From positions 372,001 to 436,000 of the forward strand of contig CDPCPM010000017.1 in NCBI GenBank assembly GCA_976551045.1: 64,000 nt of DNA, in the 5' to 3' direction. Under the pieces are notes generated by a model that worked only from the letters and a program-made list of their open reading frames with translations, was not told the DNA's origin and did not search any database. Positions 1 to 64,000 of the stretch are shown here, piece by piece; positions within the stretch are counted from its first letter, which is position 1, and every line of letters begins with the position of its first letter. This stretch comes from Glaucostegus cemiculus (taxonomy: Eukaryota). The position numbers were made by a program, and so were the translations under genes.

Positions 1-39
1 TCACAGACCTTCCATCTTTTTCTCTTTGCTCCTTTCCCC

Positions 40-170
40 TTTCTCTGCAACTTAAAACTTTTCCTAGTTGAAATGAACGATCATTGACCTGAATGAAACA
101 TTAACTCTGTTTTTCTCCCAAGAGATGCTGCCTGACCTGCCAGACATTTCCGGCTTTTGCTGTTTCCTTC
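40..170 (+). mobile_element. Penelope-like element 3' terminus with degenerate hammerhead-like motif
   Basis: Matches the recurrent motif ...gacctgaaac-ttaactctgttt-ctc-cagatgctgcctgacctgc seen downstream of GIY-YIG remnants elsewhere in the window. Confidence 0.6.
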
Positions 171-180
171 CCATTCTTAT

Positions 181-945
181 CTATAGAGTCATACAGCATG
201 GAAACAGGCCCTTTGGCCCAACTTGTCCATGTTGACTGTGTTGCCCAATGAGCTAGTCCCACCTGCCCACATTTGGCCCATAGCCCTCTAAACCTCTCCT
301 ATCCATGTTGCCTGGATTGGAGAGCATTTCTTATGAGGATAGGTTGAGTAAGCTGGGGCTTTTCTCTTTGGACAGAAGGAGGATGAGGTGTGACTTGATA
401 GAGGTGTACAAGATGATAAGAAGCATAGATTGAGTGGACAATCAGAGGCTTTTTCCCAGGGCAAAAATGTCTAACACGAGTGACATAATTTTAAGGTGAT
501 TGGAGAAAGGTATGGGGGGATATCAGAGGTAAGTTTTTTTTACACAGAGTGGTGGGTGCATGGAACGCATTGCTGACAGAGGCTGTGGGGGCAGATACAT
601 TAGGGACATTTAAGTGACTCTTAGATAGCCACACGAATGATAGAAAAATGGAGGACTACAAGGGAGGGAAGGGTTAGATAGATCTTCGAGCAGGATAAAA
701 TTTTGGCACAACGTAATGTGCCGAAAGGCCAGTACCGTGCTGTAGTATTCTATGTACTTATCCAGATGGGTTTTAAGTGTTGCTAATGTGCCTGCCTCAA
801 CCACTATTTCTGGCAGCTCATTCCAAATATGCACTACTCTCTGTGTGAAGGAGCTGCTCCTTATGTCCCTTTTAAATCTCTCCTCTCTGATCTTAAACCT
901 GTGCCCTCTTGTTTTTAGTACCCCCTCCCTGGGAAAAAGACAATA
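181..945. mobile_element. Nested CR1 LINE 3' ends: a + strand copy (~306-751) inserted into a - strand copy (181-305 and 752-945)
   Basis: CR1 tail motifs (gggccgaaaggcc..gtgctgta; agaaggaggatgagg..gacttgatagaggtgtacaag) occur in opposite orientations; the minus copy reads continuously once the insert is removed. Confidence 0.8.
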
Positions 946-949
946 TGCT

Positions 950-1668
950 TGAACTTGTCAAGAAGGAACTTGTAGAATGCCTACCAGAGGGCTTTGAAGA
1001 GCAGCTTGTGGTCGAGCCCACTAGGCAAAAGGCAATTCTGGATTTGGTGTTGTGCAGTGAACCAAATTTGATTAGGAAGCATAAGGTAAAGGAATTCTTT
1101 GGAGAAAGTGATCAGAATATGATAGAATTCACCCTGCAGTTTGAGAGGGAGAAGCTGAAATCGGATATATCAGTATTAAAGTTGAGTAAAAGTAACTACG
1201 GAGGCATGAGGGAGGAGCTGGCCAAAATTGATTGGATGGGGACCCCAGCAGGGATGATGGTAGCGCAGCAATGGCAGGAGTTTCTGGAAGTAATTCGGAA
1301 GATGCAGCACCAGTTCATCCCAAAAAGGAAGAAACGCTCTAAAGGGAGAATGAGGCAACCGTGGCTGACAAGGCAAGTCAAAGGCAGCATAAAAGCAAAA
1401 GAGAGGGCATACAATATTGTTAACATTACTGGTAAGTGAGACGATTGGGAAAAAGCCAACAGAAGGCAACTATAAAAAGCAATGAGGGGAGAAAAGATGA
1501 AATATGAAAGTAAGCTAGCCAATAATATAAAAGAAGATACCAAAAGTTTTTCAAGATGTATAAAGAATAAAAGACAGGCAAGAGTGGACATTGGACCGCT
1601 GGAAAATGATGCTGGAGAGATTGTAATGGGAAACAAAGAAATAGCAGACGAACTGAATAAATACTTTT
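950..1668 (+). mobile_element. CR1 LINE ORF2 fragment (APE endonuclease C-terminus and linker), broken by stops/frameshifts
   Basis: ORFs 909-1439 and 1482-1766: EPTRQKAILDLVL, GESDQNMIEF (GxSDH-like), PWLTRQVK, KEIADELNKYF. Confidence 0.9.
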
Positions 1669-1994
1669 CCTGTCTCTCTGCAGCCGACGATCGTCTTCCT
1701 CAATTTACACCTCCTCCAGACAGATCAGCTGTGATTTACAAGCATTTATCACCCTCTCTTAGGTGACATCAACATGTCACCAGGATTCTCCTGGTCACCA
1801 CCCTATCACAGACATTGCCTTTGTTGTCTCCCCCTCTCCACACCTTTGGGAGACCCTCAAATGTGGGGACGTGGTTACAAGGTTGGGGCTTACTGCACTT
1901 TTTCGTGACTGCTATACAAGAACACTCAATCTTGTTCTGCATCAGCACTTCCCAAATAATACCAGTTAACAACACAACCCAAATGTTTTATGTT

Positions 1995-2190
1995 TATTGA
2001 TTTGTTGTCACATGTACCAAGATACAGTGAAAAACTTTTGTTTGTGTGCCATCCAGGCAGACCGTGCTATACATATGTACACTGAGGTAGTAAAAGAAAG
2101 CAGAATGCAGAATATAGTGTTGCAGCCACAGAGGAAGTGCAGCACAGATAGACAAATAAAGTGCAAGGGCTACGACGAGCTAGATTGAGA
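1995..2190 (-). mobile_element. Rex1/Babar LINE 3' tail (resident family)
   Basis: ttgtcacatgtac..gatacagtgaaaaac..cagaatgcagaata tail, the same as the tail of the ORF-bearing copy at 54141-55030. Confidence 0.75.
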
Positions 2191-2196
2191 GATGCC

Positions 2197-2456
2197 ATAG
2201 AATAATACAGCACAATACAGGCCCTTCGGCCCACCATGTTGTGCCGACCTTCAAACCACACCTAAGACTATCTAACCCCTTCCTCCCACATATCCCTCTA
2301 CCTTAAATTCCTCCATATGCTTATCTAACAATCTCTTGAACTTGTCTAACGCATCAGCCTCCACCACTACTCCAGGCAATGCATTCCATGCACCAACCAC
2401 TCTCTGGGTGAAAAACCTCCCTCTGACATCTCCCTTGAACTTCCCACCCATTACCT
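2197..2456 (-). mobile_element. CR1 LINE 3' end
   Basis: acagcacaatacaggcccttcggcccaccatgttgtgccgacc tail and the CR1 ORF2 C-terminus. Confidence 0.8.
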
Positions 2457-3401
2457 TTCTGTATTACTTACTAAAGTGAATGAACTGGAGATGCTGTGTC
2501 TTTGTCTACTCATCAATCTGTCAAGCGACACTGGGACCTCTTGGCATCACAACTCACAATCCAACCTGATGTTGGCAAACTTCAAAATAGTACTTGCTGC
2601 ATCCCTCATCCAAATTATTGATATATTTTGTTGATAACTATGACCGTGTGGGGTTGGCTACTGTAAATTGTCCCTAGTGTAGGTGGGTGAGAGGAGACTC
2701 AGGGAGTAGTTTATGAGCATGTGAGAAGGAATAGATCACAGGAAAGAAAAGGTTGATGGAAATGCCAATATAGACTCAATAAACCGAACGGTCACCTATA
2801 TGGTCAAGAACATATGAAATGTGAAATATAAAGTCAAGCCCTGCTTCTGATCATGTTCATCTCACATTGCATGATTAATTACTCCCAAGAGTTCTATTAA
2901 AATGTGGAAATATATATAGAAATGTGAGAATCATTGCAAAATAAATTCAAAACTTATAAAATGGATTTCATTGAGAAAACTTGCAGAATATTGGATCACT
3001 TTAGTACGATTGTTGAGTATGCTAAATGAGTTCAAGAAGGACACATCCATTTTTCAGTCCTTCTCTTCTTAGCCAATCCCTTAGGATTGAGGATGACTTG
3101 CTTCTCCTCCCGTTCTGTATGCTCTGAGGTGACGAATATGAGTTCAGCAAATTCTACCACAGGTGAGGTCAGAGGTGCCTGACAGGGCAGGCAGGTGGGT
3201 TTTGAGCTGGTGTGCTGTTTACACTGGTCTTGTGTGTGCTTCCAACACATGGGCTTGAGTTTCTCTATATAAATTCAGATGCTTCTCTGCCTTAAGTGAT
3301 CATAGCCAGCAAATCCCTGAAGTCAGTGGGGATGTTACATTTTTCCCAAGGAGGCTTGAAGCACTTGCATGAATCTTTTCCTCAGGTAGTCATTTCCCAT
3401 G

Positions 3402-4046
3402 TGTTACAAACCAGCAACAAAAGAAACACACTGAGTCATGTATACACGTTAAAAACTATTTTATTAATAACTACTTATGATAAGAAGAAAAATAAAAGTA
3501 AAAATGTTAGAATGCTAGAAGTAAAGATGTTAAATTATAAACATTAACCCCAAAAACTAAACTTGAAGTGTTTGTGTGGCAAATTCCCAAACTCCAAGTC
3601 CAGGAATGGTTCTTATCAGTTCAGCACGCCATATGGTGAAACGTGAAATGTGAGCAAAGGCATTTTCAACAACCATCTCTATATCTATGTTTTGACTGAA
3701 GACAAAATGTAGATATAGAGAGAACATAGAGAGTAATTATGAAATCCAAATGTTCTACTTTGGAACCCAAACGACACCTCAGTGTCTACTCAAATCGTGG
3801 CCATCCACACAAATACCTGTTTCCTTCTACAGGTCAACAACAAAGTGAACTCCAATACTTTGTTCTGAAGTATCTGCCACCCTGAAAAGCATCCGAGAAG
3901 TGGCCATCCCCACCAATACTTGTTTCCCTCTACAGGTTAACGACAAAGTGGACTCCACTGGATTACTCCAAAAATCCATATGTGGATTGTAGTGACAGGC
4001 ACAGTTACTGTTTTTCATCCATCAATAGAGACTAGCAGGCTGCTGC

Positions 4047-4079
<33 letters not shown>

Positions 4080-4216
4080 TCTCTCTTCAGACTGACTCCA
4101 ACTGACTGCTCCAAAAACATTATTACGTCCTTTATCTTCTGTTGACATAACTACGCCAACACACACCACGCTCTATCTTAAAGGGACATTCACCAATAGT
4201 AACTCAGTTTATAACA
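3402..4216 (-). mobile_element. Solo LTR (815 bp), probably Gypsy-type
   Basis: Starts TGTTACAAAC and ends GTTTATAACA (9/10 inverted match); CATG on both sides (3398-3401, 4217-4220); minus-strand AATAAA near 3460; internal ~60-bp direct repeat (3797 and 3900) and (CT)n. Confidence 0.85.
4046..4086. repeat. (CT)n microsatellite inside the solo LTR
   Basis: Direct reading. Confidence 0.95.
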
Positions 4217-4959
4217 CATGACAGAGGGAGGAATAGAGTGTCTATTTCAGAAGTCCGGTATTGGGCAAGGAAACAATGTGGCCTTCCCAGTGAAACTGAC
4301 TGTAATGAGAACTTCAATACTGGGGATATTGACCTGAGATTTCAATAACCTTGGATACACAGAACAAAATTAATCAGGCTCTTGACACAAAGAAACAGAA
4401 ATGAAAACCTAAAGTCCTTTACAAACAATGAAATATCTTTGAACTGTAATAAACTACTATATCAACATACTGATGGAAGCCAGTATTTGCAGAGCAAGAG
4501 GGCACAACCAGCAATTTGACAACAATCATGTCCATTGTTTTTAATAATGAAGTTTGACTGATAAATGTTGCCCAGGGAGCAACTCCGAGAAGTCCACTAC
4601 TCTCTGACAAAACACACAATGTACAAATGCATGCCCAAGACATTTATAAGTTTGTAGAACATGTGTACATTGCTATACCAAGACCCTAATTTTTACTTGA
4701 CAGTTACTGCCTTCAATAAAAGTGTTCTGTTTACAGTATGACCTCCATCTATTTACTCATGCAGAAACACAAGGAATCTCAGAGACACTACACTGGGGTT
4801 GAATGTTGGATGTTGCTGCTTGAGGGAGGAGCAACAGTGATCTAATATGAGGAAAGTAAAGGATGGGGTTAGAACAATGACAGAGGTAGGCAACAGATGT
4901 GTCAGCTATATCGGTGAGCTTCAGAGACATGAGGGGAGTCAGCATCCCTTCCATCTATT

Positions 4960-5240
4960 GGTAATTGGCTAATTATTGTCACATGTACTGAGATACAATG
5001 AAAAGCTTTTTTTTTGCATGCCAGCCAGACAGGTCATTCCATACATAAATGCTTCAAGGTAGTGCAAAAGGAAAATAACAGAATGCAGAATATTGTGTTA
5101 CACTTGCAGAGAAAATGCAGTACAGGAGACAAATGCAATGCAAGGGACATGACAAGGTAAATTGAGAGATCAAGAATTCATTGGTATCATACAGTTTTAT
5201 AACAGCGGGATAGAAGCACCCTTGAGCCTGGTGGTAGGTT
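4960..5240 (-). mobile_element. Rex1/Babar LINE 3' tail
   Basis: attattgtcacatgtactgagatacaatgaaaagc..gcgggatagaagc..cttgagcctggtgg. Confidence 0.75.
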
Positions 5241-5269
5241 ACATTCCTGAAGGCAATGATTTTGTTGAG

Positions 5270-5580
5270 GAGATGACGTAGCCCATCAAACCTATGTCAA
5301 CTCTCAGATCAATCTCATCAGTCCCATTCCCACACATTTCCATGTAACCCACCCTTCTTCAGGTGCCCATCAACCTCCCCCTGATTTTCCCACCTCCCAC
5401 CCACACTAGGAACAATTACAGTGGCCAACTAACCAGCCAGTGTGTGTCTTTGGGATGTGGGAAGAAACTGGAGCACCCAGCGGAAAAGTACGCAGTCACA
5501 GGAAGAACTCGCAAATTCCATACAGACAGCACCAGAGGTCAGGATTGAACTGCAAGGCAGAAGTAGTGCCTGTGCCACAC
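5270..5580 (-). mobile_element. tRNA-derived V-SINE (decayed)
   Basis: gggatgtgggaagaaactggagcaccc..cacaggaagaac..caaattccatacagacagcacc is the reverse of the V-domain and tRNA head. Confidence 0.75.
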
Positions 5581-6119
5581 ATTGTCAAGTCTATTGGTGC
5601 CACAAACTACAAACAAGGTCTGAATAAAACCTTTGAAGGATCATTTTAACTTGGGTGATCAGAGATTTTTGAGAACTACATGCTTGGTAATATACAGGAC
5701 CAGGCTAAAGATATTGGCATAAAGATTAGATCAGACCTTGTGCAAATGCTCAGTGTGTGAAGACTAGGGTATAAGGGCATTTGGGGAAACTTAATACAGT
5801 GGACCTACCATCTGAATGACCTTGTAGGCTTGCACTTAAAAACATGAGGCAGTTTTGCTGCAGGTACAATTCTGAGGTGCGAGTGTGGAACAAGCCCACA
5901 ATGAATGGTAATGGATTTGTGAGATTTTTCTTCATAGCTAGGTCATGTGTACATGAGGTTTGGTGGGTAACCAGTCCCTTACCCACAAATGGACAGAGGC
6001 CAAGTCTCAGCCTTGTGATTTCTTGAGAAAATCAAATTGAGAACCTACTCTTTTCAAGATGGCTTGTGTTACAGCTGTTACAGTCATCCTGTTATAGGTT
6101 GGATACAATAGGCTAAGTT

Positions 6120-7000
6120 TATAGAACATTACAGCACAGTACAGGCCCTTCGGCCCACAATGTTGTGCCAACATTTTATCCTGCTCTAAGATCTATCTAA
6201 CCCTTCCCTACTGCATAGCCCCCCATTTCTCTATCACTCATGTGTCTATCTAAGCGTCTCTTAAATGTCCCTGATGTATCTGCCCCCACAACCTCAGCTG
6301 GCAGTGTGTTCCATGCACCCACCACTCTCTGTGTAAAAAACTTACCTCTGACATCCCCTAAATATCTTCCTCCAGTCACCTTAAAATTATGTCCCCTCGT
6401 GTTAGCCATTTTCGCCCTGGGAAAAAGTCTCTGACTGTCCACTCGATCAATGCCTCTTATCATCTTGTACATCTCTAATCCTCTTTCTCTCTAATAGAAA
6501 CATAGAAAAACTACAGCACAATTCAGGCCCTTTGGCCCAAAAAGCTGTGCCGAGCATGTCCTTACCCTAGAAGTTACAATGAGAAAAGCCCTAGCTCACT
6601 CAACCTATCCTCATAAGACAAAAAGAGTCCAGCTGGGATACAGTACATACGTACAAACTTAGACATATTATATTCAGTTCTGTCATCAAAGTCAATGATA
6701 CATAGAAATACAGAGCACAGAAAAGAGCCTTTCAGCCACCTCATCCATGCCAACCTTGATGCCTATCTATACTAATCCCATTTGTCCACATTGGGCCCAT
6801 ATCCCTCTCTGCCTTTCCTATTCAGGCACCTGTCCAAACATTTTTTAAAAGTTGTGATTATATCTGCCTCCACCACCTTCCCTGGCAGCTTGTTCCAGAT
6901 ATTCACCACCCTCTGTGTGGAAGGCTTGCCCCTCATATCACCTTTAAATTTCTCCTCTCTCCTCTTAAATCTGTGCCCTCTAGTTCTGGACTTTACTGTA
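6120..7000 (-). mobile_element. Cluster of CR1 LINE 3' ends
   Basis: ORF 6197-6472 YKMIRGIDRVDSQRLFP..TRGHNFKV..FFTQRVVGAWNTLP; further tails start at ~6495 and ~6700. Confidence 0.85.
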
Positions 7001-7059
7001 CTGAGAGAAGACTCTATCTTACCAAAAAATTCAAAATATTTGCAGCTGACATATTATGT

Positions 7060-7820
7060 TCTTACAATGGAAGGAGTGCAACAAAGGTTCACCAGATTGT
7101 TTCCTGGATGATAGGTTTGTCATGGGAGGAGCAACTAAGCAGATCAGGCCTGTGCTCACTGGAGTAACAAACAAGAAGCTGGAGGAACTCAGCGGGTCAG
7201 GCAGCATCTGTGGAAGGAAATGGACAGTCGACATTCTGGATCGAGACCCTTCATCTGGACTGAAAGATAGAGGGGAGATAGTATCAGGAGGTGAGGGGAA
7301 GGGGTGGAGCTAGATGGAGACCCAAGAGACTGCAGATGCTGGAATCTAGAGCAACAAATGAGAAGCTGGAGAAGGTGGCAGGTCAGGCAGCATCTTTGAA
7401 GGGAAGCATCTGTGGAGAGCAGATTAGGCCTGTGCTCTCGAGTTCAGAAGATTGAGAAGCGATCACATTGAAGCACACAATATTCTTACAGGTTCGGCAG
7501 GGCAGAAGCAAGAATGATGTTTCTCTTGGTCAAGGTGTCTGGAACCAGAGGTCACAATATCAAAGGAAGGAATTGGCCGTTTGAGACAGAGATATAGAGC
7601 ACTTTCTTCAGAGGTTGACAAATCTTTTGAATTCTCGACCCAGAAGGGCCACAAAGGCTCAGTCGCTGAGTATATTCAACACAGAGATCAACACATGTTT
7701 AAATCAAGTGACATTGAGTAAATGCAGTGAAATGGCAGAGAGGAAAAAGATCAGCCACAACTTTCATAGACGGTGGAGCAGGCATGAGGGGCTAAATGGC
7801 CAAATCCTACTTCTATTTCT
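7060..7820 (+). mobile_element. Old CR1 LINE 3' fragment interrupted by a Penelope-terminus insert
   Basis: MEGVQQRFTRLFPG motif; the CR1 sequence resumes at 7418. Confidence 0.75.
7161..7417 (-). mobile_element. Tandem partial Penelope termini with hammerhead-like motif, flanked by a ~20-bp duplication
   Basis: agcagatcaggcctgtgctc (7138-7157) vs agcagattaggcctgtgctc (7418-7437); minus strand 7262-7225 reads CAGTC-CAGATGA-AGGGTCTCGATCC-AGAA-TGTC-GACTG. Confidence 0.75.
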
Positions 7821-8373
7821 TGAGTTCTCATTTCTAAAGGATCTACAAGTAGGGAAATGAAAAACAGTTTCGCTCAAGATTCGACATGAAGTATAGGCAA
7901 GGAGAAGCTGAAGGAGATCGAAATAGAAACATTCTTTTTCATGACCATATCATATAGTTGCTGCAAGCACAATGGCAGCAAGAAAGTAGGTCATGTGTGT
8001 GCCAGAGGCAGGAAGGTTGTGAATTCTATGGCTGGAAATGGAGAGAGACCTGGTTATAATGGTTATGGAAGGCTTTTAGCATCAGAATGTTTGCTTCGAG
8101 TGGTGGAATAGGACAGATTAGACATTGCAGATCTCTGTGGAAGGCAACTGCTGATAAGGACAGTCCTGAGGCAGTAATACCCAAATTTGGAAGTTGGAGA
8201 GCGAAGGGTTAGAATTGGGTACGTTCAGTAGATTTAGTGTTCACCTGACAATACATTATTGACAATACATTGCCAGCTTCCTTACCAATTGAGGAGTGCA
8301 TATATCAATGTGTGTGTTGTCACTGCTGCAAGCCAGTCTGTTGGAGCAAGATGTGTGCCAAAAATATCTCAAG

Positions 8374-9197
8374 CAGAATCAGAATCAGAATCATTTTATT
8401 GTCACAACCATATACACACACACAGTATGCATAGGAGTGAGATACCGTCCTCCACAGGGTGCACGTCACATTAAATAACAGGCAAAAAAATGACACACTG
8501 ACACACACACTACATAAAAACATTAAAACCACGAAAATTAAATTAAATACAGCAGGTTAAATAAATAGATTTAAAGTGAACGAACTGGTAGCGGGCATTT
8601 AAAGTGCTGGTGCATTTCTAAGCGCCTAGCACCCTTTAGTGTTAACAGGGTAGATGGAGGAATGAGAGAGTTCACAGTTCTGATGGCTTGTGGGAAGAAG
8701 CTATTGCACAGCCTCGTCGTTCTCGCCCTGATGCACTTGAGCCTCTTTCCAGATGGCAAGAGTGTGAAGAGATGATGGGATGGGTGAGAAGGATCCGACA
8801 TTATATTTTTGGCCTTCCTAACACAATGGTCCTTGTATATGTCTGCGATGGAGGGGATAGAGACATCTATGATCCTCTCCGCTGTCCTTACTATCCTCTG
8901 GAGGGACTTCCGTCCAGCAGCTGAGCAGCTCCCAAACCAGACAATGATACATTGTGTTAGGATGCTCTCGATGGTCCCTCTATAGAAAGTTTTCATTATC
9001 GAGGGATGGGAGCTCACTTTCCTCAGTCTCTGCAAGAAGTAGAGGCGTTTCTGGGCCTTCTTAGTGAGGGCCATGGTGTTAGTGGACCAGGTCAGGTCAT
9101 CAGTGATGTGCACCCCCAGGAACTTGGTGCTGCCTACTTGTTCTACAGCAGACCCATTGATGGTCAGCGGGGCGTGCACATGGCGACCAGGTCATTG
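8374..9197 (-). mobile_element. Young Rex1/Babar LINE, 5'-truncated, with open ORF2 C-terminus
   Basis: ORF 8571-9179: KFLGVHITDDLTWS, KKAQKRLYFL, IESILT, DPSHPSHHLF, SFFPQAIR; (TGATTC)n tail. Confidence 0.92.
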
Positions 9198-10879
9198 CAG
9201 CAGAGTAAAATGGTGTCAGGTACCAATACAGGCGGGACTCCCAAATTATAGGGGAGTTGGACCTAGAGGGGAGATGGACTTCCAGGTTGCCAGTGGAGGC
9301 AGATAGCATCTGTTACCTGTTGTGGTAGTGGGCTAGAACTGTACACCTGCAAATGATGGGCATTGAAAGGATTGAGACTGAGACTCCTCAGGGATTGTGC
9401 ATCAGTGGGTGGAGCCACTCTGGGCGTGCTCTGATTGTTGCCACTGAGTCTGCATCCACCACCATTTCAGATTAAATTTCTGAGTGAAAAATAAATTCTC
9501 CTCTTCTGAGGCAAAACCTCATATTTTTATGCACTCAAATGTTGTGCCCTGTGACTGCCCAGGAGAGAGTTTTAGCCAGGGAATTAATTCTGTAATGTTC
9601 TCACAATTATCAGGGTAAATACAGCAGATAATCAGTGCAGGGCAATGTACCTCCAATGAGATATTGATTAGAAAGGCTGATTGTGGTATTTTTCATAAAG
9701 CAATAACCATTAGCCAGGATTCCTGGAGGAGTCGACATTGTTTTTAATCTGTCCTGCCAGAAAACTGTTTTGCATCAGAAGGGCCCTCATTTAGCCTCTC
9801 ATCCAAAGGTAGACCCAGAACAATCGAGAGCTCCTTGGGCACTGCACTAGCATGGCAGCCTATTTTATTTGCTTGTGTAATTGACTTGCAAATTTCCAAG
9901 TCTTGAACCTGCAAACTTCTGGCTGGAAGCAAGAGTGAGTTAAATAAACTTTCAAGATTTATGCATAAATGGTAAATACATCTGGTTGTGTCAGACCTAA
10001 AAATGATCTTGCTTTCACTGCATCCTTTAAAATCTTTAATATAGTCTGAAGGTCCTTTCTATAACCTTCCCATTCATACTTAGCTCTAAGCACCCTTATT
10101 GTGCCAGATCACTGCATCATACAAGTGAAGGTGATTTACTAACGAAGCACACATAATCAAAACATGTTTCAGTTTTTTTTAAACTCCTAAGATCTCAGAT
10201 ATAAATATGCAACATTGAAAAATACAGTGCTTTTTGAAGAGACAAATGCAATGATGGCTTTTCAAAGGCACATCATAAATATTTAAAGGATATTACATTA
10301 GAGTTGGGCACAAATGTGTTCAATGACATGATCAGTGATGTGGAAATGTCATTGCTACAGAGATCAAATCTACCAAGAGTTATTCTATAAATAGAAGTGA
10401 AAATTGAAGAGAGAGGTAAACAATGTATATTGACAAAGTTTTGAAATAGTGACTTCCAGTCGGGATCTAGGATATTTGATTTGAGGCATTGCAGGGTTTT
10501 TTTCCGGTATCCGTCCTTATCCTACAGTGATTAAGTCCTTATTACCTGAAGTCCTTAAATTCATTCTGGAATTATTGAATGTTTTAAGTCCAGCTCTCTC
10601 AGCAGTTTGGTGGTTAATTGTGGCTGAGTGCTGACCTAAACATACAAGGAAGGTCAAAGCTGCAAAAAATGGCTTAAGATTTAGATGATTTGGAACTTTT
10701 TGTGATAGATTGTTAGATGTTGTGGCACAGACTGCAAGTGACCTCACTTTCTCTAGTGAACTCTGCAGCATTCAGACCTCAACCATGCACAAGACAGACA
10801 ACTGTCTTCCCAAACTCCACCAATAAAATTGCTTGGGTATAGTTATTCTGAGATCAAGCAGTAACCAGTCAGGCATCAC

Positions 10880-11770
10880 AGGGATCGGTGCTTAGACCTC
10901 AGCGGTACAAATCAATGATTTGGATGATGGAACAGTAATCAATGTTTCAAAATTTGCCAGTAACACTAAATTAAGTGCGAATGTAAATTGCAAGGAGACG
11001 CAAAGAGATTCCAAGGAGATTTAGACAGCTTGAACAAGTAGGGAAAACATGACAAGTGCTGCATAACCAGGGCAGATGTGGAGTTATCCAATAGTAAGGA
11101 AAACAGAGAGGAAAAGAGCATTATTTAAATGATGTTCACTTGAATAGAGCATTATTTAAATGGTTGACATTTTGAGACTTCAGTACTCTTGTACACGAGA
11201 CTTCGGTACTCTTGTACACCAGACATCGAAAGCAAACGTGCTGGTGTAGCAAGCAGTTAAAAGGCAAATGATACGTTGGCCTTCGAAGCAAGAGGATTTG
11301 AGCACAGGAGCATGGAAGTCTTGCGACAATTATGCAGGGACTTGGTGAGACCACACCTGGAGAATTGTGTGCAGTTTTGGTCTCTTTAGCCAAGGATGTA
11401 CTTGGCTTTGAAGGAGTAAAATAAAGCTCCAACAGACTGATGCCTGGGACAGTGAGTTAGATAGACTGAATGTGGAAAAAATGATTCTCCAGACAGGGGA
11501 GATCCAGAACAAAGGACCATCATCTCGTGTTACAGAGCAAGAGCTTTAGGACTGAGATGAGGAAAAACCTGTGGAATCCATGACTGTAGAGGCCAACTCA
11601 CTGAAAACTGTTAAGAAGGAGGTAGATAAATTTCAAAACACAAAAGGCATCAATGAATATGAGAAAAGGGGCAGGAATATGGGATTGTAGCAGATGATCA
11701 GCAGGATCATAATGAATGGTGGAACAGGTTCCAAGGGCTGAATAACCTACTCCTGTTTCTATTTTCTATT
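10880..11770 (+). mobile_element. Old decayed CR1 LINE RT/3' fragment
   Basis: atcaatgatttggatg..aaatttgcc (INDL/KFA motifs), ttggtgagaccacacctggag..tgtgtgcagttttggtc (LVRPHLE-CVQFW). Confidence 0.75.
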
Positions 11771-12067
11771 TTTCTGTGTGTGGTTAGGGATTGATTTTAC
11801 AAGAACTGTCATGGTATGAAATAGAAACATGCAATACAATATTTAGCTTTTGTTTTGAAAGGATGATGAATGTTATCCCAAACACCTCTCTGGCTTTAGA
11901 CTGGTACAGTCATCAGAAACTGAAGCAAGCCAATTATGTCTGACATCAATTTGATGCTTCTGTACTGTGTCCAGAACCCAGTGAGTTAGCATTATGTCAG
12001 GAGCCAACATCTTTATTTCTCTGTTGAGTCATATACTTTGTGACTAACACCTAACTGCCATTCATGG

Positions 12068-12970
12068 TAACACAGTAGCTATTAGAGCTGCTGCCTCACA
12101 GTGCCAGTGACCCAGGTTTAATGCTGACCTCCAGTGGTATCTGTGTGGAGTTTGCACGTTTCACAGGTGATAACCTGGCTTCTCTCATGGTGAAGTCTAC
12201 CAATAAACTTTCTGCATATTTCATGGAGAGGGTGCAGAGGAGATTTACCAGGATGTTGCCTGAACTGGAAAGCATGTCTTATGAGGATAGGTTGAGTGAG
12301 CTAGGACTTTGCCCTTTGGAGAGAAGGAGGATGAGAGGTGACTTAATAGAGGTGTACCTTAATAGAGGTGTACAAGATGTTAAGAGGCATAGATTGAGTG
12401 GATAGTCAGAGACTTTTTCCTAGGGCAACAATGGCTAACACGAGGGGACATAATTTTAAGGTGATTGGAGGAAGGTATAAGGTGGATGTCAAAGGTAAGT
12501 TTTTTACACGGAGAGTGGCAGTATGTGCATAGGTTGTGGAGGCAGATACATTAGGGATATTTGAGAGACTCTTAGATAACCACATGAATAATAGAGAAAT
12601 GGAGGACCATGTGGGAGGGAAGGGTGAGATAGAGCAGGATAAAATGTCGGCACAACATTGTGGGCCAAAGGGCCTTTACTGTGCTGTAATGTTATATGTT
12701 AACCCTGTGACAGCCTGAATTCCTTCCAGGTGCTCCAGTTTCATCCCACATCCCAAAGACCTGTGGGTTCATAGGTTAACTGGTCACCGTACATTGCCCC
12801 CAATGTGCAGGTGAGTGGTAGAATCTGGTGGGGGGGGTGGAGTTGATGAAACTGTGGGGAGAATAAATGATGGAATTGACATAGGATTAGTCTGGGTGGG
12901 TGGTTGATGGTCAGCAAGGACTCACTGGGCTGTAGGACCTTTTACCATGCTGTTTGTCCCAATGACTCTA
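12068..12970 (+). mobile_element. V-SINE interrupted by a CR1 3' end (~12222-12700)
   Basis: SINE head gctgctgcctcacagtgccagtgacccaggtt..tgtgtggagtttgcacgtt resumes after 12700 with caggtgctccagtttcatcccaca; the insert encodes MERVQRRFTRMLPELE. Confidence 0.8.
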
Positions 12971-13464
12971 CAAACCTTTGAACAGACACAACAGATAATA
13001 TAATCCCATTATTATGCCTAGTCACTTGACTGACATTGTTTGGGAATTTGCCATTTATGCATATATCTTGATATTCTGCTCATTGCACTCTCGCCTTTGA
13101 GTCAGAAGCTATTCCTGCTCTAAATCTTGCTTTGCTCCCTCATGAAGACATTCCCATTGGCATCATGAATCTTTCAACACCTTCCATCACTTTAGTGGGT
13201 TCCTAACCCTAACTATCTCCTCTTTACTACAAATGTCCAATCCCTATATATCTTCATTCCTCACCACTGTGTCACCCAGGCCTTTTGTTTCTCCCTTGAA
13301 TAGAGGCCAGCCAGTCTCTCTCCATTATCACCTTTCCCTGCCCGACTGAAAGTGAACTAATTCTCCTTTGACTCCTCGTCCTTATCTAGATAAGAGTTGT
13401 GAAGGAAAAATGTTTGAAACTATTTATGTTCTACGGGAAGGAAATTCAGGCAACAATGCTACAG

Positions 13465-13670
13465 GCAGGGAAACGTTCAGCAAGTCAGGCAGCATCTGTG
13501 GAAAGAGAAACAAAGTTAACTTTATAGGTCAAAGACCCTTAAGCCAATTTTGATAAAAGGTCATCAACATGAAATGTTCACCCTGTTCCTCTTTCCACAG
13601 TTGCTGCTTAATCTGAGTGTTTCCAGAAATTTCTGATTTTATTTCAGATTTCCACCATCTGCTGTTTTGG
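13465..13670. mobile_element. Head-to-head inverted pair of Penelope termini (palindromic element)
   Basis: Left arm ggcagcatctgtggaaagagaaacaaagttaac is the reverse complement of right arm gttcaccctgttcctctttccacagttgctgc; centre at ~13545. Confidence 0.75.
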
Positions 13671-13829
13671 GATTTTCAATGCTACATCCCTCTCTGTCAC
13701 CTAACCTGCACCTTGCCAAAACTTTTGGTGTGTTTGTTAGTGCATTTCCCAGTAGTTAGGATAAGGCTTTTGTTTATGGAAATATTTTCACCTGTGCATC
13801 ATTTCACATGACAAGGACGATGAACGTAT

Positions 13830-14120
13830 TGTCATTGGTTTATTATTGTCACTTGTACTGAAGTACAGTGAAAAGCTTGTCTTACAAACCAATCGCACAG
13901 GTCAATTCATTACACAGTGCAGTTACATTGTTAGTACAAAGTGCATTGATGTAGTGCAGTAAAAACAGTAACAGTACAGAGTAAAGTGTCAGAGCTACAG
14001 AGAAAGTGCAGTGCAATAAGGTGCAAGGTCACAACAAAGTAGATTGTGAGGTCATAGTCCATCTCATTGTATAAGGGAGCCATTCAATAGACTTATCACA
14101 GTGGGGTAGAAGATATGCTT
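13830..14120 (-). mobile_element. Rex1/Babar LINE 3' tail
   Basis: attggtttattattgtcacttgtactgaagtacagtgaaaagcttgtc. Confidence 0.75.
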
Positions 14121-14779
14121 GAAAAATTTATGAGTAAAGCCTTTCATTTTTCTTTTAAATATCTAAACAAAATCTTTGCCATCTCAGAAAAGATTTTGTT
14201 CCCCATGTTTTATAGATAATAAAATCCTGAAACAAAATATGATTGTGCCACATCCGTTACTTAATAAAAAAATAACAAAATTAATTGGTCTTCAATGCAA
14301 ATTATACCAAAATGTAACAAATGCTTAAAATAAGGAAAACATTTTGATTATTTGGATTTACATCTTAGGTTTGTTAGTAGCTTCTTGTATGATCAGCCAA
14401 ACCACAGTAATTCAACAACATGGAGGAACACCAGCAGTTCGTTCAGGCTGTCGAGCCTATCCTCCCAGTTAGTCTGTACGTCAGCCTTGTTTAACTAATT
14501 TTTAGTCCGTATCCAAAGGTGCCCAAACCTACTTACAAAATCTGTTGAAAATAATTCAGAAAATTACAATTAACCAACATTCTTTTTAAGGGAGAATTTT
14601 TCTAGATTTTTCATGACCTTTGATGCGTAAAAGTGCTAACTGGTCCAGCACTACATTGAGGATGTTACTTTCATGCTGCAGATCCACCTTATGGTTCCAT
14701 TCAATGTCACTGGGATATAATCCTGGAACTCTGTACTTTACACTGTGATGGGGGCACCTTCACTACGCAGACAGAGGCT

Positions 14780-15000
14780 GCAGAGGAGAGATAGAGAGAG
14801 TCCTGACATTCACACAGAGGGATGTGAAAGTGCTGCTCGATGTGATACAAGCCAGGAGGGTGGCCTTGTGTTTAAGGGCCCAGGAAACCTGCCAAGCCCA
14901 TAATGAGAAGAGCCCAGCAGGGGACAGCTACAGTGATCTTCCCCAGAGTGACAACCCCCACACAATGTAGTAGAGGTGAAAGAAATTTTGCATTCTCACA
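14780..15000 (+). pseudogene. Harbinger/PIF Myb/SANT-like (trihelix) gene remnant
   Basis: Translates ERVLTFTQRDVKVLLDVIQARRVAL, similar to the R-x-x-x-F-S-x-x-D-L-E-V-L-L pattern of Harbinger DNA-binding proteins; lies next to transposase remnants. Confidence 0.55.
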
Positions 15001-15164
15001 AAATATCTCACAATGATCTGCACACCACTGTTTACACCCACATGATGGAGATCAGAGATCTTTAAGCAATGTGTACTCACCAGGAAATACAGAGATGTAG
15101 CAGTAAACTGATTAAGTCGTTGTACCAGGGATTCATCAGCACATATTATGTTGGAGGGATGCGA

Positions 15165-15435
15165 GGGACAGCTTCTATCCCGCTGTTATAAGACTATTGA
15201 ATGGTTCCCTAGTACGATAAGGTGAACTCTTGACCTCATAATCGACCTCATTATGGCCTTGAACCTTATTGTCTACCTGCACAGCACTTTCTCTGTAACT
15301 GTGATGCATTCTGTTATTGTTTTACCTTGTACTACCTCAATGCACTGTGTAATGAATTGATCTGTGTGAACGGTATGCAAGACAAGTTTTTCACTGTACC
15401 TGGGTACATGTGACTAGAATAAACCAATTCCAATT
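15165..15435 (+). mobile_element. Rex1/Babar LINE 3' tail
   Basis: ggacagcttctatcccgctgttataagactattgaatgg..ttcactgtacctgggtacatgtgac..aataaacc. Confidence 0.8.
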
Positions 15436-15764
15436 CTTTTACATGTCATCTCAGTTCTTTACCTGACTACTTGTGTACTGTCTTGGTGTAACAACTTGAG
15501 GGTGGAGGTGGTCGTTTGGCTTGTATGAGGGACTGTGATTCCACAGCCTTCATAGGAGGCTACTTAATTGGTTAGTTGGTGTTGAGGCTGTGGAGTCTGA
15601 GCAGGGAAGGCTGAGGACTGTGAGGGCAGAAACTAACAGGGAGCATTTTTGCCAGCATTTAGCTCCTGTGATACTCATTTGGTGGTGCCTCGGTGGAGAC
15701 ACTGCTGATACAGTTATGATCTTGGCTGGCCAGTCTTGGCTGACCACCTGCAATGTACCTACAC

Positions 15765-16035
15765 CCACAGACTCTCCCGAGACAACAAATCCTACCAGGA
15801 CCTGGTGACGAACCATGTATTTGCACACTCAGTTTTTTCACGGCTGCCTTCACTGAGGTATGTGATCTTCTGCAGGAAGACTTTTGGCCATAATCTTGAG
15901 CCTAGTCCTGGTTCTCTTTATGGAGTTCAAAGTCATGTTGTGTTTGCCAGAGGATCATTCCAAGCAGCTGTAGTCGTCATGTCTCTCAATTGGCAGCTCA
16001 CTGCTGCATCACAGAGGTCATCCAGGTTTTGAAGA
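15765..16035 (+). pseudogene. Harbinger (HARBI1-like) transposase N-terminal remnant
   Basis: FTEVCDLLQEDF and VFARGSFQAA, followed by cactgctgcatcacagaggtca (HCCITEV). Confidence 0.7.
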
Positions 16036-16049
16036 AACTGCGTTTGTGA

Positions 16050-16725
16050 AGAAACTGTTTCACTGAACTTGGGGTAAGGAGCCTTGTGACCTTCTTCCCT
16101 CCAGTCCTCTTGTTCCTACTGCCCTTCATGTTCTGCCTCCTGATCCACAGGCTCATTGTCTCTAATCTCCTCTGCGAAATGGCTGTTACCTTCAGTTAGC
16201 ACGTGTGTAACATGCCGAAGAGGAAGTCTCCACATCTGGTTGGTATGTACTGCAGGGCAACAAAATCCCCACACCATTCCAGGCAGTACTTCCCACTGGA
16301 AAATTGTAGATTCCCCTGAGGATGAATGAGCTTCGCGTGCTTCCCATAGTCATGACATTCACCATCAGGAATTCTTCTCATGACGCACTACATCCTACAC
16401 ATCGAGGGGGTGGAAACCTTTCCTGTTGACGAGTGCCTGAGTTATTAATGAGAGATCTAACAGGCCAATGAATGCCTACCCTGGTGTGAAGCCAGTAATG
16501 CTGGTAAATCTAAGTGCCTAGGATGCCAGGTGCATTGCCTGCAACCTATTTATTCTCTTTCACACATCCATCATTGAAACACTGCCTGGGTGACCTCTCT
16601 GATACAGCAGTGGCCAGCAAGGAGAGAGAGAGAGATTGAGAGAGAGGGAGAGAGAGAGAGAGAGGGAGAGAGAGCGCAAAGGACTGCTGTGGCTGCTTGG
16701 AAAGATCCTTTGGCAAATATTATGT
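16050..16725 (-). pseudogene. Harbinger (HARBI1-like, DDE) transposase remnant with an internal (GA)n expansion
   Basis: IFAKGSFQAATAVLCALS..HCCIREVTQAVF (ORF 16571-16816) and VNRKGFHPLDV at ~16400-16431, matching the SGSFQ and NRKGFHSLNVQ motifs. Confidence 0.8.
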
Positions 16726-16970
16726 TCATGTTCCAGTTTATTGTCATAGGCCTACATACACAGGGTATAAATGCCATGAAAATTAGCTTTTTGCAGCAGC
16801 AGCACAAACATGACAAACAAAAGTTAACATAAACTTAAATTAATATAAATTATACATAACTTAAATGACATAATGACATTAGTGCAAGTTGAGAGAGCGA
16901 GAGAGAGAGAAAGATAAAGAAATATAGTCTGAGGTAGTGTTAGGGTTTTTCAGGGCAGTTCAAGAATCTG
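16726..16970 (-). mobile_element. Rex1/Babar-type LINE tail (variant)
   Basis: agtttattgtcatag..gcagcagcacaaaca..gaggtagtgttagggtt..gttcaagaatctga. Confidence 0.55.
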
Positions 16971-17011
16971 ACTTTGACCTTCTGGACTCAGCGTCAAATT
17001 CAACAACTTTT

Positions 17012-17527
17012 CAGAATCAGAATCAGTTTTATTGTCACAACCATATACATACATAGTATGCATAGGAGCGAGATACCGTCCTCCTCAGGTGCTCGTCCCA
17101 TAAAAAAAAGAATAACATAACAGCCAACAGAGAGACACATACACACTTGGCAGAATACACAGTACAAAACATTACACATTAGAAGCTATGGAGATTGAAA
17201 TTGAATTATTACGCAGATTAAATTAAAAATGGCCAGTAAATAAATAAATAGTTCTTAAAGTGAACGGGCTGGTGTCGGGCATTTAAAGTGCTGGTGCATT
17301 TCTGTGCACCTAGCATCTCTTAGTGTTAACAAAGGAAGATGGAGGGATGAGAGAGTTTGCAGTTCTGATGGCTTGCGGAAAGAAGCTATTGTTCAGCCTG
17401 GTCGTTCTTGCCCTGATACATTTAAGCCTCCTCCCTGATGGCAAAATTGTGAAGAGGTGGTGGGAGGGGTGAGAAGGGTCGGCCATTATGCTTTTAGTCT
17501 TCCTCACACAACGGTCTTTGTACATGT
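17012..17527 (-). mobile_element. Young Rex1/Babar LINE 3' end inserted into a Penelope tail
   Basis: (TGATTC)n tail; peptide DPSHPSHHLFTILPSGRRLKCIRARTTRLNNSFFPQAIR; nearly identical to 35988-36545. Confidence 0.92.
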
Positions 17528-17529
17528 AC

Positions 17530-17880
17530 ATCAACTTCAGGTACTTGTAACTCGCTTTCTCTGTATTATGAGAACTGGCCATTCCTACTATAGGTCATCA
17601 ATCTTGGATATTGGTTCAGTTTTTCTCTCACCATTAGCCCAGCCTGATCCTCTGGGTGTGTCTGACAGCCGAGAATTTTGCAGACATTTGATATGTCTCC
17701 GCAGCAATCTTGGCCTTACTGTATCACAGATATTCCCATTGCTTCCCCCACCTTGCTGAAAAATAATACTAAATTGTTTACTCACTTTCCAAGTTCTAAC
17801 AAAGGATCTTTGACCTGAAATGTTAACCTCTGATTCTCCTTCCACAGCTGACCTGCTGAGTATTTCTGCCATTTCCTTTT
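17530..17880 (+). mobile_element. Penelope-like 3' region with degenerate hammerhead-like motif (continues from ~16970-17011)
   Basis: ctggactcagcgtcaaattcaacaac (GLNIEFNN-like) precedes the Rex insert; agttctaacaaaggatctttgacctgaaatgttaac..gacctgctgagtatttc at ~17790-17870. Confidence 0.6.
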
Positions 17881-18277
17881 TTTTTCTCTGCAGCGTTTTG
17901 TTTTTGTTTTCATTTACTAAGAAAGAAAGCAAAACAACTTTAGCCTCCTCTGTCATATTTTAGACTAAAATTTCTCTTGAGAACAAGGACAAGGGAAGAA
18001 AGTTGTGACTCTGTTGCTGATTTGACTGGGTTAATCAGTTTCCTTCTGATAAATGTTTACCAGACGTCTTCATTTTCTACTTTCCTTTTTTTTAGCTTAA
18101 ATTCTCTGTCACTGTAAAAATTGGAAAGAAAGTTATGTTCAGCAGACCAGAAAATGAGTCTGCTCAGTACTTGGACTGATATCAGGCAACTTAGGAGCGT
18201 TAGTGGAACACTGTTTCAAGAAATTTCATTTCAATTCCTGAACACAGATTTCTGAAGGTAAAGCAATAACTGAATGA

Positions 18278-18850
18278 TAGAACATAGAACAGTACAGCAC
18301 TGAACAGGCCCTTTGGCCCACAATATTGTGCCGACACAGCTATTCCCTCCTACTGACAGAATGCCCTTATCCCTCTATTTTCCTCTCATTCACATGACCA
18401 TCCACCCCCTCTTAAAAGCCCCCAGTGAATTTGCCTCCAGCACCCTATCAGGCCACACATTCCAGGCATGGACCACTCTCTCAGTAAAAAACATACCCCT
18501 CTCACCTTAAATGCATGTCCTCTGGTACTGGATCGCTCAATAATGGGAAAAAGATATTGTTTGTCCACCCTATCTATGCCCCTCATAATTTTATATACTT
18601 GCAACAGATCACCCCTCAGCCTCCGCCGCTCCAGAGAAAAGAACACATGTTTGTCCAGCCTCTCCTGATAGCACATGCCCTCTAATCCAGGCAGCATCCC
18701 AGTAAACCTCCTCTGCACCCTCTCTCAAGCCTCAACATCCTTCCTAATAGTGAGGTGACCAGAATTGCATGCAGTACTCTAAATGCGGCCTAACCAGAGT
18801 TCTATAGAGATGCATCATAACTTCTTGACTCCTATACTCAATACCCTGGT
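18278..18850 (-). mobile_element. CR1 LINE 3' end
   Basis: ORF 18386-18718 QRRFTGMLPGLEG..SLERRRLRGDLLQVYKIMRGIDRVD. Confidence 0.88.
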
Positions 18851-19574
18851 GATGTAAAGATATCTTTGATGGTTAAGAACCTCTTTAGAAATGGTCCGTG
18901 AAACATGAGATATAATCCTGTTGCTTGGAAACCACAACTTTCTTCTCTCATCACTATGTTCTTTGTGGGATAAATCAACGGCTGTTCATTAGCCAATGAA
19001 CTAGCTGGGACATTCTGAAAGGGACTTGAAAGGTACTTTGAAAGCCCAAGTTTTATTTTCTATATCATTGCCTGAAGGGAAGGAAATGTAACTCAAGGTC
19101 CTCACTAACTTTTTTTTTGAACAGAGTCTTTACTACTTCTTCTCAGGCGGTCTGTTGAGTTTGAGGATGACATCATATTTTTCACATGGCATGGAAGGAG
19201 GTTATTTTGCCCACTGAGTCCATGCAGGACTCTCAGAACGATCTATTGATCCTATTCTCCAACTGTTTTCTCTGTAACCTATTCTCTCTCATATGTCCAT
19301 ATGCTTACCTCAATTCTCCCACCACACAGCTACCTCAAGTAGACAATTAACCATTTGCTTCCTTCCTGGTTCTGTGTGGGTTTTGAGGTGGCAATTGAGG
19401 TTAAGGTGGGACCCACAGACTCTGCCACAGAGAGAGCAGGAGTTGCTTTACAAGTTTATTAAGTGCTAATGAAGTTTGTAACCTAAGATGACTAGGAAAG
19501 AACAAATCAAAGCATTGGAGGAGACTTAAATTTCCAGTTGCTCTTAGATAAATGGGAATGATATCAGACAGGAA

Positions 19575-20150
19575 ATAAATTACTCAACTACAAAACTCTG
19601 GTTGGACCACACTTAGAGAACTGTGTTCATTTCTGGTCGCCTCATTATAGGAAGGATGTGGAAGCGTTGGAAAGGGTGTAGAGGAGATTTGCCAGGATGC
19701 TGCCTGGTTTGGGGAGTAAGGATTTTGAGGAGAGACTAAGGGAGCTAGAGTTTTACTCTTTGGAGAGGAGGAGGATGAGGGGAGACATGATGGATGTGTA
19801 CAAAATATTAAGAGGAATAGATAGAGTAGACAGCCAGCGCCTCTTTCCCAGGCACCAATGCTCAATACAAGAGGGCATGGCTTTAAAGTAATGGGTGAGA
19901 AGTTCAAGGGAGATATCAGAGGGAGGTTTTTCACCCAGAGAGTGGTTGGTGCATAGAATGCGCTGCCTGGGGTAGTGGTGGAGGCAGGTACACTGGTCAA
20001 GTTCAAGAGGTTGTTAGATAAGCATATGGGGGAGTTTAAAATAGGGGGATATGTGGGAGGAAGAGGTTAGATAGTCTTAAGCAAGGTTTAAAAGTCAGCA
20101 CAACATTGTGGGCTGAAGGGCCTGTATTGTGCTGTATTGTTGTATGGTTC
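19575..20150 (+). mobile_element. CR1 LINE 3' end
   Basis: ORF 19697-19891 SLERRRMRGDMMDVYKILRGIDRVDSQRLFP; gggctgaagggcctgtattgtgctgta tail. Confidence 0.88.
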
Positions 20151-23100
20151 ATCACATCCACACACCACATGATTTAACAGTATTTCATTTTTGTGCAGGG
20201 CATAATTCTTAGCAGTCTGACTTCCTAACCTGAAAATCCAGGAAAACTCTTAATTGCATGCAAATATGGCCCAGGTCATTTCAACCCCGAGGCTATTCTC
20301 AACCCTGGGGACCAACGACCCACGGGCAGTAGAAGTGGGCCAGATGTCACCTGAGCAATATTTGAAGGGCTTCGTAGCTGTTGTCAGTGCTTTAGGAGTC
20401 TTGTATATATGCCCACCTGCATGTATTTTAAAAATACCTTAAGGGGTTTAGCTACTGTAGTTGGTTATCTCACCCAGCATGCTGTTTGGTCCTGGCCTGG
20501 ATTTTAAAAGATCCGCCACTTTTTGAAGGGGCCGTCACAGCTTCTTGTGGAGCTTTGGCCCTCTCTGATCTGCTCAGAAAGGAGCCAGGTTGTCACCCTC
20601 TGGACCTCCAGGTTGACACAGCTCTTGTCCACCAACTACCCTGTCACCAAAATCCCCGGCAAATCTGCCAAGAGGAGGATGTGTCTGGAAATTCATTTAA
20701 TTTGTAAAATCCCGTGCAGCCAGTTCCAAGAGGAAAAGCATCCCCGGTGAAATGAAATTTGGGAGATTAAATCGTCCCAGCCCTGGGTAATGCTCTGTGC
20801 AGGATTGGACTGATCTTTACTCTGTGCAAAAATTTCTTTAACTGAAGTTAGGTAAATTACACATGTAATATGCTGATAAGGATTATTTCTGCACTGTTTA
20901 ACCCAGCTGATCTCATGGCAGGGGTCAAATCAATTATCTAGCCCTCTGCTACATTGAATGAGGTGGCACATTGCTCTTTTAACAGATATGCATTTGACAG
21001 TCAGATAACATCTATGATATCAATTTGTGAAAGGGCACAGTGTCACGGGAGACTAGTTCATTCACGAAGTTTAAATCTGGTTTCACATGTTTAGGTTACT
21101 GAGCTAACTTGCACAGTCAGACAAGATTCATATCTCTCATCAAAGTATCCAGCCTTGGATACTTTACCCACGTAAAATAAATTAATAAAATACGTTTCTA
21201 ACCACCTGCTAAACATGCTCTCAAAAGATAAATTCCTTGAAGATTGTGTGTGGTGTGACTGATTTAAAAATGTACCATCTGTGATCACAGAGATGGATCA
21301 AACTTTCTCTGGGATTTTCAATCTCATTAAAATGATGTTGAATTAATTCTATCCAGAAGCAACAACTCTTAATATAACATGCAGTGGATGTTCAACTTGA
21401 ATTTCTGCATATATTTCCAAAGTGTTTACTTCACAAAGAGACTGATGAAAGTTATTACCTAACTGGTAAAAAAATTTGCACTCACTGTAGTGCAACCCAC
21501 TGGCTCAACCGTTAGCCCAGCTGATCACTCTTCAGAAATTCATTCTCAACACTCTACAAACAAACCATGCTGTGAAGTTGAAAGATGGAGTAAAGCATTT
21601 TTGTGCACTTATTTTTCTGGCATAAAACTCTTTCAAATGATGTCAATGCTCTGCAAAACACAATCTCATGGGTCTGAAAAACAACTGTTCTTGTTTATAC
21701 ACAGAACAACTAAATTCTGCTAACCTTGTTTTCCCCTAAACTATCTCTACCACATTTCAACACGGCAGATGAAGAATTAAACATAAATAAAACTTACTTC
21801 AGTTTAGCAGCATGCACTCAAATTCATGAAAGATTATATTTAGTATGACAATGACAAGAGCTTTTAAAATTTTAAAATGGCCAAGGTGACGGATCTAAAC
21901 ATTTCAGAGTTTGAGCATCTTTTCCAGAACATCAGATTATGCAGATTTAATTCAGCAATGTGATATTCAATAACACATCATTATAGATTGAAGTAAGCAA
22001 TTTGCACACTGCTGACATTTCTCTTGGAAGCCAAGTGTGAGACACAAAGATATCCAGACACTGATGCAAAAGTACTCATTACTGTAACTTTCAAAATGCA
22101 TGAAGTACCTAGTCCAGTCATAAGCATGGTTTAGGGAAATATAATTTTTATATCTTCAGTGCAATATTATTTCACTGTAGTTTCTCCAAGTTATGTGCAT
22201 GATGGAAAAAGAGGAAAATTTTGTTGAGAAGCACAGTTTTCTTAGAGATATGATTAATATTTTCTGAACACTTCATAGTTCTGAGGTATAGGATTCATTC
22301 TGTTCCCTTGTGATGAACAGATAACAGAATTAGTGATAAAAAGTTATTTTCCCTTACAAATGTGTCTGGTTTGAAAAAGCAATCGTGAGTTGGTGTAAAA
22401 GGACATAGATTTAAGAAAGCTGGCACAAAAAACCATTGCGGTGATTAGAAGACGCAATTCAAAAGAACCATTTGTCGAGAAATTCTTTGACTGTTTGCTT
22501 TGCCAGCACAGCAAGGTAGTGGGACAGAACCTCAGAATATCCCTCCATGAGCATGCAACATAGAAAGCTCCCTTCAGCACTTCACCTTTAGTTCTATGAA
22601 TGTGTTGCTGCTGAATCATGGCCATCAGATCAATCTCATTTATTTCACTGCGTAATAAGATCGTGGGAACCCTATGTATTCCGCAATTAGTTTTAAAAAA
22701 GTAATTATTACCACCATCAATGGATTACAATCTACTTCCTTGAATACAGCGTATATTTTGTAAAAGTAGATAATCCTTCACTAACTTTTCTCTTTGGCTT
22801 GTATCTGCACATGTTATTGTTTTTGCTTTACTGTTGATTTCATCTGCCACACAACCCTTTGCCATGAATATTCTGGGGCTGTCCTTTTCTCTACCCTATG
22901 AGGTGCATGAGGAAATACTTTTAATGCTTTTGAGATGTTTCTAAAAAATAAGATAAGCTTGGGGTAAAGTACTGGACACTATTTGGAACACACTCTCTAA
23001 GAGCTGACAAGGAGTCCATGATTCTTTAATTACATTAAATAAACTGTACAATCAGTATTGTTCATGGTACTGAATTAAGATGACACCAATGCTGATCTTC

Positions 23101-23302
23101 ATCTACTTAGAACCCAGGCATGTGCTACTAATGATTATTAATGGATGAGATAACAGGACAAAAGGTCAACTTAGATGTTTTCATTTGATGATACTTGTTG
23201 AGTGCCTTAGGACATGGGATAATGGTAAAGGTGCTGTAGGTACATGTTCAGTCCAACTGTTCCTACAGTTTAAAAACTTTTGATTCACTTTTTTCCTGAA
23301 AG

Positions 23303-23427
23303 GAAATCAATACTGCAGAAATTAAAGGCAGTTACGAAGCATGCTACCGAACTGAATTTGCAACGTCAGACTTCATCAACACAGAATATCTTGAGTTAAC
23401 TTTTGCTGACCCCGAATGCCACGGGAG
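23303..23427 (+). CDS. Candidate penultimate coding exon of an unidentified host gene (EINTAEIKGSYEACYRTEFATSDFINTEYLELTFADPECHG-R)
   Basis: Acceptor ttcacttttttcctgaaAG, donor GAG|GTAAAG, one frame open across 125 nt, several CpGs retained, non-repeat context; no homology recognised. Confidence 0.35.
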
Positions 23428-24452
23428 GTAAAGGCAGCAGCAACAGCACCCAGTAAGCAAACTTCTTTTCCGGGCAGTTACTGTGGTATGACTTTTATTA
23501 TCTTGATATACCATCCACAGCTGTAGGTTGAGCGTTGTGAGTTGATCGGAGAGAGTAGGCTGGAGAGTAACTGTTCCTATTGGTGGAGAAGTTAGGAACC
23601 AGAGATGTAAAATGAAGGTGACTGGCAAAAGGGCCAAAACTGACAAGGGATTTTTTTTTACACAGTGAGTGGTTCGGTTTAGGTGGTCAAAGTGCAGCAA
23701 GTAAACCTGAGATGGTCATGGCTGAATTGTGAACATTGGAAATCATCTGAAGAAGTGGTGACATTCCACCTTCAACCGGGACAGCAGAAAGTAGGGAATG
23801 CTCTGTATTTACAGGAAGTCAAGATCAAGACAGAATGAGAGCAGGGGTGCATAGGCCACTGGCCTTAAGAAGGAATCAAATTAAATATGATTTGGTTGGA
23901 TTTAATTATTTAGTAATAAACTGAAAACAATGTGATCAAAATAATAAGCAACAAGTATCATTAGCCTATGGCAGGTTCGGAGCTGCTGCTGACATTTAGA
24001 TGCTAATGCATTGTGGCAATAACAATTGCACGGGATATGAAATTGGTTTGAGAGAAGCTTACGTGGCAAGGTGTTGAATGGAAATTATTTGCACCTGGAA
24101 TGGCTACTGTTGAGATTTTAAGTTTAATATACAGGGTAGAACTCACAGTTGAGGGGAGTAAAGAAATTAGTAAATTTATGATGAGAGATCCTCAGCCTGA
24201 CAGATTAACTCTGTTTCTCTCTCCACTGGTGCTGACTGACCAGCTGGGTAGTTCTGGTATTGTGTTTTTATAAATTTATATTCAGTTATGTCTTTTTTAA
24301 TTTGTTAATTGTATGATTTTACATGTGTAGATTCGTAAACTGCTGATATTATTTAATAAATGTCATTAGTTGGCGGTGTCAATGGGTTTTTTATTTTTAT
24401 TCAGTGTTGCATATGTGAATGTGAATCTACCTTTAACAACTTTGTTTCCCAG

Positions 24453-24468
24453 GTGGTATGACTTTTGA
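24453..24468 (+). CDS. Candidate terminal coding exon (R-W-Y-D-F-stop) followed by a short 3' UTR
   Basis: Branch-like ctttaac and tttgtttcccAG acceptor; phase 2 fits the 23303-23427 exon; AATAAA at 24517-24522. Confidence 0.35.
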
Positions 24469-24516
24469 TACATTGCTGTATCAGCTACTGCTTTGGGTTG
24501 AGGGTTTACTGGTTTC

Positions 24517-24522
24517 AATAAA
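24517..24522 (+). terminator. Candidate polyadenylation signal
   Basis: AATAAA about 50 nt after the predicted stop codon. Confidence 0.3.
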
Positions 24523-24689
24523 GGACGTTTTGCTAGTAATTCTATCCATGTTACTTGACGTAGAGAACAGCAGCACAAAACGGTTCTCCAGACCCTGCGG
24601 GAATATTTCATATTGGCCTGCTTTCTCCAGAATGGAAAAACGCTTAAGGCAAGTCTTGTGGCTGCTGGAGGTCTGAAAAAAAGAACAGA

Positions 24690-25970
24690 GAGAACTTTAA
24701 ATCTGGCAGCACTTGTGGAATAAGAAACAGAGTGGATGCTTCAGGTCGATGACCTTTCCTCAGAACTGGGAGCAGTGAGAGATGAAACCGGTTTTAAGAT
24801 GCAAAGAACTTGGGCAGGAAGGAGAGAACAAAAGGAGACACTTGTGATGAGGCGATTTATTGAAAAAAGGAATAAAAATGTAAGGAGAATATAAGGGGCA
24901 AAACTTCACTCTGGAGCAGTAAAATGGGAGAAGCAGAATAATGGGCGGCACGATAGTGTAGCGGTTAGCGCGACGCTGTTACAGCGCCAGCGATCGGGGT
25001 TCGATTCCCTTCACTGACTATAAGGAGTTTGTACGTTCTCCTGTGTCTGCGTGGGTTTCCTCCGGGTGCTCCGGTTTCCTCCCACATTGTAAAATACGTA
25101 CGGGTAGGTTAATTTGGGGGTTTAAAATGGGCTGCGTAGACTCGTTGGGCCAAAAGGGCCTGTTACCACGCTGTAAATAAAAAAAAATTATCTGAAAAAA
25201 ATGAACAGAAATCTAAAACTGTGTTGTGTTTTCAAGGCTATTACGAGCACTGTTGGAGGTGAGATGTGTCTCAAGTTTACATTGAGATCGATTTGAATAG
25301 GGCAGGGAGGCAAGGACACAGAGGTCAGAGTGGGAGTAGGGTGAAGAATTAAAATGACAGATGACTGGAAAGTCAGGGTTGCCCTTGTGGGCTGAATGGA
25401 GGTATTCTGCAAAGTGGTCACTCATCCTCTTGGAACAGTAAATGCAGCACACTAAAATGTAAGGAATACAAGTAATTTGCTGCTCCACCAGGAGATTGTG
25501 TTAGGGGACCTGGAGGTGGAAAAGGAGAATGTCAGTGGCCTTGTTTTGAATCTCCTGGTGCCAGAGAAAGCAAAGTGAGTATTGGAAGAGCTGGACCCAT
25601 GTCTGGGATGGAATGGTCCCTCTGAATGCTGAAGAGTGGAGAGGGGAAGATGGCATCATGATGGAGATACTGGAAATGAAGAGGATGACCTGATGAATGA
25701 TGTGGAGGTTGGAAGGATGGAAGGCAATGACAAGGGGTACCCTCTCCTGGTTCAGGGCAGGAAGAGAAAGGATGCGAGCCAAAGTGCAGGGAATATAATG
25801 GGTACAATGGAGAATCCTGTTGTCTACAATGGAGGGGTATCCACTCTTGAGCAAAAAGGAATTTTACGTGGAAGCATACTTTTGGAAGGTGGTATTGCTA
25901 GAAGAGATCCAATAGAGTTGGAGAATGTGATGGGGTACTTAAAGGCAGGGTGGGATAAAGTGGCCTTTTG
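24690..25970 (-). mobile_element. Penelope-like element remnant (post-RT linker, GIY-YIG C-terminus, 3' terminus with hammerhead motif), split by a SINE
   Basis: ERVPLVIAFHPSNLHI (ORF 25501-25854); DHFAEYL..PDFPVICHFNSSPYSHSDLCVL..CKLE (ORF 25213-25488); minus 24768-24731 reads CAGTT-CTGAGGA-A-AGGTC-ATC-GACCT-GAAG-CATC. Confidence 0.85.
24943..25187 (+). mobile_element. Young full-length tRNA-derived V-SINE with CR1-like tail
   Basis: A box TAGTGTAGCGG, B box GGTTCGATTCC (24998-25008), V-domain gcgtgggtttcctccgggtgctccggtttcctcccaca, tail gggccaaaagggcctgtt..ctgta plus poly(A); CpGs intact. Confidence 0.9.
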
Positions 25971-26119
25971 ATGGATAATGTTAGTTTGCTTTTCCACTGA
26001 AGGGGAGATCATGAGGCTGTGTCTTTAGGGTCCTTTTGCTTCCTACACTTTAAGTAAAGTGTTCCCGGTCAGAGGCAGGTCTGAGGTGAGTGAATCACTT
26101 TTGCATGGTCCTGGACTGG

Positions 26120-27640
26120 CTACAGAGTCATAGAGTTATACAGCGTGGAAACAGGCCCTTCGGTCCAACTCATCTATGCCAATCAAGTTGTCTGCCCGAG
26201 CTATTCACATTTGCCTGCGTTTGGCCCATATCCCTCTAAACCATTCCCCTACATGTACCTGTCTAAATGTTTTTTAAGCTTTATAATTGCACCCACCCCT
26301 ACAACTTCCTCTGGCAGCTCGTTCCATGTACCCAACACCCTATCTGTGGAAAAACTTGCCCTTTAGGTCCCCTTTAACTTTTTCCCCTCTCACAAACCTA
26401 TCCCCTACTTGGGGATAAAAACAAGACTGTTACCATTCACCTTATCCATGCCCCTCATGATTTTATATATCTCTAAAAGGCCACCCCTTAGCCTCCTATA
26501 TTATTGGGGAAAAAGTCCCAGTCTATCCAACCTCTCCTTCTAAATCAACCTCTCCAGTCCTGGTAACAACCTCATGAATCCTTTCCACCTTAATAACATC
26601 TTTCTGGCAGCTGAGCAACTAGAACTGCACACAATACTCCAACTGTAGTCTCACCAATGACTTGTACAGTTGCAGCATGGCATCCCAACTCCTGTACTCA
26701 GTACCCTGACCAATGAAGGCAAGCATGCCAAATGCCTTCTTCACCACCCTGTCTACCTATGTCTCCACTTTCATAGGTCTCTCTGTTCTCGGCCCCGCCA
26801 TTTACTGTGTAAGTCCTTCTCTGGTTTAACTTACCAAAGTGCAACACCTCACCCTCGTCTGAGTTAAATTCCACCTGCCATTCTTTGACCCACTTCCCCA
26901 GTTGGTCTAGATCCCATTGTAATCTTGGATAACCCTCTTCAATGTCCACCATACCACCAATTTTGGTGTCAGCCACACACTTTCCAACCATGCTAATTAC
27001 ATTCTCACCCAAATCGTCAATATAAACGATGAAGAACAGTGGGCCCAGCACTGATCCTTACGGCACACACCATTGGTCAGAGGCCTCCAATTTGAAAAAC
27101 AATCCTCCACCCCTGTGCTACAAACCTCTGACTCCTTCCACCTAAACAATCTTGTATCCAGTGGCTAGCTCACTCTGATCTAATCTTCCAGACTAGCCTA
27201 CTATGCTGTACTTTGTCAAATGCCTTCCTGAAGTCTTGTTGACAACATCCACTGCCCTGCTTTTGTCAATCCTCTTCATCACCTCTTCAAAAAACTCAAA
27301 TTTGTGAGACACGATTTCCCAAGTACAAAGCCACGTTGACTATTACTGTCATTCCTTGCCCTTCCAAATGCTGGTAGATTCTGTCCCTCAGGATTCCCTC
27401 CAGTAACGTACCCACCACTGATGTTCGGCTCATTGGCCTTAGTTCCCTGACTTGTCCATTCAACCCTTTTTAAATAAAGGCACAACATTTACCACCCTCT
27501 AGTCTTCCAGTACCTCACCCGTCACTAAAGATGATGCAAATATCTCTGCTGAGGCCCCTGTAATTTCTTCCCTCGCTTCCCACAATGTCCTGGGATACAT
27601 TTATTCAGGCCCTGGGGATTTATTCACCTTACTCTGCTTT
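26120..27640 (-). mobile_element. CR1 LINE RT domain to 3' end (decayed)
   Basis: SQRGFVLGKSCLTNL (ORF 27279-27488); LGPLFFIVYIDDL..VADTKIGG..WQVEFN (ORF 26698-27051). Confidence 0.9.
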
Positions 27641-27819
27641 AAGACCATCTGGAGGTTCTGTCAAACACCAGAGGCCCAAAACATTCAAGGACCAATGGGC
27701 CAAACTTCATGGGAAAAAAGATAATAAAACAGCAAGAGCAACCAGTGTTATAACAACAAATATTCTATCCACTCCTTGTTTTCATTTATTCTTTCACTCT
27801 GATTTTGTGCATTATTTAT

Positions 27820-28557
27820 CACAAGATCACAAGATCACAAGACAATGGAGCAGAAGCAGGCCAGTCGGCCCATCGAGTCTGCTCCAAAGGGAAGGGAAGG
27901 TGGGGGGGGGGGGAAAGAAAAAAAAAAACAAAAAAAAAACCCACCTACTATTCTAAGTCCAAATCCCTGCCTTATCTCCATATCCCCTGATACCTTGACC
28001 AATTAGATATCTATCTATTTCCTTCTTGAATATCCCCAATGATCTGGCTTCCACTGCTCTCTGTGGTAAGGAGTTCCACAGGTTCACCACCCTCTGGCTA
28101 AAGAAATTCCTCCTTATCTCTGTTATGAACCTGCTTCTTCTAATTCTAAGTTTGTGTCCTCTAGTCCTGGATTCCCCCACCAAGGGAAACAGCTTGACCA
28201 CATTCACTTGGTCCATTCCTTTCAACATCCTGTACGTTTCTATTAGGTCCCCTCTCATTCTTCTGTACTCCAACGAGTACAGTCCAAGTGACGACAGTCG
28301 CTCGTCATATGTAAACTTTTTCATCCCAGGAATCATCCTAGTAAATCTCCTCTGAACCCTCTCCAACATCAGCACATCCTTCCTAAGGTATGGGGCCCAA
28401 AACTGCACACAGTACTCCAAGTGAGGCCTCACCAGTGCCCCATATAGCCTCATCAACACTTCCTTGCTTTTATATACTATACCCCTCGAAATAAATGCCA
28501 ACATAGCATTCGCTTTCCTTACTGCCGATCCAACCTGGCGGGTATCATTTATGGTAT
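27820..28557 (-). mobile_element. Young 5'-truncated CR1 LINE with open ORF2 C-terminus and 10-bp TSD
   Basis: ORF 27953-28594 [43 protein letters not shown]; (ATCTTGTG)-type tandem tail; CATTATTTAT at 27810-27819 and 28558-28567. Confidence 0.92.
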
Positions 28558-28689
28558 CATTATTTATGATATCACTGTTTGCTAGATTGTGCAATGTCTT
28601 ATATTTGGGCTGGCATGTTTTGACTAATTTTTAGTCCCAAACCATCCCTACCTCCTGACACCTTAAACATTTCCACTGCCCCAAAGGCA

Positions 28690-29140
28690 CATCAGGAGTG
28701 TGATCGAATATTCTTCACTTTACTGGATAGGTACAGCTCCAACAAAGCTCTGAATCATTCAGGACAAAGCAGGCTGCTTGGTGAGCACCCCAGTCACTAC
28801 CTAAACATTCATTCCTTTCACCCCCACCAGAAAATACACTGTGGTCATATGCCTGGGCTGCTCTGACTGCACCTCCTGAATCATGCCCTTTAACACCAAG
28901 AAGGAGAAGGGCAATGGGGACACCACCACCTGTAGGTTCCCCTCCATCCTGTTTTGGAAATATATCACAGGTGCCACATTGCTGGGTCTAATCCGAGAAA
29001 CGCCCTGCCTAGCAGCACGACGGCAACACCTTCACCAGAAGGACCACAGCTGTCATGAAGACAGCTCACCACCATTTTCTCAAGGGGAATTAGTGCAAGA
29101 CACGTTGGCCTTGGTAATAACTCCAACATCCCCAAAACAC
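28690..29140 (+). mobile_element. Ancient jockey/CR1-group LINE 3' fragment
   Basis: atcaggagtgtgatcgaatattcttca..caggacaaagcaggctgcttg resembles the RSVMEYS..IQDKAA C-terminus of this LINE group; gcagctcaccacca-like tail. Confidence 0.6.
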
Positions 29141-29259
29141 TAAGTTAAAAGGTATTACCTGCAGAACCAGAACAACTCTGCATAGAGTTATAAATCTTAT
29201 CTGTAAACAATTAATAGCTGAAATAGGCACTCAGTTGTAAAAAAATGTCTCCAATGTCC

Positions 29260-29700
29260 CAGGTGCTCCCCGTGAGATGGGCATTAAACCATGTTTAATC
29301 TCTCAGGTGGGTGTAAGGTATTTGATAGCATGATTTTGAAGAAAGTGGTTGAGACAGACACTCTCACAACTCTATAGAGTATCTGTACAAGCACTTGAAT
29401 CGCCAAGGCATAGGTGGCCATGGACCAAGTGCTGGTATGGGATTAGTGTAGATGGGTACTTGAACATCAGCATACACATGGTGGGCCAATGAACATGTTT
29501 CTGACCTAGATGACTCTCTATGACTTCCCCTATGATTCTAAGAGCAGGAGTATCTTAGAAAGTGATAACGATACAACCTCCCTGTTGTTTGTGGCATTTG
29601 TTGAGTAAAAGTGGGCTTCAAAACTTGGCTGGCTGCAAGTCTGCATGAGGTTTCCTTAGACTGTGAAAGCTACTATGTAAATGTGATCTTTCCTTTGAGT
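29260..29700 (+). mobile_element. Decayed Deu-domain SINE interrupted by a CR1 tail (~29344-29520)
   Basis: ctctcaggtgg..tttgaagaa|..|agagcagg..tgtttgtgg..gtgaaagctactatgtaaatg. Confidence 0.55.
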
Positions 29701-30061
29701 GTGAAAAGTATACCCTATCTCAGGGCTGCCCCTCATTCACATGTTAGCTGCAGTCTTAGAAGCTAGTTTGCAAATTTGGGAACTCAAAGGAGGAAATTAA
29801 AATTGAAATAAAAAAATTTTGACCTGTGAAGTTGGAAGATTTATATGTGTGGATGGTTGATATGATGTGTAAGGCCTCGGCAGAAACACTGATGGAAATA
29901 GAACTGTTAATAGCTTTTGAAAAAGGGAGATAGATAAATATTTGAAAAGGGGAAATGCATAATGCAAAGGTTTGGTAGATGGGAACAGCTTTTACTGAGG
30001 TCCAAGTCCAGTTTGATTTTAGGATAAGCTCACAGTGCTGAGACATGCTATGGGTACGATG

Positions 30062-30275
30062 CATAGACAATAGACAATAGACAATAGACAATAGGAGCAG
30101 AAGTAGACCTCTCGGCCCTTCGAGTCTGCTCCGCCATTTTGAGATCATGGCTGATCATCTACTCTCAATAACCTGTTCCTGCCTTGTCCCCATATCCCCT
30201 GATTCCCCTATCTATAAGAAACCTATCTAACTCTTCCTTGAAAGTGCCCAGTGTATTGGCCTCCACTGCCCTCTG
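30062..30275 (-). mobile_element. CR1 3' end with (CAATAGA)n tail
   Basis: Tandem tail followed by ggagcagaagtagacc..cggcccttcgagtctgctccgccatt. Confidence 0.8.
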
Positions 30276-30379
30276 AATAGCCAGCAATTACTCCAGAAAA
30301 CTGAGCATACACCACATTATCACATTTCTCACAAGCTTATCCTTAAACTTTAGCGGATTTTCAAGTACGGCAACAAAGG

Positions 30380-32000
30380 AGTCCAAAATTAGAAGTTAGC
30401 TAGAGGAATCTCATTATTTAAGAAAGGAGGGAGGGAGAAAACATGGAACTATGGAATAACTCTCCTAACATCAGAATTAGGGAAAAAGCTGGAATCTATA
30501 ATTAAGAAGGTGGACAAAGGGCACTTAGAAACAATAGCTGGACAAAGACTTTTTTTTAAAAGGGATCTCATTTTTGACAAATTTGCTGGTAGTTCTTGAG
30601 GTTATAACAAGCAGAATAGATTGGGTATTTGGACTTTCAGAAGGCACTGTACAAGGGATCATTAAACAAAATTAAATTTCATGGTTTTGGAGATAACATA
30701 ATCATGCAGATTGATGGTTGGTTAACAGACACAGAAAAACAGGGATTACTTCAATTTTGGGGTGGGAGGTTGTAAACAGTGAGCACTGCAGAAACCGGTG
30801 TGGATTATTTTGAGGAGAGCATCAAGTGCAATGTATCTAAGTTTGCTAATGAATCAAAACAAATGGATGCAATCACGAAGAAGGCACACCAGTGGCTCTT
30901 CTTCATTCAGAGTTTGAGGAGATTTGGTGTATCATCAAAGACTCTTGCAAATTTTTATAGATATATGGTGGAGAGTATTCTGACTGGTTGCATCACTGCC
31001 TGGTACGGAGCCTCTAATGTGCAGGATCAAAAGAGGCTGCAGGGGGTTGTAGACTCAGCCAGCTCTATCACAGGAACAACTTTCTGTGCCATTTAGGACA
31101 TTTTCAAGAGATGGTGCCTCAAGAAGGTGGCATCCATCATTAAAGGCCCTCACCACACGGAACATGCCCCCTTCACGTCACTATCATCGGGGAGGAGGTA
31201 CAGGAGCCTGAAGACCCACACTCAATGTTTCAGGAACAGCTTCTTCCCCTCCACCGTCAAATGTCTGAATGGTCCATGAACCCATGAACAGTACACATCA
31301 TTATTCCTCTTTTGCACTATTTATTTAATTTTGTAATTTTTATGTCTTGCACTGTATTGCTCCAGCAAACAGCAAATCTCACAACATATGTCAGTAATAA
31401 TAAACTGGATTCTGATTCTCAGTGGCAGTGTGCACTTTGAGGAGAATGCAGAGAGTTTTCAGATTGAGAGAAAGAAGTTAAATGAATGGCAGATAAAAAT
31501 AATAATGTGGAAAAATATCAGGTCATCTACTTTGGTAGGAGAAATAGAAAGACAATGTCATTTTTTTAAAATAGTGAGAGATTGAAATATTTTGGTATTC
31601 AAAGTGATTTGAGTATCCTTAAACACAAATTACTTAACGTGCAGGTACAGCAAACAATTAGGAAGGGAAATGAAACATTGCTCTTTATTGCCAGAGGGTT
31701 TGAGTACAAAGTATGGCTGCCTTGTTCCAACTATGTAGGAGGTGACAAGTTATTATCATTTGAGATACCACATCAGAAAGTATTATTTATTCTGATCCCT
31801 CCAAAGAAGGATATAATTGCAATAGAGGGAATGTAGCAAAGGTATACTAGATTAATTCCTGGAATGTAGGTTAGTAATGTGGAGAAATTGTTCATTGACA
31901 TGTAAAAAATTCTAACAGGGGTTGATAAGATATATGCAGGGATGCTGTTTCCCTTGGCTAGAGTGTAAATCTGGGAATAGGACAGCATACATATCAAGTT
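30380..32000 (+). mobile_element. Old CR1 RT fragment interrupted by a Rex1/Babar fragment (~30860-31418)
   Basis: CR1 ttggactttcagaaggc (LDFQKA) and SKFA, then the insert KKAHQWLFFIQSLRRFG..VESILTGCITAWYG ending aataaac..tctgattct; the CR1 then resumes. Confidence 0.8.
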
Positions 32001-32319
32001 CTACCTTATGGAGTAAAATCCTGTGATTTGTTGGATTCATAGATATAGAGGCAAATGAAGCACTTCTTGAATCACAAGATCACGAGACAAAGGAGCAGAA
32101 GTAGGGCATTCGGCCCATCGAGTCTGCTCCACCACTTCACCATGAGCTAACTGGTAACATTCTAGACTCAGAGGACTATGGAGGGAATTCAGAGATAATA
32201 ACTAGAATTTTGTTTTGCTACAAGTTTGCGTTTATAATACAAAATAAAATCAAGTTATGTTGTGTTCTCCTTTTCAAGACAAGATGTGCTCAGGAACCCT
32301 AACTGTTAATGCAGATATT

Positions 32320-32670
32320 TTCACAGAAAGGAAAAGAATGTGAATGCATTCAGTCTTTTTCCCAGAGTTGGGGAATCAAGAACTAGAGGGCACAGATTTA
32401 AGATGAGAGGGGAAAGATTTAACAGGAGCTTGAGGGGCAACTTTTTTTATACAAAGGTTGGTATCCATGTGGAATCAGCTGCCAGAGGAAGTGGTTGAGG
32501 CAGGTACAATAACAACTTTTAAAAGGGGCTTGGATTGGTCCATGAATTAAAAGGTTATATACCAAACCCTGACAAATGGGACTAGCTTGGACGGGCATCT
32601 TGGTCGGCATGGACCAGTTGGGCTGAAGGGCCTGTTTCCGTGTATAACTCTTTGACTCCATGACTCTAAT
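32320..32670 (+). mobile_element. CR1 LINE 3' end
   Basis: aactagagggcacagatttaag..gggctgaagggcctgtttcc. Confidence 0.8.
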
Positions 32671-32799
32671 CAGCCATGAAATTGCTTGATTGGTCAGTCA
32701 ATAGTCGAGAGGAACAAAAATACATCACTGCTTCCTCTTGAAGGAGAGGACTAAAGCTTCTTCTTCAAGTTCAGCAAGCAGTCAAGGAGGCAAATGGAT

Positions 32800-33285
32800 C
32801 CAGATGCATCACAGCTTGGTACGGCAACTGCTCTGCCCAAGAAATTGCAGGGTTGTGAACACAGCCCAATCCATCGTGCAAACCAGCCTCCCCTCCACTG
32901 ACTCCATCTACAAGTCCTGCTGCCTCAGGAAAGCAGCCGGCACAATCAAGGGCCCCTCCCAAGAGTCATTCTCTCTTCTCCCCTCTCCCATCAGCAGAAG
33001 GTACAAAAGCTTGAGAACCCATACCACCAGACTGACGACAGCTTCTATCCCACTGTTGTCAGACTCTCATATGCTAAAGGTGAACTCTTGATCGCTCAAT
33101 CTACCTCGTCGTGGCCCTTACACTTTATTGTTTACCTGCACTGCACTTTCTCTGTAACTGTATTCTGCTTTCTGTTTTCCTTTTTACCACCCTGATGTAC
33201 TTATGTATGGGACGATCTGCCTGAATGGGATACAAACAAAAGCTTTTCACTGTATCGCCATACATGTGACAATAATAAACTAATA
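32800..33285 (+). mobile_element. Rex1/Babar LINE 3' fragment
   Basis: RVVNTAQSIVQTSLPSTDSIYKSCCL..RRYKSLRTHTTRL plus tail. Confidence 0.85.
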
Positions 33286-33540
33286 CCAAAGAGGATTTGA
33301 ACACAAGAGTGGGGATGTCCTGCCCCAATTATATGGAGCACTGGTGAAACCTTGCCTGGAATATTTTGTACATACTGTAGAAAGGATATACTTGTGATAG
33401 ATGGAGTTCAGAAAAGGTTTGCCTGTTTGGTTCATGGGCTGGCGGGTTGTGATATGAAGAGAGATTAAGTAGACTAGGTCTGTACTCTTTTCAGTTTAGA
33501 AGAATGAGAGGTGACCTCATTAAAACATTCAAAATTCTGA

Positions 33541-34262
33541 GGCCCAACACAAACTAGAGGAACATCTCATCTTCAGTTTGGGCACTCTACAACCTTCTGG
33601 AATGAACATTGAATTTTTCAAGTTCAAGTCATTTGTTTTTTCACTGTTTCATATTAGGTATCTTTATTAGTCACATGTACATCGAAACACACAGTGAAAT
33701 GCATCTTTTGTGTAGGGTGTTCTGGGGGCAGTCCGCAAGTGTCGCCACACTTCCACACCAACATAGAATGCCCACAACTTCCTAACCTGTATGTCTTTAG
33801 AATGTGGGAGGAAATCGGAGCACCTGGAGGAAACCCACACAGACACGGGGAGAACGTACAAACTCCTTACAGGCAGTGGGCAGAATTGAACCCGGGTCGC
33901 TGACGCTGTAAAGCGTTACACTAACCGTTACACTACCGTGCCTGCCCCACCATCATGCTTATGTCTCTTTCTCACCTCGTTTCTATAAAATGCCTTCTTA
34001 ATAGTCAGTGCTCATGCTTCTTATCACCTGATCTGTTTTAACCAATCTTCATATAACCTTTTGTCTCACACCTCACCCCTCCTGTCAGCTCTGTTTTGAA
34101 AGCTACATCCCTTCCATTCTTCCCCTAGTTCTGAGGAGGAGTCCCTACCAAAAACAGTGATTGGGTTCTCTTCCCACAGAGGCTGCCCGATTGGTTGAGT
34201 TCTTCCAGCGTTCTGTTTCAGACTCCTGTACCTGCAGCTCTGTTTGTTTTCCAAAATTATTT
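33541..34262 (+). mobile_element. Penelope-like 3' fragment inside a CR1 (33285-33540 and 34265-34585), itself interrupted by a SINE
   Basis: AQHKLEEHLIFSLGTLQPSGMNIEF (GIY-YIG C-terminus) at 33542-33617; agttCTGAGGA..ttcccacagaggctgcc..tgagttcttccagc terminus at ~34127-34210. Confidence 0.8.
33655..33948 (-). mobile_element. Full-length V-SINE with Rex1/Babar-like tail
   Basis: Reverse strand has a tRNA head (ggcacggtagtgtaacggttagtg..gggttcaattc), a V-domain and the tail catttcactgtgtgtttcgatgtacatgtgactaataaa. Confidence 0.85.
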
Positions 34263-34978
34263 TTTGGGGGTCTGAGGGTTGAGTTTGCCCTCATGAGACC
34301 ACAGTATAAGAACAAGGGAGTCAGCCACTTGGGGCAGAGATGAGAAAACGTGTCTTCACTCAGAGGTAGTGAACCTTTGGAATTCTCTGCCCAAGATGGA
34401 TGTGAAGGCTCAGTCACTGAGTGCATTCAAGGCACAGATCAATCGATTTTTAGATATAAACTGAATCAAGGGAAATGGCATGGTGCAGAAAAGTGGCACT
34501 GAGGTAAAAGATTAGCCATGATCTTATTGAATGGGGGAGCAAGTATGAGGGGTCAAAGTGGCTACTCCTGCTCCTATTCCTTATGCCAGGACAACACAGA
34601 TACAGGAATGCTCTGGGAAATTCAGAAGAAACTCCTTTACCAAAGGATGGATAAGAATGCCATACTTGCCACTGCAAGGAGTTGTTGATGTAAAAAGCTT
34701 GCATGCATTTTAAGGAAAACCAGATAAGTGCATGAGAGACCAAGGAAGAATAAACCCTGGCACGTGTGGTTAGACAAAATTGTTCAGTTAGGCCAAATGG
34801 TTGTAAACACTATGATTCTACATACTGCTATATAATCCTTCAGCAGAACCTTTCAAAAAGTTCTATGTGGAGCAGCATAAAAGTTTGAAATCTGTGGGCA
34901 GCATTTGAGAATTAGGAGCAATTTTCTTCTTTGCACCCAATCTAATTACGCACCAGCATTAAGTTCTGTTTGTTTGGA

Positions 34979-34992
34979 GTTTCCATGGTAAC
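34979..34992. promoter_or_regulatory. RFX X-box-like palindrome GTTTCCATGGTAAC
   Basis: Matches the GTTNCCATGGNAAC consensus; unique sequence near ATTGGCCAAT. Confidence 0.45.
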
Positions 34993-35148
34993 AGATAGCT
35001 TAGCCCACAGCCTCAGCACTTAATCAACTTAAGAGCTGTTTATTATCTCATACACAACCAAATGTTATTACTTGTAAATATAAACATTGCTCTGGATTGG
35101 CCAATGATCGTTGAATGGTTTAACATAACGCCTTCTCCTGTACTGCGT

Positions 35149-35223
35149 GACTGGTAGTTATCAGTGATTTATAGACTGGCAGTTATCAGTAATTTATAAA
35201 CTAGCAGTTATCAGTGATTTATA
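35149..35223. repeat. 3 x 25-bp tandem repeat (gactggcagttatcagtgatttata)
   Basis: Units at 35149, 35174 and 35199; ends in the perfect palindrome GTGATTTATAAATCAC (35214-35229). Confidence 0.9.
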
Positions 35224-35987
35224 AATCACCACCTCATTGTGCATGTGATGACAGAAAACTTTGGAACATTCTTTGCATGCAGAACAAGATTGAAAAAAAA
35301 TCTTTTAAAATATTTCCTTTTGATATGATTGAATTTAAATGCTAGTGGTCAGTAAATTATGTACCAAGATCACAAATATTATGCAACAGCACATTTACAC
35401 AGCAAACATAACTTCAGTGCAAAATGGTGCTAGAATTATATATTGATATTTAACTCGAGGAATGTTAAGTGTATGTGATGGTCCACAGCAACTTTGAATT
35501 GGAGGGCAGTAACACTCTTTCTTCAAAGGAATCTTACCCTAGAGTCAGGTAGTGCTCAGGATCCAGATTAAGGCAGTGCTAACTTGATGAAATCAATTCA
35601 TGCCACATAGTTATAGTGGGAATGCACTCCAGTGAGATTCACTGATATTCAGGATCACTGCAACAGTAAGGAACTGGAGAGGTCAAATTAGCTACATACA
35701 CAAAAAAAAGAATGAAAATTGCAACAACCAAGTCAGGATTTTAGTCCTGTAGCTTTGGCCTTTTGTCTAAAATTTAATTTACTTCCTAAAATAAGGCTTG
35801 ATAAGCCCTAACCATCTACAGATTAAGAAGAAAAACTCAGGAGGTTACGAGAAACAGGATAAAACCCACAACCCAATTTTTTTTACTCAACATATAACAC
35901 AGAATCAGTTATTCCTTTTTCATGTATGATGTAGATTAATTGAAAAAATGACTTTTTATATTAATGATATGATGCTATTTTCTTTTC

Positions 35988-36545
35988 AGAATCAGAATCA
36001 GAATCAGTTTTATTGTCACAACCATATACATACATAGTATGCATAGGAGCGAGATACCGTCCTCCTCAGGTGCTCGTCCCATTAAATAACAACCAACAGA
36101 GACACACATACACACTTGACAGAATAAACATTAAAAAAGAACATTAAACATTAAAAACTACGGAAGTTAAAATTAAATTAATACGCAGATTAAATTAAAA
36201 ATGGCCAGTAAATAAATACATAGTTATTAAAGTGAAAGGGCTGGTGTAGGGCATTTAAAGTGCTGGTGCATTTCTGTACACCTAGCACCTCTTAGTGTTA
36301 ACAAAGGAAGATGGAGGGATGAGAGAGTTTGCAGTTCTGATGGCTTGCGGAAAGAAGCTATTGTTCAGCCTAGTCGTTCTTGCCCTGATACATTTAAGTC
36401 TCCTCCCTGATGGCAAAATTGTGAAGAGGTGGTGGGAGGGGTGAGAAGGGTCGGCCATTATGCTTTTGGTCTTCCTCACACAACGGTCTTTGTATATGTC
36501 TGCAAGGGATGGAAGCGAGACACCTATGATCCACTCCGCAGCCCT
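35988..36545 (-). mobile_element. Young Rex1/Babar LINE 3' end
   Basis: (TGATTC)n tail; ORF 36282-36479 has the same peptide as the 17-kb copy; TTTTCTTTT on both flanks. Confidence 0.92.
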
Positions 36546-38199
36546 AACTTTTCTTTTTTTCTTTTTTCTTTTGATTAATTACTGAAGATGCATTAGTTTC
36601 CTGTGTGCTTCTTTGATCAGGGACAAATACGATTTAGCTCACAATTATGAAACTTCCAATGAACCTTGTGGGATGGTTGTGGGGTTATCAGGAATGCAAT
36701 TGAAGAAAACACATAAATTAGTCATCATCTGATTCCACAAAGTTACTGTGAAACTGCCACCTAAGATCAACAGAAGTTTCAAAATTTGCAAATGGTTCAA
36801 TTGAGAATGGTGTACAAACTTAATGAAGGGGAATTGTCATAGTTCCAGTATTTCTGGGGTGTAATTACATCTCCACTGCCACTGTTACGCATGAGCTTTC
36901 TTGAATGAAAGGGTTGTCTGTAATCTGAGTGGCTCCTTGCCAAATTGCCACATTTCCAATGGATGTAAATTGTGCATATGTTTACACTTGATATTTAAAC
37001 ATTGTAAAAAAAAAGCTTTCTTACAACTAAACAGGCATTGCAAATGTTTATTAGTTCCTTACAAAATCAAGTGAGGTCAAAAAAACTTTTTCGATTTGAG
37101 AAACAAATCTTGCTGAGGAGATCAAATTCAGGTAAATCATGTTCATCTGAATGAGATTGGATTGTGTTATTCTTGGACGAACAAACCATGAAACCTTTGG
37201 ATGTTCTTCGGAATCTTTCAATTATTTATGAATGCAAGTGATAAACTGTTAAATGTTAACATTTCTGCAAACATAGGAATTGGCCAGACCCAGGAACTGT
37301 ACATTACATCAATCTGCTAACAGGGATCCCTCTTACACATTTGAAAAATTACACTTCAGATCAGCATGTCATTAAGGCAGAAAATGAAGTGCAGAACAAG
37401 AATCCCCAAAAGCTTACATGATCGTCACAGGACTTGGTCAATTTCACTCATACATTCAGTGATATATGATAGTTGATCTATTCCCCCTACAGTACACAAC
37501 TTTCTTTACAAGGGCTAAAGGCTGCCCCAGCTCTACTCCTAGTTCGAGATTATCTTGAGCCTGAAGTTATACAGGGATGTCTGTTGCTTTCAGTGCTGTC
37601 AATTCAGAGCAAATTATTTGATGTTAATCAGAGCAGAATCACCTTACATTCTACAGCCCCTGGTTTTCCACAGCTGATGTTTATAATTGCAAGTCTGCAA
37701 CAGGCTGGTCTTGTCTCCGAGTTGTTTCCACAATCAACGTCATTTTAATGTGGATCAGTCATCCAACTCACAGTCTCCTCCCTTGAAGAACACCGGACTG
37801 ATTTTAATCTGCTTCCTATCATCTGTGGTTGTGGGTTTACTCTACGAATGTAGTTCTCAGGCTCAGGGCATCATGTAAACCTTCCCGCCACATCAAGGTG
37901 CATTTCCTAAAGAAGAACGTTGCAGTTTACAGCACTGTAAGGTGCAGCACAGCAACTCCATCTCTAAATATGACTTGTTCCTTAAGCAGAGGACCACGTC
38001 CGTTTGCATGGTCAGGTCAGGTTCCTAATACAAGAGGAATCTCAAGAAAAACACTGCATCTGATGTTTTATACCTGCACAACCTTTCCAGAAATCTGTCA
38101 CAAACCTTTCTGACAACTACTTCTTGTCCAATATGTTTTGTGATAATGTTTATTAATTTCTATAATACTTCTGTGCTTTGTGCCCCATTTTTGTTTCAT

Positions 38200-38510
38200 A
38201 AGAACATGAGAGATAGAAACAGGAGCGGCCATTCAATCTCTTGTGCCTCTTCTCCCATTCAATAAGATTATGCCTTATCTTTTACTTCAGCACCATTTTC
38301 CTGCACTATCCCTCATCCCTTGATTCAAAAATCTCAGTTTCTATCTCAGTAACTTTGTCTCAATTACTATCTGAGTGGAATATTCCTAAGCTTCACAATG
38401 TTCTCATTTCTGTCATAAGTATCCAACTTGTTATTCTGAGACTGTGACTCTTGGTTCTGAACTCATCTTCTGCCCTGTCAAAGCCCTTAAAAATTATGTA
38501 CATTTCAATG
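38200..38510 (-). mobile_element. Old CR1 3' end
   Basis: cataagaac..aggagcggccattcaa..ccattcaataagatta tail. Confidence 0.65.
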
Positions 38511-39169
38511 AGAAAAATGCACAAAATTATTACAGGACTTGACATTATCTCAGAGTGATTAAGGAGTTGCATTTTTCTCTGTTCTGATAAACAGATTTGT
38601 CCTAAAGCTAAACTCTCCTTTCTTCCCAGATCTTGCCCAACCTGCTGAGTATCTCCAACAATGACTAATATTTAAGGACATACAGTGAATTGTTTCATGG
38701 AATTGTGCAGACATTGGAAAAGATGCCTTGCATGGCAATTGTGGCTAAATCCATAATGCCTGTTATCCATTTTCATTAATAAAGAAAATAAGTGAAAGAT
38801 GGAAAGTGATAGCCTCTTTTTGTTATTTGTAGAAGAGTTTGTAATGTGTTCAGAAGTCTGTGTTAAGGTGTCTTCTGTTTTCCTTTCATATAAATCATTT
38901 GGACACAAACATAAGATACAAGTGTTTTTAATTGGTGCCAAATGTTGGGACACATCAAGATGTGGGTCAAATTTCTGGAAACTGCTGGACAACCGTTGAT
39001 TAAATTGATAGCTGTTGGATGTCATTTGAAGCAGAGAAATGTGAAGTTGTATGTCTTTCTTTAAAAAAAAATAGAAAATACTTGCCTAGAAATTCAATTC
39101 CATAATGTTTGTTTGTATTCAACACTATGGAAGTGAAGTATGATAGTAGCCATTTCTGGCTCACCAAGT

Positions 39170-39510
39170 CACACGGCACAGAAACAGGAACTTTGGCCCA
39201 AGTGGTCCATACTGACCATCAAGTACCCATTTGCACTAATCCTACACTATTCTCATTTTATTCCCCCTAAACTTTCATCAACTCGCCCAGATTCTACCAC
39301 TCACCTATACACTAAGGGCAAGTTACAGTGCCCAATTCACTGACCAACCTGCATGATTTTGGGATGTTGGGGGAAATTGGAGCACCCAGAGGAAATCCAT
39401 GCAGTAACTGGGAGAACACACAAATTCCACACAGTCAGCATCAGAGGTCAAGGTTCAATGTGGTTCACTGAAGCCGTGAGGCAGCAACTCTACTAGCTGT
39501 GCCACTGAGG
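39170..39510 (-). mobile_element. V-SINE (decayed)
   Basis: ggagcacccagaggaaatccatgcag..caaattccacacag..gtgaggcagcaactctactagctgtgcca. Confidence 0.75.
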
Positions 39511-40069
39511 TACCTTGGGTCATTTCACATCACTCGTTGTGGAACTATTTGCCCTTGTGCTCTTGTGGAAATTCAACTTCTGGGCTCCATGAAATGATAT
39601 CATTTCCTTATGCAACAATTGCTTGTAGCACATTGACCTGGGGGTAAGGTCTCATTATCAGAACAGAATACCTGCTAGGTAAGTAAATTACTTACCAACA
39701 TCCCTTGGACACTGAATCAGCTCCCACAACATCCTCTATCTACCCCTTCCACTGACGTGCTATCAGTCCCAATCTCTGCCACATCCCCAACATGTGCCAA
39801 TCTGTCCTTCCACTAATCCCTCCATAAATGCCAATATCTTCCCCCAACGCCCACTCCCTTTCTCAAGTCCATCCTTCTCCCAATCCTTCCACAAATATCC
39901 TGCTCCCAAAACCCACCAATCCTCCATCTCATCGTCACTTACTACAGCACATGGCCAGTAAGGTTTCTGAGTCCAATCTGAAGAAAGTGCCAGATAAGAC
40001 ATGGCCAAAAATTTGTCACAGCTGATGTCTTGTGGCCAGATACTTGGGCCTCAAGCAAAACAGGTTATA

Positions 40070-40965
40070 AAATCGTAGAGTCATATAGCACAAAAACAGG
40101 CCTTCAATCCATCACGCCCATGCCAACTCACAAGTACCTATCTACACTAACCCATTTTACCAACACATGGTCAATACCTCCCAATGCCATGAAGATGCAA
40201 GTGTTTGCCTAGATACTTCTTAAATGTTGTGAGAGTACCTGCATCTACCTCTCATTCAGGTTGTGTGTTCCAGATTCCAATATCTACCTGGGTGGAAAAG
40301 ATATCCTATAAACTTTTTAACCTGAATCTGTGCCCTCAAGTTTTAGGTGCCTGTGCTGTGGGGAAAAGTTTCCCTCTATCTACCCTATATATACACCTCA
40401 TAATGTTATATACCTCAATCAGGCAACACCACCCAACCCCCTCATCCTTCAGCTTCTTCCACTTCAAGAAAAACAAACCAATCTTATCCAGTCTATCTTC
40501 ATAACTGAAACGTTCCACCCCAGGCAACATCCTGAATCCCCTTCAGTAGAATCACATCCTTCCTATCGTGTGGTAACCAGAATGTATTCCATACTCCAGC
40601 TGTGACTGAACCAATGTTTCTCAAACAGTACCATAACCTCCCTGCTTTTATATTCTGTGCTCCAGTTAATGAAAGCAAATATCGTGTGTGCATTCTTCAC
40701 CACATTCCCTACCTATGCTGCCACCTTCAGGTATCCTAGGACTTGTACACCAATATCCCCCTGTTCCTTAATACTCCTGAGGTCTTCCCGTTTATTGTGC
40801 ACACCCTACCCTTATTAACTTTCCCAATGTGCATCACACTGCACTTATTAGGATTACATAACATCTGCCATTGGTCTACCCATCTTTCTGACTGATCCAT
40901 TTCATCCTGCAGCTTATGATTTTCCTCCTCACTATCAACAACACTACCAATTTTCTTGTCATCTT
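40070..40965 (-). mobile_element. CR1 LINE 3' fragment
   Basis: ORFs 40336-40530 and 40736-41008 (KIGSVVDSEE..WQMLCNPNKCSVMH). Confidence 0.85.
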
Positions 40966-41009
40966 TTTCAGTTATCAGGCTCAGTGATGGCCCTGCTCTC
41001 ACACACACC

Positions 41010-41245
41010 CAATCAGCTCCCCTTTAATTCTTCCTGCCATTAAGTTACACTAAGGATAATTAACAGGAGCCAGTTAACCTACTATCACATCTCTAGAATG
41101 TGGGAGAAAACTGGAGCACCCAGTGGAAACTCATTCAGTCATGGAAAGAATGTGTAAACTCCACACTGACAGCACCCAAGGTCAGGATCGAACCGGGTCC
41201 CTAGCGCTGTGAGGTAGCAGCACTAATTGCTCACCATTGTCCACG
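41010..41245 (-). mobile_element. V-SINE
   Basis: aatgtgggagaaaactggagcaccc..ggatcgaaccgggtc..gctgtgaggtagcagcacta. Confidence 0.75.
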
Positions 41246-41279
41246 CCTAAATGATAAGATTTTTTGCAGTAAGGTAGCA

Positions 41280-41830
41280 GAGATCTTTATGTTATAGATA
41301 CATTAGAACTACCAAAATAGATCTGGTGTACACTGGATTCTTGCCTTTAACACAGGGTTATAAAATAAAAAAAAGTTTTAATGTCAATTTGTATGCACAT
41401 TGATTGGGATTGTTAGTATAACACGTTGTTCTGGGAACTCCATTATAGGAAAGCTGATAAACTCTTAACACCTAGCAAAGAGTATGTAAAGCATTGAGAG
41501 CTGTGAAGAAAGGCTCAAAAATAGAGATGTGTTTGTAGAAAAAGAAAAGATTAAGTGCAGCTTAACAGAGCTGTTCTGAATTATGAAAAATTTTGATCAG
41601 ATAATGGATGAAAGACTGATTCTGCCGGCGAGTGAAAAGGAACAAGACAGCAAATATTTAAATTCTTAATGGAGGAATGAAAGCCCAAGTTAAAGTTGGC
41701 TACGACATGTCAGACCAAAAAATACAAAAGGAAATCACATAGAGGCAAGGAATGGGATCAGAGTAGATAGCTTCAGTAGAAGAGTTTACACTATCAATGA
41801 ACCAAATAGTCTGCTCTTGTGGAATTTATA
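41280..41830 (+). mobile_element. Very old CR1 fragment
   Basis: Decayed ctggattcttgcctttaacacaggg and ccattataggaaag motifs. Confidence 0.5.
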
Positions 41831-43219
41831 TGATTTTACTATCTACCTTGTCCATCACTCAGTTGAACTACCACCTTGGCTCCAGGACAAGCTATTGGCT
41901 GAAGTTAGAGACACAATAGCAAGTTTATCCCAGTGTCAGTACCAAACCAGCATCTGCAAAGCAGATGTGATGGAGTACCACCAGGTGAGCATAGTTCCCT
42001 CTGTGCATTTGACTAGAAAATTTCATTTCAGTTTGTTTACAGTTATTTGAGAAAAAGAAGAAGCAGCGTTGTGTTTACAATGGTAATATTAGTGTAAATG
42101 TACTTAAAGCAAATCTAAATATGTATATGAGAAAGAAAGAAATAGGTTTTATGGATAGGGTTAAATGCAGAGAAATTAGATGAGGTTTATTTGGAGCATA
42201 AACAGAAGCATAGACAATTGGGATGAATGACCTGTGCCTGTGCATAAATTCTATTCAATGCAAACTCAAGTCAAGTGCTTTAAAGTTTAATGCATTCATT
42301 TAAGATGGATTTCTACAACCTTCTATTATTGGGCACAGGTGGAATAGCCAACATATCTTTTAGAATGTGCCCAAGACAATGGGCTTAATGGTGATTGTTG
42401 GAAACACAGTGTATGCCTTTTAAAACTAGAAGAGGATTATATGAAAATATCCATATCTTTATCCTTTCCTATGGGTTGTAGAATTGCTTTCATTTGAAGC
42501 CACTACCTTCTGTTTATCATCAGTTTTGTGATTTTATTTCTGCAAAGACAAATTATAAATAAAATTTCTTTTCTGGAATGAATTATTAAGACACATGACA
42601 AAATAAATGTATCAATCTAGCCACCAGCAATTTACATGTTGCAAACATTAGTCTTTCTTGTTGAATACAGAAAAAACATATTGCAAAAATTAATACTGGC
42701 AATCTGTGTAAATATTAAGCTCCAGTTACCACAATGTAAATTTTTAGGCTGGAAAAGGCAAATTTGTGTCCATAAATAATGGTGTGTAAAACTGCTTGAG
42801 GTTAGTTTAAAGGCACTCCATTTACAAATGTTTATTCAGGATGCTTCCTCAAGGGGTATTTAATGGAATTCCTGACTATGTACTAAAATGCAGAAAGATA
42901 ATGTTTTTGAGGCAAGTCAAACACTGAATTAAAATAGGTTTTAAAACCTTTTATGCCGCCAGGATTAAACAGTGAATTTCATTTCTTCATGATGCAATAA
43001 TTTAGTGGAATATTACAGATAGACAAGAGTACACAATGAGAAAAGATAGGACCCTTGGCTAAGTGGAGAAGTAAAGGAAAATCTCTTGGTTGTACCAAAC
43101 TTTAAATCTATTGCTTAAATTTGATTTGGAACAATCAATTGATCTGATCCTTATGAGTGATGGGTCTCTTGTATGCATGGGAACATAATGGCACTCCCAT
43201 TCGATGAAGGACCTGGAGA

Positions 43220-45220
43220 AGACAGTAAAAGTTCAGAGTCAGCATGTCCTGAAAGGTAAGGAGCAAAGTTGTAAGATTAGGGAAATTTGGTTAACAAAAG
43301 AAATTGGAGGTTTGATCAGAAACAAGAAGGGAGCATATGTCAAATGTAGACATTTGGTATCGAGTGAGTCCTTTGAGGCTTATAAGGGCTGTAGGTGAAA
43401 AGTAAGAAATTAGGAGGGGCAAAAAGGGGCTATGAAATTAACTTGGTAAGTAGGACGAAGGAGAATCCTAAAACACTTTATAAGTATAATTGAAGCAAGA
43501 AAGTAGGTAAAGAAGGAATAGATCCCCGCAGGGAGCAGAGGGATAATTTATATGTGAAGTCAGGGGCTATGAACAAGATCCTTAATGATCCTCATTATTC
43601 ACCAGGGAGAAGGACGAGGGGCTGGAGAGTTAAGGGAAGAGGTACATTGATACTCTGGAACATGTCTGTGTTAGGATGGAGGAAGTGTTAGAGATATTGG
43701 CACACATCAATTCCTAGGGCCTGATGGGATCTATTCCAGGTTGCTATGGGAAGCAGGGAAAGGAGATTGCTGGGGCTCTAATGGGGATTTTTGCATCTTT
43801 GCTAGTGACAGGTGAGGTACCAGAAGACTGGAGGATAGCTGGTGTCGTTCCCTTATTCGAAAAGGGCAGTAGGGATAAGCAAGGAAACTACAGGCAGCGA
43901 CCCTTCCATCAGTAGCAGAGAAATTATTGGAACAAATTCCAAGGGATAGGATTTATGTTTAGTTGGAAAGGCGGGGAGTGATTAGGAGTCAGCATGGTTT
44001 TGTGTGGGGAAAATCCTGCCTCATAAATCTGATTGGGATTTTTGGGGAAGTAACTAAGAAACGTGTTGAAGGCAGGGCAGTAGATCTAGCTTCTATGGAC
44101 CATAGCAAGGCCTTTGACTAAGTCCCACACAGTAGGCTGGTCTGGAAAGCTAGGGAACTTGGAATATAAGATGTGTTAGCAAACTGGATCCAAAATTGAC
44201 TTGGTGGAAGGAGGGAAAGGGTCATGGTTGAAGAGTGTTTTCTGACAGGAATTCTGTAACCAGTGGCATTCCACAGGGATTGGTGCTGGGATCTTTGTTA
44301 TTTGTTTTCTACGACTTGGATAAGAATGTGAATGATTAGTCTTGACAACACAAAAATTGGTGGAGTAATAGATGGCAGAAAAGGTTGTGAAAGGATACAG
44401 GTGGGCATAGATCAGTTGGAAAGTTGGGTAACAGATGGAATTTAACCCAGACAAGGGTGAGGTAATGCACTTTAGGACATTAAATACTAAAAGGACATGT
44501 ATAGTAAATAATAGGCACATCGAAAGTGTTGATGTACAGAGGGACTTTGGAGTTCAAGTTCATAGCTCCCTGAAGATGGTGACACAGGTGGCTAGGGTTG
44601 TGAAAAAGGCATTCAGCACACTTGTCTCTTAGGCTGAGGCTTTGTGTATAAAAGTTCTGATGTCAGAATGCAGCACAATGCAAACATTGGCCAAGCCACA
44701 CTTGAAGTATTGTGTACAGTTCTGGTTACCATACTACAGGAAGGATGTTGCAGTATTAGAAAGAGTGCAGAAGAGATTCACCGACCTGGGATGGTGGGCT
44801 TTACTTATGAGGAGTGATTGGATAGGCTGGGTTTATTCTCACTTAAATGTTAGATGCTGAGGGGTGACCTATTAAATATTTATAAAATTATGAGGGGCAT
44901 AAATAGAGTAGAGAATCAGAATATTTCTCCTGGGGTAGGGGAGTCTAAAACTAGAGGGCATCGGCATAAGGTGAGAGTGCAGAAATTTAAAGAGATCTGA
45001 GAGGAAGGTTTTTCACACAGAGGGTGGTGTTTATATGGAATGAGCTACCAAAGGAAGTGGTAGAGGCAGGTACAATTACAATGCTTGAGTGGCATTTTGA
45101 CAGATACTTGGATAGGAAAGGAGTAGAGGGATATGGGCCCAATGTGGGCAAATGGAATTAGTGTAGATAGGCCACGTGATCAGCATAGTCAAGTTCGGCC
45201 AATGGGACTGTTTCCATGCC
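43220..45220 (+). mobile_element. CR1 LINE ORF2 (RT domain to 3' end), pseudogenised
   Basis: TGEVPEDWRIAGVVPLFEKG..GNYR; SQHGF..KSCL; MEFNPDKGEVMHF; [10 protein letters not shown]; CR1 tail. Confidence 0.92.
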
Positions 45221-47104
45221 TGGAAGAATTAAGAAGTGTGTTTAGTTGACATTGTATGGATATCTAATACTCTGAGACTTGGGATTGTTCCCATCAAGTA
45301 GATGGAAGTTTTGCCTGGTGCCATTATGCTGAAAGGGCAGTGAGGCCAAAATGAAAAAATATCAATTCATTTACTTGGTTTTGGTGTTAAACTGGTTTCT
45401 AAATGGGATCACGGAATATATGGCTACCTGTACACTGGAGGGATGGTTTCAGATTTTCAAATGAACATTGCAATATGGACTTGACTTCTTGTATCCAATT
45501 CTTTGAGAATGATTTAGTGAAATGAATCATTTGCAGCCGACTGCTGTCAAACATTATTCCTGCCCCTGTAAATTAATCCACTTTCCTGTGACAATATTGC
45601 TATTGAGTAGGAAAGATTTATGGAAGTAATCAAGAATCTGCTCATGACAGTCCCCACTCAGCTGAGTGAATTGTATTTTGCACACAGGTTTGATAAAGAC
45701 ATCCTCTCAGAGCACTTCTTTGAAAACGTGAGCTATCCTTTAACCCATAATTCCTCCCTTATCAGTTCAATTGATTTTCAACTCACATATTGTAGCCAGG
45801 AACCGCTCCACAGAAATAAACCCTCTTGCATATTCCTATCACTGAACTAAAAAACACACTGAAACTCCACCAGAATTATAGAGAATATAATTTTACATTT
45901 TCCCCTACTCTTCAGTTCTTACTTCTTTACCCTTTTTGCTTATTTTTTTAATTCAGTCTAATGAGATCTTCTAACACTTTCATTTACTTTGGGAAGGTAA
46001 CTCTTTGTTGAAATCTGTGCAGAAACACAGGCATAAATCAGACTGAGCAAAAAAATTAGATGATATCAGAGGAAAGTTGCCAAGTACAAGAAACTGAAGC
46101 AAAATCTTTCAATATAACAGTTTGCTAAAACCTGCTAATATGTCATCAATGAACAATTGTGCAGCAACATAAAAGTTCAAAAAGACATTAAAAGTGATTT
46201 CTAAATCCAAGCATTAGTGAGGAGAGTGAGGGTAATGAGCTGAGAGTAGCAAACAGTCTGACCAGTGGCATAATGGCCATTGCTGGGAATCCAAGTGGTT
46301 GGATCAGCAGGGCAGAGAACATTGAAACACAAATGTGAAACTTCTTTCTTTCATACCAAATGTATTTGTGATATTCCTAACTGAAGAACCAATGATTAAA
46401 TTTAGCACAGGAGGAAATAAACGGCAATGGAATTTCACACGGTGCCACTGCAACAGTAGCACATCCCAGTCAGATCAAACTGCACCCACCTCTTCAATTC
46501 AAAGTTAAAGCCTCGCTTGCCACTTTAAATTAGGTCACGTTATTCAGTTACCACTCTCTCAGTTACTACCTCCACGAACCATCTCCAGCTGACTCAGTCA
46601 ATACCAACACTCTGAAAGGCCAACAGAGACCTCAGTTGTAAAAAAAAAGTTTACAGTTTTAACCAGCTGCTGATGATTTAATAGCACTGTGAACCCAAGC
46701 ATCAGGGGCTTGTATTTTTCTCATTATGATGAGCCTGTATGGTAGCAGACAGCACATTGTGACTCAACCCATCCAATTCCACCACCACCCCAGCTCATTT
46801 TCCATGGGCTTTGTGAGAACATTATTCTTCCAGGGCAGGCTTCTTGATAGATTGACAGAGACTGAGGCTCATACAGATAGCTGCAAGGCCAACGGGCAAA
46901 TGTGAATTAAAGCAGGCGCTTTCCCACAACTTACAGATGTGGGTGACTACACCATCCCTACCACCTGCCTGGTGTGCCCATTGCCCAAGTACCAGAAAGA
47001 GAACTGAAAGGACAGAATGGGAATTCATGCTTTGCATCACATTGGCATTTAAATGTAGTCAATGAGGAGGGAGTGTCTGCTTGAGGTCCCAGCAGAAGTA
47101 GAAA

Positions 47105-47625
47105 TGGTTTATTGGTTTATTATTATTGTTGTCACATGTACTGAGGTACAGTGAAAAACTTGTCTTGCGTACTGTTCATACAGATCAATTCATTGCACAG
47201 TGCATTGAGGTAGTACAAGGTTAAACAATAACAGAACGCAGAATAAAGTGTAACCGCTACAGAGAAATTGCATTGCAGATAGACAATAAGGTGCAAGGTC
47301 ATAACGAGGTAGATTATGAGGTTAAGAGTCCATATTATCGCACCAGGAGCCATTCAATAGTCTTATAGAATAGAATAGGGATAGAAGCTGTCCTTGAGCC
47401 TGGTGGTATGTGCTTTCAGGCTTTTGTATCTTCTGCCAGATGGGAGAAGGGAGAAGAGAGAATGTCCAGGGTGGGTGGGGTCTTTGATTATGTTGGCTGT
47501 TTTACTGAGGTAGTGAGAAGTGTAGACAGAGTCCACGGATGGGAGGCTGGTTTCCATGATGTGCTGAGCTGTGTCCACAACTCTGCAGTTTCTTGCAGTC
47601 ACAGGCAAAACACTTGCCATACCAA
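47105..47625 (-). mobile_element. Rex1/Babar LINE 3' fragment
   Basis: ORF 47363-47620 RVVDTAQHIMETSLPS..DPTHPGHSLFSLLPSGRRY..RLKDSFYP. Confidence 0.88.
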
Positions 47626-47719
47626 TGATAAATCCAGGTTAGGTCAGGCCCACTGCCACATTTTCCATCGTTCCCACCATTATACTGCCTGATTTCAGCT
47701 GTTTCTAATGTAGAAAAAT

Positions 47720-48010
47720 CCAAGCCTGATTATTTCACAAGGACCAGGAGCCACAGACTTAAAGTTTTGGGGAAAAGATACAGAAAGGATGTCAGGAAAA
47801 TCTTTCCCATACAGAATGTAATTATGATCCCGAGCTCATAATTAGCAGTTAGAGTCAATCAGAGCTTTCAAAAGGGAATTAGAGAGCCACTTGAAAGAAA
47901 ATAATTCACAGGACTACAGAGACAGATCAGAGAAATAGTTTCGATGGGATTGCTCCAGTACATACTCACTGGACCAAATACCTCCTTCTGTATCATGAGG
48001 ATTCTATCAA
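47720..48010 (+). mobile_element. Old CR1 tail
   Basis: accaggagccacagacttaaagtt..gctttcaaaagggaattag. Confidence 0.55.
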
Positions 48011-49179
48011 GTTTAACAAATGATTCCCCTGGATCTTGGACATTCCCCTATCTGGCAGACATCCTGAATGCTTTCTACTTGTGGTGCTGTTTATCAATAT
48101 CACTGAAAATTACACAATTTATAACTGATGTTTTGTCAGTTTCATCAGCTAAACCAATCTTTAATATACAGGAAAATGGATGTCACTAGGATCCAGATGT
48201 TCCAAGAAAGACCAGAATTTACTGCCCATCACTAAATGTGCCACGATGGTGTGATAAGACCAGGTCTTGACCAGCACAAATGAAGGTCCTCCCACAGTGC
48301 TGTTGGGTAAGGATTTTCTGTACTTAGACCCAGTAACAATGAAGGAATATAATATTAAGTAAGAATGGGGTGTGAGATTTGAGAAATGCTATTGAAGAAG
48401 CCTTTGTTAGCTCCTGCAGCTGAAAATAGAATTGAACAATCTGAGTCATCGGCAAACATCCCAAATATGACCTTTGGAAATTTATGTCCTTATCCTGTCT
48501 TGAATCAAAGTACGGAAATTCCCTACATGATATATGGTTGGTACATTTTCAATGCATTTGTTCTTTTCCAATGTTTCAACCAAAAGCAGTCTCTTCATAT
48601 GTCATAAAACCCATTAACTTGTTCCACTCAAGATGAATTTTGTTTCGAAGTGATCACAGCATCTTCTCCATTCATGACAGATTCTTTAGCTTCTTGTGAG
48701 GAAGCTTACCAATTTGGAGTTCTTTTCTCCCCTAACGGTGCTTTGCATCAAGGTGCATAACTTCCATAAGTGCCTCGAGAAAGCTGAGACTAATTAAATG
48801 TAATTATACTGCAGTTTAGGGAACTGAGCCACAGCTTGTGAAAATAAATGACACTCACTGTACGCTGCACTTTCATTCACTATGAGGGATGGACTGTAAC
48901 TGATTTTCATTATTTAGTCAAGCTGTGCCAAGTTTCACTCACAGATACTATTAAGGCTTTGATTTTTTTTCTCTCTCTATCTGACTGTATGTGCAAGTTG
49001 ATTGAAAAATTACTCAGAGAATCAAGATGAATGAAAATTAGGGCCACTTGGAACTGTGGCACTTTCTACAGACCATCAGAAATATAAAGAAATTAAATCT
49101 TTAGAAGACACAATTTCTTCCATTTTCTAGTGGTTATGGATTCATTGCCCTCATCTAGAAAACCCTTACTGCTGCTTGC

Positions 49180-49360
49180 ACAGCACTTTCTCTGTAACTG
49201 TAACACTTTATTCTGCATTCTGTTATTGCTTTTCCCTTGAACTACCTCAATATACTGTGGTAATGAAATGATCTGTATGGATGGCATGCAAAACAAAGTT
49301 TTTCACTGTAAAACTTTGTAATACTTCACTGCATCGGTACTTGTGATAATAATAAACCAA
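49180..49360 (+). mobile_element. Rex1/Babar tail
   Basis: gcactttctctgtaactgtaacactttattctgcattctgtt..aataataaacc. Confidence 0.75.
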
Positions 49361-49429
49361 CTTACTTGAGATGAGCTGTGGTAATTGACATTTCCTTCCA
49401 CTCTTTTTTTCTAACTTTTCCAAATATAT

Positions 49430-49750
49430 TCATGGAGACATACAGCACAGAAACAGGTTCTTCAGCACACCAAGTCTACACCAACTATCAAATATGACTA
49501 TTTCCATTTTATTCTCCCTGTATACTGTCAACCACCCCAGATTCTATCTGCAGACTAGGGGCAACTTCAGTGGCTAATTAACCTACCCACCCACATGTCT
49601 TTGGGATGTGGCAGAAGATTAGAGCACATAGGGGAAACCCATGTGGTCACAGGGAGCATGTGCAAACTTCCAACAGGCACCACGAGAGCTCAGGATCAAA
49701 CACAGGTCTCTGAAGCTGTGAGGCAGCAGCACTACCAACTGCACCACTGT
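49430..49750 (-). mobile_element. V-SINE
   Basis: tgggatgtggcagaag..gaaacccatgtggtcacagggag..gctgtgaggcagcagcactacc. Confidence 0.75.
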
Positions 49751-50224
49751 GATACCCCACTCAACTCTCCCTGTTTCAAGATGCACACTGGGAACGTGGA
49801 CCTTCCTTGCCCGACTCCAATATTGCAGTCACATGATGAGGAAAAGCTGTTTATTGGTGCACATGGGTGAAAACCAGGAACTATCCTGGAGTCCAGGGGT
49901 CAGGTTCATTGCTGTTACTGCAGATCCTCATTTGTACTTCAGTTGAGTATAAAGAGAAAAGAAGTACTGTACCATTTTACAAAGCTCATTCAAACCTCTT
50001 GGGTCAGTGTATATTCTTCAAACCAGTAGGAGCACTGATCTTGTATTCCCATCCTTTCCAAACCCCCATTGGCTTTTGTTCCTTCAACAACTAATCCAAT
50101 CTGTTTTTAAAAGTTGACACAGGCCTAGGTTTTTACCATGAGCTGTAAGGTAATAGCAAACAGCATTCACCTAACCTACAATTGCTAAGAGGTTTTCACT
50201 GGCCAATCAGTGAAAGTTTAACAC

Positions 50225-50650
50225 CACAAGATCATAAGAAATAGGAAGAGGGTTAGGTCATTCAGTCCCTTGGACCTCTTCTGCCATTCATTGGGATCAT
50301 GGCTGATCCAATTTTGCTCAAGTCCACTTTCCTGCCCTCTCCCCATAACCTTTGTTTCCTTTACTGAATAAAAATTGATCTCAGCTTTCAATGTATTCAA
50401 GGACTCAGCCCCTACAGCTTTGTGGGCCAAGGGATTCCAAAGACTTGATTTCAATTGGTTTCCCCTGGTTCTGAGACTATGCCCTCTGATTCTAGTGTCT
50501 CCCATGGGGAAAACATCCTCCCACTGTCAAGCCCACTCAGAATTTTTCAATAAAATCAACCCTCTTCTTCAATGAGTACAGACCGAAGCTATTCAACCCT
50601 TCCTAATCACACAATCTGTTCATATCTTAGTAAACCTCTGAACTCCCTCC
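50225..50650 (-). mobile_element. CR1 3' end
   Basis: ORF 50218-50505 TRIRGHSLR..LWNPL; cataagaaatagga tail. Confidence 0.7.
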
Positions 50651-50674
50651 AATCATTATATTTTGAGGGCAGAA

Positions 50675-50762
50675 ATAGAGGGGAGGGGAGGGGAGGGGAG
50701 ACAGGGAAGAGGGTGAGAGAAGGGATGGAGAAAGAGAGAGTTATGAGGGAAGAAAGAGAGAA
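50675..50762. repeat. Purine-rich low-complexity tract
   Basis: gggaggggagggaggggag..agagag. Confidence 0.8.
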
Positions 50763-51659
50763 AGGTTTTCATCCCCTATTTGACTCTGGACCTGTACTCA
50801 TTTTCCAGAGCCTTACGTTATGATGTTTTTAAGGGGATCTAAGACTTCTGTGAGCAGGTCAAACAGCAAGAAGACTTTTCAATTAAACTGATTACACTTA
50901 CTGAAACACTCAGACCACAGAGTATTTCCTTTTCAGCCACTTGTGCTGCCATGTATAATATTTACAACATCTAAAATTGACAAATTCACCAATATTTTCT
51001 TGTTTTGCTTTTTGTCCAATGTTTCACCACACATGCTGCCACCTGTTGGTCATCCAACATTTCCAACCTAGCTCTGGAAGGTTCCACAGGTTTGTGTGTC
51101 CGTACGCACTTTTCTAGAGTTAACTTTCTCATGCAATGACTGCTTCCTTCCTCTACACTCCCAAATTCCACAATATTCCAATCCCTGATGGCGAGTCCTT
51201 CAAATCAGCGAAACTGCAATTATCTGCCCATAATCTTAGCTCTGTTAAGAAGTTATCAAAGGATTCTCTCTGCTCCTGGTTGTGACGAAAGAATTGCTAA
51301 AGGTTAACTGTCACATTTCTAGACAGTTTGCAAAGTGTTTGTGATGCCTCCAATGCATTCCATATGTTCTAATTTGAGGGCTTTATGAAATCACTGTTGG
51401 ATCTGAAATCGGATAGTGGTGGGGGAGGTAGGGCTGATTGAATGTCCGGAGCCTTATGTTGAGCAACATATATAGCACAAAAGACATTGTGCACGACACT
51501 TGGCTCAACATTATTAATATCCTCCTTAAAAAGAAATAACTGGGAGCTTTAATTATCAAGTATTACACCATTTTAACCCAATTTTCCTTGATTGCCCAAC
51601 TTTTTTTTGCCTGATTTTAGGATGAAAGTCACGAATAATTAAGAAAAAAAAAGAGAAAG

Positions 51660-51940
51660 GCTTGCCTGCCTGAGTTGTCTTTAACAGCCATTTGGGAATA
51701 TAGAGCAAAAAGAGTACTTTCTAAATGTCGTCACTGTTATAATGTGAGAACCAATGCAGTCAGTTTGCACACAAATGACTTCAGGAACTTTAATTGAGAA
51801 ATAACTGCAACATTCTTCTGAGGTATTTCGTGGGATTTTTGTTTAACATCTATTTTCATGTTGGACAGGGCTACAATTTACTATCTCATCTGAAGGTGTC
51901 ACCTCTAACATTACAGCACTCTTTCAATACTGCAGTACAG
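51660..51940 (-). mobile_element. Deu-domain SINE (SacSINE1/AmnSINE1-like), decayed
   Basis: agtactttctaaatgtcgtcactgttataatgt..cagtttgcacaca..tctcatctgaaggtgtcacctctaaca..gcactctttcaatactgca. Confidence 0.65.
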
Positions 51941-52449
51941 TTTCCATTATCCTAAATTAATACCATATTGATTTCTTGTGCTCTTTCCTTTGCTGAATGT
52001 TGTAGCAGTGGAGGATATCACTGCTGGATTTTGCACTTTAACCACACATGAGCAGAGGTCTGAGGTTAACGTCAGTATTACTGACACTACAAAATCTGGC
52101 CCATTATTTCTGTTTCAATAACTGACTTTGATAATGTATTCCACATCAAAATGTCTTGCTAGTTGCATTTTAGCTGGTATTTATTTGCTCCTCATACTAA
52201 AGTCTGAAAACAGTTGGAAAATCCTGTTTCTATCTACTTCCCTTCTTCATAAGCCCCATCTCCACGACCAAATCATCCTCTTCTCTCCTCCGTACTAATT
52301 AGATTTGTCCCAGTTTTTCAGGTCCTTTATTGCATCTGTATTTCAAAGACTACCTCAGTGAATCTATATCCCTTCTCTTGCCATAATATCCTTCCAGTAG
52401 GTTGCAGCCTAAAATGCCATTCAATCCCCCACATACTCCAATTATCTGG

Positions 52450-52727
52450 AGACACAAGCGACTACAGATACTGGAATCTGGGGCAACACACAAGATGCTG
52501 GAGGAACTCAGAAGGTCAGGCAGCATCCGTGGAGGGAAATGGACAGTCATGTTTCAGGTTGAAACCCTTCATTTGGACTGACTTAAGGATGACATTGGTG
52601 AATAATTAAGAATAAGTAAAAGTTTTGCCCGATGAAGGGTCTCAACCAAAAAACGTCTTCTCTCCATTTCCCTCCACAGATGCCACCTGAACTGCTGAAT
52701 TCCTCCAGCATCTTTTTTGTTGCTCCT
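52450..52727. mobile_element. Head-to-head inverted pair of Penelope termini with hammerhead-like cores
   Basis: gatgctggaggaactcag..ggagggaaatgga (left arm) is the reverse complement of tccatttccctcca..ctgaattcctccagcatc (right arm); ~47-bp spacer. Confidence 0.8.
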
Positions 52728-53164
52728 AAAATTATCTGTTTACACAAATGCACCAGTGCATCATGACATATTATATTCTTTATCGTTTTCCATAATTATC
52801 CACTGAAATGATTCACTCTCATGCTTGTGGTAATTGGTATAAGCAAAATTAAGGAGAATCTCTTCTTCACGATCAGTTTGCCTCCATGGGGGAGAATTTC
52901 CTCCCTAATGAAATAATCAATCTATTTATGTCGAACACTGTGAGTCTGCTTCATATGGGGTCAGAGAAGAAACCTTCACCCATGTTTGTATTTGTTTGTC
53001 CTTTTGATTTTAGCCAGGAACTTCAAAAAAATAAGTTACCTCCAGGAGCAGATGCTCTTGAAATAAGGCTGTGAATGACACGTTATAACTGAGTTCTTCA
53101 ATAATATTCATTTACATCTGTGTATACATTGTTTTTGCAATTACATCAGCCTGTAAACATAATA

Positions 53165-53870
53165 AATGGAATCAGGAGGAGGTCATACCTTTCCTTAACC
53201 CTGCTCTGCCATTCTTTTGGATCATGGCTAACATTATCCCTTATCTCCTTTCCCTTCAGATCCTTACATCCACTGATTTCCTTGGTGCCCATAAATATAT
53301 CAGTCTCAGCCTTGAAAATACTCAATGGCTGAACATCCATAACCATTGGGAAAGGAATTCTAAAGGTTTACAATACTCAGTATGAAGAAGTTCTGCCTCA
53401 TCACAGTGCTAAGAGGCCAAACAATGAACATATGCCCTCTGGTTCCCACAACCTTTCAATACCTACCCAGTCAATGCCTCCCAGAATCTTGTATATCCCA
53501 ATGAAATTATCTCTCATTTTTCCATTTGCCAGACAGTATATGTAGTCTAATTAAGTTTTCCTTATTGGACAACCCCCTCATCCTAAGAGTTAATCCAGTG
53601 AATCAACATGGCAGTTTCCAAGTATATCCTTCTTTACATATCCCCATTTAAAATTGCACAGAGTTCATAAAAAGAGGTCTCACCAAAGTCCTATCCAAAC
53701 TCAGTAAGACTTCTTTATTATTGTTCCCCTTGCAATAAGGAGAACACATTATTTGTTTTTCGAATTGCTTCCTGCACCTGCAATTTTACTTCCTGTTCTC
53801 ACGAACCAACAGAAAATGCTCTCCGCACATCAACATTTGCTAGTTTCTCGCTTTTTCAAAGATTTTGGGC
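53165..53870 (-). mobile_element. Old CR1 3' fragment
   Basis: ORF 53146-53346 LSIFKAETDIF; ggtctcaccaaag..cccttgcaataa. Confidence 0.65.
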
Positions 53871-54140
53871 CAGAGATTTGTCTGTATTGTTTTTCCAGCA
53901 TTAAAACCATGTTAACAATGTACCTCATGTTTTACCCAAAAGCTCCAAAAAAATAAAATTCATTATTACCATTTCTAGAATAGCACTTTCAGATTCTCTT
54001 GTGTAATGACACTGTCTCAGGGACAGCAGGCATTAAGGGTTCAGTTTCCCTGGTTAGCAGCTTTTCCCTCTAGAAGTAGTCCTTAAAGGGCCACAGCACT
54101 GCACAACACAGACCTCTTTAAATATTCTGATTCTGCTCTA

Positions 54141-55030
54141 GAGATTCTGCTCTAACTCCATCTATGAGTTTGCAGATGATACCACCGTGGTGGGCTGCAT
54201 CTCAAATAATGATGAATCAGAGTACAGGAAGGAGATAGAGAGCTTAGTGACATGGTGTCATGACAACAACCTTTCCCTCAATGTCAGCAAAACTGAAGAG
54301 CTGGTCATTGACTTCAGGAAAGGGGGCAATGTAAATGCACCTGTTTACATTAATGGTGCTGAGATCGAGAGGGATGAGAGCTTCAAGTTCCTAGAAGTGA
54401 ATATCAACAATAGCCTGTCCTGGTCCAACCACATAGACGCCATCGCCAAGAAAGATCACTAGTGCCTCTACTTGCTCAGGAGGCTAAAGAAGTTTGGCAT
54501 GCTCCCTTTGACACTCACTGACTTTTATTGATGCACCATAGAAAGCATCCTATCTGGATGCATCTCGGCTTGGTATAGCAACAGCTCTGCCTGAGACCAC
54601 AAGAAACTGCAGAGAGTTGTGGACACAGTCCAGCACATCACAGAAACCAGCCTCCCCTCCATGGACTCTTTCTATACCTCTCACCGCCTTGGTGAAGCAG
54701 CCAGCATAATCAAAGACCACACCCACCTGGGTCATTCTCTCTTCTCCCCTCTCCCTTCAGGCAGAAGATATAGGAGCCTGAGGGCACATACCACCAGGCT
54801 CAAGGACAGTTTCTATCCCATAGTGATAAGACTATTGAACACTTCCCTTATATGATGAGATGGACTTTTGATCTTACAGTCTACTTTGTTATGACCTTGC
54901 ACCTTATTGTCTACCTGCAATGCACTTCCCTGTAGCTGTGATGCACTGTGTAATGAATTGATCTGTACGAACGGTATGCAAGGCAAGTTTTTTACTATAC
55001 CTCGGTACAAGTGACAATAATAAACCGATA
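54141..55030 (+). mobile_element. Rex1/Babar LINE from the RT FADD motif to the 3' tail (resident family)
   Basis: tttgcagatgataccaccgtggtgggc (FADDTTVVG), WCHDNNLSLNVSKTEELVIDFRK, PLPSGRRYRSL..RLKDSFYP, tail. Confidence 0.92.
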
Positions 55031-56339
55031 CTTGCAAATATTTGGAAAGACTGGATGAAAGCTGCAATGATAGGAGGGAGGTGACAGAATCTACCCCGCA
55101 GGCTTCTAACAAACAGGTGGGTGAAGAGGCAGCCGCCTTGTGCAAAGGGAGCGAGCTTGCCAGATATAAGTCCTAAAGTCACATTTGTCAAAGATAGAAC
55201 GTTCCCCTGTTCAACAGAGATGCAGTGGATGTTTTCTTAATCAGCAATGAAGCAGTGAGCAGCAAGGAGTTGTATGTGGTCTATCTCAGTGGGGACAGCC
55301 TACAAAGATCTTGAGGCAAGGCTTCTGAGAGTGAATATATTTTATTGTGACCTCTACTGTTCAAGCAGGGCACCTGCTAGGGTTTGCATGCTACCAAAGG
55401 TTTATTCAGCACGCAAATGCACTTAGGCTCTCAAAAGTACTGTTTCTTGAGCATCATAACTTACAACCGTCTCTCAGGTGACCTGTAATGAGTGCCACCT
55501 CTTTTGTCAAATGTCTTCCTCCAGTTTTTTTCTATTCTTTTCTGACCTGATGAACTTGGAACCACTTTTTGCAGTATTTTCTTTTCTGGCAATTCTGGTC
55601 ATTTAACTCTGAGGGAGAACCTGGTGAAACCATCTGAGGCTGTGCTGTCTGGGATACCAGTTTGGGTCAGTCTAGCCATTTGACAGGGAGTCGTGCAACA
55701 TTCTTCCATGATGAAGAGTAGATACATCTGACCTTTTAAATATGATTCAGCTTTTAAGCCTTCAGTGCCATTAAAGGCTGTTATTTTCTGTGAGTGAGGT
55801 CATGATTCAGACCAATATAATTGAAAATCTCAAGAGAAGTGTATGTTGGCCATAGCTATTGATATCACAGATCTGCTGGATGCCAGACTGAAGTGTCAGC
55901 CTTATTAATGACTGGCATGACTCAGAGAACAGAACAAAATTAATTAATGACACATTAAACCAGTTTTCCTTCATGCGATGCCTGTTCGTTGACTGTTATG
56001 TGGACCTTTTCCGCTGTTCTTCTTACCAGAGTGCATTTCCCACATCTTGCCTTCTCCTTTATCACTTTGCAGACTACTTAAGCTTGTACATTGGATCCAC
56101 TTGCACATGTTTGTCTTGAAAAAATATTGTGCATAAAGTTGGTTTTAACAGATGTATTTTGCACCAGTGATCATTTCTGGTTGGAAATGTGTCCACCAGG
56201 AAATTAGCCCAAGCATATCCAAGCCTGATTCTCCTTGACAGAACTGATGCTTTCCCATTATTGAACACACATCCCATGAGATCACAGGTGATGCACTGTA
56301 CATTTCACCTATTATATATATTTTATTGTGACACAGCGG

Positions 56340-56615
56340 GAAGCTTCTCAGTGCATCAAGTCCATGCCAGCTGACAGAGCATTTCCTCAGTCCCATTCCC
56401 CCACTTATTTTACCAGTAACTTATTCTCTCACACACACCCATGAATTCCATCATCATTCCCCTCCTACTCACTTAAGGGAAGTTTACAGCAGCCAATCAT
56501 CCTACCAACCTGCTTGCGTTTGGAATATGGGGAGAAAAAGACAGAGGGGAAACCCACATGGTCGCAGAGAAAACATGGAAACTCCACACAGACAGCATCC
56601 AAGATCGGAATCTTG
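56340..56615 (-). mobile_element. V-SINE (decayed)
   Basis: gaaacccacatggtcgcagagaaaacatggaaactccacacagacagca. Confidence 0.65.
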
Positions 56616-56757
56616 ACATCAAGCTAACTTCCTATAATTCCTTATTTTTCACTCTCTCTTAAATAGTGGTGGCACACTTTCTATCTTTCAACCTACTGCA
56701 GCTATCACGGGACCCAGGGAATTTTGTAAGATCAACACTAATAGATTTTCTAGACCC

Positions 56758-57887
56758 GCAAGACGGGACACCATGCTCAAGTCCCTGGACAATGGGGGTA
56801 AAGGTGTCCCCAGTGTCACCCTCATCCTGACGACCACCTTCGTCTGTGGCTGCATCAGGTGGTACGTGGAACCCAAGTACATCGGCACCAAGTGTCACTA
56901 CGTGCTGAGGTTCTACTTGTCCCTGCTGTTACGAAGGATGGGCCTGGCCCAGTGGCCACACAGTGTCCCGGTCAGCTGGACGCTGCCACACTACCTGTCC
57001 TTCGTGGAAAAATTCTTCCAGACCAACACCTTTGACCACAAGTCCATCAGGCAGTGGTCAGCACGGAACATCCTGCAGGCACTGCAGGAGAAGGACATAA
57101 TGGATATGGTGGGGTGGTTCCCTGAGCAGATTGTCCAGGCCATCTGGCAGAAAGCCTCATCACCAGAACTCACCAACAAGCACCGAGACCTCGCTTGGCT
57201 GGCGGTGAGAGGGGCCCTCCCAGTCAGATCCCTCCTGTACAAGTGGAACCTCAGTCTCAGTGCGCGCTGCCCCCAGGAGGACTGCGTTGGGGACAAGACG
57301 GTAGCTCACCTCTTTGCAGACTGTAGGTTTGTGAGGAGGGTGTGGTGAAAGATGCAAAGGTCCTTGTCACAGTTCATCCCCAGCATCTGCGTAAAAGAGG
57401 ATTCCCTGATCTGTGGGCTGTTCCTGGGGACACACTCAGAGACGGACATCAACTGCTGCTGGAAGGTCATCAACTCGGTGAAAGACGCCCTTTGGTCTGC
57501 CCGGAACTTGTTGGTCTCCCAGCACCGTGAGAGGTCCATGGAGGAATGCTGCCGACTGGCACATTCCAAGTTGCAGGAGTACGTGCTGAGAGACGCACTG
57601 AAGCTGGGCACAGCCAACGCTAAGGCGCGGTGTGGAAGGGCCACAGTTTAGGGTTCTTGTGCCACAGGAGAGGGAGGGGTGGGGTCAGGTGAGGAAGCCC
57701 CTCAAATGTTGTAAATATGGGATTGGGGTATCACTTTAGGGAGCCACATGTGTGGCATCGGTGCTGTGTTTTGTACATGTAAAAAGGTAACACTAAGAAT
57801 GGAACTGTAATCGAATGTAAAAGGTTTGAACGGTTTTATTATTGTCTACAGTTTATTATGAATAAAGTTTATTTTGTTAATAAAAAC
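56758..57887 (+). mobile_element. 5'-truncated Tx1 (L1-clade) LINE with zf-RVT C-terminus and 13-bp TSD
   Basis: ORFs 56773-57348 and 57352-57651 share a frame separated by one TGA; DLAWLAVRGALPV, C-x4-C..HLFADC zinc finger; AATAAA and A-rich tail; ATTTTCTAGACCC at 56745-56757 and 57888-57900. Confidence 0.92.
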
Positions 57888-57900
57888 ATTTTCTAGACCC

Positions 57901-58380
57901 TCAAAGCCAAACCATCACGTCCAAGGGACTTCCCTAGTTATAGTTTCATTAATTTCTTCAGTTACCTTCTCTAGAGTGATTTTAATTCAAGTTCCTCATT
58001 GTTATAACAAGTCATGGCACCCTTTCGCCTCTGCTACTTTTATTGTGTCTTTTGCAGTGAAGGCAGATTTAAAATATATGCTTGATGCCTCAGCCATTGC
58101 TTTATTCCTCATCACAATTTCTCCTGTTACTGCCTTTGTGAACTCCACATTCATTTTGCCACTCTTTCTAACTAGTCATAGGAACTCAAGGAATATTTAT
58201 TTCTTGCTAATTTGTGCTAATGCTCTACTTTCAACTTCTTTCAATTTATTTCTTTCAGTCATTTGTTGCTGCTTCCTAAAATTCTCCAATGCCCAGGATT
58301 CCCTTCCTAGCTTACAAACACTTAAGGATCTTCTTGTAGCATTTTTAATTTCTTCTTTATGGAATTTGAAATAATGACAA
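57901..58380 (-). mobile_element. Old CR1 ORF2 fragment that hosts the Tx1 insertion (continues at ~56620-56757)
   Basis: Reverse strand gives SLGRDG (SPGPDG-like) and MAEASSIYFKSAF (MAEELNKYF-like) motifs. Confidence 0.6.
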
Positions 58381-58471
58381 ATATTTGCTGCTGTTCATTT
58401 GCTGTTATTTTATAATGTTATTATTGCTTTCCCTTTCTGTTTGTAGCAAGCTCATGATACAACCTCAATGC

Positions 58472-58780
58472 AACACTGAAGGAGTGCGACACTAATGTAG
58501 ACGTTGTATTTCAAATGAGATGTTAAGCAGTCCTATTCGGTGAACGTAACAGTTATTGTAATACTATTTTAAGAGGAGTTCCCACAATGTTCTGGCCAAC
58601 ATCACTAAAATAGATTATCAACTCATTATCTCATTGCTGTAAATGGAATGTTGCTGTGTAAGAATTGGCTGCTGCGTTTCCACATATTTCAATAGTGACT
58701 ATATTTCAGAAGTACTTAACTAGCTATAAAACACTCAGGAACAATTTGAAGTGGTGAAAGGGTTCTCTAAATGCAAAATC
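58472..58780 (+). mobile_element. Deu-domain SINE (SacSINE1/AmnSINE1-like)
   Basis: ccaacatcactaaaatagattatc..cattatctcattgctg..aattggctgctgcgtttcc..agtgacta..ttcagaagtactt..gtgaaagg..taaatgcaa. Confidence 0.8.
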
Positions 58781-58974
58781 TCTCACATCTATCTGCAAGG
58801 GCAGACACAACCTTAGCTTATTATCTCATTTGAAAGACAATGTGCCTCCAACGGTCAAGAGCTCTCTCAATTCTCTGCACTGGCATACAAGCAATGACAT
58901 TATGCTCATTTTGCACAGCCTCTCAAGTCAAAAGCAAGAGAGTTGCCAGTGAGCCACAGTTGATTTTGTTTCAA

Positions 58975-59215
58975 TGGCAGCAGAGTGCTGGACTGTCTCA
59001 TGACTCCAGAGACCTGGGCGCGATCCTGACCTCTGGTGTCGTCTGTGTACACATTCTCCCTGGGACCACGTGGGCTTCCCCAGGCGATCTGGTTTCCTTC
59101 CAGGTCCCAAAGGCATGCTGGTTGGTAGATTAATTAGGTTTGGTAAATTGTCACTAGTAGGGGAGTTTTAGGAGAATCAGGGCAGCATTGGGTTGATGGG
59201 ATCGCTCTGGAAGCC
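58975..59215 (+). mobile_element. V-SINE (decayed)
   Basis: ctccagagacctgggcgcgatcctgacctctggtg..cattctccctgggaccacgtgggcttcc. Confidence 0.7.
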
Positions 59216-59574
59216 AAGACAGAAAGAGGTCATTTGGCCATTGCGTCTCAGCTGCAAGAAAATTTAACAATTGTTTAAATCCATCATTGAAGCTTGATGT
59301 GATCTTAACCTTGGATTGTCCCTATTGATTAAGACAGGAGCAAATGCTCAGGAAGATTTCCTCATGATCCTGGAGAAGCAGAAAAGATCCTTGGCCCTGC
59401 AAAGAGCACTTACAGTGTCAAGGAATATTTAACCTTGGGTCCCTGGCAGTGCCCAACCACCACCAAGTCCCACACTCATTTGTTAACTTCAACCATTTCA
59501 TCCATTTGTTCAAGCAGACAAATTTAATTGAGGCTTGGATGCTGATATAGCCAAGGCCTCATGTTAGTGTTTGT

Positions 59575-60295
59575 CACAGTCAGACAGCTCAGAAATAAGT
59601 CCTTCAGCCCACTGAATCCACACTGACTATCAAGCCCCCATTTCCATTCATCCCACTTTTCTCTCTCCATATTCCAGTCAACTCCCCCCAGATTCTACCA
59701 TTTGGCTGCACTTCAGGAGCAATTTACAGTGGCCAAGTTGGGTGGGGGAGGAAACCAGATCACCCGGTGGAAACCCATCTGGTCATAGGGAGAATGTTGT
59801 TTTACAACAGCAGTACAGTGTAAGACATAAAAATTACTATAAATTACAATATAAATAAATAGTGCAAAATAGTGCAAAAAAAAGTAGTGTTCATGGGTTC
59901 ACGGACTTTCAGAAATCTGATGCAGATGGGAAGAAGCTGTTCTTGAATGATTGAGTGTGGGTTTTCAGGCTCCTGTTCTTCCTCCCCAATGGTAGTAACA
60001 AGAAGAGGGCATACTCCAGATGGTGAGGGTCCTCAGTGATGGATGCCACTTTCTTGAGGCACTGCTTCTTGAAGATATCCTCAATGGTGGGTAACGTTGT
60101 GCCCATGATGGAGTTGGCTGTGTCTATAACTCTCTGCAGCCGCTTGTGATCCTGTGCACTGGAGCCTCAATACCAGGCAGTGATGTAACCAGTCAGAATG
60201 CTCTCCACCATATATCTACAGAAATTTGCAAGTGTCTTTGGTGACTTATCAAATCTTCTCAAACTCCCAACGAAGTCGAGTCACTGGCGTGCCAT
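59575..60295 (-). mobile_element. SINE 3' part (59575-59795) abutting a Rex1/Babar fragment (59795-60295)
   Basis: ORF 59909-60106 GTTLPTIEDIF..DPHH..LPLGRKNRSLKTHT..NSFFP. Confidence 0.8.
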
Positions 60296-61139
60296 CAGTG
60301 GTAAGCATGAGCAGGAAATAGGTTGTGGGCTTATGAAGGCTGAAATGAAGGGGCTTGTAAGAAGCACATTTGAGAAATGAATCTTCAGATGATGAACAAC
60401 AGAATGGACCTGAGTTTCAACAGCAGAGGTAATGACAGAAAGGAGCAAGCAAGAATCGTTATGATGTATTCATGATTAACTGAATGTGGACTTAACAGTC
60501 AGCTCAGTGTTAAATAGAACAAGACCATCAACTTTAACCTCAAAGAGTGGCTGGAAGTGTTGATGGAGTCACAGGCAATGATTTGCTAACTGTTAAATTG
60601 AAACATATTTTCTTCATACCATCTATGTATACATCTGCATCTTCTCAATTCAGATTGCAGAGCCATCTGGTATGTTTGCAAATTCTCCTTTATTTATTAC
60701 TAAATAAATAAAGGAGACATTTGCAGTTTCTAGAATATTCAAATTCCACTATATTAAATAAAAGGTCAATTAAAAAGCAATATTTATTGACAATAGTATC
60801 AGCCAATGAGATGCAGATAGCACTTGGGATACAACTTACCGATTAGAGCAATAAGTTAATTTACTTAGAAAAGAGTGAAGAATCAGAGACATTGACATAA
60901 TAGCAGGCTAATTTCTCCAGAAAAATGCAGTGAATGGGGGATAGTTATGCGTAACAAAGGACTTCAAGTCAGTCTAGTTACATACAAGCTTGATGAATGG
61001 AGGAATTGCCAAATCATCTCCATTCTAGACAGCAGTCACATTGCCTGCCATTAAATGCCACCTTAAATAAAAAGACGAATATGACAAGTCAGGGTGAATA
61101 CATCCCTAAAATTACCTCAGAGCATCACTAAGTAAGTCA

Positions 61140-61490
61140 TATATAAAATTATGAGGCACAGATAAGATAGATAAGTCAGGATCTTCTTCTCATAATAGGG
61201 GTATCAAAAGCAAGAGGACATAGGTTTAAGGTGAGAGAAAGGAGTTTTAAAGGAGATTTGAGAGAAAAGTTATTTTTACACTCAGAGGGTGGTTGATATT
61301 TGAAACTCACTGCTAGAAGAAGTGGTGAAGTCAGATACAATCACTGTGCTTACAAGACATGTAGACTGGCACTTAAATAGGCAAGAAACAGAAGGGTACA
61401 GATCTAGTGAAGGCAAACAGGATCGATGTGGATGGGCAAAATGGTCAGCTTGGGCTGTAGAGCCCATTTTGTGCTGTACAACTCTATGCT
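61140..61490 (+). mobile_element. CR1 3' end
   Basis: tataaaattatgagg..agaggacataggtttaaggtgag..agagggtggttga. Confidence 0.8.
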
Positions 61491-63019
61491 ATCCAATGCC
61501 ACAAGTGACCTGCTATTTAATACAAGGGCATACAGCCGTGTTATCAAAAAAGAGCCTTCATGTTGAAGCCTGATCTCTGATGCACTGAACTTAGACTTTG
61601 AGATTCCACTCAATAAACCTGTAAATAACAGTAAACTTAAAACATTGTGGTTTACAGTTAGATGTGCCCAAAGAACCAACCTAGTGAAAACCACTGTTAA
61701 TTGACTTTTGTTAACTTTGATATCCTGAAAATTCTATGAGATAAAGGGATGTGCTAATAAACTGTATCTATCTCAGTCACTGTCATGGCTGTAGCTTTCC
61801 TTTGTATTACACTGAGATCCTTCTGTTGAAGACTGTCTTGGTAAATATCTTTTGGACCAAGTTACATAGAGCAGTCAAACACGGCAAATAAAGTCTCAGA
61901 CATAAAACAAGTGATCAGATTCTAATTCTCTAATGTTTATCTATTTAATAAGAGGAGTGCGGGCAACAAGGTTCATCAATACTAATGTGAACAGGCAAAC
62001 CACAGGTCCTGTGGTCTGATTTACCAATACCGCACTTGTGACATATTCTGAGTGTTGTGTGCAATTTCACATTCTGTTTATCCTAAAATATTTATAGACA
62101 AATGGATAATGGTTTAACTGCTGACCTTAGTCATTGCATGAATTCTATAGTACCCTACAGAATATATTGGGAAACAAATTTAAATGAAGGAATGAAGTGA
62201 ACAAAGAGAATTGTATACCCTTAAATAACAAACGTCAGAACCTCCCCAGAACATCATAGGAAATTCAAACAATATATTCAGACCTGATGCCATCCAGATG
62301 CAACCACTTCTAGTAATCGAACCTCATGCCTTCAAGATAAAAATAAATTTTAACTGAAGCAATGTACTTGTATACTTAAGATCAAGGTAACATAGTAAAT
62401 TATGAAAAGAAATCCAGGGAATCACCTCAATACCTTCCAGGAATACAAGTACAAATTTATGATAATTTGGATTCTTTTAATTCATCATCTGCAGTATTTC
62501 ATGAAGTATGTTTTTGTGCAGTTGCTGATTTGCAGTATTTTGATCACAATAAAGGCACACACTATCTAAAATCTATGCTTCTTTTATTTCTAGCTATCAG
62601 CAGCTGGAGCTGTTAATGAGAGAGTGTTGCAGCTTTGGCACTGATAGCCTACTTGCGTCATTAGCTCTACCTGTGATGGCTGATGCTGCATAGCTTACAG
62701 CTGAATTGCTGATGTCAATCAATTATTGTCAAATAAGGTTGGAGCTGTGCCATTTCCCTTCAATGGAGCATATGGCACCCATCAAGTACTTTTCATCTGC
62801 AAACTCCTGCAGTGTTTCAGCGTTACCTCTGGTCTGCTAACATACATCCATTATGCAAAATAATTCTAATGTAAGATTGTCCAGATTTCAGGTTGTACTA
62901 ATTCATGATCATTGATTAACAAAGGTTAAACACATATTTAAAAAGGCATGGTCACATCAATAAACTGAGCAAATAATGAGAAAAATTAATTTTCTGTTTG
63001 ATCTCAAATTAAAAATCAA

Positions 63020-63550
63020 ATTAGAAATTTGACCCCTTATGCCTGCACTGCCATTGGCTGATCCATTACCTCAGTGCTGCTTTCATGTGCTAACCACATA
63101 TTCCTTGTTTCTCTCAATATCTAAAATTCTATTGATCTCTGTTTTAAAAATAATTGACATCTGTGCCTCTACAGCTTACTGGAGTGGAGAATTCCAAAGA
63201 TTCATACCTTCTGGATGAAGAAATTTCTTCTCATCTTTGTCCTGATCTTGCGACCATGACCTTTGGTTCCAGGCACATCAGCCAAGGGAAACATCAGATC
63301 ATTGTCTGCTCTGTCAACCCCTGTGAAAACTTTGTATGTTGCAGTGAGATCACATTTCATTCTTCTAAACTCAAAAAAATATATTCTCAGACTGCTTAAT
63401 ATCTCTTCATTGGACAATTCTCCCATTCCCAGGAAACAACCAGGTGAACAACTGCTGCACTCCCACTATCACAAGTCCTTACACAGCGAGACCCAAACCA
63501 GTGCACAATATTCCAGCTGCAGTCTTATCAAGGCCCTATATAACTGTGCA
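63020..63550 (-). mobile_element. Old CR1 3' fragment
   Basis: ORF 63202-63426 EFRRMKCDLTATYKVFTGVDR..MRRNFFIQKV. Confidence 0.75.
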
Positions 63551-64000
63551 TCATTTATTGATAATGAAACAAGGTTGCAATTATTTGCATTATTTCCAGA
63601 TATGATTCACAGGAAAACCACGTATCTTTTTGGCATTTTGTTTTATCATTATTTACTTATTGTTAAATCTCTTCCTCAAATACTTCTCAAGCAAGTGTTG
63701 TGAGGACTAGAGTCATTTTTGGACCCCTCTATTGTCTCAAGCTCTAAACTGAAATGTGAAACCACAGATTAAACTGCAGCTGTCCCATTTTAGCATTCTG
63801 AAACTCTCAGAGCACAATGTAACTGCTTATTGAATTTGAACTAGTTTTACCCTGTGGATTTGATATTAACTCTGATGTACTGAGACTAACCCTAGCCTAA
63901 TTCTTCACAATTTAACAAGAAAGACTCACTTTGATGTATTCCTCAAATCTGTGGCAATCATCATCCCTTTTCCCCAAGCTCAATATTAATCCCAAATCTC

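Follow-up and report, generated by a model that had tools for sequence, protein, structure and literature searches.

Hammerhead-like motifs in a 64-kb stretch of the Glaucostegus cemiculus genome are decayed pLTR fragments of Penelope-like elements, two lineages of which spread with altered catalytic cores

The hammerhead-like motifs of the window, by which we mean the whole 64-kb stretch of DNA analysed, are pLTR fragments of Neptune-type Penelope-like retrotransposons (PLEs) that carry a minimal hammerhead known since 2014. Most of this is known. Two features go beyond it: two lineages have spread widely with altered catalytic cores, and the copies have a 5' edge at the front of stem I. The dispersed copies decay like junk DNA after insertion. 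With a probability of roughly 70%, the short copies (stumps) are terminal fragments that were primed internally on uncut RNA and ended by run-off before stem I.

Four models built solely from copies outside the window matched 12 places within it, and every place named in the original prediction proved to be a copy of one repeat of ~100-140 nt. Eleven of the 12 matches scored 21.7-99.9 bits; the copy at 38.6 kb reached 15.3 bits, all from sequence downstream of the ribozyme. The reversed window gave at most 5.6 bits and five shuffled windows at most 6.3 bits, so the motifs at the predicted places are real.

An old (B) subfamily pLTR fragment occupies 1-175 on the forward strand (match 73-165, 50.1 bits), with a decayed ribozyme at ~62-105 and an insertion in stem II. 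On the reverse strand, a U4A-lineage fragment at 7151-7314 (match 7160-7265, 99.9 bits) has a ribozyme (7225-7262) whose core position 4 is A (7256) and whose GAAA box is broken. It stands in tandem with a second reverse-strand stump at 7310-7407 (match 7350-7407, 21.7 bits), absent from the original prediction, which begins behind the ribozyme and lacks the ribozyme part. The tandem pair lies between 18-nt direct repeats with one mismatch (7138-7155 and 7418-7435), which are likely a target-site duplication. Two B copies form a head-to-head fold-back pair bounded by a 10-nt direct repeat at 13454 and 13677, the left arm at 13469-13552 on the reverse strand (match 13469-13538, 34.1 bits) and the right arm at 13544-13672 on the forward strand (match 13544-13642, 53.2 bits). 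Also on the forward strand are a B copy at 17718-17913 (match 17801-17882, 35.0 bits; ribozyme ~17790-17830, first box decayed, GAAA intact) and a B stump at 24177-24273 (matched over the same interval, 40.3 bits) in which both boxes are decayed.

A longer B element on the reverse strand comprises 3' UTR and pLTR at 24660-24940 (match 24699-24769, 53.2 bits) and a broken coding remnant at 25213-25900, which holds the post-RT region and then GIY-YIG; a further repeat, inserted at ~24945-25180, now lies between this remnant and its pLTR. The first box and stem II of its ribozyme (24731-24768) are intact and the GAAA box is broken. Within the coding remnant, 25303-25524 was retrieved by tblastn with E 4.9e-6 and 6e-7 (pairwise E 2e-4 and 7e-5), and a Pfam search of 25213-25500 gave no match. 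On the forward strand follow a highly diverged stump of unassigned subfamily at 34120-34230 (match 34126-34220, 35.6 bits), whose first box is intact, and the weakest copy at 38570-38670, of which the 15.3-bit match covers 38615-38667, behind the ribozyme. A second head-to-head pair is bounded by a 9-nt direct repeat at 52440 and 52730. Its left arm, a U4A-lineage stump at 52444-52582 on the reverse strand (match 52480-52582, 91.0 bits), starts 6 nt before the core; the right arm at 52625-52728 on the forward strand (match 52629-52725, 65.4 bits) is scored best by the U4A model and itself has C at position 4.

The very high copy number that had been predicted was confirmed, at an estimated 0.55 million copies or so in the genome. 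Samples totalling 600 kb outside the window held 114-124 copies, which gives 12.2 expected per 64 kb; the 12 of the window are thus of ordinary density, and about as many such fragments would be met in any 64 kb of this genome. We rejected the window as a local cluster, density being the same elsewhere and the adjoining 20 kb holding 1 copy. A minimal-hammerhead descriptor retrieved 4 intact motifs in the 600 kb, or roughly 19,000 genome-wide, and had no match in the 64-kb window.

As the original prediction held, no window copy has a fully canonical core: all 11 core letters are found together in 0 of the 11 core-covering copies. CTGAGGA is indeed intact at 24.76 and 34.13 kb. Intact GAAA boxes at 17.8 and 52.55 kb were likewise correctly read, in a list that missed those at 0.09 and 13.56 kb. 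The stems match their description apart from the 2-nt loop of the first subfamily, where a reading with 4 bp and a 4-nt loop fits better; the proposed two subfamilies gave way to at least five. The core boxes CUGANGA, GAAA and UH are present in the majority sequences of subfamilies A1, A3 and B, and all five subfamily models share an extra base following position 9, the lack of a stem III and a palindromic ACGU, a match that allows for CpG decay in A3 and B. The G10.1-C11.1 pair is G-C in the A-type families; in B it is A-U when a 5-bp stem II is assumed. A canonical 28-mer has 269 exact copies. The predicted fold contains stems I and II of the motif, and an Rfam search returned no hammerhead family among 5 matches up to E 10. 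Canonical master copies are predicted to cut only as dimers, and dispersed copies to be inactive.

That these are Penelope termini was borne out, as the repeat sits in 3.4-kb coding units with RT and GIY-YIG remnants. Such remnants were retrieved upstream of 5/30 canonical loci (two of them the query sources), 4/30 U4A, 5/30 C9 and 1/30 B loci, and the 24.76-kb window copy also has an RT/GIY-YIG-side remnant upstream. Locus L269, in a unit of ~3.4 kb, matched RVT_1 with 29.9 bits (cut-off 29.6); locus L219 has RVT_1 followed by GIY-YIG in one frame, both below the Pfam cut-off, and the Pfam GIY-YIG match reached only E 0.051. The translation of L216 contains a C-x4-C-x2-C linker, which fits CX2-5CxxC before the endonuclease. 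The arrangement pLTR-ORF-pLTR was found in L263 and L269, and two same-strand pLTRs 0.5-1.8 kb apart in 8/12 fetched loci; a set of 119 copies included 17 head-to-head pairings. Behind the ribozyme follows the 5' UTR of the element; it runs into the ORF start in 12/29 loci picked by the ORF N-terminus, 3 of which begin 3-13 nt before the core, and the main ATG lies ~170 nt behind the core. An Anolis-style ORF from an ATG inside the core was rejected, as it meets a stop after 21 codons, and so was L211 as a full-length unit, its 5' stump not being continuous with the body. No intact ORF was found among the loci fetched. Pfam matched 0/4 degraded fragments, and in another set 4/6 had no match and 1 had an unrelated match; PDB and NCBIfam searches returned nothing relevant.

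The two lineages with altered cores are represented by 109 exact copies (U4A) and 72 exact copies (C9, with C at position 9), and the core boxes of both depart from the minimal-hammerhead consensus. Position 4 is A in 20/25 and 21/26 copies chosen blind to that position, position 9 is C in 15/47 unbiased A-type copies, and the altered core letters are linked to letters in the flanks (p 3e-5 and 1e-6). In a tree, 13/14 C9 rows form one clade; the U4A rows do not (5 changes, poorly resolved). The window copies at 7.2, 52.5 and 52.6 kb belong to the U4A lineage, which the original prediction overlooked: here the non-canonical letter is the lineage's own majority letter. A literature search retrieved no paper on these core variants, and Lunse et al. 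2017, which deals with variant PLE hammerheads, may already report them.

Differing sequences with pairing kept had been taken as a sign of selection on RNA structure. The pattern exists between subfamilies only, and selection on the window copies is not supported, as 0/10 stem pairs covary significantly in 77 unbiased copies (permutation p 0.13-0.89), where the sole covariation-type signal is a decaying CpG step. Pairs were counted on pairwise alignments to one reference because stem II of the A types is out of register with that of the B types in the 77-copy MAFFT alignment. Across 24 copies picked by their RT, 1 compensatory change was counted against 2.45 expected, along with 50 one-sided changes; CpG sites were changed in 20/47 core cells versus 16/40 flank cells, and 0/24 copies retain core, stems and palindrome together. 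The CpG-intact B 30-mer has 0 exact copies versus 155 for the decay-tolerant pattern. Selection is therefore very unlikely to maintain the dispersed copies as structured or self-cutting RNAs of an under-described host system, and for the bulk of copies that reading is largely refuted; moreover, single minimal hammerheads failed to cut in vitro (PMC4209133). What speaks for it is, in part, the 11 window copies, in which 70% of cells are paired and the covariation score beats 499/500 shuffles, in a test where kinship alone can raise the score and the signal includes the between-subfamily split. The 4 descriptor-intact motifs also count on its side, since some thousands may exist genome-wide, as do related contigs, which abound in four presumed RNA runs; these contigs show neither RNA ends nor strand, and no accumulation of ends was listed for them. 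Finally, non-CpG letters of the RT-picked set were changed less often in the core (8/231) than in the flanks (206/2332; p 0.004), with p 0.009 when base-corrected and p 0.11 without 10 lineage-diagnostic columns. Since these letters are somewhat better kept, some constraint acted on the core, if only in master copies.

The 3' ends of 119 copies form two peaks, at +90 to +109 (46) and +120 to +140 (55), with 10 between them at +110 to +119. The favoured position of their 5' ends is the front of stem I and not the cut site: 41 lie at -10 to +9, 8 at -40 to -11 and 5 at +26 to +31, around the cut site. As many as 34/119 lie at +10 to +41, so the 5' peak has a long tail. Among 30 copies picked outside the ribozyme, 13 begin at -14 to 0, none at -66 to -15, 13 at -67 or beyond and 1 at +28; the -3 peak of this set is inflated, two search patterns having required that letter. 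All five subfamily models read YYANWYY at -6 to 0, a short and common pattern that resembles the initiator consensus. Flank repeats of at least 8 nt accompany 8/35 stumps versus 12/163 in the control; in only 3 of the 8 is the repeat at most 3 nt away from the 5' end, and in these 35 stumps the target-site test did not demonstrate that stumps abut their target. We found no paper on this 5' edge in cartilaginous fishes, and supplements of preprints may list chondrichthyan families.

Under the preferred reading, transcription would start at the front of stem I, and the reverse transcriptase would start ~100 or 130 nt behind the ribozyme, by internal priming on uncut RNA, and run off the 5' end of the RNA directly before stem I to leave a stump. 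Internal priming is likely by analogy with the Anolis element, whose catalytic mutants still insert in vitro (PMC11167929). The spread of altered-core lineages, together with copies that begin at the front edge of the motif, suggests that the element can probably spread without cutting; its spreading would depend only weakly on self-cleavage. More speculatively, U4A and C9 might each account for ~90,000 insertions, the stumps recording uncut, initiator-started RNA and the motif persisting mainly as a promoter or protein-binding element or a cap-removing off-switch, not as a processing step.

It is possible, though less likely than not, that in this same element the altered cores still cut and cleavage stays in the cycle. 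The extra A that follows position 9 could stand in for A9, and help from a protein could make U4A tolerable, the Anolis ribozyme being protein-assisted (PMC11167929). Some core variants found in nature also retain a low but genuine activity, among them U4C in a viroid (PMC3088659). In both lineages the majority letters preserve the rest of the core, stem II and the ACGU palindrome; against this, the cut site shows no accumulation of 5' ends, and the C9 lineage has only ~3 bp left in stem I. The 5' edge may instead be a splice acceptor before stem I, with stumps derived from spliced RNA, which we consider unlikely. A pyrimidine run with AG at -4/-3 is found in all five models, and an intron of Penelope in Drosophila virilis ends at helix I (PMC4209133), but the stumps share no upstream exon. 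The 10-47 nt between flank repeat and element in 5/8 stumps would also suit splicing, yet ~3/8 of the flank repeats are expected by chance. Least attractive of the three is a separate non-autonomous, SINE- or retrozyme-like family moving as its own small RNA. Most copies measure merely 100-140 nt and paired same-strand pLTRs occur in those 8/12 loci; nevertheless, 5' lengths grade continuously into the coding body in every subfamily, short-tandem junctions all differ and the window has no tandem array of the motif.

Published views on the role of the hammerhead in PLEs differ: cutting and circularisation were proposed in 2014 (PMC4209133), and in vitro work of 2024 found cutting unnecessary (PMC11167929). 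Altered-core lineages, together with insertion ends that avoid the cut site, bear on this role in vivo, and these lineages supply natural variants for a simple assay. On the more speculative reading given above, in which the altered cores are catalytically crippled, this genome would document a natural mutagenesis of the Penelope hammerhead.

The proposal of an under-described system was not upheld, as the motif matches point by point the minimal hammerhead of metazoan PLEs (Cervera and De la Pena 2014, PMC4209133). Both are Type I without stem III, have a palindrome at 15.2-16.2 and a single extra base behind position 9, form many families within one genome, and occur mostly as solo copies, with opposite-strand pairs close together. 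Our roughly 19,000 descriptor-intact motifs are of the same order as the counts of that paper, which gives 4,000-9,000 in coelacanth and Xenopus. However, the 40 species of its Fig. S3 include no cartilaginous fish, the rows of that figure examined here all have U4 and A9, and its descriptor fixes the boxes. Non-LTR retrozymes (PMC7229834; bioRxiv 10.64898/2026.07.22.740005, which includes one chondrichthyan) are similar in having Type I hammerheads in PLE-related non-coding repeats, but they are tandem repeats with typically canonical ribozymes and circular RNAs, whereas the window copies are solo or paired head-to-head and broken, without tandem units holding a complete hammerhead. With the Neptune/Nematis EN+ PLEs (Craig et al., bioRxiv 10.1101/2021.04.23.441226) the element shares an RT followed by a C-terminal GIY-YIG, the CX2-5CxxC linker, partial tandems, an inverted 5'-truncated partner and a 30-40 nt tail; its assignment as Neptune-type is based on domains and structure. 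As in the Anolis Poseidon element PAc (Frangieh et al. 2024, PMC11167929), the ribozyme lies at the pLTR/ORF junction, two priming sites matching the tail lie ~110-150 nt behind it and, as we infer here, uncut RNA is the template. The core of PAc is canonical, in contrast, and its ORF starts in stem II, not ~170 nt behind the core as the main ATG does here.

The hammerhead-like motifs of the original prediction are real, and one common repeat lies at all the places named. Four profile models, trained only on 120 loci from outside the window, matched 12 places within it, 11 of them at 21.7–99.9 bits; the maximum was 5.6 bits in the reversed window and 6.3 bits in five shuffled windows. The copy at 38.6 kb scored 15.3 bits, its match being confined to the part downstream of its ribozyme. 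It had also been noted that no core is fully canonical, and all 11 core letters are indeed present in none of the 11 core-covering window copies. A minimal-hammerhead descriptor scan of the window returned 0 motifs, and an Rfam scan of the window gave no hammerhead family match. Upstream of the 24.76-kb copy, and in the same orientation, lies a GIY-YIG remnant. Direct repeats flank the head-to-head pairs at 13.5 kb (10 nt) and 52.5 kb (9 nt) and the tandem of two same-strand stumps (100–140-nt terminal fragments) at 7.2 kb (18 nt). At 1695–1837(+), the upstream part of the model for subfamily B matched at 29.9 bits without a ribozyme, possibly a different repeat.

LINE and SINE debris is abundant in the window. 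A repeat at 24945–25180, which resembles a tRNA-type SINE in the opposite orientation, is inserted in the Penelope 3' UTR. A LINE 3' end occurs three times, at 17168–17582, 36140–36554 and 8571–8897, and two of these copies are 94% identical over 300 nt. Frames include ALKBH8_N (8571–9191(-), Pfam E 2e-14) and a 236-aa zf-RVT frame from a non-LTR retrotransposon remnant (56638–57348(+), E 5e-10). Open frames of 225 aa (27953–28630(-)) and 180 aa (897–1439(+)) had no convincing Pfam match; both resemble CR1-type LINE pieces.

The predicted very high copy number is borne out. According to the model set used, sixty 10-kb stretches at round coordinates on large contigs (600 kb) contained 120, 124 or 114 copies scoring at least 20 bits, and none when reversed. 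This density of ~0.2 copies per kb extrapolates to roughly 0.55 million copies in the 2.85-Gb assembly, provided that large contigs are typical. With 12.2 copies expected per 64 kb, the density in the window is ordinary for the genome. The descriptor found four intact-looking motifs in the sample (roughly 19,000 genome-wide, with a wide error), and a genome-wide search for one canonical 28-mer gave 269 exact matches (control 0).

Twenty-four copies were chosen by their RT, without regard to the ribozyme. Their majority sequence combines a canonical core of type I, in which position 9 is followed by one spare A, with a short stem II and the palindrome ACGU; stem III is absent. The motif is thus the minimal hammerhead known from metazoan PLEs, which was reported not to cut as a monomer and to cut weakly as a dimer (PMC4209133). 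Longer copies carry remnants of RT, a C-x4-C-x2-C linker and GIY-YIG upstream. The linker points to a carrier of Neptune/Nematis type (bioRxiv 10.1101/2021.04.23.441226). A near-complete unit of ~3.4 kb (L269) has an RVT_1 match exceeding the cut-off, and another locus (L219) has RVT_1 followed by GIY-YIG in a single frame, both under the cut-off. A search with a 100-aa RT piece gave 12,907 first-look candidates genome-wide, of which 150 were scored. Among 29 loci selected by the ORF N-terminus, 12 have the conserved sequence behind the ribozyme continuing into the ORF, so this sequence is the 5' UTR of the element, with an ATG near +170 (core letter C3 = 0; predicted cut between +27 and +28). 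Eight of 12 fetched loci (L259, L261, L264–L268 and L270) have two same-strand pLTRs, the pseudo-LTRs that carry the motif, 0.5–1.8 kb apart, with just the ORF start in between and junctions unlike one another. Such loci look like units of retrozyme size, whose two ribozymes could form a dimer.

The proposed selection on RNA structure was not supported in these copies. In the 11 window copies, pairing is kept in 70% of cells and the covariation score was equalled by 1 of 500 shuffles, although the tool warns that kinship without structure gives the same signal. Among 77 sampled copies, none of the 10 stem pairs covaries (p 0.13–0.89), nor was covariation found within group A (n=47) or B (n=28); the sole signal is the CpG step of the palindrome. 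In the RT-picked copies a single change is compensatory (2.45 expected) and 50 are one-sided. All core letters are kept in 8 of these 24, and core, stems and palindrome together in none. CpG cells changed in 20/47 cases in the core and 16/40 in the flanks. Non-CpG letters changed in 8/231 core versus 206/2332 flank cells (p 0.004; 0.009 base-corrected; 0.11 minus 10 lineage-diagnostic columns), which counts against pure neutrality. We read this pattern as constraint on master elements, followed by decay of the inserted copies.

Clustering of 88 core-covering copies (77 sampled and 11 from the window) by downstream letters alone separated at least five types, rather than the two subfamilies proposed: A1 (canonical), A3 (canonical, GUU triplet), U4A (A at core position 4), C9 (C at core position 9) and B. 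Copies of each type diverge from the model of that type by 0.135, 0.06, 0.10, 0.13 and 0.17 on average, respectively, so B, with the highest divergence, is the oldest. A CpG-intact B 30-mer had 0 exact copies and a decay-tolerant B pattern 155. Two compensatory swaps adjoining the core, in stem I and in stem II, distinguish A from B.

The altered cores are frequent. A pattern open at core positions 4, 7 and 9 has 530 matches in the genome; by hand count, the first 100 listed comprise 44 canonical at 4 and 9, 26 with A4 and 23 with C9. Eight of these 100 have C at position 4, a CpG-forming change and possibly a further sub-lineage. Exact 30-mers occur 109 (U4A) and 72 (C9) times. The 47 sampled A-type copies include 17 with A4 and 15 with C9, and both changes go together with flank letters of their own (12/17 vs 3/30, p 3e-5; 13/15 vs 4/32, p 1e-6). 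A4 was present in 20/25 copies picked by the 3' half and 21/26 picked wholly outside the ribozyme, among those reaching position 4. Coding remnants lie upstream at 4/30 U4A and 5/30 C9 loci, one or two too distant for certainty, and L264 has A4 in both pLTRs with the ORF start between. At L029, a frame ~1.2–1.5 kb upstream of the motif resembles an alpha-tubulin C-terminus. In a 59-row tree with the first core box removed, 13 of 14 C9 rows form one clade (support 100/96), and U4A forms no single clade (5 changes; poor resolution). U4A is likely common to several species, as at window position 7256 the canonical letter accounts for only 20–49% of depth, a count biased towards the reference, in contigs from four runs of four other organisms. 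Hammerhead core changes mostly take away much of the activity, though some natural variants still cut (PMC3088659). Six copies (L001–L006) share long flanks of up to 1.1–1.5 kb, several with an altered base on the 5' side of stem I, and L005 matches L006 at 98% identity over 3 kb; this is likely a segmental duplication carrying a copy.

Insertion ends were analysed in the 119 of 124 sampled hits that reach +60. Their 3' ends cluster at +90..109 (46 copies) and at +120..140 (55), 10 falling in the gap, and correspond to the PLE tail. Two such ends are internal priming sites in an Anolis element, whose catalytic mutants still insert and for which no reads were reported to end at the cut site (PMC11167929). 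The 5' ends fall at -41 or beyond (27), -40..-11 (8), -10..+9 (41), +10..+41 (34, five of them at +26..+31) and further down (9). For 30 better-kept copies chosen by sequence outside the ribozyme, 13 of the 5' ends lie at -67 or beyond, 13 at -14..0 and none at -66..-15, with single ends at +8, +16, +28 and +37; 3 of 12 ORF-linked 5' copies start at -3 to -13. The sampled copies include 17 head-to-head pairings, and flank repeats were found in 8/35 cases versus 12/163 controls in a target-site test.

All five subfamily models have YYANWYY, the initiator consensus, at -6..0, which as an initiator would put the start A at -4. An internal promoter with an initiator is described for Drosophila Penelope (PMC2377424). 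The main rival reading of the 5' edge in front of stem I is a splice acceptor instead of a transcription start, and the target-site test favoured neither. Most likely, stumps form from RNA whose transcription would start at the front of stem I. This RNA would contain the terminal sequence twice, and the element protein would prime at +100 or +130 in one or the other: in the downstream copy, giving long, variably truncated insertions, or in the first copy, running off at the RNA end and giving the 100–140-nt stumps. Uncut RNA would be the template for both, which would explain how altered cores are free to spread; cutting at +28 would take off the cap.

The system was put forward as a candidate for an under-described one, but it is already known, as it matches the minimal hammerhead reported for metazoan PLEs (PMC4209133). 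A 2026 preprint already covers one chondrichthyan (bioRxiv 10.64898/2026.07.22.740005). The U4A and C9 variants were not found in the parts of the hammerhead literature that were consulted. As far as literature searches show, including passages of PMC6765202, PMC7229834 and PMC6155905, two things are new here: the lineages U4A and C9, and a sequence resembling an initiator beneath the 5' end peak.

Follow-up and report, generated by a model that had tools for sequence, protein, structure and literature searches.

The window, that is the whole stretch of 64,000 nucleotides analysed here, was rich in repeats, with about 41% GC and LINE-type ORF remnants. The decayed 3' part of a LINE, which we take to be of CR1 type, occupied 7040-7760 on the plus strand and was interrupted by an insert; a Pfam search with the ORF of a sister LINE (27953-28630) assigned no name. 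An abundant dispersed repeat, often joined to LINE 3' ends, was also observed at over 10 places in the window (among them 6701-6961, 26129-26564 and 44784-45219), and a zf-RVT remnant on the plus strand (56638-57651, Pfam E 5e-10) represented a non-LTR element unlike the CR1-like ones.

Two GC-rich copies of a target sequence flanked the insert on the plus strand, with cores at 7138-7157 and 7418-7437 (19 of 20 positions identical, spacing 280). Four pairs with at least 19/20 identity and 30-400 bp apart existed in the whole window, and 0 in five shuffled windows. Local alignment carried the duplication on to 7165 in the left copy (7138-7165) and to 7443 in the right copy (7418-7443), at the cost of a further substitution and a gap of 2 nt, and the sister LINE remnants had 8 nt between the duplication core and its continuation. 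The duplication was thus 20-28 bp long, 28 bp being the likely value, and the insert measured 260 bp (7158-7417) or 252 bp (7166-7417). Six nucleotides at 7159-7164 were common to the left duplication copy and the short end of the inserted element, while position 7165, T in the window, was C in 11,235 of 12,672 family reads from X21, a raw-read set from a related organism.

After removal of the insert together with one duplication copy, three further LINE remnants in the window (63463-63119, 28377-28003 and 33386-33538) aligned over the junction, each with a single copy of the duplicated sequence (eight matches in all, two of them self-matches); therefore the duplication belongs to the insertion. 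Sequence sets from relatives of the source species, sharing at most 0.12 of the words, were also compared, and 4 of the 24 listed read or contig sets (organisms A, A, B and C) were aligned at 80% likeness on 7000-7600. The right flank was matched by two contigs of related organisms at about 93-95%; there was no empty-site joint among the 15 of 989 joints listed, and no piece spanning the whole locus was found in these organisms.

The sense strand of the inserted element is the minus strand. Two units were arranged in tandem, 7159-7219 corresponding to 7346-7405 with 48 of 60 aligned positions identical (80%) and a spacing of 187. Unit 2 (7159-7314, minus) was a 5'-truncated Penelope-type terminus with a short, tail-less end, and its nearest paralog in the window was 52478-52581 (88/104 identical, 85%). 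It bore the hammerhead of the insert and, upstream of this motif, a pyrimidine-rich tract (7263-7314, minus), probably part of the 3' UTR of the element, with the truncation point at 7314. Unit 1 (7315-7405, minus; 73/91 identical to 52447-52538) was a shorter 5'-truncated terminus with the long end and without hammerhead, and carried a 31-nt tail (7315-7345) which was missing from unit 2. At the 5' junction, 12 nt of family sequence were copied again (7406-7417, minus, spacing 16), which may reflect a slip-back of 16 nt; this stutter was absent from the earlier note. The order on the element strand was duplication, stutter (7417-7406), unit 1 (7405-7315), unit 2 (7314-7159 or 7314-7166) and duplication. 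No poly(A) tail was present, neither RT nor endonuclease coding was found in the insert, and a phmmer search with its 50-aa open frame (7309-7160) matched 0 of 1.84 billion proteins at E<=0.001.

The earlier note had proposed a non-coding insert of about 257 bp, composed of two partial termini in tandem between roughly 20-bp duplications identical at 19 of 20 positions. The tandem termini, the duplication and the lack of coding sequence were all borne out; the size should be read as 260 or 252 bp.

In unit 2, a pyrimidine run ending in CAG was followed by an ATG (7207-7205) and the open frame MLPDPLSSSS on the minus strand (7219-7159). This looks like a 3' splice site with the first ORF codons, as in other Penelope pseudo-LTRs with an intron and ORF start. 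An equivalent of the ATG existed in 6 of 12 aligned terminus pieces, and the 7219-7159 stretch was the deepest part of the family in read depth.

The two ends could be read from the relatives. A joint from 7345 to 7159 was supported by 835 X21 reads, in which 7314-7159 ran on into the equivalent of 7345-7315, and the majority line of 7,084 loose ends gave the same 7345-7315 type of continuation. At 7315 itself, loose ends of 4,126 X21 reads led into heterogeneous, AT-rich and unrelated flanks (agreement 0.33). Therefore the insert consists of two unequal units, one tailed and one 31 nt shorter.

The hammerhead was confined to the lower unit (unit 2; 7225-7262, minus) and was of the minimal type I, in decayed form. 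Stem I (7262-7258/7229-7225) was paired at 5/5 positions and was followed by the core CAGAUGA (7257-7251) and an extra A (7250). Stem II (7249-7245/7242-7238), closed by a 2-nt loop, was also paired at 5/5 positions with one G-U, then came AGAA (7237-7234) and UGUC (7233-7230), placing the predicted cleavage site at 7230/7229. The letters and the folding scheme given for minus strand 7262-7225 by the earlier note were exact to the letter. Its proposed scan with hammerhead models gave less: in Rfam, 0 matches at E<=1 and no hammerhead were obtained for the whole window, and 7150-7420 gave no hammerhead and two irrelevant lncRNA matches at E<=10. A relaxed hammerhead descriptor did match the motif, at three mismatches and no fewer, and two of six shuffled windows also gave one match; the exact-consensus pattern had 0 matches within the window. 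The RNAfold z of the hammerhead 44-mer was 0.07, and longer folds lost the hammerhead. Taken by itself, the motif of this single copy is weak and near the chance level.

Core bases were changed at 3 of 11 positions in this copy (U4 to A, G12 to A and A13 to G), and the helix III palindrome was broken. U4 and A13 are, like G12, essential to hammerhead catalysis. G12 is the general base (PMC6155905), and because it is changed, the hammerhead of this copy is predicted to be inactive. From the complete pairing of both stems (10/10 pairs), which was better than in most copies of the window, one could suppose that the ribozyme is active and was retained because it serves the host, perhaps within an intron. 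Such a role is however highly improbable in view of the three changed core bases and the broken palindrome; besides, the folding was no better than that of shuffles, no second hammerhead of the same orientation was nearby, and no host gene was seen around the motif in the ORF list.

The family was represented in the window by 12 terminus pieces found with Blast and a profile, whose seeds were among these 12, against 0 in the reversed window. The hammerhead region existed in 11 of them, none with an intact core (0/11), unit 1 being the one row left out of the stem comparison for having no hammerhead region. In these 11 decayed copies, 37 of 55 cells of stem II and 32 of 54 cells of stem I were paired, values reached by 883 and 877 of 5000 shuffles, respectively. 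Two subfamilies differed by a C-G/U-A swap in stem I and by G-C/A-U in stem II, with pairing not above that of shuffles.

In the reads of the relatives, the family majority replaced C by T at 7236 (17,595 of 22,058, 80%), A by G at 7240 (15,439 of 21,261, 73%) and A by G at 7233 (11,763 of 22,202, 53%). The majority lines of the loose ends of all four sets read through GAAA, and the line of set X2 at 7229 (150 records, agreement 0.63) read through CUGAUGA. The family majority in relatives would therefore restore both GAAA and the CUGAUGA core, the letters at 7237 and 7256 being taken from loose-end lines and U4 from one line (X2, 150 records). The hammerhead was accepted as real because of this family majority, not because of the letters of this copy, and the consensus check for CUGANGA and GAAA suggested in the earlier note thus came out in its favour.

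The family was very abundant. Read depth in X21 (1,922 million letters) was about 80,100 at 7189-7209, about 23,300 over the hammerhead, about 1,400 at 7294-7314 and about 21,700 at 7315-7335, compared with 3-7 at the duplications. If a genome size of 2-5 Gb is assumed, the relative would possess 83,000-208,000 copies per genome of the 7189-7209 part and 24,000-61,000 hammerhead-bearing ones. At 7262, 4,430 X21 reads continued with another shared sequence (agreement 0.64), that is, with other subfamilies; the fall of depth on the upstream side of the hammerhead thus reflects divergence of subfamilies as well as truncation. No published description of this shark and ray terminus family was found in the literature; repeat databases and subscription papers lay outside the search, so it may well have been catalogued already. 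Pattern scans for further copies in metagenome, viral and genome contigs gave no match.

Minimal type I hammerheads are located in the pseudo-LTRs of metazoan EN+ Penelope-like elements (PMC4209133, Cervera and De la Pena 2014), and the consensus given there has a U-rich lead-in, CUGANGAH, a G..C stem II, GAAAN, a palindrome and NUH, without helix III. The family majority resembled it in the U-rich lead-in, the 5-bp stem I, CUGAUGA with an extra A, the stem II opened by G-C, GAAA, the CG palindrome and UC, and likewise in the occurrence of mainly single dispersed motifs with some close inverted pairs. It differed from the published motifs in the short stem II (5 bp, 2-nt loop), and this copy differed further in its mutated core. 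The part of the supplementary alignment of that paper covered here had no chondrichthyan row, and its searchable file gave 0 matches for shark, skate, Callorhinchus or Leucoraja. Penelope-like elements are known to have expanded in the whale shark (10.1101/443036).

An ORF-less mini-element specific to the species or lineage could also be imagined. It would be similar to a retrozyme, with a unit of about 187 nt and perhaps circular RNA as its template, and would owe its mobilisation in trans to a Penelope-like element; the insert would then represent 1.4 turns. The absence of an ORF, the target duplication and the head-to-tail order with 187-nt spacing all agree with this, and animal non-LTR retrozymes are comparable in being ORF-less, pseudo-LTR-derived and hammerhead-bearing, on a scale of 150-450 bp and with longer duplications (PMC7229834; 10.64898/2026.07.22.740005). 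As described in these sources, retrozymes derive from pseudo-LTRs, were found in one chondrichthyan with a mean of 363 bp (10.64898/2026.07.22.740005), and have duplications longer than 4 bp (PMC7229834); moreover, the sets compared here came from related organisms, the source species itself not being among them. By definition, however, retrozymes have two or more units in succession with a complete hammerhead in every one (10.64898/2026.07.22.740005; PMC7229834), and they consist of near-identical repeats giving monomer and circular RNAs, whereas the insert has one hammerhead, predicted to be dead and of minimal rather than canonical type, and two divergent pieces of different extent. The junction 7314/7315 was crossed by 0 of the 24 contig pieces listed (of 208,996) from three related organisms, and no second copy of it was found within the window. 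In fact, 17 of these 24 pieces stopped at 7303-7314, one plus-strand contig record (X4) extended past 7314 for 254 unlike letters, and the 4,126 reads ending at 7315 had unrelated flanks. Very short ORF-less inserts are also the usual outcome of 5' truncation, with a median of 128 bp for de novo insertions in Chlamys (PMC9977147).

The idea that the cleavage site set the unit ends was likewise rejected, since the site at 7230/7229 lies within unit 2, and unit 1 begins 10 nt downstream of its equivalent.

Taken together, an independent mini-element appears quite improbable, and the suggestion of the earlier note that a retrozyme-type non-autonomous element had moved as a unit found no support, given a single hammerhead, unequal units 80% alike and no listed piece crossing the junction. 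The insert is likely an ordinary relic of known kind and not a new mini-element; ORF-less hammerhead mini-families are themselves a kind already described.

A sister insertion of the same subfamily was identified at 52440-52738. It was an inverted head-to-head pair, with the long end on the minus strand (52449-52581), the short end on the plus strand (52628-52726) and 46 nt of spacer between them; a perfect AT-rich repeat of 9 bp stood on either side of the pair. The two kinds of end, long and short, with their difference of 31 nt, recurred here, and the short end had a 4-nt micro-homology with its target (52436-52439/52723-52726). Target duplications thus varied, from 20-28 bp at the insert to 9 bp at 52440/52730; at six other terminus loci in the window, flank matches of 6-7 nt, which is the chance level, were all that was seen. 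Part of the sister insertion (52567-52622) resembled 51600-51653 (75% over 56 nt) and was perhaps copied from nearby DNA. A second inverted pair, of another subfamily, existed at 13440-13690, with hammerheads back to back and no spacer; no clear target duplication was found there.

A decayed element of another subfamily (24665-25980, minus) consisted of an ORF remnant (25980-25216), a SINE-like interruption (about 25170-24950), a pyrimidine tract and a hammerhead terminus (24769-24665). The SINE-like repeat had at least six other copies in the window. Thumb-like and GIY-YIG-like motifs were recognised by eye in the ORF remnant, upstream of the related terminus and on the same strand, and a likeness to the HFNSPxHS motif that Penelope-type endonucleases carry (PMC8557442 supplement) was likewise noted by eye. 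Pfam, PDB, homolog, Atlas and viral searches with this remnant gave no RT or GIY-YIG match. The link of the present subfamily to a Penelope ORF would run through this remnant of another subfamily, as judged by eye.

Penelope-type insertions are characterised by partial tandems, by truncated copies in inverted orientation and by a tail of 30-40 bp that one end may carry (PMC8557442), the tail being 31 bp in PMC3846280. In vitro, a Penelope-like RT used two start sites, the tail equalling the distance between them, and uncleaved RNA was the main template; initiation needed no homology, and the anole enzyme had AT-rich targets (PMC11167929). The insert is similar to the Penelope, Poseidon and Neptune insertions in having a shorter truncated copy 5' of a longer one (PMC8557442, PMC3846280), and together with its sister it shares the 31-nt tail at one end only and the inverted head-to-head pairs described in the same sources. 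It also resembles the in vitro system in that its cDNA presumably passed through an uncleaved hammerhead (PMC11167929). Unlike the A. vaga insertions, which have duplications of 8-10 bp (PMC3846280), and the AT-rich targets of the anole system, its duplication is 20-28 bp long and GC-rich, with micro-homology at the primed end.

Most probably, the insert consists of two 5'-truncated tail ends of one very abundant family, written by an ordinary Penelope-like RT/GIY-YIG protein in one old, copy-specific, target-primed event with a template jump, and its hammerhead is predicted to be inactive. Two features are atypical for this explanation: the duplication is long and GC-rich, and there is micro-homology at the primed end. 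They would fit a repair patch, in which the LINE remnant suffered a staggered double-strand break and micro-homology-mediated end joining closed it with Penelope cDNA or RNA-templated DNA, the endonuclease of the element taking no part; the template jump, the 12-nt stutter and the 2-nt gap in the right duplication copy could be explained in the same way. A patch of this kind is nevertheless unlikely. Both 3' ends fall on the two end points of the family, long and short, as they do in the sister insertion with its clean 9-bp AT-rich duplication, and the duplication length of non-LTR and Penelope elements is variable anyway (PMC9977147).

In the target-primed event, staggered nicks 20-28 bp apart would have been made in the LINE remnant. 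Synthesis of cDNA would then have begun from the short start site, perhaps aided by the 6-nt micro-homology, and about 150 nt of uncleaved RNA may have been copied straight past the hammerhead site until the stop at 7314. The RT would next have switched to the start site of the long, tailed end, which lies 31 nt farther in the 3' direction and where 91 nt were presumably copied, and a slip-back of 16 nt would have preceded joining to the second nick. Decay followed the insertion, as is seen in the 3 of 11 changed core bases. In the parent element, by analogy with published systems, the hammerhead would be expected to dimerise by way of the ACGU palindrome, its cleavage being weak or assisted by protein (PMC4209133, PMC11167929). 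The broader claim of the earlier note, a retro-insertion of Penelope-type termini as a partial tandem with a duplication, is supported, and the family majority and the published consensus bear out the minimal type I hammerhead of the family.

Micro-homology with the target was present at each of the two short ends (6 nt and 4 nt), and it could be conceived that base-pairing over a short stretch between nicked target and RNA primes the tail-less Penelope ends but not the tailed ones, though this is a doubtful proposal at present. A literature search by titles and the beginnings of abstracts found nothing on point about micro-homology priming of such elements. If the pattern were general, the optional tail would distinguish two ways of priming in vivo, in contrast to the in vitro system, where initiation was free of homology; a family of this size, over 10,000 copies per genome, would allow both to be counted directly.

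The insert itself matters little, being a single decayed representative of an element type already known. As material, the family is of more value: its hammerhead-bearing termini number in the tens of thousands per genome in organisms that, judging from the repeat landscape, appear to be cartilaginous fishes. It would allow statistics on the tail, the duplication length, inversion and priming, which are open points of Penelope integration (PMC11167929).
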